Assembly (NCBI GenBank): GCA_022801925.1 | Contig: JAAWTG010000003.1 | Location: forward strand, 20,611 to 84,610 | DNA: 64,000 nucleotides | Source of the DNA: Clostridia bacterium | GTDB taxonomy: Bacteria; Bacillota; Clostridia; RUG12999 | Direction: 5' to 3' | Part shown: positions 1 to 64,000 of the stretch, in pieces | How the letters are laid out: the number at the start of each line of letters is the position of its first letter | Position numbering within the stretch: the first letter of the stretch is position 1 | The notes under the pieces: model-generated | What the model was told of the DNA's origin: nothing | The model's input: the letters and a program-made list of their open reading frames with translations, nothing else | Databases searched by the model: none | Translations under genes and position numbers: made by a program

Positions 1-1467
1 TACCGGACGATTCAGGTTTCCGGCATAGCAAAAAGTTCGCATACGATTACGGATAAATTGGGCGGAGAAGCGATAGAACTGGATCCGAAAAACATTGATT
101 ATGACGTTATTTTGGAAAAAGACGGTCAGCCTGCGACGTTTGAGTCCATTGAAGTGGACGACATCATTTCCTATGCGGCGTCGTCGGGCAACAAAAAGGG
201 CGTCAAATACGGTATCATTTCTTCCCAAACAGTCACAGGCACTTTGGCGGCAGTTGCGGAGGACAGCGTGACTATCGGCGAGACGGAATATCCGGTTGAC
301 AAGACGCTGCAAGGCAGTCTTTCCGCCGGAGAAGAAGGGGAATTTTATCTGGATTTTAAAGGACGAATTGTTGCGAAAAAGAGCGCGGTAGATGTGGTCT
401 ACGGTTATTTGAACGATTTATATATGGACAATTTCGGGTCGGTGCAGGCACAGATTTTTACGGAAAACGACCATTGGGTAATTTTGAATTTGAACGAAAA
501 AGTAAAATTCAACGGCGCGGGCGGATATCCTTGTAAATCGTTTTATCTGTATTGCACGGAGGAACTGGAGGACTATCGTCAGTTGGTTACCTATACGGTA
601 AGCGACGAGAGAAAGATCAACCGCATTGACTTTGCGCAAAGTTTTGCGGAATATTCGGACGAAGAAGAACGGGCAATTGACGAAAATATCTTCCGGCTGT
701 CACATGCAGAGTCCATGGCGAATTACCGTTCCGGTATGAAAAGTTTTGACAATGCAATCATGCTCAAAGATGATACACGGATTTTCATGGTACCAAGTCA
801 GGAAAAAGGAACGAAAGCAGATTTAGATGATTTTTATATCATAAAGCCGGCGACTTTGGAAGCGGATAAAAAATATTATAATATCAGCGGATACGATATG
901 GATCGGTCGCGGTATGCCAAGGTATGTCTTTTGGTAGGCAACACAATATCCATTGACAAAATGGGCAGCATCATGATTGTGGACAGCATTGGCAAAGGCG
1001 TAGGCACAGACGGCGTTGAAGTGGACGTCATAGCCGGAATGTATAAGGGCGCTATGGTAAAAGTCTATACAAAGGATAAAGAACTGCTGAAAGGTTTTCC
1101 CACGCTTGACAAAGGAGACGTCATTCAATTTTCATTAGATGCGAGCGGCAGTGTTTGCAGGATAGATTTGTGCTATGACTATACGAAAGGAACGCTGCCG
1201 TCTGAAATCTTGACAGGAAATTTATATGGCAGAGGGACGTTCATTGGCGGCGAAGTCTATTATACAGATTATCAAAATCAAAGATTGCTGTTAAACAGCG
1301 GCAGCGGAAAAGCGGTACTTTATACAAATGCCGGCACCAAAGTATATATCTATGACACGCAAACAGAAGAATTTAGCAGCGGAGAATTTTCCGATATCGA
1401 AAAAGGCGGCTATGTGTTTATCAAAACAAATTATTATCGGGCGGACGAAATTATAATATACCGGTAA
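1..1467 (+). CDS. Cell-surface protein, C-terminal part. The CDS enters from upstream of the window (frame 1 is open from base 1; the TTG at 58 is only the first in-window start). Paralog of the C-terminal region of the SLH protein at 51401-54046.
   Basis: Open frame from position 1 with no upstream stop. Colinear similarity to the 881-aa SLH protein, for example VPSQE/ISGYDMDRSRYAKVCLLV against VPETA/ISGYEQQSAYIAELVVIT, and similar C-terminal beta-rich tails. Confidence 0.55.
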   Translation, partial: YRTIQVSGIAKSSHTITDKLGGEAIELDPKNIDYDVILEKDGQPATFESIEVDDIISYAASSGNKKGVKYGIISSQTVTGTLAAVAEDSVTIGETEYPVDKTLQGSLSAGEEGEFYLDFKGRIVAKKSAVDVVYGYLNDLYMDNFGSVQAQIFTENDHWVILNLNEKVKFNGAGGYPCKSFYLYCTEELEDYRQLVTYTVSDERKINRIDFAQSFAEYSDEEERAIDENIFRLSHAESMANYRSGMKSFDNAIMLKDDTRIFMVPSQEKGTKADLDDFYIIKPATLEADKKYYNISGYDMDRSRYAKVCLLVGNTISIDKMGSIMIVDSIGKGVGTDGVEVDVIAGMYKGAMVKVYTKDKELLKGFPTLDKGDVIQFSLDASGSVCRIDLCYDYTKGTLPSEILTGNLYGRGTFIGGEVYYTDYQNQRLLLNSGSGKAVLYTNAGTKVYIYDTQTEEFSSGEFSDIEKGGYVFIKTNYYRADEIIIYR

Positions 1468-1494
1468 GGGGAAACGCCGCTATATATGCGCGTT

Positions 1495-1518
1495 GCAGCA
1501 TTGCAGCATTGCAGCATA
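1495..1518. repeat. Tandem 8-mer repeat gcagcatt x3
   Basis: gcagcattgcagcattgcagcata read directly, just downstream of the stop of the first CDS. Confidence 0.6.
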
Positions 1519-1540
1519 GTTAAAAATCAAATGTATATTT

Positions 1541-1588
1541 CAAACGCCGTTCTTGGGAAGCTGAGGACGGCGTTTGCCATGTTTTTTG
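1541..1588 (+). terminator. Rho-independent terminator of the upstream surface-protein gene
   Basis: 10-bp stem CAAACGCCGT/ACGGCGTTTG followed by a run of six Ts. Confidence 0.75.
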
Positions 1589-1627
1589 ATGATAATGGTT
1601 GGTATAAAAAAGAAATGTTTTTGAATA

Positions 1628-1656
1628 TTGACAAAGTCATAAAATATATGTAAAAT
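1628..1656 (+). promoter_or_regulatory. Sigma-A-type promoter (TTGACA-17-TAAAAT) for the phosphorelay operon
   Basis: Exact -35 hexamer, 17-nt spacer and an AT-rich -10 read in sequence. It sits about 180 nt upstream of the response-regulator ATG. Confidence 0.5.
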
Positions 1657-1837
1657 ATAAGTGACTCAGCAAATCGTAAAACGGTTGAAGACGTGGAGAA
1701 GCAGCGCAAGCCGGCGCAGGATTTGCTGCAATTGCAAGAGGGTTTTTCAATGCAAAATTTATGAAAATATGTGCGATGATACTATCTGTCAAAACAGGGC
1801 GGCGGAACGAAGATATTATGATAATGGAGAAGTGGCG

Positions 1838-2950
1838 ATGAAAAGAAGAGAGGCAGAGAACCAAACCACCGCAAAAAAAGGGATAATGTTGATTGTAGAC
1901 GACAATGAAATCAATAGAGCCATTTTGGAGGAAATATTTAAACGCGAATATGAAATTGAAGAAGCGGAAAATGGACAGGAATGTCTTGAAAAACTGTTTC
2001 AATATAAGGACAGCATTTGTGCAGTGCTCTTGGATATCATGATGCCGGTCATGGACGGACTGGAAGTTTTAAAAATTCTAAACAAAGACGGATTGCTGAC
2101 GCAGATACCGGTGTTTTTGATTACGGCGGAAACAGACAGCCGAACCATTCAGGAAAGTTATGAACTGGGCGTGATGGATATTATTAACAAGCCGGTCATT
2201 CCTTATTTGGTGCAGCGACGTGTGGATTCCGTGGTGGAATTGTTCGAGGCGCGGAAGCGGCTGAATAATATCGTAGCAATACAGCAATCGGAAATCAGCC
2301 ATCAGGCGCAAAAAATCATTGATTTGAATATGGGAATGATTGAGGCGCTTTCCACTGCAATTGAGTTCAGAAGCTGTGAATCGGGGACGCATGTACGGAG
2401 AATTCATGATATTACTTATTATATGCTGGTGCATACAAAGCTGGGAGACGGGCTGACAAAAGAGCAGATTGATTTGATTGCACTGGCAGCTGTGATGCAT
2501 GATGTGGGAAAAATTGCGGTGCCGGACGCAATTTTGAATAAGCCGGGCAAGCTTACGGCTGAAGAGTATGAGATGATAAAAACGCATACGACACAAGGGG
2601 CAAAACTGCTGGAACAAATACCGCAGATGAGAATGCATGAAACCTATGGGTATGCGCATGATATTGCGCTGCATCATCATGAGAGATGGGATGGCGGCGG
2701 ATATCCGGAGGGGCTGAAGGGGAACGAGATTTCTATTTGGGCGCAGATTGTTTCACTGGCGGACGTATATGATGCGCTGGTGAACAAGCGTGTATATAAG
2801 GAAGCGTTTGCCTATGAAAAAGCGCTGGAAATGATTCAGGAGGGACAGTGCGGTCAATTCAATCCGAAGTTGCTTGAACTGTTTGTGCAGTGCGAACCGG
2901 AAATCAGAAAATTCTATGAACAATCAAATGAGGTGACGAACTATGGATAG
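1838..2950 (+). CDS. Two-component response regulator with an HD-GYP c-di-GMP phosphodiesterase output domain
   Basis: REC domain (IMLIVDDNEINR...LLDIMMPVMDG) followed by HD-GYP motifs (HDVGK, HHHERWDGGGYP). The start is chosen at the ATG preceded by GGAGAAG. The long upstream ORF extension (1661) lacks an RBS. Confidence 0.85.
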   Translation: MKRREAENQTTAKKGIMLIVDDNEINRAILEEIFKREYEIEEAENGQECLEKLFQYKDSICAVLLDIMMPVMDGLEVLKILNKDGLLTQIPVFLITAETDSRTIQESYELGVMDIINKPVIPYLVQRRVDSVVELFEARKRLNNIVAIQQSEISHQAQKIIDLNMGMIEALSTAIEFRSCESGTHVRRIHDITYYMLVHTKLGDGLTKEQIDLIALAAVMHDVGKIAVPDAILNKPGKLTAEEYEMIKTHTTQGAKLLEQIPQMRMHETYGYAHDIALHHHERWDGGGYPEGLKGNEISIWAQIVSLADVYDALVNKRVYKEAFAYEKALEMIQEGQCGQFNPKLLELFVQCEPEIRKFYEQSNEVTNYG

Positions 2951-3293
2951 TGTACGGAAACAGAAACTGGAAGAATCCGGCATTGATGTGGACAGCGGCA
3001 TGGCGCGGTTCATGGGAAATGAAGCGCTTTATGAAAAGTTTTTGAAAAAATTTTGCGACGATATAAGCTATGCGGACTTGGTGCAGGCGGTCGCAGACGG
3101 AGACTGTGAAAAAGCGTTTGTTGCCGCGCACACATTAAAAGGCGTTTGCGGAAACCTTTCCATGACAACGCTGGAACAGCTTGTGAGCCGCCAGGTGGAA
3201 TATTTGCGCAGCGGAGAACTTGTACCGGCGGCGGATATGATGCCGGAGATAACAGCTGCATATGAAGATATTATCCACGTTATTGGGAGATGA
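2943..3293 (+). CDS. Hpt (histidine phosphotransfer) domain protein
   Basis: HTLKGVCGNL matches the HxxKG Hpt signature. Its start overlaps the response-regulator stop, indicating translational coupling. Confidence 0.75.
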   Translation: MDSVRKQKLEESGIDVDSGMARFMGNEALYEKFLKKFCDDISYADLVQAVADGDCEKAFVAAHTLKGVCGNLSMTTLEQLVSRQVEYLRSGELVPAADMMPEITAAYEDIIHVIGR

Positions 3294-3323
3294 TAAAAAG
3301 CGGCAAATAGAAGGAGAATGGTG

Positions 3324-5861
3324 ATGGTAAAAAATACGATAGGTTTTTTGAAAATTAGTCTGATTACGATATTGGCGTTATGCATTGGAGTATTTTTATG
3401 CATGACAAACTATATGGTTCGGCAGAGTGACAAGGCAATTAACGACATCGGAGAAATATATATGTCGGCGATGAGTGCCCAACTCAAAATACATTTTGAG
3501 TCCATCATAGATTTGCGGCTTTCACAGGTGGAAGGAATTGTTGAGAGAACACCAACGAATACGGTTACATATGGCGATGAAATGTTGGAAGAATTGACAA
3601 TCAGTGCAGAAGTGCGCGGTTTTACGCATTTAGGGTTGTATCGTGCGGAAGATGGCATTGAATTAATTTATGGAGATGAGTTAGAACTACCGAATGCAGC
3701 GCCGTTTTTTGCATCGCTAAATCATGGAGATGAAAAAGTGGCAACAGCACATGCAAAATCAAGTGAAGACACGTTGCTTTTGGGAATTCCTGCCGATTAT
3801 CCTATGAGAGATGGAAGAAAGAGTACGGCATTAGTTGTTGGAATTCCGCTGAATTATATCAACGAGGCAATGGAACTGGATGTCGGCAATGCGGAGGTAC
3901 ATTCGCATATCATCCAAAAAACCGGAGATTATGTTTTACGTTCTTCTGAAAATGAAGGAACAAGCTATTATGAATATTTAGAAAAGAGTATAATGGAGAG
4001 TGGACAGTCGGGACCGGAAGAAATAAAACGATTGCAGGAAACGCTGCAGACGGGAAACAATTATTCAACGGTTGTTACCATCAGCGGAGAAGAACGTCAC
4101 ATTTATGTCACAGATTTGCCAAACAGTGAGTGGTATATGGTAACGGTTATGCCATATGGTGATTTGGATGCAACCGTTACAAGACTGGGAGACCAACGTA
4201 TCTATTCCACGTTAATCGGAAGCGCAATTATGCTGCTGGCATTACTTAGTGTATTTTTTATCTATTTCAGACTGACGCAGCGGCAGCTGAAAGAACTGGA
4301 AGAAGCGAGAAAACAAGCGGAACGGGCAAATTTGGCGAAAAGTGAGTTTTTGTCAAATATGAGTCACGATATCCGTACGCCGATGAATGCGATTATGGGT
4401 ATGACAGCGATTGCGACAGAAAATATGGATGACGCGGAACGGGTAGCGGATTGTTTGAAAAAGATTTCCGTGTCCGGCAAACACCTTCTGGGGTTGATTA
4501 ATGATGTGCTGGATATGTCAAAAATAGAAAGCGGTAAAATGACATTGAATATCTCTAGGATTTCTCTGAGGGATACAATGGATTCTATTGTGAATATTGT
4601 CCAGCCGCAGGTGAAAGAAAAAAATCAGACGTTTGACATCTTTATCCGCAACGTGATTACGGAAAATGTTTTTTGTGATGGTGTGCGGCTGAATCAGGTG
4701 TTGATTAATATTTTAGGAAATGCAGTGAAATATACACCGGAAGAGGGAGAAGTTCATGTCACCTTTGATCAGGAAGCATCACCAAAGGGAGATGACTATG
4801 TCAGGGTACATTTTCGAATCAAAGATACCGGAATGGGTATGACGCCGGAGTTTTGTAAAAAAATTTTTGATTCCTTTTCACGTGAAGACAGCACCAGAGT
4901 GCAGAAAACAGAAGGAACCGGTCTGGGTATGGCAATCACAAAATATATTGTAGATAAGATGGAAGGCACCATAGAAGTTACAAGTGAACTGAATCAGGGA
5001 AGCGAATTTCATGTTATTTTAGATTTGGAAAAAGCGTCTGAAAAAGAAGAAGATATGCAGCTCCCGGATTGGAAAATGCTGGTGGTAGACGACAATGAAT
5101 TGTTCGGTCAAAGCGCGGTTGATTCACTGAAAGAAATTGGCGTGAGGGCAGAATGGGTAGACGATGGTTTGAAGGCAATTGAAATGGTGAAAGAATGCCA
5201 CAGCCGGCAGGAGGATTATAATATTGTGTTGCTGGACTGGAAGATGCCCGGCATGAACGGCATTGAAACAGCGCGGAAGATACGTAGCCTTGTTGGAGAA
5301 AATGTTCCAATTCTTTTGATTTCTGCCTATGACTGGAGCGAATTTAAAGAGGATGCGTGTGCAGCGGGAATCACTGGTTTCATATCAAAACCGTTATTTA
5401 AATCCACGTTGTATTATGGTCTGAAAAAATTTGTCTGTGACGGAGCGGAAAGTGACGAGATACTGCAAGATGAGACGAAAGACTATACAGGAAATCGGAT
5501 TTTGTTGGCGGAAGATAATGATTTGAACTGGGAGATTGCAAATGAATTGCTGTCCGCTTTTGGTTTTGAAGTGAAGTGGGCGGAAAACGGAAAATTGTGT
5601 GTAGAGGAATTTTGTCAGTCGGCACCAGGATATTATGATGTTGTGCTAATGGACTTAAGAATGCCTGTTATGAATGGTTATGAAGCGGCAAGCGCTATTC
5701 GCGAGACGGAACGGGAGGACTGTGATATTCCGATTATTGCCATGACGGCGGACGCTTTTGCGGAGGATATTCAACGTTGTCTGGACTGTGGAATGAACGC
5801 GCATGTATCCAAGCCAATCGATATGAACGAATTGTTGCATACTTTGGAGAAGTATATCTAA
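3324..5861 (+). CDS. Hybrid sensor histidine kinase with an extracellular sensor domain, HisKA/HATPase core and two C-terminal receiver domains
   Basis: N-terminal TM helix, periplasmic domain and second TM helix. H-box SNMSHDIRTPMNAI, HATPase G-boxes, then two REC domains (MLVVDDNELF...LLDWKMPGMNG and ILLAEDNDLN...LMDLRMPVMNG). RBS AAGGAGA is 6 nt before the ATG at 3324. Confidence 0.9.
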   Translation: MVKNTIGFLKISLITILALCIGVFLCMTNYMVRQSDKAINDIGEIYMSAMSAQLKIHFESIIDLRLSQVEGIVERTPTNTVTYGDEMLEELTISAEVRGFTHLGLYRAEDGIELIYGDELELPNAAPFFASLNHGDEKVATAHAKSSEDTLLLGIPADYPMRDGRKSTALVVGIPLNYINEAMELDVGNAEVHSHIIQKTGDYVLRSSENEGTSYYEYLEKSIMESGQSGPEEIKRLQETLQTGNNYSTVVTISGEERHIYVTDLPNSEWYMVTVMPYGDLDATVTRLGDQRIYSTLIGSAIMLLALLSVFFIYFRLTQRQLKELEEARKQAERANLAKSEFLSNMSHDIRTPMNAIMGMTAIATENMDDAERVADCLKKISVSGKHLLGLINDVLDMSKIESGKMTLNISRISLRDTMDSIVNIVQPQVKEKNQTFDIFIRNVITENVFCDGVRLNQVLINILGNAVKYTPEEGEVHVTFDQEASPKGDDYVRVHFRIKDTGMGMTPEFCKKIFDSFSREDSTRVQKTEGTGLGMAITKYIVDKMEGTIEVTSELNQGSEFHVILDLEKASEKEEDMQLPDWKMLVVDDNELFGQSAVDSLKEIGVRAEWVDDGLKAIEMVKECHSRQEDYNIVLLDWKMPGMNGIETARKIRSLVGENVPILLISAYDWSEFKEDACAAGITGFISKPLFKSTLYYGLKKFVCDGAESDEILQDETKDYTGNRILLAEDNDLNWEIANELLSAFGFEVKWAENGKLCVEEFCQSAPGYYDVVLMDLRMPVMNGYEAASAIRETEREDCDIPIIAMTADAFAEDIQRCLDCGMNAHVSKPIDMNELLHTLEKYI

Positions 5862-5914
5862 TAAAAAATAGTGGCAGAAAATATAAATATATGGTATCGT
5901 CTAAGTAGCAGAAA

Positions 5915-5958
5915 GAAAAAATGCACCGTTCTCTATTGAGAACGGTGCATTTTTGATA
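5915..5958. terminator. Bidirectional rho-independent terminator between the convergent kinase and ABC-transporter genes
   Basis: Perfect hairpin AAATGCACCGTTCTC/GAGAACGGTGCATTT with T-runs on both strands. Confidence 0.75.
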
Positions 5959-6016
5959 GAATTTATAACGAAAAATCTTCTTATAAGCCTATATAAAGTG
6001 GTCTAGAAAGTATGGG

Positions 6017-6170
6017 TAGGCAAACAAAAATCGAATATATTTGCGCCGTGCAGAGAAATTTTTTCGTAAATACGCACCCGTGAACTGTTTTCCATACAAC
6101 TTCGTAGCACACGTACCCTCTAGGGCACACGTACGCCCAGTATTGCAAAGGAACCTTTTCCTTGCCTTAC
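6017..6170. repeat. Copy A of a short intergenic repeat family (cores GACAAACAAAARTCGAAT, CCGTGCAGRGAAAWTTTTTTGTAA, TTGTAAGGCAAGGAAAAG)
   Basis: Shares 17-30-nt blocks with 41594-41660 and 47497-47680, found by direct comparison. Confidence 0.4.
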
Positions 6171-6889
6171 AAAATTTTACTCAAAAAAGATTTGGTGCGT
6201 TCGTTTTGCGGATGCGTGAAAATGTCGTCCGGCGAACCCTGTTCCACAATATTGCCTTCGTCCATAAACAGAACACGGCTTGCCACCTCGCGGGCAAATC
6301 CCATTTCGTGCGTTACAACGACCATTGTCATGCCTTCTGCTGCGAGCTGTTTCATAACAGACAACACTTCGCCGACCATTTCGGGGTCTAGCGCAGAAGT
6401 CGGTTCGTCAAACAACATAATTTCGGGATTCATTGCCAACGCCCGCGCAATACCCACGCGCTGCTGCTGACCACCGGAAAGCTGTTTTGGATAGGCATGG
6501 ATTTTATCGCCTAACCCCACGCGCTGTAGCAACTGGATTGCTTTTTGTTCTGCTTCCGTTTTGGGTAGCAGTTTTAATTTTGTCGGTGCAAGCGTCAGAT
6601 TTCTTAAAACAGTTAAATGGGGAAACAAATTGAAATGCTGAAACACCATTCCCATTTTCTGTCGGACATGATTGATGTTTATTTTGCGGTCGGTGATACA
6701 TTCGCCGTCTATGTATATTTTACCTTCGGAAGGGGTCTCAAGAAGATTCAAACAACGGAGAAATGTTGATTTTCCGGAACCGGAAGGACCAATCACAACC
6801 ACTTTTTCGCCTTGTTTGATGGTTTCGTTGATGCCGCGGAGGACATGGTTGTCGCCAAAACGTTTGTGTAGGTTTTCAACGGTTATCAC
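6167..6889 (-). CDS. Polar amino acid ABC transporter ATP-binding protein (GlnQ/ArtP-like)
   Basis: Walker [10 protein letters not shown], signature LSGGQQQRV, Walker [12 protein letters not shown]. Confidence 0.9.
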
Positions 6890-7568
6890 TTGCCCTCATC
6901 CTCCTTTCCAGACGCCGGAATAATCTTGATAAAATTGAGGTAATAATCAGATAAATCAGCGCCACAATGAGAAGCGGTATCAACGCTTCATATGTTTTGG
7001 AGCGGATAATATCGCCCATTTTTGTTAAATCTTCAATGGCAATATAGCCCGCGACGGCTGTTTCTTTCACCAAAACGATAAATTCGTTCGCGTAGGTCGG
7101 CAAAATATTTTTGATAGCCTGTGGCATGATGATATGTACCATTGTCTGACTGTGCGTTAGGCCCAGAGAACGACCGGACTCCATCTGTCCCTTATCCACA
7201 CCCAGAATCCCTGCGCGGATAATTTCCGCCACATAGGCGCCGCTGTTCATACCAAAGGCAATAATGGCAATCAGTGTTTTGTTGATATTCACGCTTGCAA
7301 ACACAACAAAATACATAATAAGAAGCTGTACAACAACAGGCGTACCGCGGATAACATCAATATAAAGACTTGAGAGCCATTTCAAAAACTTCACTTTGGA
7401 AATCTTCATCAGCGCAAACAAAATGCCTAAAACCGTACCCAGAAGCATTGCGCCGAGTGTGATTGTAAGTGTTGTGCCAAGTCCCGACATCAACGCTTTC
7501 CAGCGGTTGCCTTCAATCAACGATGAGTAGATTGCCTTCCATAAATCTGTATTCAAAAACCATTCCAT
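6876..7568 (-). CDS. Polar amino acid ABC transporter permease (HisMQ family)
   Basis: Multi-TM protein with an EAA-like loop. Sits in an operon with the ATPase and binding protein. Confidence 0.9.
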
Positions 7569-7644
7569 TTTTAGTCACCTTCTGTAACAGAAGGGCAGAA
7601 ATCATATAGCTGATTTCTGCCCCACTGTATTAAAATTACAGTTT

Positions 7645-8436
7645 TTATTTATCGGCTTTCTTTGTGATAATAACCTGCGTGGAGGTGTAATATCCATCAG
7701 AAAATTCCATGTTTTCTTTTCTTTCGTCTGTCACGGTCATACCTGCAACAGCCATGGTGATTTTTCCGCTGTCTACAGCAACCGGCAGAGAATCAAAGTT
7801 CATATCTTCTACCTGGAATGCCATACCCAAACGTCTTGCAATTTCCTTTGTCATTTCTACGTCAAAACCGACTACAGTACCGGCGTCATCGCGTGTTTCA
7901 AACGGCGGGAAGGAAGCATTTGTACCCATAATCAGCGTTTCACTGCCGGTCGGTTCCGGTTTTTCCGCCAATTTTTTCTGTGCTGCTTCATCTTCTTTCA
8001 GCCAGGCATTTGCAATTTCGTCAAAAGTACCATCAGCTTTCATATCTGCCAGCGCTTTGTTTACTTTTTCAATCAACTCGGTGTTTCCTTTTTTAATTGC
8101 AATTGCATATTCTTCTTGGGTCAGTTCTTCAGGCAGAATGGACAGCGTACTGTTTTTCTCAACAATTTTTTTTGCGGGCAGCTCGTCCAACACAACTGCG
8201 TCAACTTTGCCATTTGCGAGATCCATACCTGCATCCAGCGCGCTTTTGAAACGAGAAATGGTTGCGCTTGCATAGTCCTCGGAAACCAGCGTGTCGCCTG
8301 TAGTACCTTCCTGAACCGCAATTTTTGCGTCCGCAAGGTCTGCAGCTGATTCAATTTTTTTCGCAGTGTTTCCACAGCCTGCAAACAGTCCTAAACAAAG
8401 GACAGCAGCTGCCAGAATGGATAAAGTTTTTTTCAT
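7645..8436 (-). CDS. Amino acid ABC transporter substrate-binding lipoprotein
   Basis: Lipobox LFAGCGN, family-3 solute-binding-protein fold, RBS GGAGGGG upstream. Confidence 0.9.
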   Translation of the reverse strand: MKKTLSILAAAVLCLGLFAGCGNTAKKIESAADLADAKIAVQEGTTGDTLVSEDYASATISRFKSALDAGMDLANGKVDAVVLDELPAKKIVEKNSTLSILPEELTQEEYAIAIKKGNTELIEKVNKALADMKADGTFDEIANAWLKEDEAAQKKLAEKPEPTGSETLIMGTNASFPPFETRDDAGTVVGFDVEMTKEIARRLGMAFQVEDMNFDSLPVAVDSGKITMAVAGMTVTDERKENMEFSDGYYTSTQVIITKKADK

Positions 8437-8858
8437 TGTTTTCCCCTCCAGTTCGTTTTCATTGTGGTGTACAGCGTTTCAATAAAACGCCGCTGTTTAT
8501 GCCGCTGCCGGCGAGGACAGCGGTTTGCATCGCCTTTCGCGGTTGCAACTGTATTTATTGTATCATGTCCGCGAAACGGACTAATATAGTGAAAGCACAT
8601 CGCCGGTTTCGAGCGAAGCAGTAAAACACTTTGGCGGCGCTTTCTAATTCATGAAATCTTCGGACACGTGCCGAAGATTTCATACCCTACAGCGTTCAGA
8701 GTGCCGCATCACGCGGCGCGATGCGCGAGCGCAGAACGCTGTTCAGGGGGATTCCGACAAGGGGGACGGTGTGACGGCGAGTAAAACGAGCCGGAAATAG
8801 TCCCCCTTTCGAGAAAACTCTGTATTTATTGTATCATAGAAAAATGAAAAAATCAATC
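8437..8858 (-). promoter_or_regulatory. 420-nt structured leader upstream of the amino-acid ABC transporter. It contains two copies of an 18-mer with an extended -10-like TGATACAAT, several GC-rich hairpins and a terminator-like element near the RBS. Class not identified.
   Basis: Direct repeat CATGATACAATAAATACAG at 8837-8818 and 8567-8550 (minus strand). 13-bp perfect hairpin at 8651-8683. GGGGGAC...GTCCCCC helix. CGCCG..CGGCG stem followed by TTTTATT about 40 nt before the RBS. Confidence 0.35.
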
Positions 8859-10679
8859 TTATTTTTTGTTGCGCTGACGTGCGCGTTCATCGTTGTTCAA
8901 AATGCTTTTCCGCAAACGAATGCTGGCAGGGGTAATTTCCACCAATTCATCGTCTGCGATAAATTCCAGACAGTTTTCCAAACTCATAATAGTGTGCGGC
9001 GTCAGACGCAGCGCTTCATCACTGCCGGAAGCACGCATGTTGGAAACCTGTTTCTTTTTACAGACGTTGACTACCAAATCATCTGATTTTGCGTTTTCGC
9101 CCACAATCATACCCTGATAGACTTTCTCGCCGGGACCGATAAACAAACGTCCGCGCCCCTGCGCATTATACAGTCCGTAGGTGATGGATTCTCCGTCCTC
9201 AAAAGCAATCAAAGAGCCGTGGCTGCGCGTTTCAATATCACCTTTGAAAGGCTCAAAACCGTCCAGAATGGAGTTCATAATACCGTTTCCTTTGGTATCG
9301 GTCAAAAATTCGCTGCGGTATCCAATCAGTCCGCGGGAAGGAATGCGAAATTCCATGCGTGTGTAGCCGCCGACCGGTGCGTGCATGTTCACCATTTCCG
9401 CTTTGCGCGTGCCCAGTTTTTCCATGACAGGACCGACAAATTCTTCCGGCACGTCAATAATCAATTGTTCTACTGGCTCCAGTTTTTGTCCGTCCACATC
9501 TTTAAAAATGACCTGCGGTTTGGACACCTGAAATTCATAGCCGCCGCGGCGCATGGTTTCAATTAAAATGGATAAATGCAGTTCGCCGCGTCCTGAGACT
9601 TTGAAACAGTCGGCGCTGTCTGTTTCCTCCACGCGCAAACTGACGTTGGTTTCCAGTTCCTTCATCAACCGGTCGCGCAAATGGCGGGACGTGACAAATT
9701 TTCCTTCTTTTCCGGCAAAAGGACTGTTATTCACCAAAAAGTTCATGGAAATGGTCGGCTCGTCCACCTCAATCACCGGCAGGGGATCGATTTGGTCTAA
9801 CGCGCAAATGGTTTCACCAATTTGAATGTCGCCCAAACCGGAAATACATACAATATCGCCCACGCTGGCGGTTTCCGTTTCAATTCGCTTTAACCCTTCA
9901 TAAATATAGACTTTGTTGGATTTCACAGGTATGTTCGTGCCGTCCTTTTTGCAAAGGGACAATGTTTCGCCTGCATGGAGTGTTCCGCGTGCGATACGTC
10001 CCAGCGCAATCCGTCCGACATATTCATCATAGTCAATGTTGGAAATCAGCATTTGCAGCGGTGCATCCTGCTGTCCCTGCGGATAGGGAACTTTGTCAAT
10101 AATCATTTCAAACAGCGGCTGCAAATCATCATTTGGCTTGTCCAGACGTTCCATGGCAAATCCTTCGCGGGAGGAAGCATAAACAACGGGAAAATCCAGT
10201 TGTTCTTCGCTTGCGCCAAGGTCAATAAATAAATCCAGAACTTCGTCCAAAACTTCTGTGGGACGTCCGTCGCTGCGGTCAATTTTATTGACAACCACAA
10301 TGGGTTTTAAATCCAGTTCCAACGCTTTTTTCAGCACAAAACGCGTCTGCGGCATAGCGCCTTCAAAACTGTCTACCAGCAGCAATACGCCGTCCACCAT
10401 GCGCAGCACGCGTTCCACCTCGCCGCCGAAATCTGCGTGTCCGGGCGTATCCACAATATTAATGCGGTAACCATCGTGCATGACAGCGGTTGTTTTGGAT
10501 AAAATGGTAATGCCGCGTTCCTTTTCCAAATCATTGGAATCCATCACACGTTCCGCCACCTGTTGATTGACGCGGAAAATACCGCTCTGCCGCAGCATGG
10601 CGTCCACCAAAGTGGTTTTACCATGGTCAACATGGGCGATAATGGCAATGTTACGAATTTTCTCCTGTGTATAGTTCAT
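8859..10679 (-). CDS. typA: Translational GTPase TypA/BipA
   Basis: [16 protein letters not shown]1 motif and EF-G-like architecture over 606 aa. Confidence 0.95.
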
Positions 10680-10901
10680 AGGTTCTCCTCCTAATGGTTT
10701 TCCTGCGCTTGTATTATGGTCGGATAGTGCAGAAAGAAATGTTTCCGGTTATATCGTTTCTCAAAAACAGCAGCCGTGCAATATATCAAACTGCCGGCTA
10801 CGGTTTCTGCTAAGAATTTGACAAAATAACTCAATTTAACATTTTACTATTTATTGAGAGAGATGTCAAGCGACAAAAATACCAAAATATCGAATTTCTA
10901 C

Positions 10902-10930
10902 TTGACCTGAACACATTATTGTATTAAAAT
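10902..10930 (+). promoter_or_regulatory. Candidate sigma-A promoter (TTGACC-17-TAAAAT) for nrdR
   Basis: Hexamers and spacing read in sequence about 35 nt upstream of the nrdR TTG start. Confidence 0.4.
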
Positions 10931-10964
10931 TAGAATAGTATATCAAAATAGGGAGGGGATCCGA

Positions 10965-11414
10965 TTGCGCTGTCCATATTGTGACTATCAGGAGAGCAAG
11001 GTGATTGATTCCAGACCGACGGAAGAAGGAAATGCGATTCGCCGCCGGCGGGAATGTATGAAATGCGAAAAACGTTTTACAACATATGAAAAAATCGAAA
11101 CCATCCCTGTGATGGTAGTGAAAAAAGACAGTAGCCGCGAACCGTTCAGCAGGACGAAGGTGATGAACGGCATTCTGCGTTCCTGTGAGAAACGCCCTGT
11201 TGCGGTGGACGACATTGAAATGGTAGTGAACGATATTGAAACCAAAATCCTGAATTCACTGGAGCGGGAGGTCACAACAGAAACCATCGGCGAACTGGTT
11301 ATGAACCACCTCAAAGAACTCGATGGCGTGGCATATGTACGGTTTGCGTCGGTATACCGTGAATTTAAAGACATCAACACATTCATGGACGAACTCCATA
11401 AACTATTGAAATAG
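10965..11414 (+). CDS. nrdR: Transcriptional repressor NrdR
   Basis: MRCPYC...C..C zinc ribbon plus ATP-cone. TTG start preceded by GGGAGGGG. Confidence 0.9.
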
Positions 11415-11423
11415 GGGATTTGT

Positions 11424-12263
11424 TTGAAGGAAAGATATATTGATTTGCATATGCATTCCACTGTTTCGGACGGCACGTATACGCCGCAGGAATTGGTACA
11501 AATGGCGCTTGGACGCAATTTGAGCGCTATTGCGTTGACTGACCATGACAGCGCCGAGGGCGTGCGTGTGGCGCAGCAGGCAGCGGACGGTACCGGTCTT
11601 GAAGTGGTGCCGGGCGTGGAACTCAGCACTTACGACGGGCAGGAAATGCATATTTTAGGCTATTTTATTCAACCTGAAAATGCTGCGCTGAAGCAGTATT
11701 TGGAGAGCATGGCGCACAGCCGCTTGGAACGTGTGCAAGCCATGGTGCGAAAATTGTCCGGAAATGGATTTTCCATTTCCTGGGAGGAAGTGCGCCGACG
11801 TGCGCAGCACATGGTTAGTCGTGTGCATATTGCACAAAGTTTGGTGGAAAAAGGATATGCCGCTTCTGTGGGAGAAGCGTTTGACTGTTTGATTGGCGAG
11901 GGGAAACCCTATTTTGTACGGCGGCAGCAGATAAAGCCGCAGGAAGCAATTCAGGCAATCCATGAGGCAGGAGGGCTTGCAGTTTTGGCGCACCCCTATT
12001 TTCTGCACTGTGATGCAGCGCTGGAGGAGCGGCTGCGCCGGTTGCCGGAACTGGACGGAATAGAATGCCACTATCCGCGCCATACGCAGGAGCAGTGCGA
12101 AGAATATCAAAGGCTTGCAAGGAAATTTAGACTGTTGGAAACCGGTGGAAGTGATTTTCATGGGGCGAACCGACCGGAGGCGGAAATGGGGATAGGCTGC
12201 TGCGGCAGAAAAATTCCCTATGAATATTTAGAAAAAATGAAGCAAAAGACCTCAAAAAGATGA
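11424..12263 (+). CDS. PHP-domain phosphoesterase (TrpH/YciV-like)
   Basis: DLHMHSTVSDG metal-binding motif typical of the PHP family. Confidence 0.8.
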   Translation: MKERYIDLHMHSTVSDGTYTPQELVQMALGRNLSAIALTDHDSAEGVRVAQQAADGTGLEVVPGVELSTYDGQEMHILGYFIQPENAALKQYLESMAHSRLERVQAMVRKLSGNGFSISWEEVRRRAQHMVSRVHIAQSLVEKGYAASVGEAFDCLIGEGKPYFVRRQQIKPQEAIQAIHEAGGLAVLAHPYFLHCDAALEERLRRLPELDGIECHYPRHTQEQCEEYQRLARKFRLLETGGSDFHGANRPEAEMGIGCCGRKIPYEYLEKMKQKTSKR

Positions 12264-12353
12264 TGAAGCAGAAACTACCTGCATACAATAAAGAAAGAGC
12301 GAAGAAATACCATAGCTTGTATGGGAACAAAGTTGCTGGAGGTAAAAACAAAT

Positions 12354-13154
12354 ATGAAACATTGGAAATATATAAGATATTGCTATTTTGTGGTGGCGCT
12401 GGTATTGATAGCGGCAACCATGGCAGTACCTGCTGCCGCGCCGCCGCAGGACGGAAACCTGCCTATCATATTATATCACAATATTACATATAATTACACC
12501 AGGGAAAATCATAAAATGCATGTGGATCCTGCCCGGCTGGAGGAACAACTGAAGGCAATCAAAGAGGCTGGATATAACACCATTTTTCTGGAAGATTATG
12601 TGAACTATTTGGAAGGGAAAGCAGTTCTGCCGGAAAAACCGCTTGTGATTACTTTTGACGATGGTTATACGAGCAATTATGAATATGCATTTCCGCTGCT
12701 GAAAAAATACGGCATGAAAGCGACTATTTTTGTAATTACCAGCCGGATGGGAACGCAGGAAACGCAATATCCGCATTTCACATGGGAACAGGCAAGGGAA
12801 ATGGAAAGCAGCGGAGTGATCCGCATTGAAAGCCATACCAATACGCACCCTGATATGTCCGCGCTTTCGCCGCAGGAGCAGGAGGCAGAAATCCGCCGCA
12901 GTAAATATCTGCTGGATACGAATTTGCACAAAAACTGCAAGATGTTGGCGTTCCCTTATGGCAGATATACGGAAGGCGCGATTGAACTTGCTAGGAAAGC
13001 AGGTTTTGAATTGTCTGTTTTGGTAGGCGACAGGGGCAGCAACAAAAAAGAAAACGGCGCGTATCATTTAAAACGGTTTACTGTCAGCGGACTGCAAACA
13101 GGACAGGAATTGGTAGACCACATTGAATATTTAAAACAACATCCGGACGAATGA
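12354..13154 (+). CDS. Polysaccharide deacetylase (NodB-homology domain) with an N-terminal TM anchor
   Basis: ITFDDGY and HTNTHPD motifs. Start chosen at MKHWKY, which has a GGAGGT RBS. Confidence 0.8.
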   Translation: MKHWKYIRYCYFVVALVLIAATMAVPAAAPPQDGNLPIILYHNITYNYTRENHKMHVDPARLEEQLKAIKEAGYNTIFLEDYVNYLEGKAVLPEKPLVITFDDGYTSNYEYAFPLLKKYGMKATIFVITSRMGTQETQYPHFTWEQAREMESSGVIRIESHTNTHPDMSALSPQEQEAEIRRSKYLLDTNLHKNCKMLAFPYGRYTEGAIELARKAGFELSVLVGDRGSNKKENGAYHLKRFTVSGLQTGQELVDHIEYLKQHPDE

Positions 13155-13172
13155 TAAATGGGAGCTATGCAA

Positions 13173-14723
13173 ATGTTAAAAAAAATCTTTAGCATCGGGT
13201 TGATTTGTGTTCTGTTCCTAACAGGATGCGATAATCTGGAGCAGATTGAGGAAAGTATTACAGAGACAAAAGAGGAAACAGCGCACAGCGGCGGCACGTT
13301 GAATTTATATGCTGTCCGTCCTGATACGCTAAATCCACTCACAACGAAATATGCCCCCAACCGGCAAATGCTGGAGTTGGTCTATGACCCGCTGATTCGT
13401 TTGGGGACGGACGGTGCGCCGGTTATGGTGCTGGCGGAATCCGCCAGTGTTTCGGACAGCGGGCGGCTGCATACCATTCGGCTGAAATCCGGTGTGAAAT
13501 GGCATGACGGGACGGCATTTTCAGCGGCAGACGTGGTCTATACGCTGCAATCTGTCATGAACGCGGCGGATAGTATCTATAAAGTGAGACTATCTAATGT
13601 GGCGGCAGTGAGCAAGACAGACGCCCAGACGGTACAAATCCGGCTGAACAATCCGAATGCTTCATTTGTGAATCTGTTGGAGATTCCGATTATTCCCCAG
13701 AATTGGCAGGAGGGGACTGTGACAGGAACCGGACGGTATGTTTGGAAAAATTATGACTATCTAAAAAGTATGACATTGGAAAAAAATGCGTCCTATCACG
13801 GTGCAAAACCATATATTGACGGCGTGCATGTAACTGTTTTACCGGACGAGCAGTCGGTATACAATGCCTTTATGGTGGACATGACGGATGTGGCAAGTGA
13901 GACCAGTCAAGAAGCTGCGAAATATAATACCAGCGGAAATATCAGTTATGAGCGGGTGGTGACGCAGCGGTATTCCTTCTTGGGAATCAATTGCACGAGG
14001 GAGCGGCTGAACAATGCCAATTTGCGGCGCGCTTTGATGAAATTGGTGAAACGGGACAAGCTGACAAATGATTTGTATGCGGATTTTGGAATTGCAACGA
14101 AATATCCGATGCATCCGCAATCGAAATATTACCGGCGGCAGGAGGGAGATACCCGCAGCGATGTAGAACAGGGGCTGGAGTTGCTGAATCAGGAGGGCTA
14201 TGAACTCAACAAAGACAGCAATTTACGCGCCAAAGGCGGAACGCCTCTTGCATTTGAACTGCTGGTGAATGCAAACAAGCTGTCCTGCCAGACGGAAGCG
14301 GATTATATTGCAGCGGGATTTGCAGAATATGGGATTCGGATTTCGCTGAAAATTGTGCCGCAGGAGGAATATCTGGGCTTGATTCAAACGGGCAATTTTG
14401 ATTTATATTTAGGCGAAATGAACCTTTTGCCGGACTATGAACTGTCTTTCCTACTGCGGACGGGCGGGGCGCAGAACTATGGGAAATTTTCCAGCAATGA
14501 GATGGACGCGGCACTGGACGCGGCAGCAGGCGCAAGTGTAGATTCGATTGCGGCAGCGTTTGGCTATGTGCAGGAAGTGTTTGAAGCACAGGCACCGCAT
14601 ATCCCATTGTTTTTTGAGTATAATCAGCTCATCTATGACAGCGCGAAATTGGGTGGTATTCGTGGGAATATCCAGCCGTCTCTGTTTGGTGCAGCGGAGA
14701 GTTGGTTTGTGAAACAGAAATAA
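13173..14723 (+). CDS. Family-5 (peptide/nickel-type) ABC substrate-binding lipoprotein, with no cognate permeases nearby
   Basis: Lipobox LTGCDN and SBP_bac_5-like length and composition. Confidence 0.75.
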   Translation: MLKKIFSIGLICVLFLTGCDNLEQIEESITETKEETAHSGGTLNLYAVRPDTLNPLTTKYAPNRQMLELVYDPLIRLGTDGAPVMVLAESASVSDSGRLHTIRLKSGVKWHDGTAFSAADVVYTLQSVMNAADSIYKVRLSNVAAVSKTDAQTVQIRLNNPNASFVNLLEIPIIPQNWQEGTVTGTGRYVWKNYDYLKSMTLEKNASYHGAKPYIDGVHVTVLPDEQSVYNAFMVDMTDVASETSQEAAKYNTSGNISYERVVTQRYSFLGINCTRERLNNANLRRALMKLVKRDKLTNDLYADFGIATKYPMHPQSKYYRRQEGDTRSDVEQGLELLNQEGYELNKDSNLRAKGGTPLAFELLVNANKLSCQTEADYIAAGFAEYGIRISLKIVPQEEYLGLIQTGNFDLYLGEMNLLPDYELSFLLRTGGAQNYGKFSSNEMDAALDAAAGASVDSIAAAFGYVQEVFEAQAPHIPLFFEYNQLIYDSAKLGGIRGNIQPSLFGAAESWFVKQK

Positions 14724-14758
14724 AAAAGGCGCGCTTTTTGCGCCGCCGGAGGAAATTT

Positions 14759-17113
14759 ATGCTACAAGAATTCAATCAGATAAAGCGGGAGTTGTTGGAA
14801 CAGGAGTTCTCCCGCATGAACAATAAACAACGCGAAGCGGTGTTCCATGCCGGAGGACCGCTGCTGATTTTAGCAGGCGCGGGAAGCGGCAAAACAACGA
14901 CTATTGTAAACCGTATCGCCTATCTCATTAAATACGGCAATGCCTATGCGGACTTTGACCGACTGCCGGACGGATTCAGCGAAGATGATTTGCTGCTGAT
15001 GAAGGTGGCGCGGCAGTGCGCGGACGGCGTGGGCGAAGACGTTTATCCGCTGGTGTGCAAAGACCCTGTGCCGGAATATCGGATTTTGGCGTTTACGTTT
15101 ACCAACAAAGCGGCAGGCGAAATGAAAGAGCGTATTATCAAAATGGTGGGGCAGAGCGCGGAATCCATGTGGATTGGAACGTTTCACTCCATGTGCCTGC
15201 GGATTTTGCGGCGCGATATTGAACGGTTGGGCTATAGTTCCAATTTTGGCATCTATGACACGGCAGACCAAAAAACGCTGGTGAAAGAATGCATGAACAG
15301 CCTGAATGTGAATCCCAAATTTTTGTCCGTATATGATGTGATGAACACCATCAGCCGTGCAAAAGACCAGCTTATGCCGCCTGATATCTTTGCGGAGCGG
15401 GCAAGCGACGAGCGGACAGCGACCATTGCGCGGATTTATGAAGTATATCAATCGCGGCTGCGGCAAAACAACGCGGTGGATTTTGACGACATCATTCGTT
15501 TGAGCGTGCAGTTGCTGAAAGAAAACCCTGATGTGCTGGAATATTATACCAACCGGTTTTTGCATGTCATTGTAGACGAATATCAGGATACCAACATGGC
15601 GCAGTATGAACTGATTTCCATGCTGGCAAGCGGTTATAAAAACCTTTGTGTGGTGGGCGACGACGACCAGTCTATTTATGGATGGCGCGGCGCGGACATC
15701 AAAAATATCATTGAATTTGAAAAAGAATATCAAAATTGTACTGTTATAAAACTGGAACAAAACTACCGCAGTACCCAGCGGATTTTAGATGTGGCGAACC
15801 ATGTGATAAAGAACAACACGGTGCGCAAACACAAGAAATTGTGGACAGAAAATCCTGAGGGCGATAAAATTCAATTTTTCTGCGGCGGCAGTGAAAAAGA
15901 AGAAGCGGACTATATCGCGGCAAGCGTGGAACAGGAAGTGCAGCAGAGTGCAAGTTATCGGGACATTGCAGTGTTGTATCGCACGCACGCACAGTCGCGC
16001 GCTATAGAAGAAGGGCTCATGAAAGCGGGCGTACCGTATAAAATTGTGAGTGGTACCAAGTTCTACGACCGTTTGGAAGTAAAAGATGTGCTGGCATATT
16101 TGAAAGCTATCGACAATCCCAGCGATTCTGTTGCAGTCAGCCGTATTTTGAATGTGCCCAAACGTGGTATCGGTAAAACGACGCTGGAGAAAATTGCAGC
16201 GCTTGCGGAAACGGAACACGTTTCTGTGCTGGAAATTATCCGGCGGGCGGGAGAGTTTGACGACCTTGCGCGCAGCCAGCAGAAACTGTTGGAATTTGCC
16301 GCGTTGATAGAGCGCTATAAACAGGAAAGCGGTCTGAAACCGGTTTCGCAGTTCATTACGGATATGGTGGACGACCTCCATTTGCATGAGCACTATGCCA
16401 AAGAAGGGGAAATTGAAGCCTTGACCCGTATGGAAAATATCGGGCAGTTGGTGGCAGTGGCAAAAGAGTTGGAGCAAAAAGAAGAAGAGTTCCATCTGGA
16501 AGAATTTTTGGCGCATATTTCACTGATTACCGGACTGGATACCGAAGATGAAGCGGAGGACGGCGTCACGCTGATGACCATGCACAGCGCGAAAGGATTG
16601 GAGTTTGACTATGTATTTGTGGTGGGGCTGGAAGAAGGACTGTTCCCCAAAATCCGCGAAGGAGACGGCGATGAGGAACTGGAAGAGGAACGGCGGCTGT
16701 GTTATGTATCCTTTACGCGGGCGCGCAAAAAATTATTCCTCACCTGCGCCAGAACGCGGCGTTCCTATAGCGGCTATCCCATGCGCACGATGACCTCGTC
16801 GTTTATCAGTGAACTTCCGACGGAGCTGCTGGAAGGGCTGGAGGATTTGTACCGCGTCCGGAAAGAACCGATTCCGCAGCAGGCAGAAAAAACAGATTTC
16901 AGAAAATACATACCGGGAAAACAGCAGAGTAGGCCGCACGCGAAGGTTTCCGCAGACGCTTTTGCGGAAGGCGGGCGGGTACGGCATAAGAAGTTCGGCA
17001 CAGGTACGATCGCGCAGGTACAGAAATCTGGAGATATGCTTGTGCTGACGGTGGATTTTGATTCGTTTGGGCGGAAGAATATTATTTCATCAGTGGTAAC
17101 GCCTGTTTCGTGA
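14759..17113 (+). CDS. pcrA: ATP-dependent DNA helicase PcrA (UvrD family)
   Basis: Walker A AGAGSGKTT, UvrD motifs, and the PcrA C-terminal KKFGTGTI...GDMLVLTVDF domain. Confidence 0.9.
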   Translation: MLQEFNQIKRELLEQEFSRMNNKQREAVFHAGGPLLILAGAGSGKTTTIVNRIAYLIKYGNAYADFDRLPDGFSEDDLLLMKVARQCADGVGEDVYPLVCKDPVPEYRILAFTFTNKAAGEMKERIIKMVGQSAESMWIGTFHSMCLRILRRDIERLGYSSNFGIYDTADQKTLVKECMNSLNVNPKFLSVYDVMNTISRAKDQLMPPDIFAERASDERTATIARIYEVYQSRLRQNNAVDFDDIIRLSVQLLKENPDVLEYYTNRFLHVIVDEYQDTNMAQYELISMLASGYKNLCVVGDDDQSIYGWRGADIKNIIEFEKEYQNCTVIKLEQNYRSTQRILDVANHVIKNNTVRKHKKLWTENPEGDKIQFFCGGSEKEEADYIAASVEQEVQQSASYRDIAVLYRTHAQSRAIEEGLMKAGVPYKIVSGTKFYDRLEVKDVLAYLKAIDNPSDSVAVSRILNVPKRGIGKTTLEKIAALAETEHVSVLEIIRRAGEFDDLARSQQKLLEFAALIERYKQESGLKPVSQFITDMVDDLHLHEHYAKEGEIEALTRMENIGQLVAVAKELEQKEEEFHLEEFLAHISLITGLDTEDEAEDGVTLMTMHSAKGLEFDYVFVVGLEEGLFPKIREGDGDEELEEERRLCYVSFTRARKKLFLTCARTRRSYSGYPMRTMTSSFISELPTELLEGLEDLYRVRKEPIPQQAEKTDFRKYIPGKQQSRPHAKVSADAFAEGGRVRHKKFGTGTIAQVQKSGDMLVLTVDFDSFGRKNIISSVVTPVS

Positions 17114-17142
17114 TGAAAAACGGGAGAAAAAGGAGATTAGAC

Positions 17143-18123
17143 GTGAAAGCGAAAGATATCATTTCCATTGTGGCAGTGGTTTTATGTATAGCGGCGGCAG
17201 TGTGGGTGCCGGCTTTGGGAACCTTGTTTACGCTCGCGGGCGCGGTGATTTGTGCGTTATTATATGTGCGGCGCGGGTGGTATCCTGTCATTTTGAGCGC
17301 TGTACTGGGTGCTACAGCGGCGTTTGCGCTGTCGCGCAGCGCTCTTGTGGGCATTGTGTTAATGCTTGGCGTTGTTGCGCCCGGCTGTGCGATGATGGCG
17401 GTATGGAAGAAGAATTTGGGAATGCGGGAGATTATCACCGCGGGGACATTGGGATTTCTACTGCAAACCATGCTGGAATTTATCATTATCCGAATTCAGT
17501 CGGGGGAAAACATTTTTTCGGAAATGCTTAGCAGTATGCAGAAAGAAGCAGACGCCATGCTGCCGCAGTTTCGGCAAATGCTGGAGACCTCCGGCGTGGC
17601 GAATGTGGAAGAAAGTATGCAGGCGCTCACACAAATGTATCACTATCTGATAGAGACGCTTGCGCAGCTTATTCCGGCGCTTTTATTGATTTGTTGCTGC
17701 GTGATGGCATATATTGTGCTTTGTATTTGCATGGCATTTTTGCGGCACGACGGACAGGATACCGACAGCATTACGCCGTTCACGCAGCTGCACGCCCCGC
17801 GCAGCGTGGCGTTGGCGTTGCTGATGATGTTTGCAATCAGCCTGTTTGCATCGGCGCAAGTGATTCGCGGCGCAGCGCTGAATATCACGGTAGTGCTGTT
17901 TGCCTATTTTACCGTCTGTGGCATTTCGCTGCTTTGTTTTTGGATGAAACGGATGTTTCCGCGGATACTATTGCGGACGCTGATTGCGGTTCCAATGGTG
18001 GCGGTAGCGATATCTATGATGATGCTGCCGATATTGAATCCTGTGCAGTTGTTTTTGCTGGCAGGAATCATCGATTCCGCCTTCTGTTTCCGGCGGCGGG
18101 CAGGGCGTAGCGATGTTATGTAA
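17143..18123 (+). CDS. YybS-like polytopic membrane protein (DUF2232) upstream of gdpP
   Basis: About 8 TM helices. Conserved position before gdpP-rplI-dnaB. GTG start has an AAAGGAG RBS. Confidence 0.6.
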   Translation: MKAKDIISIVAVVLCIAAAVWVPALGTLFTLAGAVICALLYVRRGWYPVILSAVLGATAAFALSRSALVGIVLMLGVVAPGCAMMAVWKKNLGMREIITAGTLGFLLQTMLEFIIIRIQSGENIFSEMLSSMQKEADAMLPQFRQMLETSGVANVEESMQALTQMYHYLIETLAQLIPALLLICCCVMAYIVLCICMAFLRHDGQDTDSITPFTQLHAPRSVALALLMMFAISLFASAQVIRGAALNITVVLFAYFTVCGISLLCFWMKRMFPRILLRTLIAVPMVAVAISMMMLPILNPVQLFLLAGIIDSAFCFRRRAGRSDVM

Positions 18124-18196
18124 CAGTCCGGTAAATAGAGTTGAGCCGCAAAAGTGTGGGTCAATGATAGGATTTTGAGAAAGGGGGAGAGCCACT

Positions 18197-20191
18197 TTGA
18201 AACGGAAGTCATATACGTCAATTACTGCTAATTATTCGTGGGTTTATTTGCTTGTTTTGTTTTTGTTTGCCTGTGTGCTGCTGGCTTTAAGGCAATTTGG
18301 ATTGGGCATTGCGGGCATTGCTATAGGCATTTTGTTGACGATTGTCACTGTTTTGGTGGAAACAAACCGAAAGAAAAACCTGTTTGAATATGTGCAGCAG
18401 TTATCGTTTCATGTGCATTCCATGTCAAGAGACTCTTTGTTGAAATTCCCCATGCCGCTGACGATTATTGACCAGAACGGCAGGATTATCTGGTATAACA
18501 AACAGTGTGCGGAGATTTTTGAAGACAACATTTTTGACCAGGATATCAATGAAGTGCTGGGAACAGATTTGGACATTGAACAATTTGTGAATCAGGTGAA
18601 ACTCTCAGCGCGTATAGAATATAAAAAGCGGTATTATAATCTCATGGCAAACGTTTCGGATGAAATGCCGGACAACACGACTGTGATTTTGTATTGGGTG
18701 GACGAGACGGAAGAAATTTTAATGAAACAAGAATATGAAAATTCCCGTCCGGTTATCTGTCAGCTAAGCATTGACAATTATGATGAAATCATGCAAAATA
18801 CAGATGAAATTCAACGTCCTATGTTTGCGGCAACCATCGAAAAAAAGATTCATGAATGGGTGGCAAAAAATAAAGGAATTATCCGTAAAATGCAGAGAGA
18901 TAAATATACGGTTATTATGGAAAAACGGTTTCTGGAAGAAAATGCGCGGGGGAAATTCCCGTTTTTAAATGAAATGCGCGACTTGCAGGAAGGCAATAAA
19001 ATGCCAATTACCATCAGTCTTGGAATTGGCGTTGGGGCGGACTTGCCGGACAACGACAGCTATGCAAACAGCGCCTTTGACATGGCGCTGGGACGCGGCG
19101 GCGACCAAGTGGTGATTAAAGATAGGAATAAATTCACGTATTTCGGCGGCAACAGTGCGGAACAGGAAACGCATACGCGTGTGAAAACGCGCGTCATGGC
19201 ATATGCGCTCAAACAACTGATTCAGCAAGCGGAAAAAGTGGTGCTGATGGGACACAAAAATGCGGATTTGGACGCAATTGGCGCGGCAATCGGGCTGTAT
19301 AGCAGCATACGGCATATGGATAAGCCTGTCTATATTGTAACGGAGACGCAAAATAAATCGACGCTCAAGCTGCTGGAGCGCGCCAACCGATATGAAGAAT
19401 TCCGCGGCGCCCTGATAGATTATGAAAAAGCCAAAGAAGTGGTAGATGATGATACGCTGCTGATTGTGGTAGATGTGTATCGTGCGTCCATCACAGAATG
19501 CCCGCAATTGCTGGAGGTGGCGGGAGATGTTGTGGTACTGGATCACCACAGAAAAAGTGCGGAATTTATTGAAGATACAACGCTGGTATACCATGAGCCG
19601 TTTACATCGTCTACTTGTGAAATGGTGACGGAACTGCTGCAATATATTGACGACGGCGCCCATATTGCGCCGATTGTAGCGGAAGCACTGTATGCAGGTA
19701 TCGTGATGGACACCAAAAACTTTGTGTTTAAGTCCGGCGTTCGTACCTTTGAAGCCGCGGCATACCTGCGGCGGCGCGGCGTGGATACGCTGCACATCAA
19801 ACAACTGTTTCAGGACGACCGGCAGGTCTATATTCAAAAGCTGGCGGTGGTCAAAGCGGCGTTTATGTACAGAGATGGAATTGCCATATCGCGCCTGAAA
19901 GAAAAAACGGAAGATACCACAATGGTGGCGGCAGTGGCGGCAGATGAAATGCTGGGCATGGAAGGCGTTGCCGCATCGTTTGTGTTATCCGAAGTGGAAG
20001 GCGGTATTCATATCAGCGGGCGTTCGCTCGGCGCGGTGAATGTGCAGGTGATTTTGGAGCGTATCGGCGGCGGCGGACATATCACGCTGGCGGCAGCGAA
20101 AATAAATGGAAACATGAAACAAGCGGAAGAAACGTTAAAACAAGCAATTGATGAATATTTTGACGATACAGCAGAGGAGGAAGAGGAATGA
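18197..20191 (+). CDS. gdpP: c-di-AMP phosphodiesterase GdpP (2 TM helices, PAS, degenerate GGDEF, DHH/DHHA1 domains)
   Basis: DHH motifs ([16 protein letters not shown]), GGGGH in DHHA1, and the conserved operon context. Confidence 0.85.
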
Positions 20192-20634
20192 AGGTCATTT
20201 TAACAAGCGATGTAAAAGGACAGGGAAAAAAAGGTGAAATGGTGAATGTTTCAGATGGATATGCCAGAAACTTTTTGTTTCCGAAAAAATTAGCAACGCC
20301 GGCTACTAAAACGGCAATCAATGAAATGAAAGGGCAGGAGGACGCAAAAGCCTATCATGAACAAAAACAGCTTGAGGCGGCGCAGGAACTTGCGGCAAAG
20401 CTGGAAGGAAAAACTGTGACGATTGAAGCAAAAGCAGGCGAAAATGGAAAACTGTTTGGGTCTATCACCAGCGCGGAGGTGGCGGAACAAGTGAAATTCC
20501 AACTTCATGTTGTGCTGGACAAGAAAAAATTGGTAATGGATACCATCAAACAGGCGGGCGAAACGGAAGTGAAAGCGAAAATCCATGCCGGCGTGACGGC
20601 AACGTTTAAAGTGGTCGTAGCGCCCGGCGCATGA
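20188..20634 (+). CDS. rplI: 50S ribosomal protein L9
   Basis: [32 protein letters not shown]. Confidence 0.95.
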
Positions 20635-20678
20635 GGAAAGCCGAGAGTATGAACAGATTGAAAGTGAGGTGAGCGTTT

Positions 20679-22019
20679 TTGAGCGAACAGGAGGAAAACT
20701 TATTTATTAAACAGCAGCCCTATCATGCGGAGGCGGAACAGTCCGTTTTGGGAGCAGTTATGCTGGATCAGAGTTGTCTTGCAAAAGTGGCGCAGCACCT
20801 AAAAGAGGAAGATTTCTATTTGCGCCAGCACCGCGTGATTTACCGCGCCATGGTGGACATCTGGAACCGGAACGGCTCCATTGATGCAGTCACGCTCAGC
20901 GAGCAGTTGGGCGCGGAATTGGAGGCGGTGGGGGGCTATGCTTATATTGCGCAAATTGCGCAGACGCTCCCCACTACTCAGCATTTGGACGCGTATATCG
21001 ACATCGTGGCGGATATGGCAATTCGGCGGCGGCTGATTGACGCCGCCAGCCACATTGCCAACATCAGTTATGACAAAGAGGACGATCTGCAAAACGTGCT
21101 GTCCGATGCGGAAAGCAGCATTTATAATATTTTGCAGCAGCGGCGGACGGAGAATTTTTCGGCGGTGGGCGACGTGCTGTTTGACAGCTTTGAACACATT
21201 CACCATCTGTTTGTCAACCGCGGCAAAACAACGGGCGTTCCGACAGGATTTCGGGATTTGGATATTGTCACAACAGGCTTGCAGCCTTCGGAGTTGATTA
21301 TCATAGCAGCGCGTCCTGCCATGGGAAAAACCAGTTTTGTGCTGAATGTGGCAATCAACGCGGCAAAAGCGGGCGTTCCGGTTGCGCTGTTCAGTTTGGA
21401 AATGTCCAAAGAACAGCTTGGTACGAGACTGATTTGGTCGGAATCCATGATTAGCGGCGAAAAAATTAAATCAGGTAACATTCGCGACGATGATTGGACG
21501 ACGCTTGCTAAAGTGGTGGGACATATTTCGTCAACCCCGCTTTATATTGATGATTCGCCAGGCATTACCATCACGGAGATGCGCGCGAAATGTAGAAAAT
21601 TGCAATTGGAACACGGTATCGGGCTGATTATCATTGACTATTTGCAGCTGATGCAAGGCGGGCGACGCAGTGAAAACCGGCAGCAGGAAATTTCTGAAAT
21701 TTCCCGCGGACTGAAAGTGCTGGCAAAAGAACTGAATGTGCCTGTTATTGCGCTGTCACAGCTTAGCCGTGCAACGGCAAACAGGACAGACCATAAACCG
21801 ATTCTCAGTGATTTGCGTGAATCAGGTGCCATTGAACAGGATGCAGATATTGTTATGTTCCTCCACCGCGAGGATTACTATAACGAAGAAACAGAAAAGA
21901 AGGGCATTGCGGAATGTATTATTGCAAAACACCGTAATGGACCTGTTTGTACGGTAGAACTGGGCTGGAAGTCCGATATCACGCGCTTTGTCACATTGGA
22001 CAGGCAGCATACGGAGTGA
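20679..22019 (+). CDS. dnaB: Replicative DNA helicase (DnaB family; called DnaC in Bacillus)
   Basis: Walker A ARPAMGKTSF, RecA-like C-terminal domain. TTG start. Confidence 0.95.
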   Translation: MSEQEENLFIKQQPYHAEAEQSVLGAVMLDQSCLAKVAQHLKEEDFYLRQHRVIYRAMVDIWNRNGSIDAVTLSEQLGAELEAVGGYAYIAQIAQTLPTTQHLDAYIDIVADMAIRRRLIDAASHIANISYDKEDDLQNVLSDAESSIYNILQQRRTENFSAVGDVLFDSFEHIHHLFVNRGKTTGVPTGFRDLDIVTTGLQPSELIIIAARPAMGKTSFVLNVAINAAKAGVPVALFSLEMSKEQLGTRLIWSESMISGEKIKSGNIRDDDWTTLAKVVGHISSTPLYIDDSPGITITEMRAKCRKLQLEHGIGLIIIDYLQLMQGGRRSENRQQEISEISRGLKVLAKELNVPVIALSQLSRATANRTDHKPILSDLRESGAIEQDADIVMFLHREDYYNEETEKKGIAECIIAKHRNGPVCTVELGWKSDITRFVTLDRQHTE

Positions 22020-22026
22020 CGCCGAC

Positions 22027-23403
22027 ATGAGACAACTCATAAATAAAGTAGAAAATTATTGTGTGCAGCAGCAATTGCTGGTGTGTGGCGGACGCGTTTT
22101 GGCGGCGCTTAGCGGCGGCGCTGATTCCGTTTGTTTGGTACATATGTTAAAACAGTTGCAGCCGAAATGGAACTTGCAATTGGCAGCGGCGCATTTGCAC
22201 CATGGATTGCGTGGTGCGGACGCGGACGCAGACGCGGCGTTCGCGCGGAAATTGTGTCAAACACTGGATATACCGTTCTATGAAAAAAAAGCGGACGTTG
22301 CCGCATTTGCACGGCAGCAGAACTGTTCTGTGGAAACGGCAGGACGAGGGTTGCGTTATGATTTTTTGGAGCAAACGGCACGGAATTTCGCGGCGGAGAC
22401 GGATGCGGCGGCAGACGTCCGCATTGCAACAGCGCATCATAAAAACGACCAAGCAGAAACGGTTCTCATGCATATGCTGCGCGGCAGCGGCAGCAGGGGA
22501 CTGGCAGGCATACCGCCTAAGCGGGACAATATTATCCGCCCACTGCTTTGTTTGACGCGAGAGGAAATTGAAACATATTTGCAACAGAATGGCATTTCGT
22601 TCCGGACGGACAGTACCAATCTTCGCAGTGACGTCACACGCAACCGCGTGCGGCTGGAGCTGATTCCCCAGCTGAAACGGGACTATAATCCGGAAATTGT
22701 AGAAACACTTTGCCGCACGGCGGAAATTATGCGGCAGCAGCAAACCGACATAGACAAGCAGGCACAGCAGTTTATTCAAAACCATGTAAAACAAGAGAAA
22801 AACGACCGGCGTGTGGCGGCGGGGGAATTGCTGGCGCAGGGTATGACAATAGGTCATGCGGTGCTGTGCCATATGGCGGGCAGTGCGCTGGAATGGGGAC
22901 ATGTGCAGGCAATTTGGCGAATTTTGGAGAAAAATGAAACAGGTTGTCAAATGGATTTGCCGCATGGTATGACTGCCACGCTGTCGTATGGAATTTTAAC
23001 GGTTGGACGCAGGGCAAAAACGATATCGGGATTTTCTTATATACTCAGACCCGGCGAAACCTGTCTGCTGCCGGAACTAGGATGCGTGGCAGGTGTGGAC
23101 TGGGCGGCAGAACAAGATAAAAGGCAGGAATCAGTGCATATCATGCCCTATCATGGAGAGCCTATTGTGATTCGCAGCAGACAGTCGGGCGACCGTATTC
23201 GTACCGGCGGACGGTTGCAGCGGGTCAAACAAATGATGATTGACGCAAAAATTCCACGGGAGCTGCGGGAAAAAATTCCGGTTGTGGAAGTGGGCGGCGA
23301 CATTGTTTGGGTATATGGGCTGCGGCATGCGGATACGCCGCATGATGGGACACCAATGATAAAAATATGGATAAAGGAGAAATCGACATGCATCAGGATT
23401 TAA
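22027..23403 (+). CDS. tilS: tRNA(Ile)-lysidine synthetase TilS
   Basis: PP-loop SGGADSVCL. Start chosen at the ATG after the dnaB stop. Confidence 0.85.
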   Translation: MRQLINKVENYCVQQQLLVCGGRVLAALSGGADSVCLVHMLKQLQPKWNLQLAAAHLHHGLRGADADADAAFARKLCQTLDIPFYEKKADVAAFARQQNCSVETAGRGLRYDFLEQTARNFAAETDAAADVRIATAHHKNDQAETVLMHMLRGSGSRGLAGIPPKRDNIIRPLLCLTREEIETYLQQNGISFRTDSTNLRSDVTRNRVRLELIPQLKRDYNPEIVETLCRTAEIMRQQQTDIDKQAQQFIQNHVKQEKNDRRVAAGELLAQGMTIGHAVLCHMAGSALEWGHVQAIWRILEKNETGCQMDLPHGMTATLSYGILTVGRRAKTISGFSYILRPGETCLLPELGCVAGVDWAAEQDKRQESVHIMPYHGEPIVIRSRQSGDRIRTGGRLQRVKQMMIDAKIPRELREKIPVVEVGGDIVWVYGLRHADTPHDGTPMIKIWIKEKSTCIRI

Positions 23404-23927
23404 AAGAAATTTTGCTCACGCAGCAGCAATTGGCGGACAAAACAAAAGAACTGGCGCAGAGAATTTCAAACGACTATCGAGGGAAAGAGTTTGTGATGGT
23501 GACGGTACTCAAAGGCGGGTTTATCTTTGCTTCCGACTTGGTGCGTCAAATGGACATCGACGTGGATATTAATTTCATGGCGGTTTCCAGCTATGGCAGC
23601 GGCACGCGTTCCAACGGCAACGTGAAAATCGTCAAAGATTTGGACTCCGATATCCGTGGCAAACATGTGTTGATTGTGGAGGACATTGTTGACAGCGGAC
23701 ATACGTTGTCGTTTCTGATGCGGTTGATGAAAGACCGCGGCGCGGTAGATGTGAAGATTTGCACGATTTTAAACAAACCGTCCCGCCGCGAAGTGGATAT
23801 TGATGTGGCGTATCTGGGCTACGACATTCCCGATGAGTTTGTTGTGGGCTATGGATTGGACTATGACGAACGCTACCGCAACCTGCCCTATCTCGGAACT
23901 TTGAAAGAAGAGGTTTATAATTCCTGA
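23388..23927 (+). CDS. hpt: Hypoxanthine-guanine phosphoribosyltransferase
   Basis: PRPP-binding VLIVEDIVDSGHTL. RBS AAAGGAG before the ATG at 23388. Confidence 0.9.
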   Translation: MHQDLKEILLTQQQLADKTKELAQRISNDYRGKEFVMVTVLKGGFIFASDLVRQMDIDVDINFMAVSSYGSGTRSNGNVKIVKDLDSDIRGKHVLIVEDIVDSGHTLSFLMRLMKDRGAVDVKICTILNKPSRREVDIDVAYLGYDIPDEFVVGYGLDYDERYRNLPYLGTLKEEVYNS

Positions 23928-24077
23928 TTTTTAGGTATAATAAAAGGAGCGGCTGCCGGAAGGCGGAGAAAAGAATACATAACTGCATGGAAACCGGCAG
24001 CGGAAAAGTGATAGAATGAATAAAAAAGAGGTGCTATCATTTGGAAATTTTGGGAATTACAAGGTATTTTGGTACTT

Positions 24078-24108
24078 GTAATTTCATATAAAGTATGGTA
24101 TATTATAT
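24078..24108 (+). promoter_or_regulatory. Candidate promoter (TTGTAA-17-TATATT) for ftsH
   Basis: Read in sequence about 80 nt upstream of ftsH. Confidence 0.4.
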
Positions 24109-24188
24109 GATACGGGCATTTTACGAAAAATAACCGTTAGGCTTCGTAATAGAATGACATAGGTTCGGTTAAGGAGAGTGATAGAGCC

Positions 24189-26093
24189 TTGAAGAAATAT
24201 TTGAAAAATATCAGTTTTTATGTTTTGTTGTTTGCCATTATGGTGGTAGTATATATGTTAATTGTGCAGCCGCCCAAGGAAGAACCGAAATATTTTTCCG
24301 ATTTGGTGCAAAGCATAGAACATGACAACGTGGAAGAACTTGTGATTGAAGAAGGACAGGCAACGGCGAAACTAAAAAACAGTGACAAACCAATCGTGGT
24401 AGATGTGCCGAGTATTGGCGCGTTGCTAGAATTCTCTTCTCCGAAACTGAAAGAACAGATGGTGAACGGAACCATTAAGGTGAGCACGCCAACGCCGCAG
24501 CAAATGCCGTGGTGGTTGTCCATGTTCCCCTATTTGATTTTGATTGTCATTATGGTACTGTTCTGGATATTTTTCTTCCGTCAGGCGCAGGGCGGCGGCG
24601 GTGGGAAAGCCATGAATTTTGGAAAAAGCAAGGCAAAAGTGCTTACAGAAGACCAGAAAAAAGTCAACTTTGGCGATGTTGCCGGTGCAGATGAGGAAAA
24701 AGCGGATTTGGAAGAAATTGTGGAATTTTTGAAAAATCCTGCGAAGTATACGGCGCTGGGCGCAAGAATCCCCAAAGGCGTTTTGCTGGTGGGACCTCCG
24801 GGAACCGGTAAAACCCTGCTGGCAAAAGCGGTTGCAGGGGAAGCGGGCGTACCGTTTTTCTCTATTTCAGGTTCCGATTTTGTGGAAATGTTTGTCGGTG
24901 TGGGTGCATCACGTGTGCGCGATTTGTTTGAGGAAGCGAAAAAAGCGACGCCTTCCGTTATTTTTATTGACGAAATTGATGCAGTGGGACGTCACAGAGG
25001 CGCAGGTCTCGGCGGCGGACATGATGAACGTGAGCAGACTTTGAACCAATTGCTGGTGGAAATGGATGGATTTGGCGTCAATGAAGGCGTTATTGTCATT
25101 GCCGCAACCAACCGCCCCGATATTTTAGACCCGGCGCTTTTGCGCCCGGGACGTTTTGACCGTCAAATTGTGGTGAATACACCTGATTTGCAGGGACGCG
25201 TTGATATTTTAAAGGTTCATGCAAGAAACAAAAAATTTATGCCGGATGTGGATTTGAGAGTGGTTGCCAAAACAACTGCCGGATTTACAGGCGCAGATTT
25301 GGAAAACCTGCTGAACGAAGCGGCATTGCTGGCGGCGCGGAAAGATAAAACGGCAATTTCCAACGAAGATATTCAGCAAGCATTGATGAAGGTCATGATG
25401 GGTGCAGAAAAGAAATCGCGCGTCATGAGCGACAAAGAGAAAAAACTGACGGCATACCATGAAGCGGGTCACGCGGTTATCACACGACTGATGCCGGATC
25501 AAGACCCTGTGCATGAGGTGTCCATCATTCCGCGCGGACGCGCAGGCGGATATACCATGCATTTGCCGCAAGAGGATAAGAACTATGCAACGCGTGGCGA
25601 GATGAATGAAACCATTCGCATTTTGCTTGGCGGTCGTGCGGCGGAGAAAATTATTTTGGGAGACATCAGTACAGGTGCGTCCAATGACATTGAACGTGCT
25701 TCCGATACGGCGCGCAAAATGGTGACGCGTTACGGAATGAGTGATAAATTGGGACCCATTACGTTTGGAACCGCGCATGAAGAGGTGTTTATCGGACGTG
25801 ACTATAATCAGATGCGCAATTACAGCGAAGATGTGGCAATTCAGATTGACGAAGAAGTGCATAGCATTGTAAACGAAGCATATCAGGATTGTATCAATTT
25901 GCTCACGGAGCATATTGACAAACTGCATGTGATTGCAAAAGCGCTTCTTGAATTTGAAAAATTAGACGGTAAAACCTTTGAAAAACTGTTTTCCGGCGAC
26001 ACGGCGGCTGCGGAAGCGGCGCTGGACGCACAGCGGGAAGAAGAGAACCAAGAGGAAAAAGTCATGGATACAGAAGAAAAAACAGAAGAATAG
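24189..26093 (+). CDS. ftsH: ATP-dependent zinc metalloprotease FtsH
   Basis: AAA+ motifs (GPPGTGKT, second region of homology SRH) and the HEAGH zinc site. Confidence 0.95.
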
Positions 26094-26100
26094 GTTTGTG

Positions 26101-26133
26101 GAAAGAGGGTTCGCGGTTCGCGCTCCCTCTTTC
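26101..26133 (+). terminator. Hairpin after ftsH (9-bp stem GAAAGAGGG/CCCTCTTTC) with a weak U-tail
   Basis: Read in sequence. The downstream T-run is poor. Confidence 0.4.
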
Positions 26134-26248
26134 GTGATATCATAACCGGCTTGCAGCAGCAGGAAAAATCGTGTTTGCAGGAAGAATTTGGGGAGGCAAA
26201 AAGAGTCCGGCAGAGCCGGGTGCAATAAGAGAAAGGAATGTCAATGAT

Positions 26249-28981
26249 ATGAAGATGATGGAAAAACTCTTCGGCACATATAGCGACAGGGAACTCAAAC
26301 GGATTTACCCGATTGTCGATAAGATTGAAGCGTTGGAAGAGGATATGAAACAATTAACGGACGAACAACTGCGTGGCAAAACAGCGGAGTTTAAGGATCG
26401 GCTGGCAAACGGAGAAACCTTGGATGATTTGCTGCCGGAAGCATTTGCGGTGGTTCGGGAAGCGGCGGACAGAGTGCTGGGACAGCGGCATTTCCGTGTG
26501 CAGCTCATTGGTGGTATTATTTTGCACCAGGGACGTATTGCAGAGATGAAAACAGGGGAAGGAAAAACATTAGTATCAACGCTTCCTGCCTATTTGAATG
26601 CCCTAACAGGCAAAGGTGTTCACATTGTCACAGTCAACGATTATTTGGCAAACTATGCAAGCGAACTGATGGGGAAGGTGCACCGGTTTTTAGGGCTTAG
26701 CGTGGGACTGATTGTCAATGGATTGGATAATAATGAACGGCAAAAGGCATATGCAGCAGATATCACCTATGGAACAAATAATGAACTGGGATTTGACTAT
26801 CTGCGTGATAATATGGTGATTTATAAAGAGCAGATGGTACAGCGCGGACACAATTATGCGATTGTGGACGAAATTGACTCCATTTTGATTGACGAAGCAC
26901 GAACACCGTTGATTATTTCCGGCGCCGGCGATAAATCAACGGATATGTACACCATTGTAGACCGGTTTGTGGCGCGGTTGACGCCTATTAAACGGGCGGA
27001 GTTTGATTCCAAAGAGAACTTCGATGACCTTGACGGTGATTATTTGGTGGACGAAAAACAAAAAACAGTTACACTGACGCAGCGCGGTATCAAAAAAGCG
27101 GAGGAAGCGTTTCATATTGATAACTTGTCTGACCCTGAAAACATGGCGCTGCAGCACCACATCAATCAGGCGATTCGTGCGCACGGTATCATGCGCCGCG
27201 ATATTGACTATGTGGTGAAAGATGATGAAGTTCTGATTGTTGATGAATTTACAGGTCGTATTATGATTGGCCGCCGCTATAGTGAAGGTCTGCATCAAGC
27301 AATTGAAGCTAAAGAAGGCGTGAAAGTAGAAAGGGAAAGCAAAACGCTGGCAACGATTACGTTCCAGAACTATTTCCGTCTCTATGATAAATTAGCAGGT
27401 ATGACCGGTACCGCGCTGACAGAAGAACAGGAATTTCGTGAAATTTATGGGCTGGACGTGGTGGAAGTGCCAACAAACCGCCCGATGATACGAAAAGATT
27501 TGTCTGACGTTGTCTATAAAACAGAGGACGCGAAATTCCGCGCGGTAGTAGAGCAGATTAAAGAATGCTATGAAAACGGACAGCCGGTGCTGGTGGGTAC
27601 CATTTCCATTGAAAAATCCGAATTACTCAGCAAAATGCTGAAAAAACAGGGGATTCCGCATCAGGTGTTGAATGCGAAATTTCATGACAAGGAAGCGCAA
27701 ATCATTGCGCAGGCGGGTAAATCGGGCGCAGTGACCATTGCAACCAACATGGCGGGTCGTGGTACGGATATTATGCTGGGCGGTAACGCGGAATATTTGG
27801 CGCGCAACGCCATGGAAAAAGATGGCTACGAACCGGAACTGATTTTTGAAGCGACAGGATTTGCAGAAACAGATGACGAAGAAGTTTTAAACGCAAGAAA
27901 AGTCTATCAGGACTACTATGAAAAATTTAAAGAACAAATCAGCGATGCGCGTGAAGAAGTAATTCGGGCGGGCGGCTTGTTTATCGTAGGTACCGAACGG
28001 CATGAATCACGTCGTATTGATAACCAGCTGCGCGGACGTGCAGGACGTCAGGGAGACCCCGGTTCTTCGCGGTTTTTCATTTCGCTGGAGGACGACCTCA
28101 TGCGCCTGTTTGGTTCCGACCGTGTGAAAAAAGTGGTGGAAACCATGGGGCTGGAAGATGACGAACCCATTGAACACAACATGCTGACCAAAGCCATCAG
28201 CACGGCGCAGAGCCGCATTGAAGGCAGAAACTTTGAATCTCGTAAACACGTGCTGCAATATGATGAAGTGATGAACCAGCAACGTAAAATTATCTATAGT
28301 CAGCGGCAGCAGGTATTGGACGGTGAAGACCTCAAAGAGAACATCACGAATATGATAGAAGAATATTTCAGCGATATGGTAGACCGTTATACGGCGGGCG
28401 ATATCGTGGACGACTGGAATCTGATTGGCTTAGCGTCTGAAGTGGAAGGCATTCTGTTTGAGCCGGGTGAATTTGCCTATCAGCAGGAAGAGTTGGATTC
28501 GTTGGAACGCGACGACTTGAAAGAGCGCATTCTGGAGCGCGCAATGGAAAAATATAAAGCGCAGGAAGAACTCATTGGCACGGAACAAATGCGGGAAGTG
28601 GAACGCGTGATTATGCTGCAAAACGTAGACCGTAAATGGATGGATCACATTGACAGTATGGATCAGCTCAAACGCGGTATTACCCTGCGCGCCTATGCAC
28701 AGCGCGATCCGGTTGTGGAATATAAATACGAAGGTATGGACATGTTTGAGGAGATGATTAACTCCATCAAAGAGGATACGGCGCGCATGGTGCTGACGGT
28801 GAAATTCCGCACACCGCCGCAGCGGGAACAAGTGGCAAAACCGACGACGGCTTCCCATGGTGGCGAAGAAGGCGGCGTGAAAAAGACCGTTGTGAAAAAA
28901 CAAAAAGTGGGACGTAACGACCCATGTCCTTGCGGCAGCGGCAAGAAATATAAAAAATGCTGCGGCATGAATGAGGAATAA
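26249..28981 (+). CDS. secA: Preprotein translocase ATPase SecA, with a C-terminal zinc-binding CxC...KKCC tail
   Basis: [10 protein letters not shown]-terminus, DEAD-like motor motifs, and C-terminal [14 protein letters not shown]. Confidence 0.95.
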
Positions 28982-29069
28982 AAAAATAGAGACGCTGCAA
29001 AAAAGCGTTTTACATGCAAATGCAGACGCTGCAACGTTTAAAATAAATCAAAAAAAGGGAAGTGAAAAA

Positions 29070-30174
29070 ATGATTGATTTGGAGCAATACCGTTTGGATA
29101 CCAAGTCCATGGAAAATCAATTAAAAGAATTGGGGGATTCACTTTAACATCGCTAAAGTGAAACTGGAAATTGCAGACTTGGAACAGCAGCAGACCGCCG
29201 AAGGGTTTTGGGACGACATGGAAGCGTCCAGCAAGGTGCTGCAAAAGACGAAACAACTGAAAAACAAAGTGGATAAATTTGAAACGCTTTGCGGCGAGCG
29301 AGAGGATTTGTTGGTTCTGATTGAAATGATGCAGGAGGAACCGGACGAATCCATGGAGGAAGCAATCCAGTCGGCATATGCGCAGCTCGCAGAGAAGCTG
29401 GAGCAAATGAAACTGGATACGCTGCTCAGCGGCCCATATGACAAAAACAATGCCATTATTGCGCTTCACGCGGGCGCGGGCGGCACAGAAGCACAGGACT
29501 GGGCGCAAATGCTAATGCGCATGTATCTGCGCTGGGCGGAGCGGCATGGATTCAGCACAAAAGTGCTGGATTTATTGGACGGCGAAGAAGCGGGCGTGAA
29601 AAGCGCCAGCATTTTGATTGAAGGGGAAAACGCCTATGGTTATTTGAAATGCGAAAAAGGCGTGCACCGACTGGTGCGGATTTCTCCGTTTGACGCGTCG
29701 GGGCGACGGCATACCTCATTCGCGTCGCTGGATGTGATGCCGGAATTTGACGACGACATTGAAATCAATATCAGTCCCGAGGATTTGCGCGTGGATACCT
29801 ACCGCGCAAGCGGCGCGGGCGGACAGCACGTCAACAAAACAGAATCCGCTGTCCGTATCACACATTTGCCAACGGGCGTGGTGGTTTCCTGTCAGACGGA
29901 ACGTTCCCAGATTCAAAACAGGGAAACCGCTATGAAAATGCTGAAATCCAAACTGCTGGAAATTGCAGAACGTGAAAAAATGGAAAAAATTGAAGATATC
30001 AAAGGCGAAATGAAAGAAATCGGCTGGGGAAGCCAAATCCGCTCGTATGTGTTTCATCCCTACACTATGGCAAAAGACCACCGCACGGATTTTGAGGTGG
30101 GCAATATCGGCGCAGTGATGGACGGCGAACTGGACGGATTTATTCAGGCGTATTTGAAAGCAAACGTAGAGTGA
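29070..30174 (+). CDS. prfB: Peptide chain release factor 2, translated via a programmed +1 frameshift at CTT-TAA-C (29142-29148). ORF1 is 25 codons, then the frame shifts into 29146->30174.
   Basis: ATG at 29070 with a GGGAAG RBS. An internal SD-like GGGGG lies 5 nt before CTT TAA C. The downstream frame encodes GGQ, SPF and the rest of RF2. Confidence 0.9.
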
Positions 30175-30192
30175 AAAAAGAGGAGGCGCAAC

Positions 30193-31434
30193 ATGTATAA
30201 CAATAAAGTACACACGCCGGTAGGAAGCTGTGATGTTTTACAGAAAGAAAAGAAAGCAAAAAACAGAATCGAACAAATCTGTATGCAGCATTTTGCGGCG
30301 CATGGTTATGCGGATGTGCAGACTCCAATGTTTGAATTCTTAGATGTGTTCACAGGTGAATATGGTTGCAGCGGCGAAGAAAATATGCTGAAATTTTTTG
30401 ATGCAAAAGGCAGGATTCTGGCGCTGCGTCCCGATATCACGCCGCCCATTGCGCGGATTGCGGCGACAAAACTCAGCGGACAGCCGCTGCCGCTCAAACT
30501 TTCCTATGTGGGGCCGGCGTTTCGCGGCGGCGAAGCCTATGGCGGCGAAAAGCAAAAGGAGTTTACCCAAGCGGGCGTGGAATTGATGGGCGTAAACTCG
30601 CCCGAAGCGGATGCTGAGGTGATTGCGCTGACTGTGCAATGCCTACTTGCGGCGGACTTAAAAGAATTTCAAATTGACTTGGGGCAAATGGGATTTTTCA
30701 AGGCATTGGTGCAGGAAGCGGGTCTCAGCGCAGAGGATATCGACCAACTGGTGGATATCATTGACCACAAAGATTTTATCAACATGGAAACCTTCACACA
30801 AGCGCATGATATGCCGGAGGAACTGCGGAATGTGTTTGTGAAACTGCCGACGCTGTTCGGTGATATTGACGTCGTCCGGAGTTTACGTGAGAATCATTTG
30901 CCTGCGGCAGCGCTGGCGGCGCTGGACAACCTGATTGAAATTTATGAAATTTTGCGGGACTACGGCGTGCAGGATTACATATCAATCGACTTGGGCATGG
31001 TGAAAAACTTCACGTATTATACCGGCGTGGTGTTCAAAGGGTTCACGCATCATGTCGGATTCCCCATCTGTGGCGGCGGACGGTATGATAATTTGGTCGC
31101 GCAGTTTGGACGGGACATTCCGGGCGCGGGCGTGGCAATTTGGGTAGACCGTGTGCTTGCGGCATTGCAGCGCAGCGGTGTGGCGCTGGAGTCTCCGGCG
31201 CCGGATACCGTGGTGAGTTATGCCAAAGGGTGCCGCGCATTGGCGTTTCAGGTGGCGGAGGAGTTCCGGCGGCAGGGAATGCTGGTGGATTTATACCTCG
31301 GAGACGGCGACGCGGCGGCATATGCGAAGGAAAAAGGCGTTGGCGGTATGGCGTATGTGCGAGACGACAGCCACGTGGATGTGACAAATTTCCAGACGGG
31401 TGAAGTGAACACCTTGGACATGGATAAGATATAA
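30193..31434 (+). CDS. hisZ: ATP phosphoribosyltransferase regulatory subunit HisZ (HisRS-like)
   Basis: Class-II aaRS-like core without an anticodon-binding domain, adjacent to a short-form hisG. Confidence 0.85.
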
Positions 31435-31448
31435 GGGGGCGCCGAAAG

Positions 31449-32099
31449 ATGGAAAATTATTTGACGGTTGCGCTGGCAAAAGGCAGACTGGCGGAAACGG
31501 CAATTGGTTTGTTTGAAAAAATGGGCTATGATTGCAGCCAGATGAGGGAAAAATCGCGCAAGCTGATTTTTACCGATGAAGCAAAAAAAGCGAAATTTAT
31601 TTTGGTAAAAGCATCGGACGTTCCGGTTTATGTGGAATATGGCGCGGCAGATATCGGTATTGTCGGGCGAGATACGATATTACAAGAGGGGCGCAACCTC
31701 TATGAAACGTTAGACCTTGGTTTTGGAAAATGCAAAATGGCGGTCTGCGGTCCGGCAGATATGAAAGACAAGTTTTCAGGTATGGCAAATTTGCGCGTAG
31801 CGAGTAAATATACCAATATTGCGCGGGAATATTTCCACATCGGCAAAGGGCAGACAGTGGAAATCATTCCGTTGAGCGGTTCGGTGGAACTGGCGCCGCT
31901 GGTAGGACTTTCAGAAGTGATTGTCGACATTGTGGAAAGCGGAAAAACCTTGAAAGAAAACGGATTGGAAGTGCTGGAAGTGATTTGCGACCTCAGTGCT
32001 TGGCTGGTGGTAAACCGCGTCAGTATGAAAATGAAACGGGAAACCATTATGGAAATTGTGACAAATATGAAAGAGCTTATCAAAGGGGAGTGCTTATGA
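31449..32099 (+). CDS. hisG: ATP phosphoribosyltransferase, short form
   Basis: 216 aa, [15 protein letters not shown]-terminus. Confidence 0.9.
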
Positions 32100-32701
32100 T
32101 AGCGATTATCGACTATGGCGCGGGAAATTTGAAAAGTGTGGAAAAAGCGTTTTTGCATTTGGGCTGTGATGTGATGGTAACAGGGGATAAGGCGGAGATT
32201 GAGGCGGCGGATAAAGTGATTCTGCCGGGTGTCGGCGCGTTTGGACATTGTGTGGAAGCGCTGCACCGCGCCGGTATGGAGGAAGTCGTGCACCTTGTGG
32301 CGCAGCGCGGTACGCCGCTGCTGGGCATTTGCGTGGGACTCCAATTGATGTTTGAAGAAAGCGAAGAAAGTCCGGGTGCTAAGGGACTGGGACTGTTCAA
32401 AGGAAAAATTGTTAAAATTCCGCCGGCGGACGGATTGAAAATTCCGCAGATGGGCTGGAATTGTCTCACTGTAAACGAAAAGTCCCGCTTGCTGAAAGGG
32501 ATTCCAAATGATACGTTTGTCTATTTTGTGCATTCCTTCTATCCCAAACTGGATAATCCGGCGGACAGCATTGCACGGAGTACCTACGGCATTCCGTTTG
32601 ATGTGGCGGTGGAACGCGGCAACGTGTTTGCAACGCAGTTCCATCCGGAAAAAAGCGGAGAATGGGGACTGCACATATTAGAGAATTTTGCGAAATTATA
32701 G
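32096..32701 (+). CDS. hisH: Imidazole glycerol phosphate synthase glutaminase subunit
   Basis: [12 protein letters not shown] and the catalytic GICVGLQ. The ATG overlaps the hisG stop (ATGA). Confidence 0.9.
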
Positions 32702-32713
32702 GAGGCGGAAAAC

Positions 32714-33430
32714 GTGATTGTTTATCCTGCGATTGATATTAAGGACGGCGCGTGTGTCCGCCTGTCCCAAGGAAAATTTGACGAGGTTTGCCGGTATACG
32801 GACAAGCCCTATACCATGGCAGAGGAATTTGTCCGCACGGGTGCGCATTGGATTCACACGGTGGATTTGGACGGCGCGCGGGACGGAGAACGCAAAAATG
32901 CACAGGCAATCAAAGAGATTGTGCAAAAAGCGGGAGATATTCCGGTGCAGATTGGCGGCGGCGTGCGCGATATGCTGTCGTTGGAAAAAACGCTAGCGCT
33001 TGGCGTGCGGCGCGTGGTGATTGGCACAGCGGCGGTCAACAATCCGGCGTTTGTGCAGGAAGCAGTGCGTAAATACGGCGACCATATTGCCGTAGGCATT
33101 GACGCAAAAGACGGATTTGCCGCAACGCATGGCTGGGAACAGGTGAGCCGCATCAAAGCGGTGGATTTGGCAAAACAGATGGAAGATTACGGCGTAGGAA
33201 CGATTATTTATACAGATATTGCAACAGACGGTATGCTGCAGGGCCCCAATGTGGCGGCAATGCAGGAAATGAGCAAAGCGGTATCCTGTGATATCATTGC
33301 GTCGGGCGGCGTAAGCTGTAAAGACGACGTATTGCGGCTCAAAGAAACGGGCGTAGCGGGTGTGATTATCGGAAAAGCAATCTATGCGGGACGCATCAAT
33401 TTAGAAGATGTTATCCTGTCGGTGGAATAG
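32714..33430 (+). CDS. hisA: ProFAR isomerase HisA
   Basis: [12 protein letters not shown]-terminus. GTG start with a GGAGG RBS. Confidence 0.9.
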
Positions 33431-33444
33431 AGAGGTGGGGGAAA

Positions 33445-34200
33445 ATGCTGGCAAAACGAATCATTCCCTGTCTGGACGTCCATGACGGGCGAGTGGTAAA
33501 AGGTGTTAATTTTGTAAACCTGAAAGACGCGGGAGACCCGGTAGAGGTGGCGGCGGTCTATGACAAGGCGGGCGCGGATGAGTTGGTCTTTCTGGACATC
33601 ACAGCTTCGTCGGACGCGCGCAATATTTTGTTGGATGTGGTGCGCGGTGTGGCATCTCAGGTATTTATTCCGTTCACAGTTGGTGGTGGAATACGAAGTG
33701 TAGAGGATTTTCGAGTCATTTTAAAGGAAGGCGCGGATAAAATTTCCATCAATTCCTCTGCGGTTAAGGATAAATCGTTGATTACAGAAGCGGCGCTGCA
33801 ATTCGGCAGCCAATGTGTGGTGGTCGCGATTGACGCGAAACGAAACGGTGAAAGCTGGGAAGTGTATATCAACGGCGGGCGAGTTCCAACAGGATTAGAC
33901 GCGCTGGAATGGGCAAAAGAAGTGGTACGACTAGGTGCGGGAGAAATTTTGCTCACTAGTATGGACGCGGACGGTACCAAAGCGGGATATGACGTGGCGT
34001 TGACACGGGCAGTTTCCGAAGCGGTGGAGGTACCGGTCATTGCATCGGGCGGCGCAGGCACCATGGAACATTTTCGCGATGTGCTCACAGAAGGCAAGGC
34101 GGACGCCGCGCTGGCTGCGTCACTGTTCCATTATAAAGAAATGGAAATAAAAGACTTAAAACAATATTTAAAGAATAGTAAAATAGAAGTGAGAATATAA
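33445..34200 (+). CDS. hisF: Imidazole glycerol phosphate synthase cyclase subunit
   Basis: RIIPCLDV...GGGIR motifs. Confidence 0.95.
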
Positions 34201-34223
34201 ATGGGGAAGGAGCGATTAGTCCA

Positions 34224-34889
34224 ATGATACTGGATACGATTAAATTCGATGAAAACGGACTGGTACCTGCTGTTGTGCAGGACGCGAAAACAGGTCAGGT
34301 GCTGATGGTGGCTTATATGAACAGGGAATCGCTGGAAAAAACGATTTCCTGCGGGAAAGCGGTTTTTTATAGCCGCAGCCGTCAGAAACTGTGGCTGAAA
34401 GGGGAAACTTCCGGAAATTACATGAATGTGGAGACGCTACGGGTGGACTGCGATATGGATTGTCTGCTGCTGAAAGTCACGCCGGACGGACCTGCCTGCC
34501 ACACAGGAAAAAACAGTTGTTTTTATCGGGTATTAGATGTGGATAAATTTGTGGAGAATGAAGAAAGCGACAACAAAGCAATTATTTTGCAGGAAGTTTA
34601 TGAAACCATTTTGGACAGAAAGAAAAATCACAAAGAAGGTTCGTATACAAACTATCTGTTTGAAAAAGGGTTGGATAAAATCCTGAAAAAAGTCGGCGAA
34701 GAAGCGACAGAGGTTATCATTGGCGCTAAAAACGCGGGCAATGGAGAGGTGTGCTATGAAATCGCGGATTTGCTCTATCATTTAATGGTACTGATGGCGG
34801 AAAAACAAATGACGTGGGACGAGGTGTTTGGAGAACTCGAAAAACGTCAGGCAGTAGACCGCGGCAGTAAGGAAAAGAAGCCTGTCTAA
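34224..34889 (+). CDS. hisI: Bifunctional phosphoribosyl-AMP cyclohydrolase / phosphoribosyl-ATP pyrophosphatase
   Basis: HisI N-terminal domain ([10 protein letters not shown]) plus a HisE C-terminal domain. Confidence 0.9.
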
Positions 34890-34903
34890 AGAGGTGAATG
34901 GCT

Positions 34904-35359
34904 ATGCAGGAAGTATTATTATGGCTGGTTATCACAGTGGTATTGGTCATCATTGAAATTGTTTCGTTTAATTTAGTGACCATTTGGTTTGCCGGCGGCG
35001 CAACAGCCGCAATGATTGCGGCAATGTTTCATCTGCCCATGTGGGTGCAGTTAATTTTATTTGCGTTTGTGACAACGGTGCTATTGGTGTCAACGCGTCC
35101 GTTTGTTGTGAAGGTGATGGCGAAAAAAACGCCGACAAATTCCGACAGAGTCATTGGCATGGTAGGCATTGTCACAGAAGAAATTGATAACATCAAGGAA
35201 ACCGGCGCAGTGAAAGCGGATGGGAAAGTTTGGTCGGCGCGTTCAGCGGAGGACAGTATCATTCCGGCGGGTGCAATTGTGAATATTCACGAAATCCGCG
35301 GCGTGAAAGTGATTGTCTCACGGACGCAGGAGCAAGCGGAACCGGAACAGGAAAGTTAA
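34904..35359 (+). CDS. NfeD-family membrane protein, short form, partner of the SPFH protein
   Basis: Two to three TM helices plus a C-terminal OB-fold-like domain, immediately upstream of the SPFH gene. Confidence 0.7.
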   Translation: MQEVLLWLVITVVLVIIEIVSFNLVTIWFAGGATAAMIAAMFHLPMWVQLILFAFVTTVLLVSTRPFVVKVMAKKTPTNSDRVIGMVGIVTEEIDNIKETGAVKADGKVWSARSAEDSIIPAGAIVNIHEIRGVKVIVSRTQEQAEPEQES

Positions 35360-35449
35360 GCGGAAACGCAGAAAAGCAGGAGAAAACGGTTGTATCGGCT
35401 GCTGCTCGCATGTTGATGCGCCGCGAAAGCGGCAGATTGGAGGAAAATC

Positions 35450-36382
35450 ATGGGATACATTATATTTGGCATTTTTATTTTGATTGTGCTGTTCATTGTT
35501 TTTAATATCAAAATTGTACCGCAGGCAAATGCGTTTGTTGTAGAACGTCTGGGCGCATATAAAGCGACGTGGGGCGTTGGGCTGCATTTTAAGACACCGT
35601 TTCTGGAAAAAGTGGCAAAAAGAGTGTCGCTGAAAGAAATCGTGGTGGATTTTCCGCCGCAGCCTGTGATTACGGCAGACAACGTTACCATGCAGATTGA
35701 CACGGTTGTCTATTTTCAAATTACCGACCCGAAATTGTATACCTACGGCGTAGAGCGTCCGATGGTAGCCATTGAAAATTTGACAGCGACAACGCTGCGT
35801 AACATTGTTGGTGACATGGAACTCGACCAAACGCTGACGTCGCGTGATGTTGTCAACACAAAAATGCGTGCAATTTTGGACGAAGCGACAGACCCATGGG
35901 GTATTAAAATCAACCGTGTGGAACTGAAAAACATCATGCCGCCGGCGGAAATTCAAAACGCCATGGAAAAACAAATGAAAGCGGAACGTGAACGCCGTGA
36001 ATCTATTTTGAAGGCGGAAGGAGAAAAGAAATCCGCAATTCTGGTGGCGGAAGGGGAAAAAGAATCTCAGATTTTGCGCGCAGAAGCGGAAAAAGAAGCG
36101 CAAATCCGCCGCGCAGAAGGGGAAGCGGAAGCCATTCGTAACGTCCAGAGAGCAACGGCGGACGGTATCCGTATGCTGAAAGAAGCGGCGCCGAGCAATG
36201 AAATTTTGATTCTGAAAAGCTATGAAACCATGGAACAGGTTGCAAACGGCAAAGCGACGAAGTTGATTATTCCTTCCGATATGCAAGGCATGGCAGGTAT
36301 GGCGGCGTCTTTGGCGGAAATCTGGAAAGACGGCGGTAAACCGGAAGTGAAAAAGCCGGCTGCACCACAAATAGAACAATAG
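35450..36382 (+). CDS. SPFH/band-7 (stomatin/flotillin-like, FloA-type) protein
   Basis: N-terminal TM helix, SPFH domain, and a C-terminal EA-rich coiled coil (AEGEKKSAILVAEGEKESQILRAEAEKEAQIRRAEGEAEA). Confidence 0.8.
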   Translation: MGYIIFGIFILIVLFIVFNIKIVPQANAFVVERLGAYKATWGVGLHFKTPFLEKVAKRVSLKEIVVDFPPQPVITADNVTMQIDTVVYFQITDPKLYTYGVERPMVAIENLTATTLRNIVGDMELDQTLTSRDVVNTKMRAILDEATDPWGIKINRVELKNIMPPAEIQNAMEKQMKAERERRESILKAEGEKKSAILVAEGEKESQILRAEAEKEAQIRRAEGEAEAIRNVQRATADGIRMLKEAAPSNEILILKSYETMEQVANGKATKLIIPSDMQGMAGMAASLAEIWKDGGKPEVKKPAAPQIEQ

Positions 36383-36436
36383 GCGAAACCTGTCTACAAA
36401 AAAGGTAAGCCGCTAAAGTGGCATAGAGATTGATGC

Positions 36437-36478
36437 AAAAAGCCCTGATATCATATTTTATGTGATATCAGGGCTTTG
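36437..36478. terminator. Bidirectional rho-independent terminator between the SPFH gene and the convergent EAL gene
   Basis: Perfect 14-bp hairpin AAGCCCTGATATCA/TGATATCAGGGCTT with T-rich flanks on both strands. Confidence 0.8.
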
Positions 36479-36622
36479 GTATTTATATAGAAAGTCAATC
36501 GTTTAGATGAAACCAATCTATAAACGATATTCTCTCCCCAAAAGGCACACACGACTTTGAGGGGAGGCGTGTGCCTGAAAAACCTGTATGTACTGTTGAA
36601 GGTATTCTAAAAGAATATGCAG

Positions 36623-38527
36623 CTACTGCCTATGCTCTTTTAAAAATTTTTTCGCCTCCTTCAGCGGCAAAGCGCGGGAATAGTAAAATCCTTGAATGAG
36701 GTCGCAGTCGGTGCTTAGTACCATTTTATTATGTTCTTCCGTTTCGACACCCTCGCATAGAACGGTGATATTCATGCTGTGTGCCAAGCGAATAAGTCCG
36801 TCCAGCAACATTTTTCCGCGGCTGTCCATAGCGTTTAGAACAATGTCCCGTTCCACTTTCACGTAATCTATTGGATAATGATAGAGGTCAGATAGAGAGG
36901 AATAGCCGCTTCCGATATCATCCAAAGCGATTAGAAATCCAAGCGCCTTACATTTTTGCAGATTTTCCTGCAAAAGTTTCGGATTGTGTGACCGGGAATC
37001 TTCTGTAACCTCAATGATAAGGTGACTGTGGAGAAAAGCGTAACGTTCAGCAATTTCTTTGATATGGTTTGAAAAATCCGGTGCAGTAATGGAATAGCGG
37101 GTGAAATTACAGGATATAAACATATGACCCAAACCGTCCTGTTCCCATTTCGCCAGTTGTTTACATACCTGCGAAAAAATATAGTAATCGTGCGCTGTTA
37201 CAGCGCCGGTTTGGTTCATGAGTTCAATATATTTTGACGGCGGCAGCAATCCTTCTTGCGGATTTTGCCATCTGGATACCGCTTCTGCGCCGTATATTTC
37301 ACCTTTTCGGTTGACAATATATTGCAGATATAACTGAAATTCACCGTCCTTGATTGCCTGCGTGATACGGTGATGCAGGCGTTCATTCTGATGTGTTTCC
37401 GCGACGAGGGTTTGCGTGCTGAAAGAAAAGTTCAGTTTGTGACCCACTGCGTGGAGATATCCTTGTTTTGCGTTGTAGAAAGCGGATTCGCTGTCACAGT
37501 CCATGTTTTCTTCCAGCGCACAAACGCCGGCGGAAAAGAGATTCGTATATTCACTTTTGAATTGACTAAGATAGACGTCCAGTTCGTCCATGATACGCTT
37601 GATTCGTTCTTCTGCCTTTGGTTTATTGCTGCTTTGATAGAGAAAAGCAAACACGCCGGCATTTACCAATGCAAGATATTCTGCGGCGCCGGTTTTTTGA
37701 TTTAAAAATGCTGCCACATACTGCTGAACCGTTTGGGTTTCGCTTCCGCCGTACCGCCGGTTGAAGGTTTCTTCATCAAAGGAAATATAGGCAAGATAGT
37801 ATAGACTTTTGCTTTTATCGGAAATAAGATTGTCGTAGCAATAAATGTAATATTTATCATTTCCGATACCATATTGGGGATGTATCATCAGGTCGTCTTG
37901 CGCAGCTTTCCGCTTTCTCCCAAAATGGATTGCCAGCACCGTCGCTGTCAGCAAAACAACTGATAAAATACCACCTAAAACATATACAAACAATATATGG
38001 ATTCGGTTCACGCCGCCGTATTCCCTTGTATAGGACGAGAGAAACGTAAGTTTTTGTTCCGCAGATATCTCGGAAAACGCAGCGGAAACCTTTGATACGA
38101 TTTCTTCAGAGGCAATGTTAGAAAATGCAAAACAGACCCGCCGCTCTCTGCCGTCAATCGTAATGTTGGAAACGAACTGCGGCGTCTTTATATACTGCTC
38201 GTCAATCGCTTCCTCCAAATAGGCGGATATGATATCTGCCTGCCCGTTTTTTGCCAGACGCGCCTGTGCATGGGGACTGCTATCCTCCAAATACTGAAAA
38301 GTATAACCGGTTTTTTCAGAAATCACCGCATAAAGCTGCGGCATGAGACCGGCAAACTGTCCGCTCTTATCGTCATAATATTCTATCGGATACATATCGG
38401 TGTTTCCTGCCACATAAACGGTGGATTCTGAAGCAAACGAATGAACAGCAGCAAGAAACATAGAAAGCACGATAATACAGATATAGATACATATGGTTCT
38501 GACGAGCCCCATGTTACGGTTGTTCAT
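36623..38527 (-). CDS. Membrane-anchored sensor protein with a periplasmic domain, a degenerate GGDEF-like region and an EAL c-di-GMP phosphodiesterase domain
   Basis: C-terminal EAL motifs (LIALDDIGSGYSSL, DYVKVERDIV, QGFYYSRALP). Start chosen at MNNRNMG, which has a GGTGGA RBS. The longer ORF extension overlaps the upstream gene out of frame. Confidence 0.8.
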   Translation of the reverse strand: MNNRNMGLVRTICIYICIIVLSMFLAAVHSFASESTVYVAGNTDMYPIEYYDDKSGQFAGLMPQLYAVISEKTGYTFQYLEDSSPHAQARLAKNGQADIISAYLEEAIDEQYIKTPQFVSNITIDGRERRVCFAFSNIASEEIVSKVSAAFSEISAEQKLTFLSSYTREYGGVNRIHILFVYVLGGILSVVLLTATVLAIHFGRKRKAAQDDLMIHPQYGIGNDKYYIYCYDNLISDKSKSLYYLAYISFDEETFNRRYGGSETQTVQQYVAAFLNQKTGAAEYLALVNAGVFAFLYQSSNKPKAEERIKRIMDELDVYLSQFKSEYTNLFSAGVCALEENMDCDSESAFYNAKQGYLHAVGHKLNFSFSTQTLVAETHQNERLHHRITQAIKDGEFQLYLQYIVNRKGEIYGAEAVSRWQNPQEGLLPPSKYIELMNQTGAVTAHDYYIFSQVCKQLAKWEQDGLGHMFISCNFTRYSITAPDFSNHIKEIAERYAFLHSHLIIEVTEDSRSHNPKLLQENLQKCKALGFLIALDDIGSGYSSLSDLYHYPIDYVKVERDIVLNAMDSRGKMLLDGLIRLAHSMNITVLCEGVETEEHNKMVLSTDCDLIQGFYYSRALPLKEAKKFLKEHRQ

Positions 38528-39008
38528 TTTGACATCCACCCTTTTCAATCTTTTTTCGAGTGACCGGAGAAAAGTGTTGCGGTTCTGAAAGCACCTCACT
38601 TTTCTCAGACAAATTATCACCCAATATATCAAGTAATTGCTGAATGCTATCGCGTACATCATGGATACCGGCACTGCATTCACGGATTCGTTTTTGCAGT
38701 TCATGGGCGCATTCCAGATTTTTTTCCAGAAACTTTGCATTTTCAGCATTTGCTTTTTGCTTCAATTCTACTGCATACATTTTTGCATCGGTCAACACTT
38801 CCGCCACACGGTCGCGTTCTGCATAAAAAGCTGCGTTTTCCTGCTCAAGCCGTGCAATTTTTTTATTGAATTCCTGCACTGCCTGTTCGTGTGCTGTTAT
38901 GGTATCCATCATTTTCAGGGAAAATTTTTCGTTCATTTTTGCGATATATTCACATATATCGCTTTTTTTATATCCCCAAAATCCCTTTTTCAAACGTGTA
39001 ATATCCAT
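38514..39008 (-). CDS. DivIVA-domain coiled-coil protein (GpsB/DivIVA-like)
   Basis: N-terminal LKKGFWGYKKSDICEYIAKM matches the DivIVA N-terminal pattern (K.F..RGY...EV..FL..V), and the rest is coiled coil. RBS GGAAAGGAGA. Confidence 0.6.
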   Translation of the reverse strand: MDITRLKKGFWGYKKSDICEYIAKMNEKFSLKMMDTITAHEQAVQEFNKKIARLEQENAAFYAERDRVAEVLTDAKMYAVELKQKANAENAKFLEKNLECAHELQKRIRECSAGIHDVRDSIQQLLDILGDNLSEKSEVLSEPQHFSPVTRKKIEKGGCQNEQP

Positions 39009-39054
39009 AAAAATCTCCTTTCCGATTTTTCGGTATCATAGCCGGACACGCTTT

Positions 39055-40458
39055 TTAATGCAACTTGATTTTTTTGCGTTCAATACGACCCCATTGTGTT
39101 TTCTTTTTGCGATAGCCAATAAATGCGGTGGAGCGTACCCAAGCAAGGATAAACCGCAGACAGGTTAATTCAAAGAAACATAGTAAGACAGCCTTGACAC
39201 CGTCTATAAATGAAATTTTCATATCTGTTGTATAGAGGCGTGAGAAGAATGCCGAAAGCGAGAGGATGGAACTGAATCCGGCATATATCAGGAAAAACAG
39301 AATCATAAACGGAACATGCAATAAACCGGTTGCCCACGCCAAAAGCATAGTGATAACGCCAAATATTTCAATAAACGGTGAAAACAACTCATAAATCAAA
39401 AAGTATAAATAGGATATGAAACTGACTGCACCGAATTTGGGATTGGAAAACATTTTACGGTGCGCAAACATGCTTTGAAACAATCCCAAATGCCATCTTT
39501 TACGCTGGCGGCACAAATCACGCAAGTTTTCGGGTACTTGTGTCCAGCAGATGGCATCGCTGGCATATCGAATACTGTAGTTGATATGGTTCATGGTACA
39601 ATATTCATGCAACTTGACCACCAATTCCATATCCTCGCCGATTGTTTCATTGCTATAACCGCCCGCCGCTATGACTGTCTCTTTTTTGAACAGTCCGAAC
39701 GCACCGGAAATGATAAGAGAACCGTTGAATTTATCAAACAGAATTCTGGACGCCAAAAAAGAACGGGCATATTCTAAAACTTGCATACAAGCCAAGATAT
39801 TACGCGGCATACTATATTTTTTGAGCCGTCCGTTTTCCAGTTCGACTGCATTGGAAATGCGCACCATACCGCCGACGGCAACCACATTATCATTTTCCAG
39901 AACAGGTTGTGCAATGCGGCGCAGGGAGTCATATTGCAGAAAAGAATCGGCGTCAATACAAATAAAATACGGAAATGTGGAGGCATTAATACCCATATTC
40001 AGCGCGTCTGCTTTTCCGCCGTTTCGTTTACGAATGAGCGTCAGCGGTACCTTTTGCAAGCGGGACTCATAGACAAATTCTTCCGGCTGACAGGGAAGTT
40101 GCCGGCGTATCGGACAGTGAACGGGGCGCATGTCAAACGCTTCAATTAACTTTTTGGACATATTGTCTGTGGAACCGTCGTCTACTACAATAATCTCATA
40201 GGAGCGATATTCAAGCTGCAAAAGAGATTTGACGTTTTCCACCACAGTAATTTCTTCATTATAGGCAGGTACGATAATGGTAATCGGAACATAATAGTCC
40301 TGCGGGAGAATGTTTTTCATCAACTCACGCCGACGGAGTTTATACAGTTCAAGAGAGCCGACAACAAGCGAGATAAAAAGGAAGGTTGAATATCCAATGA
40401 GATAGGCGATAAAGAAATAGCCGGTCCAATCCAAGAATACTTTAAGCGTGTCTAACAT
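39055..40458 (-). CDS. Processive family-2 glycosyltransferase / polysaccharide synthase (PgaC/IcaA/NodC/HasA-like)
   Basis: N-terminal TM pair, DDGSTDN, DAD, QRKRW (QxxRW) motif, and 3-4 C-terminal TM helices. The start overlaps the upstream gene's stop (ATGTTAG). Confidence 0.85.
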   Translation of the reverse strand: MLDTLKVFLDWTGYFFIAYLIGYSTFLFISLVVGSLELYKLRRRELMKNILPQDYYVPITIIVPAYNEEITVVENVKSLLQLEYRSYEIIVVDDGSTDNMSKKLIEAFDMRPVHCPIRRQLPCQPEEFVYESRLQKVPLTLIRKRNGGKADALNMGINASTFPYFICIDADSFLQYDSLRRIAQPVLENDNVVAVGGMVRISNAVELENGRLKKYSMPRNILACMQVLEYARSFLASRILFDKFNGSLIISGAFGLFKKETVIAAGGYSNETIGEDMELVVKLHEYCTMNHINYSIRYASDAICWTQVPENLRDLCRQRKRWHLGLFQSMFAHRKMFSNPKFGAVSFISYLYFLIYELFSPFIEIFGVITMLLAWATGLLHVPFMILFFLIYAGFSSILSLSAFFSRLYTTDMKISFIDGVKAVLLCFFELTCLRFILAWVRSTAFIGYRKKKTQWGRIERKKIKLH

Positions 40459-41570
40459 ATGGATGCATCCTCCTTTTCTGCGCGTATCATATCACGAACA
40501 TCAAAATGGTACCGGAGAATTTCGGAGGCGTAGCGGTCATGTCCTTCCAAAACATCAATCAAATCCAGATAAGTCAATCCCAGCCGTTCAAGACTTTGCG
40601 CGGAATTGAACCGGATATGCCAGTTGCGGTGATGTAAATTTGATTTTAAAATTTCCACTGTTTTCTCTGCAGGGTAGGAAGCCAAAACAGAAGATGCTAT
40701 AGCGGCATATTCCCAGCGCATATCGGTTCTGCTGTTCGCATAAAGCAATAAATATTCATATGCCGGTTCATAGCGGTATTTACCGAAATAGCGAATACAG
40801 GCAAACCGGAGTTCATCGTCCTGCGATGTATCCTTCATAAGCCGCAGGATATCTTCGCAATGGTCTCCTGAGCTAAAGCGGAAATAGTTCAGCAGCGTGA
40901 TTTGCATCTTACGCGAGAAATCCTCAAATGTTTCCCAAAGTGCAGCGTTGAGTCGTTGCGTATTACCTGCGAAATTTAATAATCCATCCGCCAACAGTTT
41001 GCTATGATAGACTTTATTTTCATTGTCTATGATTTTTAATGCTTTTACAATGCAAGAAGCGTCTCTGGTAGTATAGAGCGCCTGCATAGCGTTTTCCCTG
41101 CAATAGATGCTCGGTTCATGGAGAAGCCGGAACAACATATCAATCATAGCGTCAAACGGACGGTCTGCCAAAATTCTATATTTTTTGATGATATATGGGA
41201 AATATGCCGCTTCCATAGAATCTTTTTTGCAATATTCGATAGAAAGAGATACAAACACACTGCCAATGGAATAGAGATATTTTCGGACAAGCATTGGATT
41301 TTCAAGATGTTTTTTTTCAAGCGCTGCATCAAAAGCACGCATGTTGCTGATGCGTTTGAGTTTTCCGGAAAGATAGTTTTTGTGTGCGCTGTGCACAGCA
41401 CTGTGCGTTTCCAGCCATATCAGTTCACTGCGGATCCTGTCCTCAAAACCATTGCTGACCCGAAGAATCCTTTTGTCCCTGCGGCGGGAGAGGAATGCAC
41501 TGATGATATTAAATAAAATCATGCCAACGCATATGACAAGATAGACATAAATCATTTTTTCTATGTTCAT
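40452..41570 (-). CDS. Hypothetical membrane-anchored alpha-helical repeat protein (HEAT/TPR-like), unknown function
   Basis: Single N-terminal TM helix followed by about 330 aa of predicted helical repeats. RBS GAAAGGG before MNIEKM. Translationally coupled to the GT2 gene. Confidence 0.5.
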   Translation of the reverse strand: MNIEKMIYVYLVICVGMILFNIISAFLSRRRDKRILRVSNGFEDRIRSELIWLETHSAVHSAHKNYLSGKLKRISNMRAFDAALEKKHLENPMLVRKYLYSIGSVFVSLSIEYCKKDSMEAAYFPYIIKKYRILADRPFDAMIDMLFRLLHEPSIYCRENAMQALYTTRDASCIVKALKIIDNENKVYHSKLLADGLLNFAGNTQRLNAALWETFEDFSRKMQITLLNYFRFSSGDHCEDILRLMKDTSQDDELRFACIRYFGKYRYEPAYEYLLLYANSRTDMRWEYAAIASSVLASYPAEKTVEILKSNLHHRNWHIRFNSAQSLERLGLTYLDLIDVLEGHDRYASEILRYHFDVRDMIRAEKEDASIC

Positions 41571-41593
41571 TGTGAGAACCCTTTCTTTTGGTG

Positions 41594-41660
41594 AGACAAA
41601 CAAAAGTCGAATCTCATGCGGTCACTGCATGGCGCAACCATATTCGACTTTCGTTTGCCT
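41594..41660 (-). repeat. Intra-operon hairpin / short repeat copy (AAAGTCGAAT...ATTCGACTTT followed by a T-rich run), between the glycoside-hydrolase and helical-repeat genes
   Basis: 10-bp stem with a nested CATGC..GCATG stem. On the minus strand it is followed by TTTTGTTTGTCTC. The 27-nt 3' half recurs at 47497-47525 and a variant at 6017-6037. Confidence 0.45.
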
Positions 41661-41672
41661 ATCCGCGTACTG

Positions 41673-43844
41673 CTATGACCATAATTGTTGCAGCATATAA
41701 TAGGAACTTTTCAGGCGTTCATGATAGCTTATCTGGTTGCCCCAGCCTTTCAGTTTGAAAGAGGAGAACGGTATCCGACCGCCGGAATTACCATCTGTCA
41801 GTGCGAAATACAGTTCATTGATTTTGATATAGTCTATACCGTAGTTGCCGCTGTAATAATCATCATGAATCATCATACGAGACGGATCGGAGAAATTCAA
41901 AAGCTGCCACGGCAGTTTCAGTTCAATATAGTCTCCACTGCAGATATAGTCGGCGAGAGAGTCAAACGCCGGACTAGACGGATTGGCGTTGCCATATTTG
42001 AGTTTTCCGGTCTCAAAGACCTCTGAGTTTGCCAAATTATCGTTATAGAGAAGTACCGTAGCGGTTTGCAGAATCATCTGAATCGGCAGGAAACGTGGCG
42101 AGTCAATATCAGGTATGTTGCTTGCGATATAAGTATCAAAATCATAAGCTTGCAGTGCATAGGTTGAACGCAGCGATTCATAACGTTCCTGCACCAAAAC
42201 ACGGCTGTTTTCTCTGCCGTGCAGCACAATTAAAAAATCTGCTGCACGGTCTAATAAAAGATTTTGTTCCTTGCAATAAAGGCTGCCGCTTTTGGGCGTG
42301 ATATCCAAAGGAATATAAAGCGTATCGGTTTCGAGGTTGAGGTTCGGTTTGTGAATCAGGAAATAGAGGAACCGCTCATCATATTTTACAGAAAGGGACA
42401 TGCCGCCGTTTTGGACGACCAAATCCGATTCTGTCCATTCAGAAATATCTCCGTCCACATAGCAAACAGATTTTTCGGCGCCAGGGTCAAAGGATAATAA
42501 GCCAAAATATTGCTCGTTGGTCTGATAGTCCGACCAATAGGGCGTTCTTGTCAAATCCACTGCATACATCGTATTCCAGGTGCGTTTGAACCATTCATCC
42601 TGCCACGAAAATACACAGCAGCCGGCACAACCTGCCGCCATAATATCCTCATAACAGTCGATAAGCGCTTGACCCTGTTCCTGTTCGGACATGTTGCCCT
42701 GATTTCTTCCGGTGTTTGCATCCCTTTGCGCCATTCCGCGTCCGGTGGAAACGCCGAACTCCGAAATAACCACGGGCATGGTATGATGGGTTGTGAGCAT
42801 GGCAAGATAGGCGCGGTAGGTGCTGAGTTGCCCTTTTGCATTGATATATGCCGATTTATCTGCGATTCCAAACGGTGACCAATCGTCAATATAGGTGAGG
42901 TAGTCGGGATAATAGGGATATACATGGTAGGAGGCAAATTGTCCGGCAAGAAATGTGTCATAGGTTTTAATATGTTCCGCATTCACATAGGCACATTTCA
43001 TAAAGAAATTTTTGATTCGTTCAGGATATTCAAAAGGATCAGTGGTCGGCCAGTTGGAAAAGGCAATGAGTTTTTGCGTTTTATAGCGGCAAGATTCATA
43101 TTCAACCACTTTGTCGCCGACTTTACAAAGCAGCGTTTCAAAGGGAGAGGCGTCCTGCGTGGTATACATATATTTCCCTTGATAAGAGGTATAACCGTCT
43201 TTGCCCGCGTAAAGATCGTCTGTATAAGCAACCGTAAGGTCTTCCCACTCCACGCCCAAAATATAACCGATGACCCAAGAAGAGACGTCTTTTAGATAAC
43301 TGCCGGAACCGGCGCTTGATACACTATTCAGCGCAATTTTTTTATTGCCGTGTACGGCATCCAGCATAGTTTTGCAATCATTTAAAAAAGTATCATAAAA
43401 TTCCTTACTATAGGCATCGCGGTGGGAATTTTGTATGTAGTCGTTGACCCATACGCCGTGAATCAAATAGAGTGGGTCAGGATTGTTTTTATTATATTCG
43501 TAAAACGCCTTGTAAAAAACGTCCTGTTGAATGGTATAGATACGAATCGTGTTGGCGCCCATTTCTTTGATATATTGAAACCAGCGAAGATAGGTTTCTT
43601 TGTCGATTGCAAAATCGGTAGACCATGCGCCCGGCGCGCCGGAGCCAAGATTCACACCACGAATCTCAAAGGGTTCATACCCGTTTCCCTTGTCCATATA
43701 TATTTTATCGCCATCTGTTTTGACAAAGGTGGTAACTGCTTTGGCAGGCTGAAAATCAATATACCATCCGAGCCGGAAATAAATGGCGTCATAGACCAGA
43801 GCCAATGCTACAACAGATGACAAAATGATTAAAAACTTTTTCAT
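41673..43844 (-). CDS. Secreted glycoside hydrolase-like protein (TIM-barrel clan GH-A type, candidate exopolysaccharide hydrolase)
   Basis: Signal/anchor sequence, GVNLG...IKEMGANTIRIY, and a candidate nucleophile motif VVISEFG. 723 aa. Confidence 0.5.
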   Translation of the reverse strand: MKKFLIILSSVVALALVYDAIYFRLGWYIDFQPAKAVTTFVKTDGDKIYMDKGNGYEPFEIRGVNLGSGAPGAWSTDFAIDKETYLRWFQYIKEMGANTIRIYTIQQDVFYKAFYEYNKNNPDPLYLIHGVWVNDYIQNSHRDAYSKEFYDTFLNDCKTMLDAVHGNKKIALNSVSSAGSGSYLKDVSSWVIGYILGVEWEDLTVAYTDDLYAGKDGYTSYQGKYMYTTQDASPFETLLCKVGDKVVEYESCRYKTQKLIAFSNWPTTDPFEYPERIKNFFMKCAYVNAEHIKTYDTFLAGQFASYHVYPYYPDYLTYIDDWSPFGIADKSAYINAKGQLSTYRAYLAMLTTHHTMPVVISEFGVSTGRGMAQRDANTGRNQGNMSEQEQGQALIDCYEDIMAAGCAGCCVFSWQDEWFKRTWNTMYAVDLTRTPYWSDYQTNEQYFGLLSFDPGAEKSVCYVDGDISEWTESDLVVQNGGMSLSVKYDERFLYFLIHKPNLNLETDTLYIPLDITPKSGSLYCKEQNLLLDRAADFLIVLHGRENSRVLVQERYESLRSTYALQAYDFDTYIASNIPDIDSPRFLPIQMILQTATVLLYNDNLANSEVFETGKLKYGNANPSSPAFDSLADYICSGDYIELKLPWQLLNFSDPSRMMIHDDYYSGNYGIDYIKINELYFALTDGNSGGRIPFSSFKLKGWGNQISYHERLKSSYYMLQQLWS

Positions 43845-43865
43845 GAATCCTCCTAATGAAACTAC

Positions 43866-45341
43866 TTAGTTTGCGTTTTCGTTAAACTTTTTCACCTTTG
43901 ACCCAGCGGAATATTGCGTGATAGATTCTATGTTTTCATCCAGCCAGGAGCCTCTATACGAAATAAACCACTTGAGCTGCGCAAGACTTTCTTCATAGGA
44001 ACGTGGATTGCGTTCGATAGGTTTTAGCAAATCATGACTTTCTTCAAAGGAATACCCCCATTTTTCATAGTTTCGCGCTATCGCGGCACCTAAATACTCT
44101 ACAGTGCTGTCAATATAACGGCAAAGATAGTCCTCGCTGAGATAGGTTTGACGAAGTTCATGATAACGCTTGACACAACGTTTTGTAAAGTTTTCATCTT
44201 TTGTCAGCATAAAGTACCACAAACAATTTTGAAGTTCAAAATGTCCGGGCTGCATCATAGATTGCTGATAGTTGTCACAGGCAGAGTTAAAATCCCAAAT
44301 ACACATGCGGAACTTGCCGTCGATATCTTTATACATATAAGTGGATAACCAGCCGGCGTCGTAGTTACAGGTAAACTCATTTATGAGAAGATAGTCTACA
44401 AAAGAATCTACATCAATCAATTTTTCATACCCATATTGGTTATTGTCGTAATCATAGGAATAGAGTGATTTTTCAAAAGCGGAAAAATCTTGTTTGATTC
44501 CTTCCAATATTTTGGGCGTTAGATTGGGAGCGCCGGGATATACAATTTCCAATTTCAGATTTGTGCGGAGCGTATAGGTGGTAAAACTTTTCAGATGGTT
44601 CTGTTCCTCGTTGTCCGGACGGTCAAGTAACAATACATAGCCGGTAAAGGTATTATCTTTTGCATCGACAGTCAGATTTAGGCGACTTCCGTTTTTGCCT
44701 GCCGTAATGTTTTCAACCAATACATAAACGCCCATATATTCACCATCAAGGAGCAATTCACAAAAGCGTACATTGGGAGCGTAGTCCATAATCTCGCCGG
44801 CAATATTATACCACATATAATTACGAAGCAGTGTCTTGTCCAAAATCGGACCGTGCAGCACCCATTCATGATGGGCGGTCATTCCGATTAGACTTTGTGG
44901 ATTGTTTCCTCCTTTTTCATCAATCAGATTGATGCGATAGCCCAATTTATCATAGGTACGCGAGGAATTGCCGCGTACATGAATGGATATATCGCTGGTA
45001 ACAGCAGGAACATCAGTGGGATGGTTGTTGGTTGTTTTATTATCAAACACCGACAGCTTGGCACGGATTCGGTCGCTACCGTCAGCCGCGGTTGTATATC
45101 CGGTCGTTTTACCTTCTTCCACGATTGCCCTTCCGGGTATTTCCACACCGCCTGTATGAATGGTTATCAACGGTAAATGTGTGCAGAAGGTATTGTCCGT
45201 ATGGGGGCATGGTTGTTTCGGCTCTGCCTCCAAATGTTGATGATAGCGTCCGGTATCCGCAGTCAATAAAAGAGGCAAATTTATCGCAGAAATGAGCAGC
45301 ATGAGTGCACAGGCAATGATACCCCAAACTTTGTATTTCAT
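43866..45341 (-). CDS. CotH-family protein (atypical kinase fold), secreted or membrane-anchored
   Basis: N-terminal hydrophobic segment. 491 aa with CotH-like conserved blocks (RGNSSRTYDKLGYRINL, HEWVLHGP, YVLVENI). Sits in a CotH-DUF4956-VTC context. Confidence 0.6.
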   Translation of the reverse strand: MKYKVWGIIACALMLLISAINLPLLLTADTGRYHQHLEAEPKQPCPHTDNTFCTHLPLITIHTGGVEIPGRAIVEEGKTTGYTTAADGSDRIRAKLSVFDNKTTNNHPTDVPAVTSDISIHVRGNSSRTYDKLGYRINLIDEKGGNNPQSLIGMTAHHEWVLHGPILDKTLLRNYMWYNIAGEIMDYAPNVRFCELLLDGEYMGVYVLVENITAGKNGSRLNLTVDAKDNTFTGYVLLLDRPDNEEQNHLKSFTTYTLRTNLKLEIVYPGAPNLTPKILEGIKQDFSAFEKSLYSYDYDNNQYGYEKLIDVDSFVDYLLINEFTCNYDAGWLSTYMYKDIDGKFRMCIWDFNSACDNYQQSMMQPGHFELQNCLWYFMLTKDENFTKRCVKRYHELRQTYLSEDYLCRYIDSTVEYLGAAIARNYEKWGYSFEESHDLLKPIERNPRSYEESLAQLKWFISYRGSWLDENIESITQYSAGSKVKKFNENAN

Positions 45342-45375
45342 CTATTTACCTCCTGCATTGTTTTTTGAACATGGT

Positions 45376-46053
45376 TTAATTTGACACTTCATCGTTTTGC
45401 ATGACGATGTTTACATATTCGACATTTCCAAGCGCGTAGATACCGGCGGTGATATCGGGCGTTTGTTTTTCCGCTTTTTGCAGCATTTTTTGTGTTAGTT
45501 CGTAGATAAGTTCCACGGTGTCTTCTGTCGTGTTTTCCACGCGGAGAACCGCCTTTGTATGGAATATCTTATAGATTTGCGCTTTAATAGGCGCCTGTTT
45601 ACTACGCGCGGCACGCACGATAAGCAGCATTCTATGGTCGTTTTTAATGAAGCCAAGTACTAGAATCACAAAAAAGGTAACTGCACTTCCAATACCTGCC
45701 ACAAGATAATCGCCTACACCACAGCAGATACCGACAATGATAGTCCAAAAAATGTATACCGTATCCCGCGAATCTTTAATAGCAGTACGGAACCGGACAA
45801 TGGACAGCGCGCCAACCATTCCGAGCGACAATGCAATATTGTTGCCGATGACTGTCATAACAGTGCTTGTCAGCACTGTTAGAATCGTGAGAGAAGCATT
45901 AAATTTTTTACTATAGATAGTGCCGCGGTGAGATATGTAGTAGGAAATGAAGATAAACAATCCAAGTGCCGCCGCCGTCGCAATATTCATTAGAATTTGT
46001 TCAGCAGTCATGTCGCTGGGATTGGTAAATAGGTTATATATTTTTTCTTTCAT
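45376..46053 (-). CDS. DUF4956-family membrane protein
   Basis: Four TM helices followed by a soluble C-terminal domain. Typical genomic partner of VTC-domain and CotH proteins. Confidence 0.6.
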   Translation of the reverse strand: MKEKIYNLFTNPSDMTAEQILMNIATAAALGLFIFISYYISHRGTIYSKKFNASLTILTVLTSTVMTVIGNNIALSLGMVGALSIVRFRTAIKDSRDTVYIFWTIIVGICCGVGDYLVAGIGSAVTFFVILVLGFIKNDHRMLLIVRAARSKQAPIKAQIYKIFHTKAVLRVENTTEDTVELIYELTQKMLQKAEKQTPDITAGIYALGNVEYVNIVMQNDEVSN

Positions 46054-46067
46054 ATATTGATAACTCC

Positions 46068-46775
46068 TTATAATCTCGTTTGATACCCATTTTGGCGGGC
46101 AAGCACATATTTACTGACAGATAATTCGCTACGGTTCACGCTGTTTATCATACGGCGGATATAATCGAGCAGAAAGCCGTTGAATTTCACTTCCATAACC
46201 ACGTTAAATTTGTCCAGCACCGGATTCATATTAAGATATGGCGCAAACAAATCAAAATTGCTTTCCGTAGCCACAATATTGCTGTCAAAAGTAATACGGA
46301 TTTTATTCTCCTTTGCAATGAATGCTTTGCGGTGATATTGTACGATTGTTTTAGGACGGTAACAGCGAGTATTCATGAGCGCATAACATTCGGCTGCAAA
46401 GCGCTCTTTGTAATGCAGAAGAGGGGAATAATCGCCTTTGGTAAGCGCTATGGCTTCTTCACGCGATATCTGCAAAGAACGCTTAAGTTGATACGCACCT
46501 TGTTTTTGTTTCATCTCAAGCATAGCAAAATGAGAATTTGAGTCATAAATACGCAGCCTGATTTTGCGCCTTGTTTCTATGCCGGAAATCTTTTCAAAAT
46601 AGTCTCTGTCATATATTGTATCAAAATATAGTGAGCGAATCACATATCCATGCGTTCCATTATGTATATCTTCTGACATTACTTGGCTTAACATGTGGCT
46701 CTTTTCGAGAAATTCATCAACGTTTATTAAGAACTTTTTTTCTTCTCTGAAAACTTTGTTCAATCCTACCATCAT
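46068..46775 (-). CDS. VTC-domain protein (polyphosphate-polymerase-like triphosphate tunnel fold)
   Basis: SLYFDT motif and about 235 aa, matching bacterial VTC-domain proteins. First gene after the riboswitch leader. The RBS AGAAGG abuts ATGATG, so the exact start is uncertain. Confidence 0.6.
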   Translation of the reverse strand: MMVGLNKVFREEKKFLINVDEFLEKSHMLSQVMSEDIHNGTHGYVIRSLYFDTIYDRDYFEKISGIETRRKIRLRIYDSNSHFAMLEMKQKQGAYQLKRSLQISREEAIALTKGDYSPLLHYKERFAAECYALMNTRCYRPKTIVQYHRKAFIAKENKIRITFDSNIVATESNFDLFAPYLNMNPVLDKFNVVMEVKFNGFLLDYIRRMINSVNRSELSVSKYVLARQNGYQTRL

Positions 46776-46781
46776 CCTTCT

Positions 46782-46822
46782 AAAAACAAAAAAACTGACT
46801 GCAATTTAAACTTGCAGTCAGT
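46782..46822 (-). terminator. Intrinsic terminator forming the expression platform of the leader riboswitch
   Basis: Perfect 11-bp stem ACTGACTGCAA/TTGCAGTCAGT with a 7-nt loop, followed by TTTTTTTGTTTTT, ending 6 nt before the RBS. Confidence 0.8.
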
Positions 46823-46829
46823 CAATCAT

Positions 46830-46898
46830 TCGAATTTATTCGGTTAGACACTTAACTTTGCGTCCCCGCTTTTCAACAGGTTTGCCTAATATTCATTT
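46830..46898 (-). promoter_or_regulatory. Candidate c-di-GMP-I (GEMM) riboswitch aptamer
   Basis: Minus strand reads ...TTAGGCAAACC TGTTGAAAAGCG GGGACGCAAAG TTAAGTGTCTAACC... This reproduces the GEMM-I conserved blocks GGCAAACC, a 12-nt hairpin with a GAAA tetraloop, and GGGACGCAAAG, with the same 12-nt spacing as the Vibrio cholerae Vc2 aptamer. Confidence 0.55.
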
Positions 46899-46904
46899 CT
46901 TAAA

Positions 46905-46933
46905 ATTGTACTATATTTAATGGGAGTTGTCAA
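46905..46933 (-). promoter_or_regulatory. Sigma-A promoter TTGACA-17-TACAAT driving the riboswitch leader and the VTC-to-EAL operon
   Basis: Consensus -35, a 17-nt spacer and a near-consensus -10 read on the minus strand. Confidence 0.65.
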
Positions 46934-47040
46934 CCATTATTTTCAATTTACTGCCTTTGATAGAAAATATTTATGATTCTTTTCTTTGTAGAGTATAGTG
47001 TTGTATAGTCCGCAGAGAGGAAAATAAAAATGAACTGCGA

Positions 47041-47090
47041 TTTTAAAAGCAAAATAAACCCCCTGCAACCACTATGGTTACAGGGGGTTT
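47041..47090 (-). terminator. Rho-independent terminator downstream of tRNA-fMet
   Basis: AAACCCCCTG...CAGGGGGTTT 10-bp stem followed by ATTTTGCTTTT on the minus strand. Confidence 0.8.
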
Positions 47091-47093
47091 CAT

Positions 47094-47170
<77 letters not shown>

Positions 47171-47176
47171 ATATAT

Positions 47177-47265
47177 TGGTGCCGGAAACCGGAATCGAAC
47201 CGGTACGGGAGTTTCCTCCCACAGGATTTTAAGTCCTGGGCGTCTGCCAGTTCCGCCATTCCGGC
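47177..47265 (-). tRNA. tRNA-Leu (UAA)
   Basis: 89 nt with a long variable arm, anticodon loop CTTAAAA, a GTTCGATTC T-loop, and an encoded CCA end. Confidence 0.85.
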
Positions 47266-47287
47266 TTATATGCCTTCTAACAAGATA

Positions 47288-47316
47288 ATATTACCATAAA
47301 AATTGATGTTTGTCAA
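47288..47316 (-). promoter_or_regulatory. Strong sigma-A promoter for the tRNA pair (TTGACA-17-TAATAT with an extended-10 TG)
   Basis: Read on the minus strand about 22 nt upstream of tRNA-Leu. Confidence 0.6.
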
Positions 47317-47418
47317 TAGGTTTTGCCAAAAATCTTTTTGACTACCAGTTATGTCACTATTTTAGCTGTAGTTTAGTATATGTAAAAAACGGAAAAATAT
47401 GCATTGTCTGAGGATATC

Positions 47419-47458
47419 TTCTACTCTCCAAAAGGCATAGATGCCTTTTGGAGAGTAG
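47419..47458. repeat. Perfect 18-bp inverted repeat CTACTCTCCAAAAGGCAT-AG-ATGCCTTTTGGAGAGTAG
   Basis: Read directly. No adjacent U-run on either strand, so it is not an obvious terminator. Confidence 0.5.
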
Positions 47459-47496
47459 GAATCGGAAAAAGTTTTGTATAGCATATATCTAGGTTA

Positions 47497-47680
47497 GACA
47501 AACAAAAGTCGAATCTCATGCGGCCTCCCAGAAGCAGATTTTTCCGTATGCTGTGCTAGAAATACCCCACATACACTAGTATTTCTGCGTATTTTTTCCT
47601 TGCCTACAGAAAATTTGCACCTAGAGACTTCATAGAACCGTGCAGGAGAAAATTTTTTGTAAGGCAAGGAAAAGCCTTTT
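47497..47680. repeat. Copy B of the short intergenic repeat family. It includes an internal 15-bp inverted repeat TTTTCCTTGCCTACA / TGTAAGGCAAGGAAAA.
   Basis: Shares GACAAACAAAAGTCGAATCTCATGCGG with 41594-41622, and shares CCGTGCAG..AAATTTTTTGTAA / TTGTAAGGCAAGGAAAAG with 6046-6170. Confidence 0.4.
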
Positions 47681-47826
47681 TTGCCTAGGAAAAGCTGATA
47701 TTGCACATTTGGCAATATCAAATATTGAGGATGAGGCGCAAATATTGTAGATTAGTGAAATGGTAGAAAAAATGAGGGTTTCGGAGGGGTGCGCAAAAAA
47801 TGTATATCAAACGTAAATATGGCTTC

Positions 47827-47856
47827 TTGCAATAATTGCTGACCTGATGGTATACT
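47827..47856 (+). promoter_or_regulatory. Candidate promoter TTGCAA-18-TATACT (TG-extended) for the sugar ABC transporter operon
   Basis: Read in sequence about 45 nt upstream of the substrate-binding-protein RBS. Confidence 0.4.
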
Positions 47857-47902
47857 GAAAACAAATCAAAAACAGCGCAATGCAAAAAAGGGAGGAATTA
47901 TA

Positions 47903-49489
47903 ATGAGTTGGAAAAAAGCAGTTGGTTTAGGTGTTGCAATTTGTATTGCAGGTACAACATTTTTGACAGGTTGTACATCATCGGAAGGCGGCAACACGTC
48001 GGTAGAAAATATGGAGTTTCCATTAAAGGAATCTGTCACTTTAACGTATTGGATGCCGCTAAATGCATCAGTCAGCAAAAATCATAGTAACATGAATGAC
48101 ACAAAACTTTATCAAGAGTTGGAGAAACGGACAGGTGTCAAAATGGAATTTCAGCATCCGCCACTTGGACAAGAAAAAGAACAATTTAATTTGATGGTTG
48201 CGTCCAATGAACTACCGGATATCTATGAGTATGATATGCTGTTGTATCAGGGTGGTGCACAAAAAGCATTAGATGATGAAATTATTATTCCATTAAATGA
48301 GTTGATGGAAAAATATGCACCGAATCTGACAGCAGTGCTAAAACAAAATCCAGAATGGGATAAAAATGTAAAAACAGACGATGGTACATATTTCACATTT
48401 CCGTTTATTCGAGGAGATGACCGGCTGCGTGTATATGCAGGGGCAATGCTGCGCCAGGATTGGCTGGATGAACTGGGACTTTCCGTACCGGAAACCATTT
48501 CGGATTGGGAAACGGTACTCACAGCATTTAAGGAACAAAAGGGTGCAACAAATCCGTTTTCATTCGAATTAAAAAAATTTAAACTATATAACATAGTAGC
48601 CGGTGCGTATGGTGTGGCAAATGATATGTTTTTGGATGATGACGGCACGGTACAGTTCGGACCGATGATGCCTGCTTATAAAGAATATCTAACGACACTC
48701 AAACGCTGGTATGACAAAGGTTTACTGGATCGCGATTTTGCAACTAGCGATGGAGCGGCTGTGACATCTAAAATCACAACCGGAAAAGCGGGCGCTACAG
48801 TTGGCGGTTCCGGAGGGAATTTAGGAAATTACATGAATCTCATGAAAAACCAAGATAGCAAATTTAATCTTATGCCGGCACCATATCCGACATTGAATCA
48901 AGGAGAACGTCCGAAATTTGGGCAAATTGATCCTGCATCAGGACAAAACGCATTTATTTCGCCCATGTGTAAGCAGCCGGAACTTGCTGTGAAATACTTG
49001 GACTATGGATATAGTGAAGAAGGGCATATGCTGTTTAATTTCGGTATAGAAGGACAGAGTTATACCATGCAGGATGGTAAACCGATTTATACACAAGAAA
49101 TCAGCAATCATCCGGCGGGGTGGGGATTTGCAGAATCTCTTACGCAGTATGCAAGAGCAAGCAGCAACGGTGCGTTTGTGCAGGATTATGATTATATTGA
49201 ACAATATTGTTCTTTGCCGCAGCAGCAGGCAGCAATCAATATTTGGTCGGATACAGACGCAAAAAAACATGTTATGCCGCCCGCAACGCCGACGACGGAA
49301 GAATCGCAGCGTTATGCACAGTTGATGGCTGACATTGATACCTATTGCGAGGAAATGTATTTGAAGTTTATTCTGGGCAGCGAAAGTCTGGATAAATTTG
49401 ATGCGTATGTGCAGCACATCAAGGAGATGGGTATTGAAGAAGCGATTAAAATTCAGCAGGAAGCAGTAGGACGATATAACCAACGTTAA
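47903..49489 (+). CDS. Extracellular solute-binding lipoprotein, family 1 (LplA/YtcQ-like oligosaccharide-binding)
   Basis: Lipobox LTGCTSS, 528 aa, followed by LplB/LplC-type permeases. Confidence 0.85.
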   Translation: MSWKKAVGLGVAICIAGTTFLTGCTSSEGGNTSVENMEFPLKESVTLTYWMPLNASVSKNHSNMNDTKLYQELEKRTGVKMEFQHPPLGQEKEQFNLMVASNELPDIYEYDMLLYQGGAQKALDDEIIIPLNELMEKYAPNLTAVLKQNPEWDKNVKTDDGTYFTFPFIRGDDRLRVYAGAMLRQDWLDELGLSVPETISDWETVLTAFKEQKGATNPFSFELKKFKLYNIVAGAYGVANDMFLDDDGTVQFGPMMPAYKEYLTTLKRWYDKGLLDRDFATSDGAAVTSKITTGKAGATVGGSGGNLGNYMNLMKNQDSKFNLMPAPYPTLNQGERPKFGQIDPASGQNAFISPMCKQPELAVKYLDYGYSEEGHMLFNFGIEGQSYTMQDGKPIYTQEISNHPAGWGFAESLTQYARASSNGAFVQDYDYIEQYCSLPQQQAAINIWSDTDAKKHVMPPATPTTEESQRYAQLMADIDTYCEEMYLKFILGSESLDKFDAYVQHIKEMGIEEAIKIQQEAVGRYNQR

Positions 49490-49529
49490 ACAGTAAGAAA
49501 ACAGATATAAAAAGGCAGGAGTCAAAGGT

Positions 49530-50477
49530 ATGAAACAAGCAATTTCATTTGGGCAAGCAGTGCCGCGGCAGAAAAAGCCGCGGCTGCTGCGGGAATTAGC
49601 AAAAAATAAATATATCTATATCATGCTGGTTCCGTTTCTATTATTTTATATTATCTTCATGTATGGACCGATGTATGGTGCAATGATTGCATTTAAAGAT
49701 TTCACGCCAAAACTGGGTATTTTAGGCAGTCCATGGGTGGGAATAAAGCACTTTGAGGCTTTTTTTGGCAGCATTTATTTTTGGCGTTTGCTGCGAAACA
49801 CCATTTCCATTAGTTTGCAAACGCTGGTATTTGGATTTCCGGCGCCTATTATTCTGGCGTTGCTGCTAAATGAGGTGCGGCAGGCGTGGTTTAAGAAAAC
49901 AGTGCAAACCATATCCTATATGCCGCATTTTATTTCGCTGGTAGTTGTCTGCGGAATCATTAAAATTTTCACGGGCAGCGAAGGTATTATCAACGATTTC
50001 ATGGTGCAATTCGGACAAGAACGGCGTGATTTGCTTTTGGATCCGGCGCTGTTTCAACCCATCTATGTCATATCGGATATTTGGCAGAAAATTGGCTGGG
50101 AATCCATTATTTACTTGGCGGCGCTTTCCGGCGTAGACCAAGAACTATATGAGGCGGCGCGTATTGACGGCGCAGGGAAATGGCGGCAACTGCTGAGCGT
50201 GACGCTGCCGTGCATTTTACCAACCATTGTTGTTATGCTGATTTTGCGTGTTGGTTCTATGATGAACATTGGATTTGAAAAAATCATTTTGTTATATAAC
50301 GGTAATACCTATGAGACCGCGGATGTTATTTCCAGTTATGTGTACCGCAAAGGAATACAGGAATTTTCTTATAGCTTTAGTACGGCGGTGGGATTGTTTA
50401 ATTCAGTCATTAACTTCTTTTTGGTACTGAGCGCAAACACTATCAGCAAAAAAGTAAACGATACAAGTTTGTGGTAA
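49530..50477 (+). CDS. Sugar ABC transporter permease (LplB-like)
   Basis: Six TM helices and an EAA motif region, with an N-terminal extension typical of LplB. Confidence 0.85.
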   Translation: MKQAISFGQAVPRQKKPRLLRELAKNKYIYIMLVPFLLFYIIFMYGPMYGAMIAFKDFTPKLGILGSPWVGIKHFEAFFGSIYFWRLLRNTISISLQTLVFGFPAPIILALLLNEVRQAWFKKTVQTISYMPHFISLVVVCGIIKIFTGSEGIINDFMVQFGQERRDLLLDPALFQPIYVISDIWQKIGWESIIYLAALSGVDQELYEAARIDGAGKWRQLLSVTLPCILPTIVVMLILRVGSMMNIGFEKIILLYNGNTYETADVISSYVYRKGIQEFSYSFSTAVGLFNSVINFFLVLSANTISKKVNDTSLW

Positions 50478-50489
50478 GGGGGAGAAACG

Positions 50490-51368
50490 ATGATAAAACG
50501 AAGTGTTGGAGAACGCATATTTGAAATAGTGAATATTATCATTCTCACCTTGCTGGGGCTAATCGCTTTGTATCCATTATGGCATGTGTTGATGGCGTCC
50601 ATCAGCAGCGGTGATGGCTTGGCGCGGCACACTGGAGCCATGTTTGTGCCAGCAGGGTTTAGTCTGAAAGCATATAGATTAGTGCTTGAAACGCCGATGG
50701 TATTAAAGGGATATGGAAACACCCTATATGTTTTAGTGTTTGGTCTGGCGATGTCTATGACCATGACGATTTTAGGCGCGTTTGCGCTGTCGCGCAAAGG
50801 ATTATATGGAAGAAAAGTGATATTGTTATTTATCATTTTTACAATGTATTTTTCCGGCGGTATGATTCCCTTTTATTTTACTGTGAAAAATGTTGGATTG
50901 GCAGATACGCGCTGGGCGCTGATTGTACCGACATGTGTAAACACATTTAACTTTATCATTATGCGAACCGGATTTGAAGCGATACCGGTGAGTCTGGAAG
51001 AATCGGCAAAAATAGACGGCGCGAATGATTTTGTGGTTTTATGGAAAATTATTTTGCCGCTGGCAAAACCGATTATAGCGGTCATTGTGTTGTATTATGC
51101 AGTGGGAATTTGGAACAGTTGGTTTAATGCAATGCTGTTTTTACGAAACAGGGAACTGTATCCGCTGCAATTGGTACTGCGGGAAATTTTGATTCAAAAT
51201 GACACGGCTGCCATGACAATGGGCGGTGGCGATGCAGACACGGGAATGCTAAATGAAGTATTAAAATATGCAACTATTTGTGTGGCAACTATCCCGATTT
51301 TAGTGATTTATCCGTTTTTGCAGAAATATTTTGCCAAGGGCGTGATGGTTGGCGCGGTGAAAGGATAA
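50490..51368 (+). CDS. Sugar ABC transporter permease (LplC-like)
   Basis: Six TM helices and the binding-protein-dependent transporter inner-membrane signature EESAKIDGAND. Confidence 0.9.
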   Translation: MIKRSVGERIFEIVNIIILTLLGLIALYPLWHVLMASISSGDGLARHTGAMFVPAGFSLKAYRLVLETPMVLKGYGNTLYVLVFGLAMSMTMTILGAFALSRKGLYGRKVILLFIIFTMYFSGGMIPFYFTVKNVGLADTRWALIVPTCVNTFNFIIMRTGFEAIPVSLEESAKIDGANDFVVLWKIILPLAKPIIAVIVLYYAVGIWNSWFNAMLFLRNRELYPLQLVLREILIQNDTAAMTMGGGDADTGMLNEVLKYATICVATIPILVIYPFLQKYFAKGVMVGAVKG

Positions 51369-51400
51369 CAAAAAGCTACATATAAAGGGAGGGTATCTTT

Positions 51401-54046
51401 GTGAGTAATAAAAAAAGAGGGATTGGCATAATGCTGGCGATTGTCATGATACTATCCGTATTAGGTGGAATCATTCCGGCAGCAGCACAGGAAATATCAA
51501 ATAAAGCAGTATTTGATTTGATTTCCTATGGCATATTGCCGGAGGGCACCGGTACAGGAGAAAATGAAACAGTGACCCGCGAAAAACTGGCGGATATGGT
51601 GGCAAAAACGTTGCAAATTGACCACGTTGGCGGCGTTGCCATTCGTTTTGAAGACGTCACGAGAGAATCGGTATACTATGACAGTATCAGTATTGTGGCG
51701 GCATTGGGAATTGTGCAGGGGGATGGAGACGGCAGGTTTCGTCCGAACGATTCTGTTAGCTATCAGGAAGCGGTAAAAGTGCTTGTATGCCTGCTGGGTT
51801 ATGACAGCATGGCGCAGACCAAAGGCGGCTATCCCATGGGATATTTGGCAGTTGGCGGAGAAATTGGTTTATTGGGCGGCAGCGGGAGCACGCAGAATTT
51901 TACCTCACAACATTTGTATCAAATGTTCTATAATGCGCTGGACATTGCTGTCATGGTTCCGGTATTTGGAGAAGGCGGCTATAAAATTGATAAAGACGAA
52001 ACCTTCCGCAATCAATTGGAAAACAGAGTGGATGGAACGTTATACAAAGGAAAAGGAATGGTAGAAGCAAACTATGATTACTACATCAATCAGGCAGTGC
52101 CTTCTATTCAAAAAAGCCAAGTCATGATTGAGGGAAGAATTTATGAAGCCGGCACAACGGGCGCGGCAGATTATATTGGACAGGACGTAGAGTTTTATGC
52201 GAAAGAGGACGATAACGGTGTATTTACATTAGTCAGCTTAAAACCGGCGCGCACAACGTCTGTGATAACGGTAACGGACGAAACCTTTGACGGTATGGAT
52301 GGCAACACATTATATTACTACGAAAATAATCAGCGGGAAAAACTGACAATAGACAATGATTTCATTTATTTGTATAATCATGTACGACAGACCGGAGTAG
52401 GGGCCGGTGACATTGAGGTGCTGTCCGGAAAACTGAAACTGATTGACAACGATGGAAATCGAGCATATGATGTTGTTCTGCGGGAGGAATATGAAACCGT
52501 ATGTGTGGATTCGGTTGTGAATGGCAGAATCTATTTTAAGGACAACAAAACGATAGTAGGACAAACCAGTTTGCTGATTGATAAAGAAGACATTGACAAA
52601 ACTTATTTGTTGGTGGACGCACAGGGAACACCAATAGAAACAGAAGCAATTAAAAAGGACATGGTATTGTCTGTTTTAAGTGATGCATATGGAACGTTTT
52701 TCAGAATTGTTGCAAGCGACAAAACGGTGGAAGGAAAGATAGAAGAAATTCTCAGTGAAGAACCGATAAAAGTAACCATTGACGGCGTGGCGTATACCAT
52801 GGCGCATGGTTCAGCGCTGCGTGCAAAAGTAGGAGACAATGTCATTGCTTACTTGAATGAACGCGGGCAGATTGCGGACACGGAGGAACAATCCGGCGCG
52901 GCACAGTATGGATATGTGTTGGAAGCAGGTCGCGCAGGCGGCATGGGAAACTGGCAAGTGAAGATTTTGGAACCGGGTACGCTCACCATGCAATATGATA
53001 TTGATGACAGCGATCCGGACAATGTGAAAACAACGCCGTATCTAAAAGGGCGGAATAACAGCGTGAAAATTCTGGATATTGCACAAGGTGTAAGCGTGAA
53101 TGGAAGCAAATATACAGGAGAACTTAGTACACTGTTTCGTGATGCGGAAAAACGCACGATTGAATATCAATTAAACAATCAAGGGAAAGTATCGCGCATT
53201 GATTTCCCACAGCGCATCGGAACCGGAGAAAAGAGAAAATATAATGGTTATGAGCGGTTGTTCGGTGGTTTTGGCAGCGGTGCGTTTGCAACAGATGACA
53301 ACACCAAGGTGATATGCGTACCGGAAACAGCAGTAGAGCGGGATGAGGATTATCGGGCAGAAGTAGAAATTAATAACGGTTCGCAATATACCATCAGCGG
53401 TTATGAACAGCAAAGCGCATATATTGCAGAGTTGGTTGTGATTACCATGCCAATGAAATATGACAATGCAGTGGAAGTCAATGAAAATAAGGATAAAATG
53501 GTTGTTGCAACCAGTGTAAAATCCATCATAGGGGAAGACGGTGAACCGGCGAAGGAAATTAGCTTTTTAGAGGGAAAAGAGGAAAAAACCTATCGTGTGG
53601 CAGATACGGCGCTTCCTGCGGCGGCAGGTATGGGCGTTGGCGATGTCTTTTTCTACACACTCAATCCGGTCGGAGAAGTCGGTACGATTAAGTTGCTGCA
53701 AAAAGTGCTCCCGCGGCCGGCGTTTCGCAATGAAGGAAGTGTTGACACCAGCGCAGGAAAGAACATGTTCGGAACGATTCATAATGTGACCTATAAAACA
53801 GTGAATGATATCAATAACGTTTTTGTTGACAGCGTGGAACTGTGGTTTAATGAAACAGGAAGCGAAACGTATACGCTGGACGTCAATGTCCGCAATGCAC
53901 CACCGATTTATTTTATTGACGCAAATGCAAAAACAGTTCGGGCGGGAACCCGCGAAGATTTGGCAACAGCAATGAACAGCAGATATGGCGCTTATGTACG
54001 TGCAAGCGATTCCAAAATTCGCGGCATTGTATTGGTATCTTATTGA
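51401..54046 (+). CDS. Secreted surface protein with an N-terminal SLH region and a large beta-rich C-terminal region
   Basis: Signal peptide and SLH-like segments (KAVFDLISYGILPE, SISIVAALGIVQGDGDGRFRPNDSVSYQEAVKVL). GTG start with an AGGGAGGG RBS. Confidence 0.7.
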   Translation: MSNKKRGIGIMLAIVMILSVLGGIIPAAAQEISNKAVFDLISYGILPEGTGTGENETVTREKLADMVAKTLQIDHVGGVAIRFEDVTRESVYYDSISIVAALGIVQGDGDGRFRPNDSVSYQEAVKVLVCLLGYDSMAQTKGGYPMGYLAVGGEIGLLGGSGSTQNFTSQHLYQMFYNALDIAVMVPVFGEGGYKIDKDETFRNQLENRVDGTLYKGKGMVEANYDYYINQAVPSIQKSQVMIEGRIYEAGTTGAADYIGQDVEFYAKEDDNGVFTLVSLKPARTTSVITVTDETFDGMDGNTLYYYENNQREKLTIDNDFIYLYNHVRQTGVGAGDIEVLSGKLKLIDNDGNRAYDVVLREEYETVCVDSVVNGRIYFKDNKTIVGQTSLLIDKEDIDKTYLLVDAQGTPIETEAIKKDMVLSVLSDAYGTFFRIVASDKTVEGKIEEILSEEPIKVTIDGVAYTMAHGSALRAKVGDNVIAYLNERGQIADTEEQSGAAQYGYVLEAGRAGGMGNWQVKILEPGTLTMQYDIDDSDPDNVKTTPYLKGRNNSVKILDIAQGVSVNGSKYTGELSTLFRDAEKRTIEYQLNNQGKVSRIDFPQRIGTGEKRKYNGYERLFGGFGSGAFATDDNTKVICVPETAVERDEDYRAEVEINNGSQYTISGYEQQSAYIAELVVITMPMKYDNAVEVNENKDKMVVATSVKSIIGEDGEPAKEISFLEGKEEKTYRVADTALPAAAGMGVGDVFFYTLNPVGEVGTIKLLQKVLPRPAFRNEGSVDTSAGKNMFGTIHNVTYKTVNDINNVFVDSVELWFNETGSETYTLDVNVRNAPPIYFIDANAKTVRAGTREDLATAMNSRYGAYVRASDSKIRGIVLVSY

Positions 54047-54066
54047 TAAAAGGGAGGATACGGCAA

Positions 54067-57000
54067 ATGAAATATAGAAAAAAACTGTCATGGACCCTAT
54101 TAACCGGACTAATCGTTTCCCTTTTTGCAGGAATTGTACCGGCAGCGGCGGAAATGACACCGGCGCAGACAGCGGCTTATTATAGCTATACCATTGGAAA
54201 TTTTGTAGAGGGGTATGAGGGCTATGCCTATGAAAAAGAGGCGGATTTTGCGTCTCTTGACGACCTTAAAGCATTCCCGGCAATTGCCGCAGGGTCGGGG
54301 AATACATGGGACGGTGTGAGTGTTGTGAATGGCAAACCTGTCATGAGCAAGGCAAACGACGTCATTGATTTTCTGTTCCCGACATATGATGACAACGAAA
54401 TCGAAAAACCAACAGCGCAAAAATCCTATGCACTGTTTCGCTATTCTTTGAGCGCAACAGATGCAAATTTTCAAAGTTCACCGGGGCAGACAGCGCGGCA
54501 CCAAAACGGGAAAATGGAGTTCAACCAAAAAGGCGCAAGCGGAGCTGTGTGGACGCAAGTAACGGATGATATTCAAAAGTTTGCCGCAAATGATATTCTT
54601 ACGATTAAAACCTTCCAGGATGCAACACGGCAAAACACTGCGAAATTGTTAGAATATACGACTTGGGTAAACAATGAAACGAAAAACACAGGATTTGTAA
54701 AACAATTGGAAAATGTAAATCCACAAGCATCTGCCAGCAATCAAAATATTAAAAATTATAATGCGAAAGTGCTGAGCGGCAATGCTGCAAATATTACCAT
54801 TTATGGCTGGGCAAGCTATGAACAGTATGAATATTTGCTGCGGGAAACCATTCGCAGCGTGGAAACAGAATTGCTGGGGAGCAATCGGTCTTTACAAAAT
54901 GTGACAAGTAATTTGAAATTGCCACAGGATTTAGCATTAAATTTAGATAAAGGCCATGTCGGCAGCGTAAAATGGACGTCCAGCAACGAAGAAATTGTAA
55001 ATTCCCAAACAGGTGTAGTAACACGTTCTAAATCAGGAGATCAGAAAGTGACATTGACGGCGGTGTATACTGTCAGCGGCGCGGAAGGAGAAAAAACGAA
55101 AACCATTGCATATCCTATCACTGTTCCGACATCTGCGGCAATGACGCCGGAGGAAGCATTTTATTACCGGTACACCATGGGAAAAATGATAGACGGCTAC
55201 AATGGTTATGCTTATGAAAATGATTTGAATTTTGCATCACTGGAAGAATTGAAAAAAGCGGATAATATTGATGTGAGAAGTGATGCGGGAATGTCCGTTG
55301 GGGACGGAAAAGCAAAATTCGGAAAAGGTGCAGGAGAGGTTAGTTTTATATATCCGGATAAAGATATCATGGGCAATGATAAACCGGTGAACGGAAAAAT
55401 GTATAGTGAAACGGCTTTTTCAGTCAGCCCCAAATCCACATTTTTGAATATGTCTTCCGGAGCAGGAGTAAAGACCGAAGGTTCTAAAATCAAACTGAGC
55501 TATAGAACCGAGGCGAATGGTGAAGCATTTCAGGAGGCAACGGCTGATATTCAAAATTTTGCAGCAAACGATATTCTGCGGTATAAGTTTTATTTAGATG
55601 CAACACGGAAAGAAGACCCCAATGGGTTGCTGAGTTACACGACATGGATAGAAAACAGCACGAAAAATACCGGTTGGATATTGCAAAAAGAAAATTATAA
55701 CCCCAGATGGGGTTCCACCAATACAAGCCTTGTAGAGATAACGTTTAAAACAGCTGCCTATAATAATGGAGTTGGAACAGCGCATTCGGTATCGGCATAT
55801 GAACGGTTTGAATATTTGCTGCGCGATTTGGTGAAGCAGGCAGAGAAAGATATGCTGCAAGGAAATGCAGCGCTAAGCCGCGTGGAAACAGATTTGCGTT
55901 TGCAAAGCGGCGAGGTAACATTGGATAAGGGATGCAAAGGAACTGTAACATGGGAATCCACCGATGCAGGTGTAATCAACCCGCAAACCGGAAAGGTGGA
56001 ACGTTCCACAACAGAGGATAAATATGTCACCTTGACTGCTACTTACAGTGTGGCAGATGAAAAAGGCGAAACAAAAGAAAAAGTAATTGCATATGAAATT
56101 TTTGTTCCGATGAATGCACCGCTTCGTAAGCTGGCAGATCGGTTTACATGGGATGTCATCAGCAATACGCAGACGGCAGACAGCGTTCGGGGAGACTTGA
56201 ATTTGGTCAAGACATATGCGCATGAAAGCGTACCGGACTGTACTGCGGCGGTGAGCTGGACAGTGCTCAGCGGCGGAGAAGCGGTGAATACGGAAACGGG
56301 AGAAATCACACGCCAAGAGACAGGCGACGTCAAGGTAGAACTTGAGGCAACGCTCAAAGATGGCGATGCAGAAGTGAAAATCGTATTTCCGTTTACGGTA
56401 CCGCGCTACATCTCTCCACAGGAGGAGGCAGATGCGGTTGCGCAGAATTTGACATGGGAATCTATCAGTACAGAGGCGCAAAACAGTGTAACGAAAAAAC
56501 TAACGCTGCCAGGCACAATGGCAACGATAGATAACAATACAGCGCAAATTACATGGAATGTATCGGCGGGCAGTGCGGCAGCGACAGCGGATGGAACGGT
56601 TACGCCGCAAAGCACAGATACGCTTGTCGTATTGGAAGCGGTTGTTTCCTGTGGTGGAGCGCAGACGAAAAAAGAGTTTCAATTTGTTGTTTTGGCAGTC
56701 AATCAAGATTTAGAGCATTTTCATGTTAATTTTAAGGCAGAAGGAGATAAGACATTGGCAGATTCTTCTTATGCACAGACAATGAAAACCGGAACAACGG
56801 GTGCGGTGGAAGAAGGATATTCTGCACAGTTTGTAGATGGTAAAGGATTGCAATTGCAATCGGCGGGAGCAAATGCAGACACCGATAAATTCATGCTACA
56901 CTGGAATATGCTGCCTTCCGCAGCGGAACCGGCGGCAATGGAAAATCTGAAAACAACTTCAACTATCTATGAAGTGACGATGTATGTGATTGGCAAAGAC

Positions 57001-59046
57001 AAGGCGAATGTGCGTGTGACGTTGGTGGATGCACAGAACAGAAATGCCATTCTGTTTACAGCCAGAAATGATATTGTTGGTTTGCAGGCAGGAAATAAAT
57101 GGAATGCTGAAGGAAGAGCGCCGTGGGGCGATACAGATGTTTATCCCACGCTTTTTGATGGGGAAACTGGACCGCGCGTTACATTCCGGGCCGAATACAA
57201 TCATATGACGGGCAAATTGAATGCCTATGTGAAGTTGGCAGATTACACAGGACCGGAGAATTACGGTGAATATTATCAGATAGCAACCGATGTTGCGCCA
57301 AACAATGCTGCTGTAACAGGCGTTCTTTCCGGTATGGAAATTGATTCCTGCGGTACGAACAACGCCGTGATAGAAAGTGTCCGCTGTTATACCACTTCCC
57401 ATGCGGTGAAAGAAGCGACTTCCGGAATCGTGGAAGCATTGGAGTATATGAACGGACAAAACGAGAAATTTGTAGTGGGAAATCTGGAATTTCCGCAAGT
57501 CATTGACCAATATGGTGCTTCCATTTCATGGAAAAGCAAACCGCAAGGATATTTTGACGAAAGAGGGAATTTGCTTTCCCGTCCGGCAGCATATGAAACA
57601 GTGGATGTTGCTATCACACCGGTTGTAACATTTGCAAATGCGGCGTGGGCGTCTGCGGCGCCGGCATTTCCTGCAAAAACGGTGACGGTAGTTGGTGTGA
57701 ACGATGAAAATGCTGCGCTGAACAAAAAAGTGAGTGTTTCGGGAGCAAAAGCGGCAGAAGGCAGCCGTGCAGATTACATCACGGACGGCAGTCTTGAACG
57801 TGGATTTTCGACTGACGGAACAGAAAAACGCTTTGATGTAATCGTTGATATGGGTGATGCAGCATGGAATAAACTGAAAATTACCGAGGGTGAAGCCTAT
57901 AACGTGGCATCTTATGAAATCAGTGTGTCGGAGGACAGAAGAAATTGGAGGGCAGTTCAAACCGGTACAACGCTGCAACTGAAAGAGGCAACCTTAGCGG
58001 GAGACGAAGGCAGCCGGTATGTGCGGCTTTCTGTTCAGGGGAAAACGTTTGAAAGTCTGCCGGTACATATCAAGGAGATTGAAGCATTTTTTGAACCGTC
58101 TGATGATTATCGTGCAAAAGCAGACTTAGAACGGGTGACACTTCCGACAGGAATGGTGAAACAAAACTTTGTTGTTCCGGCAAAAGGTGCTGTCTATGGA
58201 AGCGAATTTGCTTGGACATCAAGCCGCAGCGATATTTTATCGATTGCAGCGGCGCCGTCTGGTGAGGGATATTTGGTAACAGTAACGCAGCCGGAACGCA
58301 ACACACCTGTTACGTTGACTTTAAAAACAGGAAATATTACGAAGCAGTATCAAGTAACAGTGCAAGGTAAAACGTATGGCGGCGGCGGCATAGGTGGCGG
58401 TGCAGGAAGCGGCTCCGGCGGCGGAAACAAAGTATCCGGCGGTTCGAGCAGTACAATTCCGTATCTTCCGACAGAAGCAAACCGAAGTGAAAACATTCAG
58501 CTGACAGGATATTTTCCCGATGTAACGGGATGGGCGGAAAGCTATATCAACAGACTTTATGAACATAAGGTTGTCAGCGGAGATGCGCAGGGCTATTTTC
58601 ATCCGGATGCAGGGGTATCGCGCAGCGAATATATCAAAATGCTGACCTTGACATTGGGTATTGCGCCGGATACACAAACGGAACTTCCGTTTACAGATGT
58701 TTCGGAAGAACACTGGGCGCGTCCGTATATTGCAGCGGCGTATAAGCTGGGCATTATCAGCGGTATTTCTGAAACGGAATTCGGCGTTGACCGGGCGATT
58801 TCACGCCAAGATTTGGCGGTGATGACAAATCGCGCACTGGAAAAAATGGGACGGCAAATGCAGCAGGTGACAGAAAAAACAGAATTTACCGATGCGGCTG
58901 CAATTGCGCCATATGCGGCACAAAGTGTGGAAACTATGCAGCAGTATGGTATCATAAACGGTATGCCGGACGGCGGCTTCCATCCGCTGGAATGTGCAAC
59001 GCGCGGCGAAAGTGCAAAAATTCTGTGCGGCGTTCTGCCAAACTAG
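54067..59046 (+). CDS. Giant (about 1660 aa) surface protein. It has repeated N-terminal domains, Ig-like/Big domains, a candidate discoidin (F5/8 type C)-like domain, a Gly-rich linker, and C-terminal triple SLH domains.
   Basis: Signal peptide. Two internal repeats of about 310 aa (MTPAQTAAYYSYTIGNFVEGYEGYAYEKE / MTPEEAFYYRYTMGKMIDGYNGYAYEND). C-terminal SLH repeats (YFPDVTGWAESYINRLYEHKVVSG, FTDVSEEHWARPYIAAAYKLGIISG). Confidence 0.7.
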   Translation: MKYRKKLSWTLLTGLIVSLFAGIVPAAAEMTPAQTAAYYSYTIGNFVEGYEGYAYEKEADFASLDDLKAFPAIAAGSGNTWDGVSVVNGKPVMSKANDVIDFLFPTYDDNEIEKPTAQKSYALFRYSLSATDANFQSSPGQTARHQNGKMEFNQKGASGAVWTQVTDDIQKFAANDILTIKTFQDATRQNTAKLLEYTTWVNNETKNTGFVKQLENVNPQASASNQNIKNYNAKVLSGNAANITIYGWASYEQYEYLLRETIRSVETELLGSNRSLQNVTSNLKLPQDLALNLDKGHVGSVKWTSSNEEIVNSQTGVVTRSKSGDQKVTLTAVYTVSGAEGEKTKTIAYPITVPTSAAMTPEEAFYYRYTMGKMIDGYNGYAYENDLNFASLEELKKADNIDVRSDAGMSVGDGKAKFGKGAGEVSFIYPDKDIMGNDKPVNGKMYSETAFSVSPKSTFLNMSSGAGVKTEGSKIKLSYRTEANGEAFQEATADIQNFAANDILRYKFYLDATRKEDPNGLLSYTTWIENSTKNTGWILQKENYNPRWGSTNTSLVEITFKTAAYNNGVGTAHSVSAYERFEYLLRDLVKQAEKDMLQGNAALSRVETDLRLQSGEVTLDKGCKGTVTWESTDAGVINPQTGKVERSTTEDKYVTLTATYSVADEKGETKEKVIAYEIFVPMNAPLRKLADRFTWDVISNTQTADSVRGDLNLVKTYAHESVPDCTAAVSWTVLSGGEAVNTETGEITRQETGDVKVELEATLKDGDAEVKIVFPFTVPRYISPQEEADAVAQNLTWESISTEAQNSVTKKLTLPGTMATIDNNTAQITWNVSAGSAAATADGTVTPQSTDTLVVLEAVVSCGGAQTKKEFQFVVLAVNQDLEHFHVNFKAEGDKTLADSSYAQTMKTGTTGAVEEGYSAQFVDGKGLQLQSAGANADTDKFMLHWNMLPSAAEPAAMENLKTTSTIYEVTMYVIGKDKANVRVTLVDAQNRNAILFTARNDIVGLQAGNKWNAEGRAPWGDTDVYPTLFDGETGPRVTFRAEYNHMTGKLNAYVKLADYTGPENYGEYYQIATDVAPNNAAVTGVLSGMEIDSCGTNNAVIESVRCYTTSHAVKEATSGIVEALEYMNGQNEKFVVGNLEFPQVIDQYGASISWKSKPQGYFDERGNLLSRPAAYETVDVAITPVVTFANAAWASAAPAFPAKTVTVVGVNDENAALNKKVSVSGAKAAEGSRADYITDGSLERGFSTDGTEKRFDVIVDMGDAAWNKLKITEGEAYNVASYEISVSEDRRNWRAVQTGTTLQLKEATLAGDEGSRYVRLSVQGKTFESLPVHIKEIEAFFEPSDDYRAKADLERVTLPTGMVKQNFVVPAKGAVYGSEFAWTSSRSDILSIAAAPSGEGYLVTVTQPERNTPVTLTLKTGNITKQYQVTVQGKTYGGGGIGGGAGSGSGGGNKVSGGSSSTIPYLPTEANRSENIQLTGYFPDVTGWAESYINRLYEHKVVSGDAQGYFHPDAGVSRSEYIKMLTLTLGIAPDTQTELPFTDVSEEHWARPYIAAAYKLGIISGISETEFGVDRAISRQDLAVMTNRALEKMGRQMQQVTEKTEFTDAAAIAPYAAQSVETMQQYGIINGMPDGGFHPLECATRGESAKILCGVLPN

Positions 59047-59059
59047 GGGAGGCGAAACC

Positions 59060-62000
59060 ATGAAACAATATAAAAAGACGTTTTGTTTGCTGCTGGGCGG
59101 CTTGCTGCTAAGTAATGCAATAATGTCTTCGGCGATGGCGGCACCGGAAACGGTGTCCGCCGACGTACAAACTGTGACGGTAGCAGCAGAGGCGGCTCCG
59201 GAGGAAATCTACGATTATGACCGCAACGCTGCTTATGCCCGTTTAGCACAGTGGCAGGATCCAAACTACATGAGCGATGAGGAGTTTTTTGGAAAATATG
59301 AAAACGGGCAGTGGGTCAATGCGGGTAAACTGGACTATGAACGAATTCCGGATTTATCGGCGGTAAAAGCGGCAGTAGAGCAGCAAAACTATGAGTTGGC
59401 AAAAGAAGAATGGCTGCAATATTTCAGAGAAAAACGGGAGCGGATTCCTGCAACAAAGCCGGAGTTTACACGTGCAGATATGCTGTCCAGCCAATTGTTG
59501 GAGTATGACCTCAACTGGAACACAAACTCTAACATCACGCCGCTGGATATTATCACAGTTCCGGCAGAAAAGGGAGAAATACTTCTCAATATGGAGCCGA
59601 CTTTAAAAACGCTGCGCGGGAAAAATGAACTGTTGACAGTGTATCTCATTGGATTAAAAAAAGATGGCTCGGTTGCGGAATTTGACAGCCGCAACAAAGA
59701 GGGCGGACATGCGCCTACATTGGAGGTCACGATTGACGGCGTGACAACACCGATTGTAGCACGAGACGACACCTATGTATCGCCTTGTGAAAACCATAAT
59801 AAAATTTATGGCTTGGAGGACACGTTTCTGGTGGAGGAGAGCGTCAGTTCCATTGGAAAAGGAAAGGATGTAAAAGGAAAAAGTATCAATGTTCCGGCAG
59901 ATAAAAATACCAAACGGGGACTGATTCAATTTGACCTTTCCGGTTTTCCAGAGGATGCGGAAATCTCTAATGCTGTGATTAAATTATATGGAAAAAATAT
60001 TGGTCAGGAGGGTAATACCGGCGACATGCAGGTGGCGGCGTTTTCCATTGCCAATTATGGATGGCCGGAAGCACAGCAGACCTTTTACGGACCAAACGGC
60101 ACAGGACTGGACCATTTGATTTTTTCGTGGTATGGGGACGGTGCGATAGGGTATTTGCCGACCAGAACAATTTATCCGATTCGCGACCCATATATATCCA
60201 GCAAGGCAATCTGCGGACACCGTTTTCCGGAGGAAATTGCACGTTTCGCACGTTGGTGGACCAGTCCTATCAACGGATATCTCAGTGCAGCAGAAGATAA
60301 TGAGCATTATGCGTTCATTGCCATTAAACAGCTTGCGCATTTGTTAGATGAACGCGGAGATGAACCGGGATTTGATTTGCAGCAGTGGTTGGATGTATCC
60401 TGCCGTTCCGAATCCATGAGCAAAGGACTTTTTAATCTGTGCACCAGTGAACATATGAGTACGGAAATTTGGACGGCAATCACAAAATATATGTGGCAGA
60501 TGGGAAAACGGTTGACAGAGGCGACGCCGACCGGCACCAACGGTACAACGTTTATCATTAGCGGATTCAATCATTTGAATGTTTATTTTTATGAATTCCG
60601 TCAGCACTATGACTGGGCAAAAACCATTCGCCACTACTCTGACGTCAATGTGACAGCGTCTGTGAAAGCGGACGGTGCAGGGGTGGAAGGTGGACTTGGT
60701 TATGTGGCAAATGTGTATAAAGGGCAGGCAGGCTGGGTGCAAATCAATGAAAGTATGGGTGTCATGGAAGAGGCAAGTATGCCTATTTCACCCGAACTGA
60801 AGAGCACCATTGCACGCGGTTTGCGTTATGTGATGCACATGACAGGGCCCGGCTATGTTGACAATCAAATGGGAGATGGCGGAAATCACCGAACGGATTA
60901 TAAGTCCCAGTTTAAACTGGGGGGCGAACAGTTGGCTGACGACACCTCTCTGATTGATGATTATTTATTATATGCAGGAACAGACGGCGCGCAGGGAAAA
61001 CAGGATCCGGTGACCTCCGTTATGTATCCGCTTGACATGCGTATGGTGATGCGTACAGGTTGGGCGAAAAACGATTTATATTTGATGAATTCTGTCAATG
61101 AAGATAAAACACATTGTCATAATGATGACGGAAATATTATCATGTTTGCTTATGGGAACTATTTGCTGGTTGACCCTCTTTATTATACCTACACGTCCGG
61201 TGACCCTTATGGAACGAAACTGAAAAGCAGTCTGATGCACAATACTGTTAATATGAACGGGAAAAATCAAAACGCACAGACGGGTGGTTCTGTGAATCTA
61301 TGGGGATCCAACAGTGTGTTTGATATTTCCAATATGGGCACACAGAATGTTCCGGATGCAAAGCAGTTTAACCGTTCTGTTGTTTTTGTCAAACCTGGTT
61401 ACTATATTGTATCAGATTATTTGATACCAAAGAACAACAACGTAAATACCTACAGTCAGGATTGGCATTTTCTGCCTACGGCAAATATTATGGCAGATGA
61501 AGAAACAGGGCAGCTGCGTACCAATTTTGAAGCGGAAGCAAATTTGATGATTGCACAGGATTCTATGGAAAACATAGATGTTACTATCAACACGAACGGC
61601 TTATACTCTGAAGGAAACAGCCATCTTGTGCAAAACGTGAAATATGCTGAATATAAACAAGAGACAAAAGGCCCTGCGGTCTTTAATACAGTGTTATATC
61701 CGGTTCGCGCCGGTGGAAGTGCGGAAGTGGAAACGATGCCGCTGGTTGTGGAAGACGTGAAAGAGAACGGGGCTTCAGCAATGGAAATCCGTACCCATGA
61801 TGCGGATCAAAATATGCAGACGCAAGCCCAATATTATATGGTTCATGATTTTGAGCAGCAAAAAATGCGCAATTATGGAGACTATCGCACAGACGCACTG
61901 TTTAATTATGTGGAGCAAAATGGAGAAGGGAAAAATACCAAAATTCTCATGCAGGGCGGGACACAAATCCGGCAGCGTAAATCCGGCAGTTATTCTGTTT

Positions 62001-62923
62001 TGCTGAAAGCGAAGAAAAAAGTAGAGGATTTAGGCATTGAATTTAACACTACCACAATGAATATATCGACTTCGCAGGAAGATTTTAACATAGAGGATAT
62101 CACTGTTTTTGCAGACAGGGAAATTGATACAGTAAAACTGAATGGTGAATCGGTAGCGTTCAAACAAGCGGGTGCATATCTGTATTTTGGTGATAAACCG
62201 ATTGAAGATGGCAATACACCGGTAGTTACACCGACCCCCACGGCTACGCCGGCGCCGACACAATCCGTTCCGAACCACGGTAACGGCGGCGGTGGTGGCG
62301 GCAGCACTTCCGGTGTGACGAACATACCGACGCCGACAGCGGAAGTGCCTACACCAACACCAAGCGGGACAACGCAGCCGCAGCAGGGAAGCAGGTATTT
62401 CAGCGATGTTACCGTGCAGGCTCCATGGGCGGCAGAAGCGGTAGATTACCTTTGTGAAAAAGGGATTGTCAGCGGCGTTGCACAGGGGATATTTGCGCCG
62501 GAACAATCTGTAAAACGTGAGGAAATTGTGAAAATGATTGTGTTGTCGAAAAATCTTGCGCCTAATGCAGCAGTAAACCTTCCGTTCACAGATGTGCCGG
62601 AGAATCACTGGGCAAGACCTTACATTGCCGCGGCGTATGAAGCGGGCATTGTACAAGGAATTTCAGAGACGGAATTTGGACTAGAGCAAAATGTGTCGCG
62701 TCAGGATTTGGCGGTGCTGTGCGAGCGTGCGCTGCACGAAGCGTCAGAGATGGCAGAGCCAGAGACGGCGTTTACGGACGAAAATCAAATTGCACCATAT
62801 GCGCTGGAAAGCGTGAAACGGCTGTGCAAAACAGGCGTTATTGGCAGCGGCGGAAGTTTCAGGCCGTTGGATTACGCCACTCGCGCAGAATGTGCAAAAA
62901 TTCTATATGGATTGATACAGTAA
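59060..62923 (+). CDS. SLH-anchored polysaccharide lyase of the heparinase II/III / alginate-lyase superfamily
   Basis: Signal peptide. An alginate-lyase-like N-terminal alpha/alpha toroid region, then a heparinase II/III-like block (HCHNDDGNIIMFAYGNYLLVDPLYYTYTS). A Pro/Thr linker, poly-Gly, and three SLH repeats at the C-terminus. Confidence 0.7.
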   Translation: MKQYKKTFCLLLGGLLLSNAIMSSAMAAPETVSADVQTVTVAAEAAPEEIYDYDRNAAYARLAQWQDPNYMSDEEFFGKYENGQWVNAGKLDYERIPDLSAVKAAVEQQNYELAKEEWLQYFREKRERIPATKPEFTRADMLSSQLLEYDLNWNTNSNITPLDIITVPAEKGEILLNMEPTLKTLRGKNELLTVYLIGLKKDGSVAEFDSRNKEGGHAPTLEVTIDGVTTPIVARDDTYVSPCENHNKIYGLEDTFLVEESVSSIGKGKDVKGKSINVPADKNTKRGLIQFDLSGFPEDAEISNAVIKLYGKNIGQEGNTGDMQVAAFSIANYGWPEAQQTFYGPNGTGLDHLIFSWYGDGAIGYLPTRTIYPIRDPYISSKAICGHRFPEEIARFARWWTSPINGYLSAAEDNEHYAFIAIKQLAHLLDERGDEPGFDLQQWLDVSCRSESMSKGLFNLCTSEHMSTEIWTAITKYMWQMGKRLTEATPTGTNGTTFIISGFNHLNVYFYEFRQHYDWAKTIRHYSDVNVTASVKADGAGVEGGLGYVANVYKGQAGWVQINESMGVMEEASMPISPELKSTIARGLRYVMHMTGPGYVDNQMGDGGNHRTDYKSQFKLGGEQLADDTSLIDDYLLYAGTDGAQGKQDPVTSVMYPLDMRMVMRTGWAKNDLYLMNSVNEDKTHCHNDDGNIIMFAYGNYLLVDPLYYTYTSGDPYGTKLKSSLMHNTVNMNGKNQNAQTGGSVNLWGSNSVFDISNMGTQNVPDAKQFNRSVVFVKPGYYIVSDYLIPKNNNVNTYSQDWHFLPTANIMADEETGQLRTNFEAEANLMIAQDSMENIDVTINTNGLYSEGNSHLVQNVKYAEYKQETKGPAVFNTVLYPVRAGGSAEVETMPLVVEDVKENGASAMEIRTHDADQNMQTQAQYYMVHDFEQQKMRNYGDYRTDALFNYVEQNGEGKNTKILMQGGTQIRQRKSGSYSVLLKAKKKVEDLGIEFNTTTMNISTSQEDFNIEDITVFADREIDTVKLNGESVAFKQAGAYLYFGDKPIEDGNTPVVTPTPTATPAPTQSVPNHGNGGGGGGSTSGVTNIPTPTAEVPTPTPSGTTQPQQGSRYFSDVTVQAPWAAEAVDYLCEKGIVSGVAQGIFAPEQSVKREEIVKMIVLSKNLAPNAAVNLPFTDVPENHWARPYIAAAYEAGIVQGISETEFGLEQNVSRQDLAVLCERALHEASEMAEPETAFTDENQIAPYALESVKRLCKTGVIGSGGSFRPLDYATRAECAKILYGLIQ

Positions 62924-62933
62924 CAAAACGGAA

Positions 62934-62957
62934 CCCCTTCACCCTTGGATGAAGGGG
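62934..62957 (+). terminator. Candidate terminator hairpin (CCCCTTCA/TGAAGGGG) after the lyase gene
   Basis: 8-bp stem with an 8-nt loop. The downstream T-run is weak. Confidence 0.4.
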
Positions 62958-63026
62958 ATTCCGCTATATTTCGGCGGCTTTGGTTTATAACAGAAACAGA
63001 TGGAAGTGAAAGGATGAGTGAAAATA

Positions 63027-64000
63027 ATGAAAAATTCGCAGAGAGTTACGCTGGAACCGGTGGCAATGCCGGAACGTTTCCGGTTCGATGAAACATTTGT
63101 TTCCAAAGCAGTAAAAAACGCTACAGATATTATTTTGGCAAATTTAAGTGAATATGTACATATGTATCCCACTGCGGCAAGTGAAAAGTTACAGTATGGG
63201 AAACAAAAAAATGGGGAAGATTGGGTAGAAGGTTTTTGGACAGGAATGTTGTGGCTGAGCTATGAATTAACCGGAAACGAATTGTTTCGGGCAGTGGCAG
63301 AGGCGCAGTTTGATGATTTTCAGGAGCGGCTGAACCGTTTCGGCGGGCTGTCTCATCATGATATTGGTTTTTTATATGTTCCTTCCGCAGTGGCACAATA
63401 TAAAATTACAGGAGCACATAAAGCGCGGGAATTGGGCTTGCGCGCAGCGGAGCAATTGGCGAAACGCTTCAGTGAAACGGCAGGCATTATTCAGGTGCGG
63501 GATACAGACCGCCAAGGAGTATTTATTGTGGATTGCAGCATGAATTTGCCGCTGCTGTTTTGGGCGGCGCAAACAACAGGAGACCACAGTTATTATAGTA
63601 AAGCGCTGCGGCACATTACCCAAGTGTGTAACTATATTATCCGTGATGACGCTTCCACATTTCAGCGTTTCCAAATTGATGAAGTTACGGGGCAGCCGGG
63701 CAAGGGGGAACAAGGACAGGGATATGATGACAAATCCTGTTGGGCGCGCGGGCAATCGTGGGTGATTTATGGACTTGCGCTGGCATATCGCTATACGCGC
63801 GAACCGGAATTTTTAGAAATGGGAAAACGTGTAGCGAATTATTGTCTGAATCGTTTGCCAAGCGACCATGTCTGTTGTTGGGATTTGATTTTTACAGGGG
63901 ACGGGGATGCACGCGATTCTTCGGCAGCGCCTATCATTGCCTGCGGGCTGCTGGAGTTGGCGGAGCATCTGCCGGAGGAGGATATGCATAAACAGCTTTA
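63027..64000 (+). CDS. Unsaturated glucuronyl hydrolase-like protein (glycoside hydrolase family 88), 3'-truncated by the window end
   Basis: Open frame from the ATG at 63027 to the window end, translated by eye. EGFWTGMLWLSYELTGNE and SHHDIGFLY blocks are typical of GH88. Missing from the ORF track because there is no stop in the window. Confidence 0.7.
   Translation, partial: MKNSQRVTLEPVAMPERFRFDETFVSKAVKNATDIILANLSEYVHMYPTAASEKLQYGKQKNGEDWVEGFWTGMLWLSYELTGNELFRAVAEAQFDDFQERLNRFGGLSHHDIGFLYVPSAVAQYKITGAHKARELGLRAAEQLAKRFSETAGIIQVRDTDRQGVFIVDCSMNLPLLFWAAQTTGDHSYYSKALRHITQVCNYIIRDDASTFQRFQIDEVTGQPGKGEQGQGYDDKSCWARGQSWVIYGLALAYRYTREPEFLEMGKRVANYCLNRLPSDHVCCWDLIFTGDGDARDSSAAPIIACGLLELAEHLPEEDMHKQL

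Follow-up and report, generated by a model that had tools for sequence, protein, structure and literature searches.

What does a small coiled-coil protein do between a polysaccharide synthase and a c-di-GMP phosphodiesterase? The question is raised by a 64,000-nucleotide stretch of a Clostridia bacterium contig (JAAWTG010000003.1), which we refer to as the window. All coordinates are those of the window and, unless stated otherwise, features lie on the minus strand. The gene for a DivIVA-like coiled-coil protein (38514..39008; 164 aa, starting MDITRLKKGFWGYKKSDICEYIAKM) is followed by the gene for a 634-aa membrane sensor phosphodiesterase (36623..38527), hereafter the EAL gene. A reading made from the sequence only had paired these two genes and suggested that the small protein would place the phosphodiesterase, and perhaps the synthase, at a defined subcellular site.

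The existence of the small gene and its pairing with the EAL gene stand. The 164-aa ORF is real, as the same products of 164 and 634 residues appear in independent gene calls on near-identical contigs. The EAL protein is read from MNNRNMG with its start at 38527, as proposed, and the ribosome-binding site GGTGGA lies 8 nt upstream of its ATG; the small gene has AAGGAG 7 nt upstream of its own ATG. The last 14 nt of the small gene (38514..38527) are also the first of the EAL gene, in another frame, and the tight coupling of the two genes is upheld. A special role for the 14-nt overlap itself is ruled out, since its length differs from relative to relative and even among strains of the species. 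At the same junction elsewhere, the genes overlap by 14 nt (L011), 4 nt (L007) or 1 nt (L024), or are separated by a gap of 13-17 nt (L003, L005 and L010). In locus L013, which belongs to the same species and encodes a 99% identical family-2 glycosyltransferase (GT2), an A7 run in place of A6 makes the small protein stop 17 nt before the EAL start.

Relationship of the small protein to DivIVA

Taken alone, the window protein scores 13.1 bits (E 0.095) against the Pfam DivIVA model (PF05103), below the gathering threshold of 28. This sub-threshold score is the sole support for regarding the ORF as a chance open frame. From the single protein, a word-indexed search for homologues recovered 2 matches only. 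An exhaustive HMMER scan was needed; it retrieved at least 182 cluster representatives at E ≤ 1e-3, and 30 with the stricter limit of E ≤ 1e-10, the clusters being defined at 50% identity. Because of this conservation a chance frame is already refuted: 182 homologous clusters share an invariant glycine and a near-invariant motif, the gene has a good ribosome-binding site, and the AF2 model is confident, so that practically nothing of this alternative is left. As a genuine and conserved gene, the 164-aa ORF encodes a cytoplasmic protein that is nearly all helical. The AF2 model, a monomer prediction made with the alignment, has a pLDDT of 88.5 and comprises a helix at residues 3-11, a loop at 12-14 and a second helix at 15-141. 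A Foldseek search of this model against the PDB returned no match, one long helix carrying too little information for such a comparison.

At the family level the kinship emerges more clearly. Among 73 aligned family members, 59 match Pfam DivIVA at E ≤ 0.01 (best 1e-12), and some exceed its gathering score. Alignment of the family with four Pfam-certified DivIVA proteins by hhalign gave 95% probability (E 2.6e-8), and the family profile matches the N-terminal domain of DivIVA (2wuj, residues 3-51) with E 0.034; searching PDB sequences with the small protein by itself yielded coiled-coil noise only. Longer family members were also checked for domain fusions hinting at a partner, and gave DivIVA or coiled-coil matches only. 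Thus the assignment to DivIVA, made in the sequence-only reading, holds for the family as a divergent relative and fails on the window protein's own Pfam score. On this profile evidence, we place the small protein in a branch of the DivIVA family that has diverged and has hitherto escaped annotation. A DivIVA subfamily of at least 182 clusters (50% identity) is thereby defined, whose members current pipelines call hypothetical.

The DivIVA-like motif occupies residues 6-22 (LKKGFWGYKKSDICEYI; 38943..38993). G12 is invariant across the family, and the surrounding positions are F/W11 (71/73), F/L10 (63/73), Y13 (68/73), K/R15 (70/73), V18 (72/73) and Y21 (70/73). In the window protein the motif reads F10-W11-G12-Y13...I18..Y21-I22, which fits the DivIVA-type pattern of a hydrophobic loop residue, Gly-Tyr and then V..(F/Y)(L/I), and the family as a whole retains a hydrophobic-hydrophobic-Gly-Tyr loop that aligns with F17-R18-G19-Y20 of DivIVA.

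Compared with Bacillus subtilis DivIVA and Wag31, the small protein has the same succession of short helix, loop and long coiled-coil helix. The F-W-G-Y loop takes the place of F17-R18-G19-Y20, the downstream V..Y-I that of V..F-L, a central LLDAxxYAxxL segment is held in common, and the HMM and profile matches extend the likeness to the whole family. Differences are found at the loop tip, where the arginine of DivIVA is replaced by tryptophan or phenylalanine, and directly after Gly-Tyr, where the acidic run of DivIVA gives way to Lys/Ser. Owing to this last substitution, any partner interface should differ from those of DivIVA and GpsB. Furthermore, the small gene lies in a polysaccharide and c-di-GMP operon and not in the division and cell-wall cluster.

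The riboswitch-led operon and its predicted terminal phosphodiesterase

The gene pair belongs to a minus-strand operon of eight genes running from 46933 to 36439, in which the small gene is the seventh and the EAL gene the last. The order is riboswitch, VTC, DUF4956, CotH, GH-like, HEAT, GT2, DivIVA-like and EAL. Neither this operon nor its c-di-GMP-I riboswitch figured in the earlier reading.

A sigma-70-like promoter (TTGACA-17-TACAAT, 46905..46933), in itself only an 11/12 consensus match, gains credibility from its position just upstream of the riboswitch. The c-di-GMP-I (GEMM-I) aptamer at 46810..46896 scores 71.1 bits against Rfam RF01051 (gathering 35; E 6e-12), covers model positions 1-87 of 87 and ends 35 nt upstream of the VTC start. 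The same riboswitch class occupies the same position in 19 related loci. An intrinsic terminator with a 12-bp stem and U7 (46785..46823) forms the expression platform, and the minimum-energy fold of the leader includes it. Since the 5′ arm of the terminator (46823-46812) overlaps the 3′ strand of aptamer P2 (46827-46816), the two folds are mutually exclusive, and the riboswitch is therefore predicted to be an ON switch. At the opposite end, a bidirectional terminator hairpin (36439..36477, assigned to neither strand) ends the operon.

The first three genes encode a VTC-domain protein (235 aa, 46068..46775; Pfam VTC 146 bits), a DUF4956 membrane protein (225 aa, 45376..46053; 49.6 bits) and a CotH kinase-like protein (491 aa, 43866..45341; 190.5 bits). 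The fourth encodes a membrane-anchored 723-aa protein (41673..43844) which is weakly glycoside-hydrolase-like, with 24.7 bits against Glyco_hydro_72 (below the threshold of 25.9) and a match to a GH2 catalytic domain (E 0.0013); this gene always adjoins the HEAT and GT2 genes. The HEAT-repeat protein (40452..41603; Pfam HEAT_2 40.1 bits) has 383 aa when read from TTG and 372 aa in public gene calls. Next comes the processive GT2 (467 aa, 39055..40458; Glycos_transf_2 87 bits), a putative polysaccharide synthase which contains DAD and QRKRW motifs and a basic C-terminal tail (GYRKKKTQWGRIERKKIKLH). It reaches 147 bits against the PNAG synthase model PgaC/IcaA (TIGR03937), under the equivalog cut-off of 422, and matches BcsA and chitin synthase around QRKRW. 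Across distant loci, its identity is 62-64%.

The EAL protein comprises a signal or anchor segment, an SBP_bac_3-like extracytoplasmic region, a transmembrane helix, a degenerate GGDEF region and the EAL domain. The SBP_bac_3-like match (residues 39-102, 38222..38413) is weak, with 22.3 bits against a cut-off of 26.4, and is comparably weak in orthologues. The EAL domain (residues 387-618, 36674..37369) scores 194 bits against a Pfam threshold of 31.3. All catalytic and metal-binding residues looked for are present (E415, R419, N474, E506, E509, D536, D537, K557, E592, E595 and Q612); they are invariant in six of six orthologues and in 26-28 of 28, and their spacing agrees with the RocR numbering. 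Loop 6 reads DDIGSGYSS in the window and DDFGEGFTS in orthologues, as against the canonical DFG(T/A)GYSS, and these changes are conservative. The EAL domain keeps the full catalytic set of a class I c-di-GMP phosphodiesterase, and we regard the protein as a putative enzyme.

The GGDEF-like region (residues 249-353, 37469..37783) is indeed degenerate, at 21.4 bits against a cut-off of 23.8, and NAGVF replaces GG[DE]EF. The signature is absent from all 28 orthologues, each of which is degenerate at this motif. At the RxxD position, five residues upstream of the active-site motif, the window protein has GAAE and the orthologues have GDAD, EDSD and similar sequences; the I-site arginine is absent from the window protein and from all orthologues compared. 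The suggestion that this region serves as an allosteric site consequently does not hold for a canonical c-di-GMP site, because both GG[DE]EF and the arginine of RxxD are missing, and a role as an I-site receptor is ruled out by the latter. The best match among solved structures is DosP (E 7e-38). Both E. coli DosP and Caulobacter PdeA (CC3396) likewise carry a degenerate GGDEF, followed by an EAL domain in which the catalytic set is complete. The GGDEF of the window protein (NAGVF) is much more eroded than theirs, which makes activation by GTP uncertain, and its input domain is extracytoplasmic and SBP_bac_3-like.

Distribution and possible roles of the small gene

Related loci were gathered with the GT2 as anchor, as the small-protein alignments held no stretch conserved enough. 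The GT2 loci number at least 394. The VTC-DUF4956-CotH-HEAT-GT2 cluster proved widespread in gut Oscillospiraceae, Ruminococcus and Lachnospiraceae, and Flavonifractor, Intestinimonas and Massiliimalia are among the relatives. Counted over loci which are not phylogenetically independent, 13 of the 31 species-level core loci carry both the small gene and the EAL gene and 12 the EAL gene only; the riboswitch is found in 14/14 small-gene loci with upstream sequence (including four from protein look-ups), in 5/9 loci with EAL only and in 0/5 loci lacking EAL. The riboswitch-negative loci were scanned for other classes such as c-di-GMP-II, and none was found. In the five loci devoid of EAL and riboswitch there is no small gene save a truncated 63-aa remnant (L035).

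An ordinary cell-division DivIVA or GpsB paralogue could have come to lie here by accident, with no tie to the operon. DivIVA paralogues are common in Bacillota, and P0115 (L009), a member of the family, has unrelated genes around it, with a second paralogue and a nucleotidyltransferase next to it. It is the exception among the sampled members, eight of nine of which lie between the GT2 and a GGDEF-EAL gene. This position is conserved despite divergence to 28% identity, the small gene lacks a separate promoter or terminator, and it is co-distributed with the riboswitch; an accidental paralogue is accordingly very improbable.

A second alternative makes the protein a cytoplasmic structural subunit of the synthase. 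Its task, in which the phosphodiesterase would have no share, would be to array GT2 and HEAT or to link them to the cell wall or the division machinery. In every case the small gene directly follows GT2. There is also precedent in BcsQ, a cytoskeletal-type protein which organises the E. coli cellulose synthase. Another precedent is that of DivIVA with the glucan synthase CslA (PMC13432765). Against this, the core operon exists without the small gene, including in the NELoc-2 locus of C. perfringens (PMC2879425), and apart from the 63-aa remnant the gene is missing wherever EAL and riboswitch are missing. The latter absence ties it to the signalling layer and not to the synthase, and we consider a synthase subunit distinctly unlikely.

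The small protein might instead regulate the phosphodiesterase directly, by binding the cytoplasmic GGDEF-EAL module and, for example, promoting an active dimer or inhibiting it, with no positioning role. In favour, the EAL gene always follows directly on the small gene, in many cases with translational coupling; the small gene is confined to riboswitch-bearing loci, and core loci never carry it at full length without EAL, the remnant in L035 being the sole exception. Twelve orthologous EAL proteins nevertheless do without the small protein, and no pattern of EAL residues separates the two groups: among alignment columns compared with small-gene presence, none in GT2 or HEAT and a single weak one in EAL followed it. 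Moreover, the conserved lysine-flanked aromatic loop resembles a membrane-binding rather than an enzyme-binding feature. Direct regulation therefore seems unlikely to us.

The small gene is missing from 12 of the 25 EAL-bearing operons, including that of the window's nearest neighbour (L016), and is therefore dispensable for synthesis and for the phosphodiesterase. Since about half of the related operons keep EAL without it, the gene appears to be an accessory of the cluster in its c-di-GMP-wired version, repeatedly lost, and no essential subunit.

A possible self-limiting module and its relatives

The reading we prefer is that of a DivIVA-like scaffold in a riboswitch-led polysaccharide operon with EAL feedback, to which, taken as a whole, we give an even chance. 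High c-di-GMP would stabilise the aptamer and sequester the 5′ arm of the terminator, allowing transcription through the operon. The first six products would build and modify a secreted polysaccharide, while the EAL protein, as a further product of this transcript, would hydrolyse c-di-GMP and so exert negative feedback, its activity possibly gated by the extracytoplasmic SBP-like domain. As the gene pair closes a riboswitch-controlled operon, the phosphodiesterase is a likely feedback element. The Phe-Trp-Gly-Tyr loop of the DivIVA-like protein, flanked by lysines, may bind the inner leaflet of the membrane, and oligomerisation through the helix of roughly 125 residues would allow the scaffold to cluster or position the phosphodiesterase and the synthase, singly or together.

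That the small protein may act as a scaffold or localise its partners is plausible; its polar or septal placement we purely infer. The layout of the operon points to a self-limiting, possibly spatially organised, module for matrix production. A bolder and somewhat unlikely version would have the dedicated DivIVA paralogue nucleate a polar or septal patch which holds the riboswitch-induced synthase together with its own sensor phosphodiesterase, forming a self-limiting c-di-GMP signalling and secretion hub in gut Clostridia. If true, this would be the first DivIVA-family protein drawn into second-messenger 'local signalling'. For the study of local c-di-GMP specificity in Gram-positive anaerobes, the operon offers a compact module in which the control of matrix production in space and by feedback can be tested.

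Local control by c-di-GMP is familiar from E. coli DgcC/PdeK at the cellulose synthase, from the YdaK-YdaM-YdaN clusters of B. subtilis and from PssE of Listeria, where c-di-GMP acts post-translationally via PilZ or I-site receptors. The Yda machinery of B. subtilis clusters at poles and septa. As in the present operon, a c-di-GMP enzyme or degenerate-GGDEF receptor is encoded with a GT2 synthase, at which it acts in these systems. Here, in contrast, no receptor domain is evident, and the operon holds riboswitch control, a phosphodiesterase and a DivIVA-like protein.

Streptomyces DivIVA has a functional link to the GT2 glucan synthase CslA, on which a protein kinase also acts (PMC13432765). 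The parallel consists of a DivIVA-type protein with a processive GT2 at a defined site there and a DivIVA-like gene adjoining GT2 here, the kinase being matched by the CotH kinase-like gene of the operon. The Streptomyces DivIVA is an essential housekeeping protein encoded elsewhere, whereas the window, from a Clostridia bacterium, encodes a small dedicated paralogue beside the synthase and with a link to c-di-GMP.

Gram-positive pel clusters have CotH, polyphosphate-polymerase and DUF4956 accessory genes, joined in bifidobacteria by a DGC/PDE gene (PMC7112168). They share with our operon the attachment of the VTC, DUF4956 and CotH trio to a synthase-dependent exopolysaccharide locus. The synthase differs, being a PgaC/BcsA-like GT2 with HEAT and GH-like partners and not PelF/PelG, and the description of the pel clusters includes no DivIVA-like gene (PMC7112168). 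Literature searches on DivIVA with c-di-GMP and exopolysaccharide, or on riboswitches with CotH, returned no description of the present arrangement.

A known relative is NELoc-2 of C. perfringens, which encodes VTC, DUF4956 (annotated as tubulin/FtsZ-like), CotH, a 685-aa hypothetical protein, a 377-aa HEAT protein and a 466-aa GT2 'chitin synthase' (PMC2879425). The six-gene core is in identical order; the published locus ends at GT2, and no DivIVA-like gene, EAL gene or riboswitch is reported for it (PMC2879425). The operon provides a functional handle on this uncharacterised cluster, a marker of C. perfringens necrotic-enteritis strains.

The two terminal genes and their operon

The small DivIVA-like gene (164 aa; 39008 to 38514, minus strand; an ORF beginning MDITRLKKGFWGYKKSDICEYIAKM) and the EAL gene (634 aa when read from MNNRNMG; start 38527, end 36623, minus strand) lie in different frames and share 14 nt. 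AAGGAG lies 7 nt upstream of the ATG of the former and GGTGGA 8 nt upstream of that of the latter. Both ORFs, their overlap and the EAL ribosome-binding site had been proposed in a sequence-only reading, and all were recovered by ORF reading and independent gene calls; the same two products are called on two public contigs of near-identical sequence. The computations show the small ORF to be a genuine gene. The overlap is ordinary operon packing, since its length varies among relatives and inside the species: in L013, the locus of the species representative, an A7 run stands in place of A6 and the overlap is gone. This A7 (L013:11895-11935 versus window 38514-38545) shortens the small protein by 10 residues and is either a genuine homopolymer polymorphism or an assembly error.

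In a context that the sequence-only reading had missed, the two genes close an eight-gene minus-strand operon ordered VTC, DUF4956, CotH, a 723-aa GH-like protein, HEAT, GT2, DivIVA-like and EAL. Neighbouring genes are spaced -14 to about 70 nt apart, and a strong terminator hairpin marks the operon's end (36477-36439). The six upstream core genes occupy 39055-46775 (minus strand), starting with VTC (46775-46068, minus strand). The GT2 enzyme is processive (467 aa), carries a QRKRW motif and matches BcsA and chitin synthase.

A full-length c-di-GMP-I riboswitch (46810-46896, minus strand; 71.1 bits, gathering score 35) lies directly upstream of VTC and is preceded by a TTGACA-17-TACAAT promoter; together with an overlapping terminator these elements (46785-46933, minus strand) head the whole operon. 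The 3′ strand of the second aptamer helix (46827-46816) overlaps the 5′ arm of the terminator, which comprises 12 bp followed by U7 (46823-46785) and is present in the unliganded minimum-energy fold of the leader. Ligand should therefore block termination, which predicts an ON switch. The riboswitch is conserved in 19 related loci. Just upstream of the promoter, genes for tRNA-Met (CAT) and tRNA-Leu (TAA) (47094-47265, minus strand) are followed by a terminator of their own (47056-47090).

DivIVA kinship of the small protein

In public sources the small protein is labelled hypothetical and has no Pfam domain. Taken alone, it reaches 13.1 bits against Pfam DivIVA (E 0.095), under the cut-off of 28 and no better than a dozen generic coiled-coil matches; NCBIfam and PDB sequence searches gave coiled-coil noise only. 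A word-indexed search found two relatives. When 1.84 billion representatives were scanned exhaustively with HMMER, 182 homologous clusters emerged at E<=1e-3, of which 30 also pass E<=1e-10; almost all measure 140-200 aa and align from residue 1. Across 73 aligned members G12 never varies, and strong conservation extends to F/L10 (63/73), F/W11 (71/73), Y13 (68/73), V18 (72/73) and Y21 (70/73), as well as to K/R at positions 7 (65/73) and 15 (70/73).

Pfam DivIVA is matched at E<=0.01 by 59 of these 73 members (best 1e-12), some of which exceed the gathering score. Furthermore, the family profile retrieves the N-terminal domain of DivIVA as solved by crystallography (2wuj) over residues 3-51 (E 0.034), and hhalign pairs it with four Pfam-certified DivIVA proteins at 95% probability through a central LLDAxxYAxxL segment. 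An AlphaFold model built with the family alignment is confident (pLDDT 88.5): residues 3-11 form a short helix, 12-14 a loop and 15-141 a single long helix, a predicted topology which is that of the DivIVA N-terminus. Foldseek returned no match for this model, as expected of a lone helix. The DivIVA assignment of the sequence-only reading thus fails on the protein's own Pfam score and holds for its family: by transitive homology, we assign the small protein to a divergent, unannotated branch of DivIVA.

We take F10-W11-G12-Y13 to correspond to F17-R18-G19-Y20 of Bacillus subtilis DivIVA, reportedly the membrane-inserting loop in the 2010 structure of Oliva et al. B. subtilis DivIVA has an arginine at the loop tip, whereas the small protein places an aromatic residue there and flanks the loop with lysines. 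In addition, the acidic run which follows Gly-Tyr in DivIVA and GpsB is replaced by Lys/Ser. One subgroup (11 of 73 aligned members, including the small proteins of loci L003, L007, L010, L012, L024, L025, L027, L053 and L074) ends in N-(M/L)-x-L-F-x-R-K, a candidate docking peptide that is missing from the window protein.

The probable sensor phosphodiesterase

The EAL domain scores 194 bits in Pfam, and its best solved relative is the active EAL domain of DosP (E 7e-38). The full catalytic and metal-binding set (E415, R419, N474, E506, E509, D536, D537, K557, E592, E595, Q612) is intact and kept in 26-28 of 28 orthologues; loop 6 reads DDIGSGYSS, which departs conservatively from the canonical sequence. 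The degenerate GGDEF-like region had been proposed as an allosteric site. It is real but eroded (21.4 bits, cut-off 23.8), with NAGVF at the motif position, and neither GG[DE]EF nor the arginine of the RxxD I-site occurs in any of the 28 orthologues. On these grounds the region is no cyclase, nor is it an allosteric site for c-di-GMP of the canonical kind. In Caulobacter PdeA, the GGDEF region has a GTP-sensing role.

The N-terminus comprises a signal/anchor sequence, an SBP_bac_3-like domain that scores weakly (22.3 bits), and a transmembrane helix with a basic stretch behind it. The likeliest reading of the protein is a membrane sensor phosphodiesterase. In most orthologues the SBP-like domain (~170 aa) begins right from the start, leaving no room for a signal peptide (L003:10534-12351, L005:10554-12368, L010:4736-6532 and L012:9531-11342, among others); the window clade has one (window 38438-38527).

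Distribution, possible role and known systems

Of the nine family members examined for context, eight sit in an operon between the gene for a 467-aa GT2 and one for a GGDEF-EAL protein, at identities down to 28%; the ninth is one of two tandem paralogues beside a nucleotidyltransferase (L009:8333-9561), outside any GT2/EAL operon, so the family has at least one further context.

A GT2-anchored scan, with one genome per species, yielded 31 loci that contain the six-gene core; the MAGs they come from are labelled Oscillospiraceae, Ruminococcus, Lachnospiraceae, Flavonifractor, Intestinimonas, Christensenella and Syntrophomonas. GT2 is followed by the small gene and EAL in 13, by EAL only in 12, by a 63-aa small-gene remnant without EAL in one, by neither in four and by the contig end in one. 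Among loci with upstream sequence, with four small-gene loci added from the protein look-ups, the riboswitch occurs in 14/14 small-gene loci, 5/9 EAL-only loci and 0/5 loci without EAL, these loci being phylogenetically non-independent. The arrangements nest consistently (core, plus EAL, plus riboswitch, plus small gene), which makes the small gene a dispensable part of the system's c-di-GMP layer. On the GT2 tree its carriers are spread across two large clades and sister lineages are without it, among them the window's nearest neighbour (L016); this suggests an ancestral gene lost repeatedly.

Downstream of many related operons comes a second dCache-GGDEF-EAL gene (L003:12408-14642, L012:11421-13655, L010:6615-8864, L053:13815-16055), and upstream of some a GGDEF gene (L003:1-668, L012:1-989); these loci are thus surrounded by further c-di-GMP enzymes, which are absent from the window. 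In the Massiliimalia locus, a polysaccharide deacetylase gene between VTC and DUF4956 (L003:1621-3063) is a hint that N-acetylated sugars may be part of the polymer. Three loci with GT2 39-41% identical (L042, L043, L045) keep GT2 and the 723-aa protein without VTC, DUF4956 and CotH, which suggests that these two form a minimal synthase unit; L042 and L043 additionally keep HEAT.

We propose that c-di-GMP would turn the operon on and that the first six products would synthesise and process a polysaccharide. The phosphodiesterase, made from the same transcript, would lower c-di-GMP, a negative feedback possibly gated by its extracytoplasmic domain. The DivIVA-like protein would bind the membrane through its aromatic, lysine-flanked loop, oligomerise, and cluster or position the synthase, the phosphodiesterase or both. 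It might instead regulate the phosphodiesterase directly, or be a synthase subunit independent of signalling; neither a partner-specific residue pattern nor a domain fusion pointing to a partner was found for the small protein. As a whole, the interpretation given in the sequence-only reading is partly supported; the placement of the phosphodiesterase at a defined subcellular site, which it suggested, is putative.

Local c-di-GMP modules operate at synthases in E. coli, B. subtilis and Listeria. Our literature search turned up no account of a dedicated DivIVA paralogue within a c-di-GMP or polysaccharide operon, and the point of interest here is the conserved arrangement of riboswitch, synthase, DivIVA-like protein and phosphodiesterase. 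The six-gene core matches, in order and sizes, NELoc-2, an uncharacterised locus of necrotic-enteritis C. perfringens (PMC2879425); NELoc-2 ends at the GT2 'chitin synthase', whereas the window operon continues with the DivIVA-like and EAL genes. VTC, DUF4956 and CotH likewise occur together as accessory genes in Gram-positive pel clusters (PMC7112168). Lastly, at Streptomyces hyphal tips the GT2 glucan synthase CslA is functionally tied to DivIVA (PMC13432765).

Follow-up and report, generated by a model that had tools for sequence, protein, structure and literature searches.

Riboswitches of the c-di-GMP-I class have been recognised from 2008 onwards. One of them, Cd1 in the flgB leader of C. 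difficile, is an OFF switch. Bc1 of the B. cereus group, discussed in PMC11218506, is likewise a class I OFF switch. In Bc2 of Bacillus thuringiensis, located ahead of cap, a terminator lies next to the c-di-GMP-I aptamer, and this riboswitch acts as an ON switch both in vitro and in vivo; c-di-GMP brings it into an antiterminated conformation that allows read-through, while the terminated product is ca. 121 nt long (PMC4933901). Ligand contacts and the interhelical pair are numbered in this class as in Vc2/Vc1 (PMC4744006, PMC5888326), Vc2 of Vibrio cholerae being the structural archetype of GEMM-I. As regards the genes presumably controlled in the case described here, the closest known set is NELoc-2 of necrotic-enteritis Clostridium perfringens, which codes for a VTC protein, a membrane protein annotated as 'tubulin/FtsZ', CotH, a hypothetical protein of 685 aa, a HEAT protein of 377 aa, and a 466-aa GT2 'chitin synthase' (PMC2879425). 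The CotH, polyphosphate-polymerase, and DUF4956 trio is also known to accompany exopolysaccharide synthase loci, among them the pel loci of Gram-positive bacteria (PMC7112168).

The window, i.e. the whole 64,000-nucleotide stretch of DNA analysed, carries on its minus strand a genuine, ordinary riboswitch of the c-di-GMP-I class. Among the 4227 Rfam families searched for in it, only three matches were found, two to tRNAs and one to RF01051 (c-di-GMP-I, GEMM-I). The latter extends over 46896..46810 on the minus strand and scores 71.1 bits, the gathering score being 35 bits, with an E-value of 6.1e-12, which takes into account the full 64 kb on either strand and 4227 Rfam families. The alignment spans all 87 model positions with zero indels. 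At gathering thresholds neither c-di-GMP-II (RF01786) nor any other Rfam family matched in the window, RF01051 being the sole non-tRNA match. The original prediction had put forward a c-di-GMP-I (GEMM) riboswitch as a candidate, with an RF01051 covariance-model search over the leader as the way to check it, and the full-length match, together with the covariation across 50 distinct orthologous leaders described below, bears it out. The termination-riboswitch architecture proposed at the same time is also seen, with promoter, aptamer, terminator, and gene start following one another in consecutive order:

46905..46933, minus strand: sigma-70/SigA-type promoter (consensus prediction), TTGACA 46933-46928, 17-nt spacer, TACAAT 46910-46905
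46810..46896, minus strand: c-di-GMP-I aptamer, matching positions 1-87 of the model (subtracting the model position from 46897 gives the window coordinate)
46865..46880, minus strand: first hairpin of the aptamer (P2 in the Vc2 nomenclature), CCUGUU-GAAA-AGCGGG with a GNRA tetraloop
46816..46857, minus strand: second hairpin of the aptamer (P3), internal loop UCUAAC / AAUGA, tip CGAA-UAAA-UUCG, 3' strand ACUGACU at 46822-46816
46782..46823, minus strand: intrinsic terminator, 5' arm ACUGACUGCAA at 46822-46812, loop GUUUAAA at 46811-46805, 3' arm UUGCAGUCAGU at 46804-46794
46780-46775, minus strand: RBS-like GAAGGA, separated from the U5 tract by one A
46763-46761, minus strand: probable TTG start of gene 1, with TTG, GTG, or ATG at this exact position in the orthologues

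The promoter agrees with the consensus in 11 of 12 positions, in keeping with the near-consensus TTGACA-17-TACAAT sigma-A promoter originally read on the minus strand, and is the top promoter-like site of the scanned 12-kb region (36000-48000). Taking the usual distance from -10 to +1, transcription would start at ca. 46898, about 7 nt past TACAAT. The leader opens with AAAUGAAUAUUAGGCAAACCUGUUGAAAAGCGGGGACGCAAAGUUAAGUGUCUAACC and contains, in the minus-strand order already given for it in the original prediction, the blocks UUAGGCAAACC-UGUUGAAAAGCG-GGGACGCAAAG-UUAAGUGUCUAACC. Upstream lie the genes for tRNA-Leu and tRNA-Met, which are closed by a 16-bp terminator of their own at 47090-47056, and therefore the riboswitch leader has its own promoter. 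At the opposite end, the TTG at 46763 is preferred as the start of gene 1, since most homologues are of 231 aa and the starts of the orthologues align there; two ATGs of the same frame, at 46775 and 46772, are less probable starts.

The aptamer comprises two adjacent, covariation-supported hairpins connected through the conserved GGCAAA / GACGCAAAG junction, in which GAC and AA are unpaired in the Rfam alignment. The stem of the first hairpin, CCUGUU/AGCGGG, is formed by six pairs, two of them G.U, with the GAAA loop at 46874-46871, and it is flanked by the G-C and C-G pairs 46885/46860 and 46884/46861, respectively. The distance from GGCAAACC to GGGACGCAAAG is 12 nt, the same as in the Rfam consensus and free of indels. 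Both the 6-bp hairpin with a GAAA tetraloop and the 12-nt spacing had been noticed beforehand, the spacing having been likened there to that of Vc2. Two other remarks of the original prediction have to be corrected. P3, regarded there as short, is of the consensus length, all 87 model positions being matched, and a tetraloop receptor, which could not be identified in a canonical form, appears to be present in P3 in a near-canonical one. At the tetraloop-receptor position the window has CUAA...AAUG where the consensus is CUAA...UAUG; the longer comparison is UCUAAC...AAUGA versus uCUAAg...uAuGa, and two or three positions deviate from the canonical 11-nt motif.

The nucleotides corresponding to those of Vc2 were mapped from the Rfam alignment by the spacings 20->44->47 and 83->92, and are thus putative equivalents:

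46886, minus strand: G, equivalent of G20 of Vc2, a nucleotide in contact with one of the guanines of c-di-GMP
46862, minus strand: C, equivalent of C44
46859, minus strand: A, equivalent of A47
46823, minus strand: G, equivalent of G83
46814, minus strand: C, equivalent of C92, the pairing partner of one ligand guanine

All five, i.e. the ligand contacts G20, A47, and C92 and the interhelical pair C44-G83, have their equivalents in the window aptamer, which would be expected to bind c-di-GMP. It shares with Vc2 the two-hairpin build, the core GGCAAACC...GAAA...GGGACGCAAAG, and the GAAA tetraloop with the CUAA/AUG receptor. Unlike Vc2, it is followed by other genes, its Gram-positive intrinsic terminator directly overlaps P3, and a long closing helix P1 cannot be recognised in it. 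Only the pairs U-A, U.G, and A-U could form a P1 between the 5' leader and the post-C92 sequence, pairing at P1 is not conserved among the orthologues either, and the predicted 5' leader ahead of the G20 equivalent is of only ca. 12 nt. Because no closing helix is recognisable, with such a short 5' leader and at most three weak pairs, the affinity for the ligand could be lower than that of Vc2. A plain MFE fold of the aptamer alone misses the lower helix of P3, and its stability is not significantly above that of shuffled sequences (z = -1.15). Since thermodynamic folding alone would have missed the aptamer, its identity is carried by the covariance model and by covariation.

The VTC-domain protein encoded by gene 1 has thousands of relatives, and the record of the window's own copy belongs to a MAG of a 'Clostridia bacterium'. 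A scan with one genome per species gave 80 loci with 69-97% protein identity, originating from gut Oscillospiraceae, Lachnospiraceae, Acutalibacteraceae, and their relatives. A covariance model built on 50 distinct leaders, R1, scores the window aptamer at 92.7 bits and reaches at least 69 bits in 66 of the 80 loci, with the aptamer located directly ahead of the VTC-DUF4956-CotH-GH-like-HEAT-GT2-(small)-EAL operon. R1 finds one match per locus, on the coding strand and always 5' of the VTC gene. Of 20 short orthologous loci, 17 also exceed the Rfam threshold with the RF01051 model, at coordinates identical to those of R1 and with scores of 56-73 bits. A loose sequence-motif match in another locus (L014) falls inside a GGDEF coding region and was rejected as a false positive.

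When the Rfam structure was imposed on a MAFFT alignment of the 50 distinct orthologous leaders, standard pairs were found in 92.9% of cells, and compensatory two-sided changes at 15 of the 22 aptamer pairs (135 cells). In the controls, sliding the 3' partners by one to three columns gave 15-43% pairing, and none of 500 shuffles matched the observed values. The stem of the first hairpin (helix 2) is paired in 97.3%, with compensatory changes at all six pairs, and helices 3 and 4 of P3 in 88.8% and 92.8%, respectively, with eight pairs changing on both sides; 28 of the 50 orthologues have a mismatch at the outermost pair of P3 (model 40-81). These pairing and covariation statistics indicate, independently of the Rfam score, that the aptamer structure is under selection in the clade.

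The stem of the intrinsic terminator is formed by 11 Watson-Crick pairs, or 12 pairs with the G.U added by 46823, and its tail consists of U7 (46794-46788), a G, and U5 (46786-46782), followed by an A. The 11-bp perfect hairpin with a U7 tract had been described correctly in the original prediction; in isolation it has a computed energy of -17.0 kcal/mol. The whole 3' strand of the outer P3 (7 nt, model 75-81, 46822-46816) sits within the terminator 5' arm, which, taken as 46823-46812, also holds the G83 and C92 equivalents, and therefore the terminator and the aptamer cannot coexist. The same arrangement is found in 63 of 64 orthologous leaders, in which the lowest-energy hairpin abutting a T-run, taken as the terminator, shares 3-7 nt with the 3' strand of P3 and in every case contains the C92 equivalent. 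At model position 79 the following combinations of the P3 partner, the shared nucleotide, and the terminator partner occur:

U/A/U: 36 loci
C/G/C: 25 loci
C/G/U: 2 loci

As read from these alignments, such a three-way covariation is the signature of two alternative helices, both of them maintained.

For the window leader, the computed energy is -15.4 kcal/mol for the aptamer fold and -28.3 kcal/mol for the terminator state, comprising the terminator and two hairpin tips. The latter is thus ca. 13 kcal/mol more stable at equilibrium in this computation, for which reason switching has to be kinetic and to draw on the energy of ligand binding and tertiary contacts, which lies outside the model. 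Folding of the leader had been suggested as a way of finding the antiterminator. The unconstrained MFE of the full leader includes the terminator, and a constraint that keeps the aptamer folded reduces the terminator to a 4-bp GCAA/UUGC remnant.

Since the aptamer and the terminator exclude each other through the shared strand, the riboswitch is most likely a transcriptional ON switch, which acts by preventing termination. The MFE holding the terminator and the remnant of 4 bp left by the enforced aptamer argue for termination as the default and for read-through as the outcome of a ligand-locked aptamer, and the switch would presumably have the same direction in vivo. The likeness to Bc2 lies in the class I aptamer with an intrinsic terminator immediately after it, next to an ORF, and in a terminated leader predicted here at ca. 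110 nt; the two differ in that Bc2 controls one collagen-adhesion gene, whereas the window riboswitch would control eight genes of a putative polymer locus, a phosphodiesterase gene among them. It probably works in the manner of the Bc2-type ON switches.

In the proposed mechanism, transcription from TTGACA-17-TACAAT would begin at ca. 46898 and the 87-nt aptamer would emerge first. Without c-di-GMP, the weakly stable lower P3 would be displaced, and ACUGACU with the following GCAA would pair with UUGCAGUCAGU into the 11-bp terminator, at which RNA polymerase would halt in the U7GU5 tract, leaving the ca. 110-nt leader. The binding of c-di-GMP at the junction, presumably through 46886, 46859, and 46814 (the equivalents of G20, A47, and C92, respectively), would lock P3 and the contact between the GAAA tetraloop and its receptor, so that only the 4-bp remnant of the terminator could form and the polymerase would continue into the eight genes.

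It is very unlikely that c-di-GMP promotes termination instead and that the riboswitch is an OFF switch. Such representatives exist in class I, namely the flgB leader of C. difficile and Bc1, and they share with the window riboswitch the aptamer family and the use of intrinsic terminators in Firmicutes. In OFF switches of the Cd1/Bc1 type, however, the ligand favours termination via a separate alternative helix, while in the window the aptamer and the terminator use the same strand, and the opposite sign is predicted for this reason. An OFF switch would require an antiterminator competing with both the aptamer and the terminator, but the aptamer 3' strand with the C92 equivalent is itself the terminator 5' arm. 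Moreover, the P3 and terminator helices covary via a shared nucleotide, no more than 4 bp of the terminator is left once the aptamer has formed, and the 13 nt between the end of the aptamer and the terminator 3' arm contain no separate antiterminator segment.

The leader of ca. 110 nt would be the constitutive default product of a strong promoter, and it could be argued from this that the short terminated leader, acting in trans or as a decoy RNA, is the main product, or that an extra control of translation or mRNA stability is exerted, with the induction of the operon being secondary. Both versions are highly improbable, as the aptamer always stands directly before the same operon, R1 having no match elsewhere in 1.18 Mb of related loci, and the RBS lies outside every conserved pairing, both in the folding of the leader and in the orthologous terminator scan.

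Apart from the ON switch for c-di-GMP preferred here, a sensor of another cyclic dinucleotide (e.g. 3'3'-cGAMP, as in GEMM-Ib), or a bispecific aptamer, has to be considered, because an A occupies the position equivalent to G20 in 18 of 64 orthologous leaders and the G20A variant of Vc2 binds both c-di-GMP and 3'3'-cGAMP (PMC6140456). For the window aptamer this reading is extremely improbable. It lacks the A at the Vc2 G20 equivalent by which GEMM-Ib is recognised, having instead G 46886, the state specific for c-di-GMP, together with canonical equivalents of A47 and C92. Wild-type Vc2 (G20) strongly disfavours c-GAMP, binding it ca. a million-fold worse than c-di-GMP (PMC6140456). The genes of the operon point the same way. 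An EAL gene closes it, and among the 11 related loci without the riboswitch, six carry a GGDEF gene immediately ahead of the VTC gene and in the same orientation, confirmed by Pfam in L005 and L014 and visible as the motif in the translation in L009, L010, L058, and L061. The GGDEF genes at the riboswitch-less loci support an independent link of the operon to c-di-GMP.

That the window holds a decayed, non-functional aptamer remnant ahead of a constitutive attenuator is scarcely credible, since, although eroded versions exist in three orthologous loci (L036, L040, and L051, with 26-38 bits in the R1 search and no Rfam match), the copy in the window reaches a score double that required by Rfam, has every conserved position intact, and falls within the well-conserved, covarying majority.

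The leader, putatively responsive to c-di-GMP, precedes eight co-directional genes with gaps of -14 to +69 nt, which end at a bidirectional terminator:

46068..46763, minus strand: gene 1, VTC-domain (polyphosphate-polymerase-like) protein, 231 aa (PF09359, E 1.8e-42)
45376..46053, minus strand: gene 2, DUF4956 membrane protein, 225 aa (PF16316, E 4.7e-13)
43866..45341, minus strand: gene 3, CotH-family kinase-like protein, 491 aa (PF08757, E 6.9e-56)
41673..43844, minus strand: gene 4, 723-aa protein with weak glycoside-hydrolase similarity (GH72, E 1.7e-5, just below the cut-off)
40452..41603, minus strand: gene 5, HEAT-repeat protein (PF13646, E 4.6e-10), probable start at ATG 41570, from the translation
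39055..40458, minus strand: gene 6, family-2 glycosyltransferase (GT2) of the processive membrane-synthase type, 467 aa, QRKRW motif
38514..39008, minus strand: gene 7, coiled-coil-like protein, 164 aa, no family match
36623..38527, minus strand: gene 8, membrane protein combining an EAL domain (E 4.2e-57) with a degenerate GGDEF domain (22.5 bits, below the cut-off)
36439..36477: 18-bp hairpin between gene 8 and a convergent SPFH/HflK-like gene, at which the operon probably ends

Genes 1-6 and 8 keep their order in essentially all related loci of sufficient length, while gene 7 is conserved among them only patchily. Co-direction, the short gaps, and the conserved order uphold the eight-gene operon that had been postulated behind the leader. 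A search of PDB sequences gave no match for the VTC protein and, for the gene 4 product, marginal glycoside-hydrolase matches only (GH2 catalytic domain, E 1.3e-3), so that gene 4 can be considered weakly glycoside-hydrolase-like. The product of gene 6 scores 147 bits with the PgaC/IcaA model, below the cut-off, and also resembles BcsA (residues 310-438) and chitin synthases. Gene 8 probably starts at ATG 38527, preceded by AAAGGAGGA, although the ORF as listed begins at 38749; its EAL domain presumably has the usual signature motifs of EAL domains, and the protein is predicted to be of the c-di-GMP phosphodiesterase type. Judging by the domain names, genes 2 and 7 coding for uncharacterised proteins, the operon would encode a synthase-dependent extracellular polymer system, whose induction would be expected at high c-di-GMP. 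The phosphodiesterase with the degenerate GGDEF and EAL domains, being co-transcribed and co-induced, could lower c-di-GMP again and may thus exert negative feedback.

The window operon shares the gene set and gene order with NELoc-2, in which the 'tubulin/FtsZ' protein is of the DUF4956 type. They differ in that the description of NELoc-2 places an ECF-type sigma factor ahead of it and does not mention a riboswitch (PMC2879425). The Gram-positive pel loci have the CotH/VTC/DUF4956 set in common with the window, but contain PelF/PelG instead of its GT2 synthase.

The riboswitch itself adds nothing new to riboswitch biology, as an expression platform of the Bc2 type has already been demonstrated (PMC4933901). 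Its value is that of an annotation handle, by which a conserved locus of eight genes can be linked with a regulatory signal, namely high c-di-GMP, and with induction as the direction of the response. The locus is frequent among uncultured Oscillospiraceae, Lachnospiraceae, and Acutalibacteraceae of the gut, and its homologue in C. perfringens is a pathogenicity-associated locus. None of the papers covered by the literature search links a c-di-GMP riboswitch to CotH, VTC, or polyphosphate-polymerase genes, and the assignment of the regulon may not have been reported before. A broader proposition, evenly balanced in our judgement, is that the riboswitch marks a widely conserved, uncharacterised c-di-GMP regulon of gut Clostridia, comprising the GT2/VTC/DUF4956/CotH surface polymer genes of the NELoc-2 set, induced at the RNA level, limited by its own EAL protein, and with a sensor that drifts in sister lineages. 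The predicted control by c-di-GMP suggests that the VTC/DUF4956/CotH/GT2 system is part of a sessile, matrix-producing programme. The parts of most value for follow-up are the regulated polymer locus and the sensor variants of the sister lineages.

In those lineages, the sensor appears to drift, be it by A20, with possible bispecificity, by a rewritten binding core (L036, L040, and L051), or by the replacement of the riboswitch by an adjacent diguanylate cyclase gene.

At the position equivalent to G20 of Vc2, the Vibrio cholerae archetype of c-di-GMP-I riboswitches (46886 in the window), 18 of the 64 orthologous leaders carry A instead of G (L003, L043, L054, L055, L081, and L060-L080; for example L054 400-484, loci being numbered in their own coordinates). 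Since the residue varies in this way, the leader sequences suggest that ligand selectivity may differ between riboswitches preceding the same operon.

Another change is found in three leaders, which originate from Hominicoprocola fusiformis, Oscillibacter sp. MSJ-31, and a Clostridia MAG, and whose position upstream of the VTC gene, the first of the operon, is unchanged:

L036 9826-9913: leader with a rewritten binding core
L040 9825-9913: leader with a rewritten binding core
L051 9825-9913: leader with a rewritten binding core

The GAAA hairpin, the 3' strand of P3 (the second aptamer hairpin), and a long terminator are retained in all three, and the binding core reads GGAAAAUC...UAUGCUGCAGGGCC in place of the usual GGCAAACC...GGGACGCAAAG. 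These leaders score only 26-38 bits with our own covariance model, built from orthologous leaders, and gave no match at E<=1 in the Rfam search. They could be either degenerate or of altered specificity.

In L064 (5795-5880) and L069 (9676-9761) the distance from the aptamer to the VTC start downstream is ca. 240-330 nt, compared with ca. 60-80 nt in typical loci, which indicates an insertion of extra sequence separating the riboswitch from the gene. In L016 (ca. 5930-6075) and L027 (ca. 2250-2397) the upstream gene is different, and the leader, containing hairpins and a T-run, is not matched by the c-di-GMP-I models. In six loci devoid of the riboswitch, the VTC gene is directly preceded, in the same orientation, by a gene coding for a GGDEF-domain protein of the diguanylate cyclase type:

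L005 2917-4032: GGDEF gene
L014 8556-9968: GGDEF gene
L009 8-2149: GGDEF gene
L010 376-2517: GGDEF gene
L058 2055-3713: GGDEF gene
L061 805-2502: GGDEF gene

This arrangement looks like an alternative means of coupling the operon to c-di-GMP.

In both gene content and gene order, the window operon (36623-46775, minus strand) matches NELoc-2, which is linked to necrotic-enteritis strains of Clostridium perfringens (PMC2879425), and among its genes is the CotH/VTC/DUF4956 trio that also occurs beside Gram-positive pel loci (PMC7112168). The longest open reading frame of its last gene, the EAL gene, overlaps the preceding 164-aa gene by 236 nt (38514-38749, minus strand); the true start is likely ATG 38527, preceded by AAAGGAGGA within the end of the 164-aa gene. 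Read from this ATG, the EAL gene codes for a 634-aa protein (N-terminus MNNRNMGLVR...) with a degenerate GGDEF domain and EAL motifs that appear intact.

Upstream of the riboswitch lie two further features:

47056-47265, minus strand: tRNA-Leu(UAA) and tRNA-Met(CAU) genes, then a strong 16-bp terminator
47316-47288: a further promoter-like sequence of good quality (TTGACA-17-TAATAT, TG present), preceding the tRNA genes

The tRNA terminator is situated immediately 5' of the riboswitch promoter.

Follow-up and report, generated by a model that had tools for sequence, protein, structure and literature searches.

Three intergenic repeats in an uncultured gut Clostridia lineage are very probably decayed copies of one recently mobile MITE family

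MITEs are short non-coding DNA transposons that keep only the ends a transposase needs. The Correia elements of Neisseria (CREE or NEMIS) are ~100–300 bp long and non-coding, with terminal inverted repeats (TIRs) of ~20–26 bp and flanking TA dinucleotides; they occur in many intergenic copies with internally deleted subtypes, form long hairpins if transcribed and can create promoters at their ends, and we know of no cognate transposase for them in the host. RUP of Streptococcus pneumoniae is a TIR element of ~107 bp whose movement, with duplication of TA, is attributed to an IS630-family transposase, integration at TA with TA duplication being characteristic of the IS630/Tc1-mariner enzymes. 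The BOX repeats of the same species are built from modular A, B and C boxes in mosaic copies. REP/BIME sequences are imperfect palindromes of 20–40 nt with a GTAG or GGAG head and are associated with a RAYT (Y1) transposase. Here we describe a family of dispersed repeats whose closest known forms appear to be RUP and the Correia elements.

The window analysed is a stretch of 64,000 nucleotides from contig JAAWTG010000003.1 of a Clostridia bacterium, with a G+C content of 45.6% and a high coding density. An earlier note on this DNA had described short strings shared by three unrelated intergenic regions. All of these were present where it had placed them. The 28-mer AGACAAACAAAAGTCGAATCTCATGCGG occurs exactly at 41594–41621 and 47496–47523, with no occurrence expected by chance (100 shuffles) and an E value of 9e-11 when the three regions were compared with the window by sensitive word-7 blastn. 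In the same sensitive comparison with the window, the 20-nt string TTTTGTAAGGCAAGGAAAAG at 47655–47674 matched 6155–6174 exactly in inverted orientation (E = 1e-5). A third match, overlooked by the note, aligns the reverse complement of 41625–41661 with 6017–6053 (86% over 37 nt; blastn); since the right arm of the 41.6-kb copy thus matches 6017–6053 inverted, that copy is a two-ended palindromic unit. A repeat search across the window grouped 6014–6045, 41590–41621 and 47492–47523 into one direct-repeat family and paired 6145–6174 with 47655–47684 as an inverted repeat of 30 nt (87%). Chance similarity of the three sites is excluded by the 28-, 20- and 37-nt matches, which go far beyond what chance would produce. 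With the flanking TA included, the corrected boundaries are 6017–6169 (copy A), 41593–41661 (copy B) and 47495–47687 (copy C). Each copy lies outside or between genes, as the note had held. We consider it highly likely that A, B and C are decayed copies of a single MITE family that was recently mobile in an uncultured gut Clostridia lineage.

We took a census of copies by scanning a genome collection (one genome per species, 1.2e12 bases) with the query AGRCAAACRAAARTCGAAT. Sixty-three stretches matched, 32 of them, with 35 exact TIR matches, in the MAG CAMNSU01 (SRR19792995_bin.74). Two further stretches came from CATIYX01 and one from CBCTHD01, both Clostridia MAGs, and all three carry further family sequence. 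The other 28 were single matches in unrelated phyla, a number in keeping with the ~35 chance matches estimated for this query. The window itself matches Logan contigs of SRR11195286 at 100% identity and the MAG GCA_949742335.1 at 99.6–99.9%, and it is syntenic, at ~96% nucleotide identity, with NODE_271 (101.5 kb) of ERZ12290371, the assembly behind CAMNSU01. We therefore place CAMNSU01 in the same species as the window organism or in a sister species, and its census can fairly stand in for one of the window genome. In independent Logan assemblies of the window species, contigs have one of their ends within A, B or C, and four contigs, drawn from at least four samples, break off at one and the same position 29 nt into A; contig breaks of this kind are the signature expected of sequences that are repeated in those genomes.

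The earlier note had reckoned with chance similarity should a wider search return only fragments and no extended alignable element. We found instead a full form of ~277–315 bp in two related MAGs belonging to two species. The full-length copies, L005:1377–1656 (280 bp), L018:7356–7670 (315 bp) and, from a different MAG, L038:2064–2341 (277 bp), align end to end and share the same non-coding interior. Alignment of copies, which the note had proposed as a way to look for terminal inverted repeats, revealed 20-bp TIRs at both ends of all three: the element starts with TAGGCAAACAAAAGTCGAAT and ends in the reverse complement, ATTCGACTTTTGTTTGCCTA. Between the TIRs lie two separate hairpin modules of ~110 nt. 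Folded as single-stranded DNA, L005 has a predicted energy of −77 kcal/mol, compared with −28.8 ± 3.7 for shuffled sequences (z = −13), and forms a 20-bp terminal stem of paired TIRs around the two ~110-nt hairpins. The interior holds further TIR-like sites (TATGCAAAGGAAC, TAAGGCAAGGAAAAG and TGTAGGCAAGGAAAAA), and sites of the form TA(A)GGCAA(A/G)(C/G)AAAA number five per element, an arrangement that recalls how eukaryotic Tc1-type IR/DR elements carry inner and outer binding sites. Open reading frames across the copies are read-throughs of flanking or disrupted genes only, and there is no transposase gene.

The left boundary of the element is sharp. Sequence before (T)AGGCAAAC is unrelated between copies and sequence after it falls into few recurring classes, with T preceding AGGC in nearly all copies. 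Twenty of the 35 TIR matches lie wholly between long open reading frames, in loci whose coding fraction, roughly gauged from ORFs, is 62–100%. Minis of only 27–32 nt, such as TAGGCAAACAAAAGTCGAATCTTATGCCTA and TAGGCAAACAAAAGTCGAATATGCCTA, occupy more than half of the TIR-bearing loci in CAMNSU01. Each consists of the first 24–27 nt of one arm and the last 3–6 nt of the other end, joined at a TGC common to both, and the join point is the base of the internal hairpins. The alternative strings CTTATG and CTCATG do not mark a separate mini lineage, as the long copy L107 also has CTTATG. Two CAMNSU01 contigs share, in addition, a 277-nt repeat with 96% identity (L018:5861–6137 and L033:5507–5783) that is weakly similar to the centre of the element profile and may be another derivative or a third family.

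Copies that are short, abundant, extragenic and hairpin-forming, some of them clustered (adjacent or in tandem at L016 and L033), are also what would be seen if extragenic palindromes were spread by a RAYT enzyme acting on single-stranded hairpins rather than as a TIR transposon, and the minis, with their TAGGCA...TGCCTA ends, fall in the REP size range. The earlier note had named REP-like and MITE-like elements together. However, the unit here is a non-palindromic 20-nt end, inverted at both ends of a 277–315-bp element (20-bp TIRs around a body of ~277 bp), and not a simple palindrome of 20–40 nt. The minis pair only 5–6 nt at their ends, there is no conserved GTAG or GGAG head (the base before TAGGC varies, with G in 8 of the 35 CAMNSU01 matches), and full-length copies enter coding sequence as a unit, as in the toxN gene described below. 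We therefore find a REP/BIME-type origin scarcely credible. It was the MITE half of the suggestion that the data bore out, with an extended element bounded by 20-bp TIRs, dozens of copies in the relative and three pairs of filled and empty sites.

We placed the window copies on a profile built from L005, L018 and L038. Copy A (6017–6169, plus strand; 153 bp) has a 149-bp body at 6019–6167, between TA at 6017–6018 and TA at 6168–6169, and represents the left module of the full form (profile positions 1–126, matched by 6017–6177; nhmmer E = 2e-27). It carries a 37-nt internal block common to L018, L025 and L044, and it aligns end to end with L018:7356–7512, L025:2467–2623 and L044:9–165 (83–87%, blastn). 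Its outer TIR, of the alpha type (6019–6036, plus strand; GGCAAACAAAAATCGAAT), has one mismatch to the TIR consensus; its inner, TIR-like end (6152–6169, plus strand) reads CCTTTTCCTTGCCT followed by TA, or TA-AGGCAAGGAAAAGG in reverse complement. Copy A lies between two convergent genes, for a hybrid histidine kinase (3318–5861) and an amino-acid ABC ATPase (6167–6889, minus strand), and the TTA at 6167–6169 of its inner end is the TAA stop codon of the ATPase gene.

Copy B (41593–41661, minus strand) is a 69-bp internal-deletion derivative matching profile positions 1–39 and 247–278 (nhmmer); the terminal regions alone are kept, and they form a 19-bp stem. It lies within an operon, between the stop of a GH-like gene (41673) and the ATG of a HEAT-repeat gene (41568–41570), and the genes around it (41673–43844 and 40452–41570) run co-directionally on the minus strand. 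This minus-strand operon (genes 36623–46775) is headed by a c-di-GMP-I riboswitch at 46810–46896 (minus strand, 71 bits), and it encodes VTC-domain, DUF4956, CotH, GH-like, HEAT-repeat and GT2 glycosyltransferase proteins and, after them, an EAL protein.

Copy C (47495–47687, minus strand) is a 193-bp derivative that matches profile positions 72–279 on the minus strand (nhmmer E = 3.6e-50) and comprises the right TIR and the hairpin-2 module in reverse orientation. About 13 nt of the left TIR remain (TAGGCAAAAAAGG, 47675–47687), fused to the element centre, and TA flanks the copy at 47495–47496 and 47686–47687. It aligns with L005:1465–1657, L018:7480–7670 and L038:2067–2241 at 84–86% (blastn). 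The 15-bp internal inverted repeat that the earlier note had seen lies in this copy, at 47594–47608 and 47659–47674 (TTTTCCTTGCCTACA and TGTAAGGCAAGGAAAA; 12 nt exact in inverted orientation by blastn); the two arms are internal TIR-like sites of the form TA(A)GGCAAGGAAAA and are paired in the predicted fold of C (z = −3.15). Copy C shares a 1.1-kb gap with tRNA-Leu, tRNA-Met and the c-di-GMP-I riboswitch. Adjoining it at 47420–47462 is a near-perfect palindrome without a T tail, CTACTCTCCAAAAGGCATAGATGCCTTTTGGAGAGTAG, which is missing in the relative L089 together with ~65 nt of flank and most of the element. Because A, B and C map to different parts of one profile, we conclude that they represent one element in three states of internal deletion. 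The mosaic arrangement noticed earlier is thus a real pattern, and its cause is internal deletion of one longer master element.

Comparison with relatives identified filled and empty sites. The gap between the ATPase and kinase genes measures 305 nt in the window and 145 nt in L115, L116 and L118, which are ~96% identical to it and lack A. The empty site reads AAAATTTTG-TA-ATCATATTG, whereas the filled site, on the reverse strand of the window, reads AAAATTTTG-TA-[AGGCAAGG...149 bp...GTTTGCC]-TA-CCCATACTTTC. The junction falls exactly at the TAA stop of the ABC ATPase, and the stop is regenerated. Copy A is absent, too, where the ATPase is 93% and 90% identical. To the right of A, 45–59 nt are far more diverged than the ~4% background, and the flank TTACAAAATTTT is similar to what follows in the element immediately beyond the point where A ends. 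On this sequence comparison, A may be a full-length insertion that was later trimmed between short direct repeats, or else a self-sufficient half unit. At the site of B, the intergenic gap is 15 nt in L084, L085 and L087, where the HEAT protein is 85% identical, versus 102 nt in the window and L089.

The third case is an insertion into a gene. In CAMNSU01, the full-length copy L005 interrupts a toxN/abiQ gene (Pfam PF13958) and leaves halves of 85 and 82 residues. An intact orthologue (P0241; L123, 95% identical) reads AGATTTA|ACTATATG at this point, and the filled site in L005 reads AGGTTTA|GGCAAAC...GTTTGCCT|ACTACATG, with the same junction in the independent assembly L105. The gene belongs to a type III toxin–antitoxin locus (L005:1130–1913 in CAMNSU010000023.1; L123:2834–3507 in JGI 3300006217). 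Upstream of the intact toxN in L123 is a 36-nt tandem repeat of 2.8 copies, a unit size that we take to be the one expected for a ToxI antitoxin RNA.

These sites bear on whether the repeats could be leftovers of complete IS elements, that is, solo TIRs and end-to-end scars of deleted elements whose short form does not transpose. Many copies are solo or two-ended stubs, and one locus holds different deletion products in two lineages, as such leftovers would. Against this, the three ~277–315-bp copies, from two species, have the same non-coding interior throughout; one full-length copy is a recent insertion into toxN; the 149-bp unit is a lineage-specific insertion at A; and no relative of IS length occurs in the family loci examined. 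An origin as IS leftovers is thus highly improbable, and the common short interior, the insertions at toxN and A and the lack of an IS-length relative indicate that the short form itself moves. Of six properties by which we judged MITE character, four are present: small size without a transposase gene, TIRs, many dispersed copies and insertion polymorphism; the other two, an exact target-site duplication and a cognate autonomous IS, are taken up below.

TA is found on both flanks of nearly all copies, and in both clean empty sites TA, within TAA, lies exactly at the junction (TG-TA-AT and TT-TA-AC). This is compatible with integration that is specific for TA and duplicates it, the mode of IS630/Tc1-mariner elements, with deviations: the filled toxN site is one A shorter than a strict TA duplication predicts, one flank of copy B is TC rather than TA, and the right flank of A is diverged as described above. 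Duplication of a 3-bp TNA or of TTAA is contradicted by the flanks.

Copies at orthologous positions differ in what is left of them. At the C locus, L089 retains only a 38-nt remnant of the left end, TTGGTAAAATGGAGTCGAATATGCTTGCGCCGTGCA, whereas the window retains ~13 nt of the left TIR fused to profile positions ~115–279. The different remnants represent two independent deletions of one ancestral insertion at C, and L089 cannot be counted as an empty site there, since it holds a remnant of a shared old insertion. In genomes that are ~85% identical, orthologous sites hold a full-length element (L038) and a 27-nt mini (L099); L056, with a long arm, and L096, with a 30-nt mini, have a common right flank at 98.9% identity. 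Of 70 positions in copy B, 6 differ between L089 and the window (background ~3–4%), without any compensatory change, and the stem is predicted to be weaker in L089 (−24.7 kcal/mol) than in the window (−30.9 kcal/mol).

This pattern of decay matters for the view that the repeats are functional RNA or regulatory modules (small RNAs, mRNA stabilizers, attenuators or terminators) that selection maintains, and not selfish DNA. In favour of that view are the strong predicted hairpins (z = −13 for the full-length element; z = −5.2 for B, folded on the mRNA-sense strand), the position of many copies 10–30 nt upstream of ribosome-binding sites or just past stop codons, and the location of B in an operon headed by a c-di-GMP-I riboswitch. 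However, the stem of B has decayed between ~96%-identical lineages by changes that do not compensate one another, the fold of A is not significant (z = −0.3), copies occur in both orientations and one sits inside a gene, and sites are empty in relatives. Searches for signals were equally negative. Rfam 15 gave no match to A, B or C at gathering score, and e-value scans of L005 and the C region returned only sub-threshold hairpin noise of the eukaryotic miRNA-precursor type, so the small-RNA reading offered in the earlier note finds no backing there. A consensus scan detected no sigma-70-like promoter inside A, B or C. The terminator reading fared no better: A and B contain no T-tailed hairpin, C has one weak 5-bp candidate (47661–47678), and the real terminators, at 5917–5954 and 47056–47090, lie outside the elements. 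Selected RNA modules are therefore a very unlikely explanation for the family.

We searched for a transposase that could move the MITE family. No autonomous element with these TIRs was present in the ~0.5 Mb of family loci examined, and inverted TIR pairs at IS-size spacing (up to 4 mismatches) were found in these loci only at L035. There, the 2.2-kb TIR-bounded segment encodes an Rrf2-like regulator and an amidohydrolase-like protein and its TIRs belong to separate stubs; it was rejected as an autonomous element. The family loci hold no multi-copy long or coding repeat that could be an IS. A metagenome scan yielded no IS-sized relative, only further copies of the short element, mainly from the same species; no match to the element was found in plasmids and phages (distant blastn) or in viral contigs (scan); and a literature search with the TIR string found no paper. 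Since MAGs often lose IS contigs, the failure to find a transposase is weak evidence.

The family is probably moved in trans by a TA-targeting transposase, although none was found here. Such an enzyme, encoded in the genome and behaving like the IS630/Tc1-mariner type, would bind the TIRs, cut and paste copies in trans and integrate them at TA. Long palindromic copies would lose their interior after insertion, by hairpin-promoted slippage or because gap repair is interrupted, in either case at short homologies such as TGC, and the products would be two-ended stubs, of which B in the window and the 27–32-nt minis in the relative would be examples. The minis are too small to transpose by the usual two-ended route, and the junctions that recur among them could reflect repeated deletion in situ or some other way of spreading. 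Effects on the host would be incidental: B sets a hairpin into an operon, the stop codon hit by A is regenerated, toxN is broken in the relative, and metagenome assemblies break. We hold it to be unlikely that the family goes beyond this, with a TA-targeting transposase new to gut Clostridia and an unusual multi-site architecture, with minis that are themselves still substrates, or with copies such as B co-opted as signals for RNA processing or stability. Minis that still moved would rank among the smallest mobile DNAs known.

The window contains other repeats. A second, unrelated dispersed repeat lies at 8549–8837, where a strongly folding, GC-rich segment of 253 bp (8567–8819; z = −6.95 for the DNA fold) lies between two identical direct copies of an 18-mer, CTGTATTTATTGTATCAT (8549–8566 and 8820–8837). 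The ~96%-identical relative L115 has a single 18-mer CTGTATTTATTGTATCAT and no 253-bp insert. For a MITE, a duplication of 18 bp is exceptionally long. Within the 18-mer is an extended −10-like sequence, TGATACAAT, which lies upstream of the amino-acid ABC operon. The CAMNSU01 loci L001, L024, L025, L034 and L044 hold partial copies with 72–88% identity, and Rfam gave no match. Elsewhere, a gene of 1,667 amino acids has internal repeats (54561–54845 and 55539–55826) with a period of ~980 nt and, in related contigs, a gene for an SLH-domain protein just upstream of it, and two giant genes share a 54-nt motif near their ends (58590–59024 and 62851–62904). The repeats of the 1,667-residue gene and the motif of the giant genes are ordinary domain repeats.

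Like Correia elements, this family combines small size, TIRs and TA flanks with intergenic copies, deletion subtypes and hairpins. It differs from them in its Clostridia host, its two internal hairpins, its several internal TIR-like sites and the negative result of the scan for promoter-like sites; the comparison is one of descriptions, and we know of no sequence relationship between the two. RUP and BOX are, as here, intergenic repeats of Firmicutes, RUP sharing the TIRs and TA and BOX the mosaic look. Unlike BOX, whose boxes are shuffled independently, the mosaic described here stems from deletions of one master, and unlike RUP, the family has no IS630-like partner that we could find and differs in sequence and host clade. 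The family also fits MITEs in general as described for Coxiella burnetii (PMC5896051): its copies are short, have TIRs, carry no transposase reading frame and have inserted at new sites. What differs is that it comes from uncultured Clostridia and that no parent IS was found. We regard it as a new MITE family.

The finding opens no new class of biology and is conceptually modest; its value is practical. The element accounts for intergenic sequence left unannotated in this lineage and for the breaks of short-read assemblies and MAGs at fixed points, and the presence or absence of its copies provides markers that separate lineages ~96% identical to one another. It also records recent transposition with consequences, in a split toxN, an insertion at a stop codon and a strong hairpin in an exopolysaccharide-type operon, and it implies present or recent activity, in uncultured gut Clostridia, of a transposase that recognizes these TIRs.

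What the first reader, a model, noticed from the sequence alone, without database searches (positions are those of the whole stretch)
47903..64000. Polysaccharide utilisation locus for an acidic (uronic-acid-containing) glycan: LplABC transporter, three SLH-anchored proteins, a PL lyase and GH88
Gene content and order suggest extracellular cleavage of a glycosaminoglycan-, ulvan- or alginate-like polymer by a surface-anchored heparinase II/III-type lyase. The unsaturated oligosaccharides would be captured by the lipoprotein binding protein, imported by the ABC transporter, and hydrolysed by a GH88 unsaturated glucuronyl hydrolase. No regulator is encoded between the tRNA genes and the transporter. 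The upstream region instead carries palindromes and direct repeats (47696-47746), so the regulator may lie beyond the window end.
Basis: partly seen in the sequence, partly recalled or inferred. Interest (0 to 1): 0.55.

Follow-up and report, generated by a model that had tools for sequence, protein, structure and literature searches.

The report
Gut Clostridia uronic-acid glycan utilisation locus
This operon from an uncultured gut Clostridia bacterium most likely cuts a glucuronic-acid-containing polysaccharide at the cell surface with a wall-anchored heparinase-III-like lyase, imports the fragments and finishes them with a GH88 hydrolase. That design is already known, but the lyase clade and its two wall-anchored partner proteins have never been characterised.

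Summary
One + strand gene string (47903-64000) encodes:
- a lipoprotein binding protein;
- two ABC permeases;
- three SLH wall-anchored proteins, the third of which is a lyase;
- the first 324 codons of a GH88 gene.

Tools refined the picture.
- **Lyase:** it is a distant (about 21% identity) relative of PL12 heparinase III. It keeps the catalytic Asn/Tyr/His, and a CBM96-like module is inserted in its N-terminal domain.
- **GH88:** it is a true unsaturated glucuronyl hydrolase, with both catalytic Asp present.
- **Binding protein:** its closest solved relatives are Smon0123, which binds unsaturated GAG disaccharides, and AlgQ1/2.
- **Beyond the window:** in 90-95% identical relatives the operon continues with a glucuronate dehydratase (ex-GH154) and a membrane dCache-AraC regulator. 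In a 75% ortholog the same regulator sits upstream of the transporter.
- **Promoter:** three conserved direct repeats next to the promoter look like its operator.
- **SLH-A (881 aa):** it is a new family with an SLH triad plus a chain of OB-like barrels. It precedes this lyase family in at least 16 gut-Clostridia loci and has co-diverged with it.

The substrate is unresolved. An unsulfated GlcA-HexNAc (GAG-like) polymer is favoured, and alginate or ulvan is unlikely. This is a new variant of a known kind, of moderate interest.

The parts
47719..47808 (+). Three direct repeats, CAAAWAWTGWRKAT (47719-47733, 47739-47753, 47794-47808), lying just upstream of the -35 element. They are the candidate operator for the AraC-type regulator.
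   Evidence: The repeats were found (D3, D4). All three copies are conserved in the 75% ortholog L061, while the surrounding spacer has diverged. Regulator binding is inferred, not shown.
47827..47856 (+). Promoter-like site, TTGCAA-18-TGgTATACT, with an extended -10 element, 47 nt before the SBP start codon.
   Evidence: Consensus scan. The -35 and -10 blocks are conserved in L061. This is a consensus match only.
47903..49489 (+). Lipoprotein solute-binding protein (528 aa) of a CUT1-type sugar ABC importer.
   Evidence: SBP_bac_8 at 1e-08. LTGC lipobox. PDB hits are 5xs8 at 4e-53, 5gub (Smon0123 with unsaturated chondroitin disaccharide) at 2e-52 and AlgQ2 at 1e-46.
49530..50477 (+). ABC permease 1 (315 aa, MalF/UgpA-like).
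   Evidence: BPD_transp_1 at 4e-16. NCBIfam weak hits to UgpA and MalF.
50490..51368 (+). ABC permease 2 (292 aa, MalG/UgpE-like).
   Evidence: BPD_transp_1 at 8e-12. NCBIfam weak hits to GlcU and MalG.
51401..54046 (+). SLH-A (881 aa): a signal peptide, an N-terminal SLH triad (about residues 33-180), then about 700 aa of small OB-like beta-barrels. It is a conserved partner of the lyase family and its function is unknown.
54067..59046 (+). SLH-B (1659 aa). Order of modules: signal peptide; two copies of a very rare ~230-aa module X (residues 34-262 and 362-590); a Pfam-less ~240-aa module Y (about 880-1120); one F5/8 type C domain (about 1228-1325); a Gly-rich linker; three C-terminal SLH repeats. 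Five aBig_2 stretches are interspersed among these. It is probably a non-catalytic glycan-binding protein.
   Evidence: Pfam. Internal repeat at 39% identity. X and Y have no Pfam hit even at E <= 10. X has only 5 hits among 1.84 billion cluster representatives. Only 4 homologs were found. The model is poor (pLDDT 48), with only weak similarity to ConA-like lectin folds.
59060..62923 (+). Wall-anchored polysaccharide lyase (1287 aa) of heparinase III (PL12)-like fold. A CBM96-like module is inserted in the N-terminal alpha/alpha domain (about residues 141-398). The catalytic candidates are N494, Y548 and H685. The C-terminal SLH triad follows a Pro/Thr/Gly linker.
   Evidence: Pfam: CBM96, Hepar_II_III_N/C and SLH. 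NCBIfam HepC scores 54 bits against a cut-off of 700. The family profile against PDB gives 4mmh 2e-54, 5jmd 3e-37, 4fnv 9e-27, and only 1e-06 for PL15. Invariant residues are listed. BLASTP gives 21% identity to HepIII.
62934..62957 (+). A 10-bp G+C-rich hairpin in the 103-nt gap between the lyase and GH88. It may be an attenuator or a processing site.
   Evidence: There is no T-run on the + strand and terminator-like sites are not above chance in this region, so the role is uncertain.
63027..64000 (+). GH88 unsaturated glucuronyl hydrolase: the first 324 of about 397 codons, cut by the window end. It has no signal peptide, so it is cytoplasmic.
   Evidence: Glyco_hydro_88 at 66.5 bits. PDB UGL hits 3anj/2zzr at about 4e-74, 1vd5 at 1e-67 and 3wiw at 6e-35. 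Both catalytic Asp are conserved, in the HHDIGFLY and FIVDCSMN motifs.

Best explanation
This is a Gram-positive polysaccharide utilisation locus (gpPUL) for a polymer that contains 4-O-substituted beta-D-glucuronic acid. The polymer is most likely an unsulfated GAG-type GlcA-HexNAc chain such as heparosan or low-sulfated heparan sulfate, chondroitin or hyaluronan.

Proposed mechanism:
1. The secreted lyase is held on the cell wall by its SLH triad. It cleaves the polymer by beta-elimination using the heparinase-III-type Asn/Tyr/His site, leaving a 4,5-unsaturated GlcA at each new non-reducing end. Its inserted CBM96-like module helps it hold the acidic chain.
2. Two further wall-anchored proteins accompany the lyase. 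SLH-A is a chain of OB-like barrels. SLH-B is an array of Ig-like, F5/8C and lectin-like modules. They probably capture or present the polymer.
3. The lipoprotein binding protein takes up the unsaturated oligosaccharides. The two permeases import them, driven by an ATPase encoded elsewhere.
4. In the cytoplasm GH88 removes the unsaturated GlcA.
5. In close relatives, and therefore probably just beyond this window, a glucuronate dehydratase converts saturated end-GlcA into the same GH88 substrate. A membrane dCache-AraC sensor switches the operon on through three direct repeats next to the promoter.

Shown by sequence: the gene content, the domain and fold assignments, the catalytic residues, the synteny and the co-divergence. 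Inferred: every activity, the substrate, the roles of SLH-A and SLH-B, and regulator binding.
For: - Operon layout with short intergenic gaps.
- Lyase: the family profile matches PL12 HepIII structures across both domains (2e-54, 3e-37, 9e-27), far better than PL15 or PL17. N494, Y548 and H685 are invariant and align with the HepIII Asn/Tyr/His. It carries a signal peptide and SLH repeats.
- SBP: it has a lipobox and is homologous over nearly its full length to Smon0123 (5gub, 2e-52). Smon0123 is the binding protein of the characterised importer of unsaturated GAG disaccharides. The SBP also matches the alginate-binding AlgQ1/2.
- GH88: it matches UGLs at about 4e-74 and 1e-67, and the catalytic Asp pair is kept.
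- Relatives at 90-95% identity continue with PF10022 (E = 4e-107; BcGDH 9o4u at 5e-86) and a dCache-AraC gene. PMC12269599 shows that this family dehydrates end-GlcA so that GH88 can act.
- The regulator is 70% identical but relocated upstream of the SBP in a 75% ortholog, and the promoter-proximal repeats are conserved there.
- No other GH and no sulfatase lies in the operon or its flanks.
- Close relatives come from gut MAGs, including a mouse catalogue.
Against: - No enzyme in the locus has been assayed.
- The lyase is only about 21% identical to HepIII. It scores far below the HepC equivalog cut-off and was not detected by single-sequence phmmer against PDB.
- The specificity clues conflict. 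The lyase resembles enzymes that cut the 1,4-linked heparan backbone. The SBP and GH88 resemble proteins that prefer 1,3-linked chondroitin or hyaluronan disaccharides.
- Paralogous loci of the same lyase family carry GH78, GH95, GH28, GH130 or GH20. The family as a whole is therefore not GAG-specific.
- The dehydratase and the regulator were seen only in relatives, not in this window.
- The X and Y modules of SLH-B could hide an unknown catalytic activity.
Confidence: 0.75

Rival explanations
1. The locus is a dedicated heparan sulfate / heparosan system. On this view the lyase is a true heparinase III that cleaves GlcNAc-alpha1,4-GlcA, and the locus feeds on host heparan sulfate shed in the gut.
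For: - The closest solved relatives of the lyase are all PL12 heparinase III enzymes, and the catalytic triad is conserved.
- The best NCBIfam hit is HepC.
- Close relatives are gut MAGs.
- In Bacteroides thetaiotaomicron a surface PL12 (BT4662) plus a GH88 (BT4658) do exactly this job (PMC9067506).
Against: - Identity to HepIII is only 21%, and the HepC score is 54 bits against a 700-bit cut-off.
- No sulfatase and no other heparin lyase lies in or near the operon.
- The GH88 is much closer to the streptococcal and Bacillus GL1 UGLs (about 1e-74) than to 3wiw (6e-35). From memory, the former prefer 1,3 linkages or gellan products and 3wiw is heparin-specific.
- The nearest characterised SBP, Smon0123, binds heparin disaccharides poorly.
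Confidence: 0.25
2. The target is a non-GAG heteropolysaccharide that contains GlcA, such as a bacterial exopolysaccharide or capsule (gellan-, xanthan- or glucuronan-like) or a plant arabinogalactan/gum. The unknown modules of SLH-B would supply extra binding or debranching functions.
For: - Paralogous loci of the same lyase/SLH-A family carry GH95, GH130 x2, GH28, GH78 and GH20, and one middle protein carries a GDSL esterase.
- Family members occur in soil Paenibacillus species.
- The GH88 is also close to the Bacillus sp. GL1 UGL (1e-67). From memory, that enzyme works on gellan and xanthan lyase products.
- The founding CBM96 binds alginate, not a GAG.
- BT3677, the founding ex-GH154 protein, acts on beta-glucuronides. 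From memory, it belongs to an arabinogalactan locus.
Against: - This orthologous group has no accessory GH at all: only GH88 plus the dehydratase. That fits a simple disaccharide repeat better than a branched heteroglycan.
- The paralogs are only 24-31% identical to this lyase, so their substrates say little about this one.
- The closest SBP and dehydratase relatives come from GAG systems.
Confidence: 0.3
3. The SLH proteins, the lyase included, serve the cell's own envelope by remodelling or turning over its own capsule, EPS or secondary cell-wall polymer. They would not serve nutrient acquisition, and their position next to the transporter would be incidental.
For: - All three proteins are SLH-anchored.
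- SLH-A has the N-terminal-SLH plus all-beta architecture typical of S-layer proteins.
- A glycosyltransferase, an EAL-domain gene and a c-di-GMP riboswitch lie upstream on the other strand.
Against: - In many species the lyase family is linked to an SBP, permeases, a sensor-regulator and a cytoplasmic GH88.
- The order SLH-A, middle protein, lyase recurs at least three times per genome lineage, each time with a different catabolic GH.
- The SBP is of the uronate-oligosaccharide type.
Confidence: 0.07
4. The lyase-like protein is not a lyase. It would be a heparinase-fold uronate C5-epimerase or a binding protein that has lost catalysis.
For: From memory, the heparinase II/III fold is shared with glucuronyl C5-epimerases, which use similar Tyr/His chemistry. 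Identity to any assayed lyase is low.
Against: - Asn, Tyr and His are invariant across 11 family members down to 26% identity.
- Linkage to GH88 is tight, and GH88 needs the unsaturated product of a lyase.
- The protein is extracellular.
Confidence: 0.05

Closest known systems
Bacteroides thetaiotaomicron heparin/heparan sulfate PUL (BT4652-BT4675), with the surface PL12 BT4662 and the GH88 BT4658 (PMC9067506)
   Same: - A surface-located PL12-type endolyase makes oligosaccharides that are imported and finished by a GH88.
- A dedicated sensor-regulator controls the locus.
- The solved PL12 structures from this PUL (4fnv, 5jmd) match the lyase family profile at 9e-27 and 3e-37.
   Different: - The host is Gram-positive. 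SLH wall anchoring and an SBP-dependent ABC importer replace lipoprotein tethering and SusC/D.
- There is one lyase instead of four, and no sulfatases.
- The lyase is only about 21% identical to HepIII (measured against the Pedobacter enzyme) and has a CBM96-like insertion.
- The regulator is a dCache-AraC protein, not a hybrid two-component system (HTCS).
- Two extra wall-anchored proteins are present.
Streptobacillus moniliformis GAG cluster: the Smon0120-0123 ABC importer plus the UGL Smon0127 (PMC5430744)
   Same: - The binding protein is homologous (5gub, 2e-52, nearly full length).
- The logic is the same: extracellular lyase, ABC import of unsaturated uronate oligosaccharides, then a cytoplasmic UGL.
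   Different: - That system uses a PL8-type lyase (from memory) on 1,3-linked GAGs, and its cluster encodes its own ATPase.
- Here the lyase is PL12-like, the ATPase is missing from the locus, and the binding protein is a lipoprotein.
- Ligand preference has not been tested here.
Bacteroides caccae PUL25: PL35 + GH88 + glucuronate dehydratase BcGDH (ex-GH154) + GH109, which targets unsulfated chondroitin (PMC12269599)
   Same: - In the 90-95% relatives the lyase, GH88 and dehydratase form the same trio. The dehydratase matches BcGDH (9o4u) at 5e-86.
- No sulfatase is needed in either system.
   Different: - The lyase family differs (PL12-like rather than PL35).
- No GH109 is present: the neighbouring Gfo/Idh/MocA gene in the relative showed no GH109 match among the 59 PDB hits listed and lies on the other strand.
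- The transport and anchoring are of the Gram-positive type.
- The dehydratase gene lies outside this window.
Bacillus sp. GL1 gellan/xanthan depolymerisation: an extracellular lyase followed by the intracellular UGL 1vd5 (from memory)
   Same: - It is a Firmicute system in which an extracellular lyase product is finished by a GH88 UGL.
- The window GH88 matches 1vd5 at 1e-67.
   Different: - Those pathways need further glycosidases (glucosidase, rhamnosidase, mannosidase), which are absent here.
- No relationship between the two lyases was shown.
Gram-positive PULs (gpPULs) of gut Firmicutes as defined in PMC9067506
   Same: The locus has a CAZyme, a glycan transporter and, in relatives, a transcriptional regulator, as that definition requires.
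   Different: - The review states that no GAG gpPUL of a gut Firmicute has been characterised.
- This one adds a conserved three-protein SLH module that those descriptions do not mention.

Membership tests
PL12 (heparinase III / heparin-sulfate lyase) | A two-domain architecture: an N-terminal alpha/alpha toroid plus a C-terminal beta-sandwich, homologous to solved PL12 enzymes. | tested here: met
   The profile of 11 family members aligns with 4mmh chain residues 117-609 and the N-terminal helices 17-56 (E = 2e-54). It also matches 5jmd (3e-37) and 4fnv (9e-27). PL15 and PL17 score only 1e-06 and 7e-03. Pfam finds Hepar_II_III_N and Hepar_II_III_C above their cut-offs. No structure model of the lyase was made.
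PL12 (heparinase III / heparin-sulfate lyase) | The catalytic Asn/Tyr/His of heparinase III (N240, Y294 and H424 in Pedobacter numbering, recalled from memory). | tested here: met
   N494, Y548 and H685 are invariant in alignment A1. They align with the Asn, Tyr and His of 4mmh in both the profile and the BLASTP alignments.
PL12 (heparinase III / heparin-sulfate lyase) | Sequence similarity at family level (CAZy/dbCAN PL12 model) or at equivalog level. | tested here: inconclusive
   dbCAN is not available. The NCBIfam HepC equivalog scores 54.3 bits against a cut-off of 700. Single-sequence phmmer against PDB finds no lyase. Pairwise identity is 21% over 390 aa, E = 1e-11. The protein could be a divergent PL12 subfamily or a separate family.
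PL12 (heparinase III / heparin-sulfate lyase) | Beta-eliminative cleavage of heparan sulfate or heparosan. | not testable with these tools
   This needs an enzyme assay.
GH88 (unsaturated glucuronyl hydrolase) | Homology to characterised UGLs rather than to GH105, which shares the same Pfam model. | tested here: met
   PF07470 scores 66.5 bits against a cut-off of 26.6. All 8 PDB matches at E <= 0.01 are GH88 proteins (seven UGL sequences and 3wiw, deposited as 'Glycosyl hydrolase family 88'): 3anj at 3.6e-74, 1vd5 at 1.4e-67 and 3wiw at 6e-35.
GH88 (unsaturated glucuronyl hydrolase) | The catalytic Asp pair (D115 and D175 of S. agalactiae UGL, which are the positions mutated in 3wux and 3ani). 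| tested here: met
   Both are conserved in the HHDIGFLY and FIVDCSMN motifs. Both lie within the part of the gene inside the window.
GH88 (unsaturated glucuronyl hydrolase) | The streptococcal sulfate-recognition motif (R236, S365, S368, K370; recalled from memory). | tested here: not met
   In the 95% relative these positions are G, V, I and C, with a 7-residue insertion (TRARKEG, within the basic stretch KKTRARKEG). This is a specificity feature, not a family-defining one.
Gram-positive PUL (gpPUL: CAZyme + transporter + regulator) | At least one glycan-degrading enzyme and a glycan transporter in one locus. | tested here: met
   Lyase, GH88, SBP and two permeases.
Gram-positive PUL (gpPUL: CAZyme + transporter + regulator) | A transcriptional regulator in the locus. 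| tested here: inconclusive
   None lies within the window. A dCache_1 + HTH_18 (AraC) protein is present in the 95%, 90% and 75% relatives, downstream of the operon or directly upstream of it. The window's own downstream DNA could not be fetched.
SBP-dependent CUT1 sugar ABC importer ('LplABC-type') | A binding protein plus two BPD_transp_1 permeases. | tested here: met
   the lipobox is visible.
SBP-dependent CUT1 sugar ABC importer ('LplABC-type') | A cognate ATPase, and orthology to B. subtilis LplABC. | not tested
   No ATPase gene lies in the locus. The only ABC_tran gene seen in the window (6167-6889) belongs to an amino-acid-type transporter. No Lpl reference sequences were compared.
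SLH-anchored cell-surface proteins | A triad of SLH repeats that forms the wall-binding module. | tested here: met
Glucuronate dehydratase (PF10022, ex-GH154) | Homology to BcGDH and adjacency to GH88. | tested here: met
   This was met only in relatives. In L002 PF10022 scores 4e-107, and 9o4u and 9nwf score 5e-86 and 4e-85; the gene follows GH88 directly. Its presence downstream of this window is inferred.

The most novel reading that the evidence does not exclude
SLH-A, the variable middle protein (SLH-B here) and the lyase would form a conserved, wall-anchored three-protein apparatus for capturing and cleaving glycans. It would be peculiar to an uncultured lineage of gut Clostridia and would be the functional counterpart of the Bacteroidetes surface 'utilisome'. 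SLH-A, a chain of OB-like barrels, would be a new kind of stalk or glycan-binding scaffold. The lyase clade would be a new PL (sub)family whose members have diversified onto several acidic glycans beyond heparan sulfate.
Probability: 0.3. Interest if true: 0.6.

Novelty: new variant of a known kind. Interest (0 to 1): 0.42.

Why it matters
How Gram-positive gut bacteria use acidic glycans is poorly understood. A 2022 review states that no GAG gpPUL of a gut Firmicute has been characterised (PMC9067506). This locus offers three things:

- a compact, testable model of lyase, ABC importer, GH88 and dehydratase in uncultured gut Clostridia;
- a heparinase-III-like clade at about 21% identity to assayed enzymes, with several paralogs per genome tied to different glycosidases, which is a likely source of new lyase specificities;
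- two unannotated wall-anchored partner families. One of them (SLH-A) is strictly linked to the lyase and has co-diverged with it, which hints at a surface complex.

The locus also extends the GH88/dehydratase pairing discovered in 2025 to Firmicutes.

Tried and rejected
- **Fetching the window's own downstream DNA.** Exact-product look-ups for the lyase and SLH-B failed. Relatives were used instead.
- **A GH109 role for the neighbouring Gfo/Idh/MocA gene of the relative.** Its PDB hits are generic oxidoreductases, with no GH109 match among the 59 listed, and it lies on the opposite strand. Rejected.
- **A hidden catalytic domain in SLH-B.**
  - Pfam finds nothing in modules X1, X2 and Y even at E <= 10.
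  - An exhaustive HMMER search with an X profile gives 5 hits in 1.84 billion representatives.
  - The AF2 model is too poor (pLDDT 48), and its Foldseek hits are only generic ConA-like sandwiches.
  - The question is unresolved.
- **SLH-A fold search.** Nothing is similar beyond the SLH triad and generic OB barrels. The DDB1 and other large-protein Foldseek hits have TM < 0.1 and were ignored.
- **Riboswitch or other RNA in the 637-nt leader.** Nothing scores above noise.
- **Internal promoters or terminators.** The counts are at chance level.
- **The palindrome at 47697-47720 as an operator.** It is not conserved in the 75% ortholog.
- **Literature on a gellan lyase family link.** Nothing useful was found. 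'DUF2264' gave no papers.
- **A canonical prfB frameshift site near 29.1 kb.** No CTTTGAC is present there.

Full report
**Observation**

The region 47903-64000 holds seven + strand genes separated by only 12-103 nt.
- Pfam assigns SBP_bac_8 to the first gene and BPD_transp_1 to the next two.
- It finds SLH in the next three, and CBM96 + Hepar_II_III_N + Hepar_II_III_C + SLH in the sixth.
- The open-ended seventh ORF, which starts at 63027, matches Glyco_hydro_88.

The binding protein has an LTGC lipobox. All three SLH proteins have signal peptides. tRNA-Met and tRNA-Leu lie at 47094-47265 on the - strand. The 637-nt spacer up to the first gene has no credible ORF and no Rfam match. The description is therefore correct.

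The window's proteins are identical to those of an NCBI MAG labelled 'Clostridia bacterium' (locus tags HFI90_). In that record the lyase and SLH-B are annotated as hypothetical proteins. The rest of the window carries housekeeping genes (PcrA, DnaB, TilS, FtsH, SecA, RF2, HisZ), so the setting is chromosomal.

**The lyase**

A single-sequence search of PDB finds only the SLH module. The protein collection yielded just ten relatives that carry the lyase domains. A profile of these sequences (A1) matches the PL12 heparinase III structures strongly and over both domains:
- 4mmh at 2e-54, with profile positions 429-925 against chain residues 117-609;
- 5jmd at 3e-37;
- 4fnv at 9e-27.

PL15 and PL17 alginate lyases reach only 1e-06 and 7e-03.

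A second short match joins the N-terminal helices of the profile (129-168) to HepIII residues 17-56. Pfam likewise finds Hepar_II_III_N positions 9-50 before the CBM96 hit and positions 106-325 after it. The CBM96-like (DNRLRE) module is therefore an insertion of about 250 residues inside the N-terminal alpha/alpha domain.

N494, Y548 and H685 are invariant in the family. They align with the Asn, Tyr and His of HepIII in both the profile and the pairwise alignments. The constant 24-residue offset from chain to literature numbering fits N240/Y294/H424, which I recall from the HepIII structure paper. Pairwise identity to HepIII is only 21%, and the NCBIfam HepC equivalog scores 54 bits against a 700-bit cut-off.

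I conclude that the protein works like a PL12 lyase. Formal membership of PL12, and the substrate, remain open.

**GH88, binding protein and what lies beyond the window**

All PDB matches of the GH88 fragment are GH88 proteins:
- S. agalactiae UGL at about 4e-74;
- Bacillus sp. GL1 UGL at 1e-67;
- 3wiw at 6e-35, which from memory is the heparin-specific Pedobacter enzyme.

It is therefore GH88 and not GH105, which shares the same Pfam model. Both catalytic Asp are present. The streptococcal sulfate-binding residues are replaced, and a 7-residue insertion in a basic stretch (KKTRARKEG) is present.

The binding protein's best solved relatives are Smon0123 (5gub, 2e-52) and AlgQ1/AlgQ2 (1e-46 to 3e-40). 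5gub is Smon0123 in complex with an unsaturated chondroitin disaccharide. Smon0123 is the binding protein of the first characterised ABC importer of GAG fragments, and it prefers 1,3-linked disaccharides over heparin disaccharides (PMC5430744).

In MAGs with 95% and 90% identical lyases the operon continues as follows:
- GH88 (397 aa);
- a PF10022 protein (4e-107), which matches the B. caccae glucuronate dehydratase structures at 5e-86;
- a 765-aa dCache_1 + AraC-HTH protein.

PF10022 is the former GH154. A 2025 paper showed that it dehydrates saturated non-reducing-end beta-GlcA so that GH88 can remove it (PMC12269599). Neither GH88 nor the dehydratase has a signal peptide.

**Regulation**

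In a 75% ortholog (L061) the same regulator, 70% identical, sits directly upstream of the binding protein on the same strand. The link between regulator and operon therefore survives rearrangement.

Aligning the two promoter regions shows diverged spacer DNA interrupted by conserved blocks:
- three copies of CAAAWAWTGWRKAT (47719-47733, 47739-47753, 47794-47808);
- a TTGCAA -35 element;
- an extended -10 element;
- the ribosome-binding site.

This is the layout expected for an AraC-type activator, but binding is inferred.

**The two other SLH proteins**

A scan of GTDB genomes found 57 loci that encode relatives of the lyase.
- Most come from uncultured gut Clostridia: mouse catalogues, Hadza humans, deer, sheep and rabbit.
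- Three or more lyase-family loci were found in each of several MAGs.
- Others come from Paenibacillus and a few other Firmicutes.
- Actinobacteria show partial matches only.

In at least 16 Clostridia loci a homolog of SLH-A lies upstream of the lyase. A 900-2900-aa protein usually sits between them. Every such middle protein that was scanned carries aBig_2, F5/8C and SLH, in any order, with variable other modules that include CBM96 and a GDSL esterase.

Pairwise identities of SLH-A and of the lyase across 15 loci correlate at r = 0.93, or 0.83 without the one close pair. None of 2000 Mantel permutations reached this value. The two genes have therefore been inherited and duplicated as a unit. 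That fits functional coupling but does not prove contact.

SLH-B contains two copies of a ~230-aa module (39% identical to each other). This module has only five matches among 1.84 billion cluster representatives. SLH-B also contains a ~240-aa module with no Pfam hit. The model of SLH-B is unreliable (pLDDT 48), and its only consistent resemblance is to ConA-like lectin sandwiches.

I read both proteins as non-catalytic capture or scaffold components. Confidence in that reading is low.

**Substrate**

What can be said with fair confidence is this. The polymer contains beta-GlcA substituted at O4, because beta-elimination requires that substitution, and GH88 and the dehydratase act on GlcA. The imported fragments are acidic oligosaccharides, judging by the SBP clade.

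This orthologous group has no other glycosidase and no sulfatase. That favours a simple, unsulfated disaccharide repeat such as heparosan or low-sulfated heparan sulfate, chondroitin or hyaluronan.

The specificity clues disagree. The lyase looks like heparinase III, while the SBP and GH88 look like proteins that prefer 1,3-linked disaccharides.

Paralogous loci carry GH95, GH130, GH28, GH78 or GH20, so the wider family clearly serves other, more complex acidic glycans.

Alginate catabolism does not use GH88. No rhamnosidase or sulfatase is present. The close relatives come from gut MAGs, one of them from a mouse catalogue.

My estimates are: GAG-type polymer about 0.5, another GlcA-containing glycan about 0.35, something else about 0.15.

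**Comparison and verdict**

The logic matches three known systems:
- the B. thetaiotaomicron heparin PUL, with a surface PL12 plus GH88;
- the S. moniliformis GAG importer;
- B. caccae PUL25, with lyase + GH88 + dehydratase.

Here that logic is transposed to a Gram-positive envelope, with SLH anchoring and an SBP-dependent importer whose ATPase is encoded elsewhere.

The locus is a new variant of a known kind. Its pathway is ordinary, but three of its parts are uncharacterised: a divergent heparinase-III-like clade with an inserted CBM96-like module, the SLH-A family, and the rare modules of SLH-B.

All functional statements rest on homology, synteny and co-divergence. No activity was or could be measured here.

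Noticed in passing
window 46810-46896 (- strand): A c-di-GMP-I riboswitch (RF01051, 71.1 bits, E = 1.2e-13) lies directly upstream of the - strand genes for a VTC domain (46068-46775), DUF4956 and CotH. Further along the same strand are a 723-aa protein, a HEAT-repeat protein, a GT2 glycosyltransferase and an EAL-domain protein. This looks like a c-di-GMP-controlled envelope or polymer operon, separate from the finding.
   Followed up: partly
window 47421-47458: A perfect 18-nt inverted repeat with a 2-nt loop (CTACTCTCCAAAAGGCAT / ATGCCTTTTGGAGAGTAG) sits in the tRNA-SBP spacer. It has no T-run and no Rfam match. A second long imperfect inverted repeat lies at 47593-47673. The purpose of both is unknown.
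   Followed up: partly
L007, L010, L035 (one MAG, CAMNSU01); L004, L008, L029 (iMGMC-479): The genome lineage closest to the window carries at least three paralogous loci of this lyase family. Where enough flanking DNA was recovered, they show the order SLH-A, middle protein, lyase. The lyases are only 24-31% identical to the window's. This is an expansion of the module within a single uncultured gut lineage.
   Followed up: partly
L009:18388-20724, L012:13977-15990, L017:17489-18910, L018:14200-16554, L027:15815-17626: Paralogous loci pair the lyase family with different glycosidases: GH95, two GH130, GH28 (plus DUF4832), GH78 and GH20. One middle protein (L012:2556-6881) carries a GDSL esterase and CBM96. 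This suggests different complex acidic glycans as targets.
   Followed up: partly
L002:13968-15161 (the 95% relative of the window GH88; the equivalent region lies just beyond window position 64000): The loop that carries the sulfate-recognition residues in streptococcal UGL is replaced here. It holds a 7-residue insertion (TRARKEG, within the basic stretch KKTRARKEG). This may be a specificity determinant.
   Followed up: no
L061:3-2042 compared with L002:16605-18902: The dCache-AraC regulator lies downstream of the dehydratase in the 90-95% relatives but directly upstream of the binding protein in the 75% ortholog. The locus has been rearranged while the same parts were kept.
   Followed up: yes
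L016, L020, L021, L026, L028, L036 (Paenibacillus abyssi, P. koleovorans x2, P. plantarum, P. sabuli, Paenibacillus sp. 598K): Cultured soil and marine Paenibacillus species encode relatives of the lyase at 26-29% identity. Most have the same type of SBP, permeases and dCache-AraC regulator nearby (L021 has regulator-like hits only), and some have GH88. None has SLH-A. These strains could serve as tractable hosts for testing the family's activity.
   Followed up: no
window 29158-30174: The release factor 2 ORF (PCRF + RF-1) is listed from a GTG start and is only 338 aa long. No canonical CTTTGAC frameshift site lies nearby. The true start, or a frameshift, was not resolved.
   Followed up: partly
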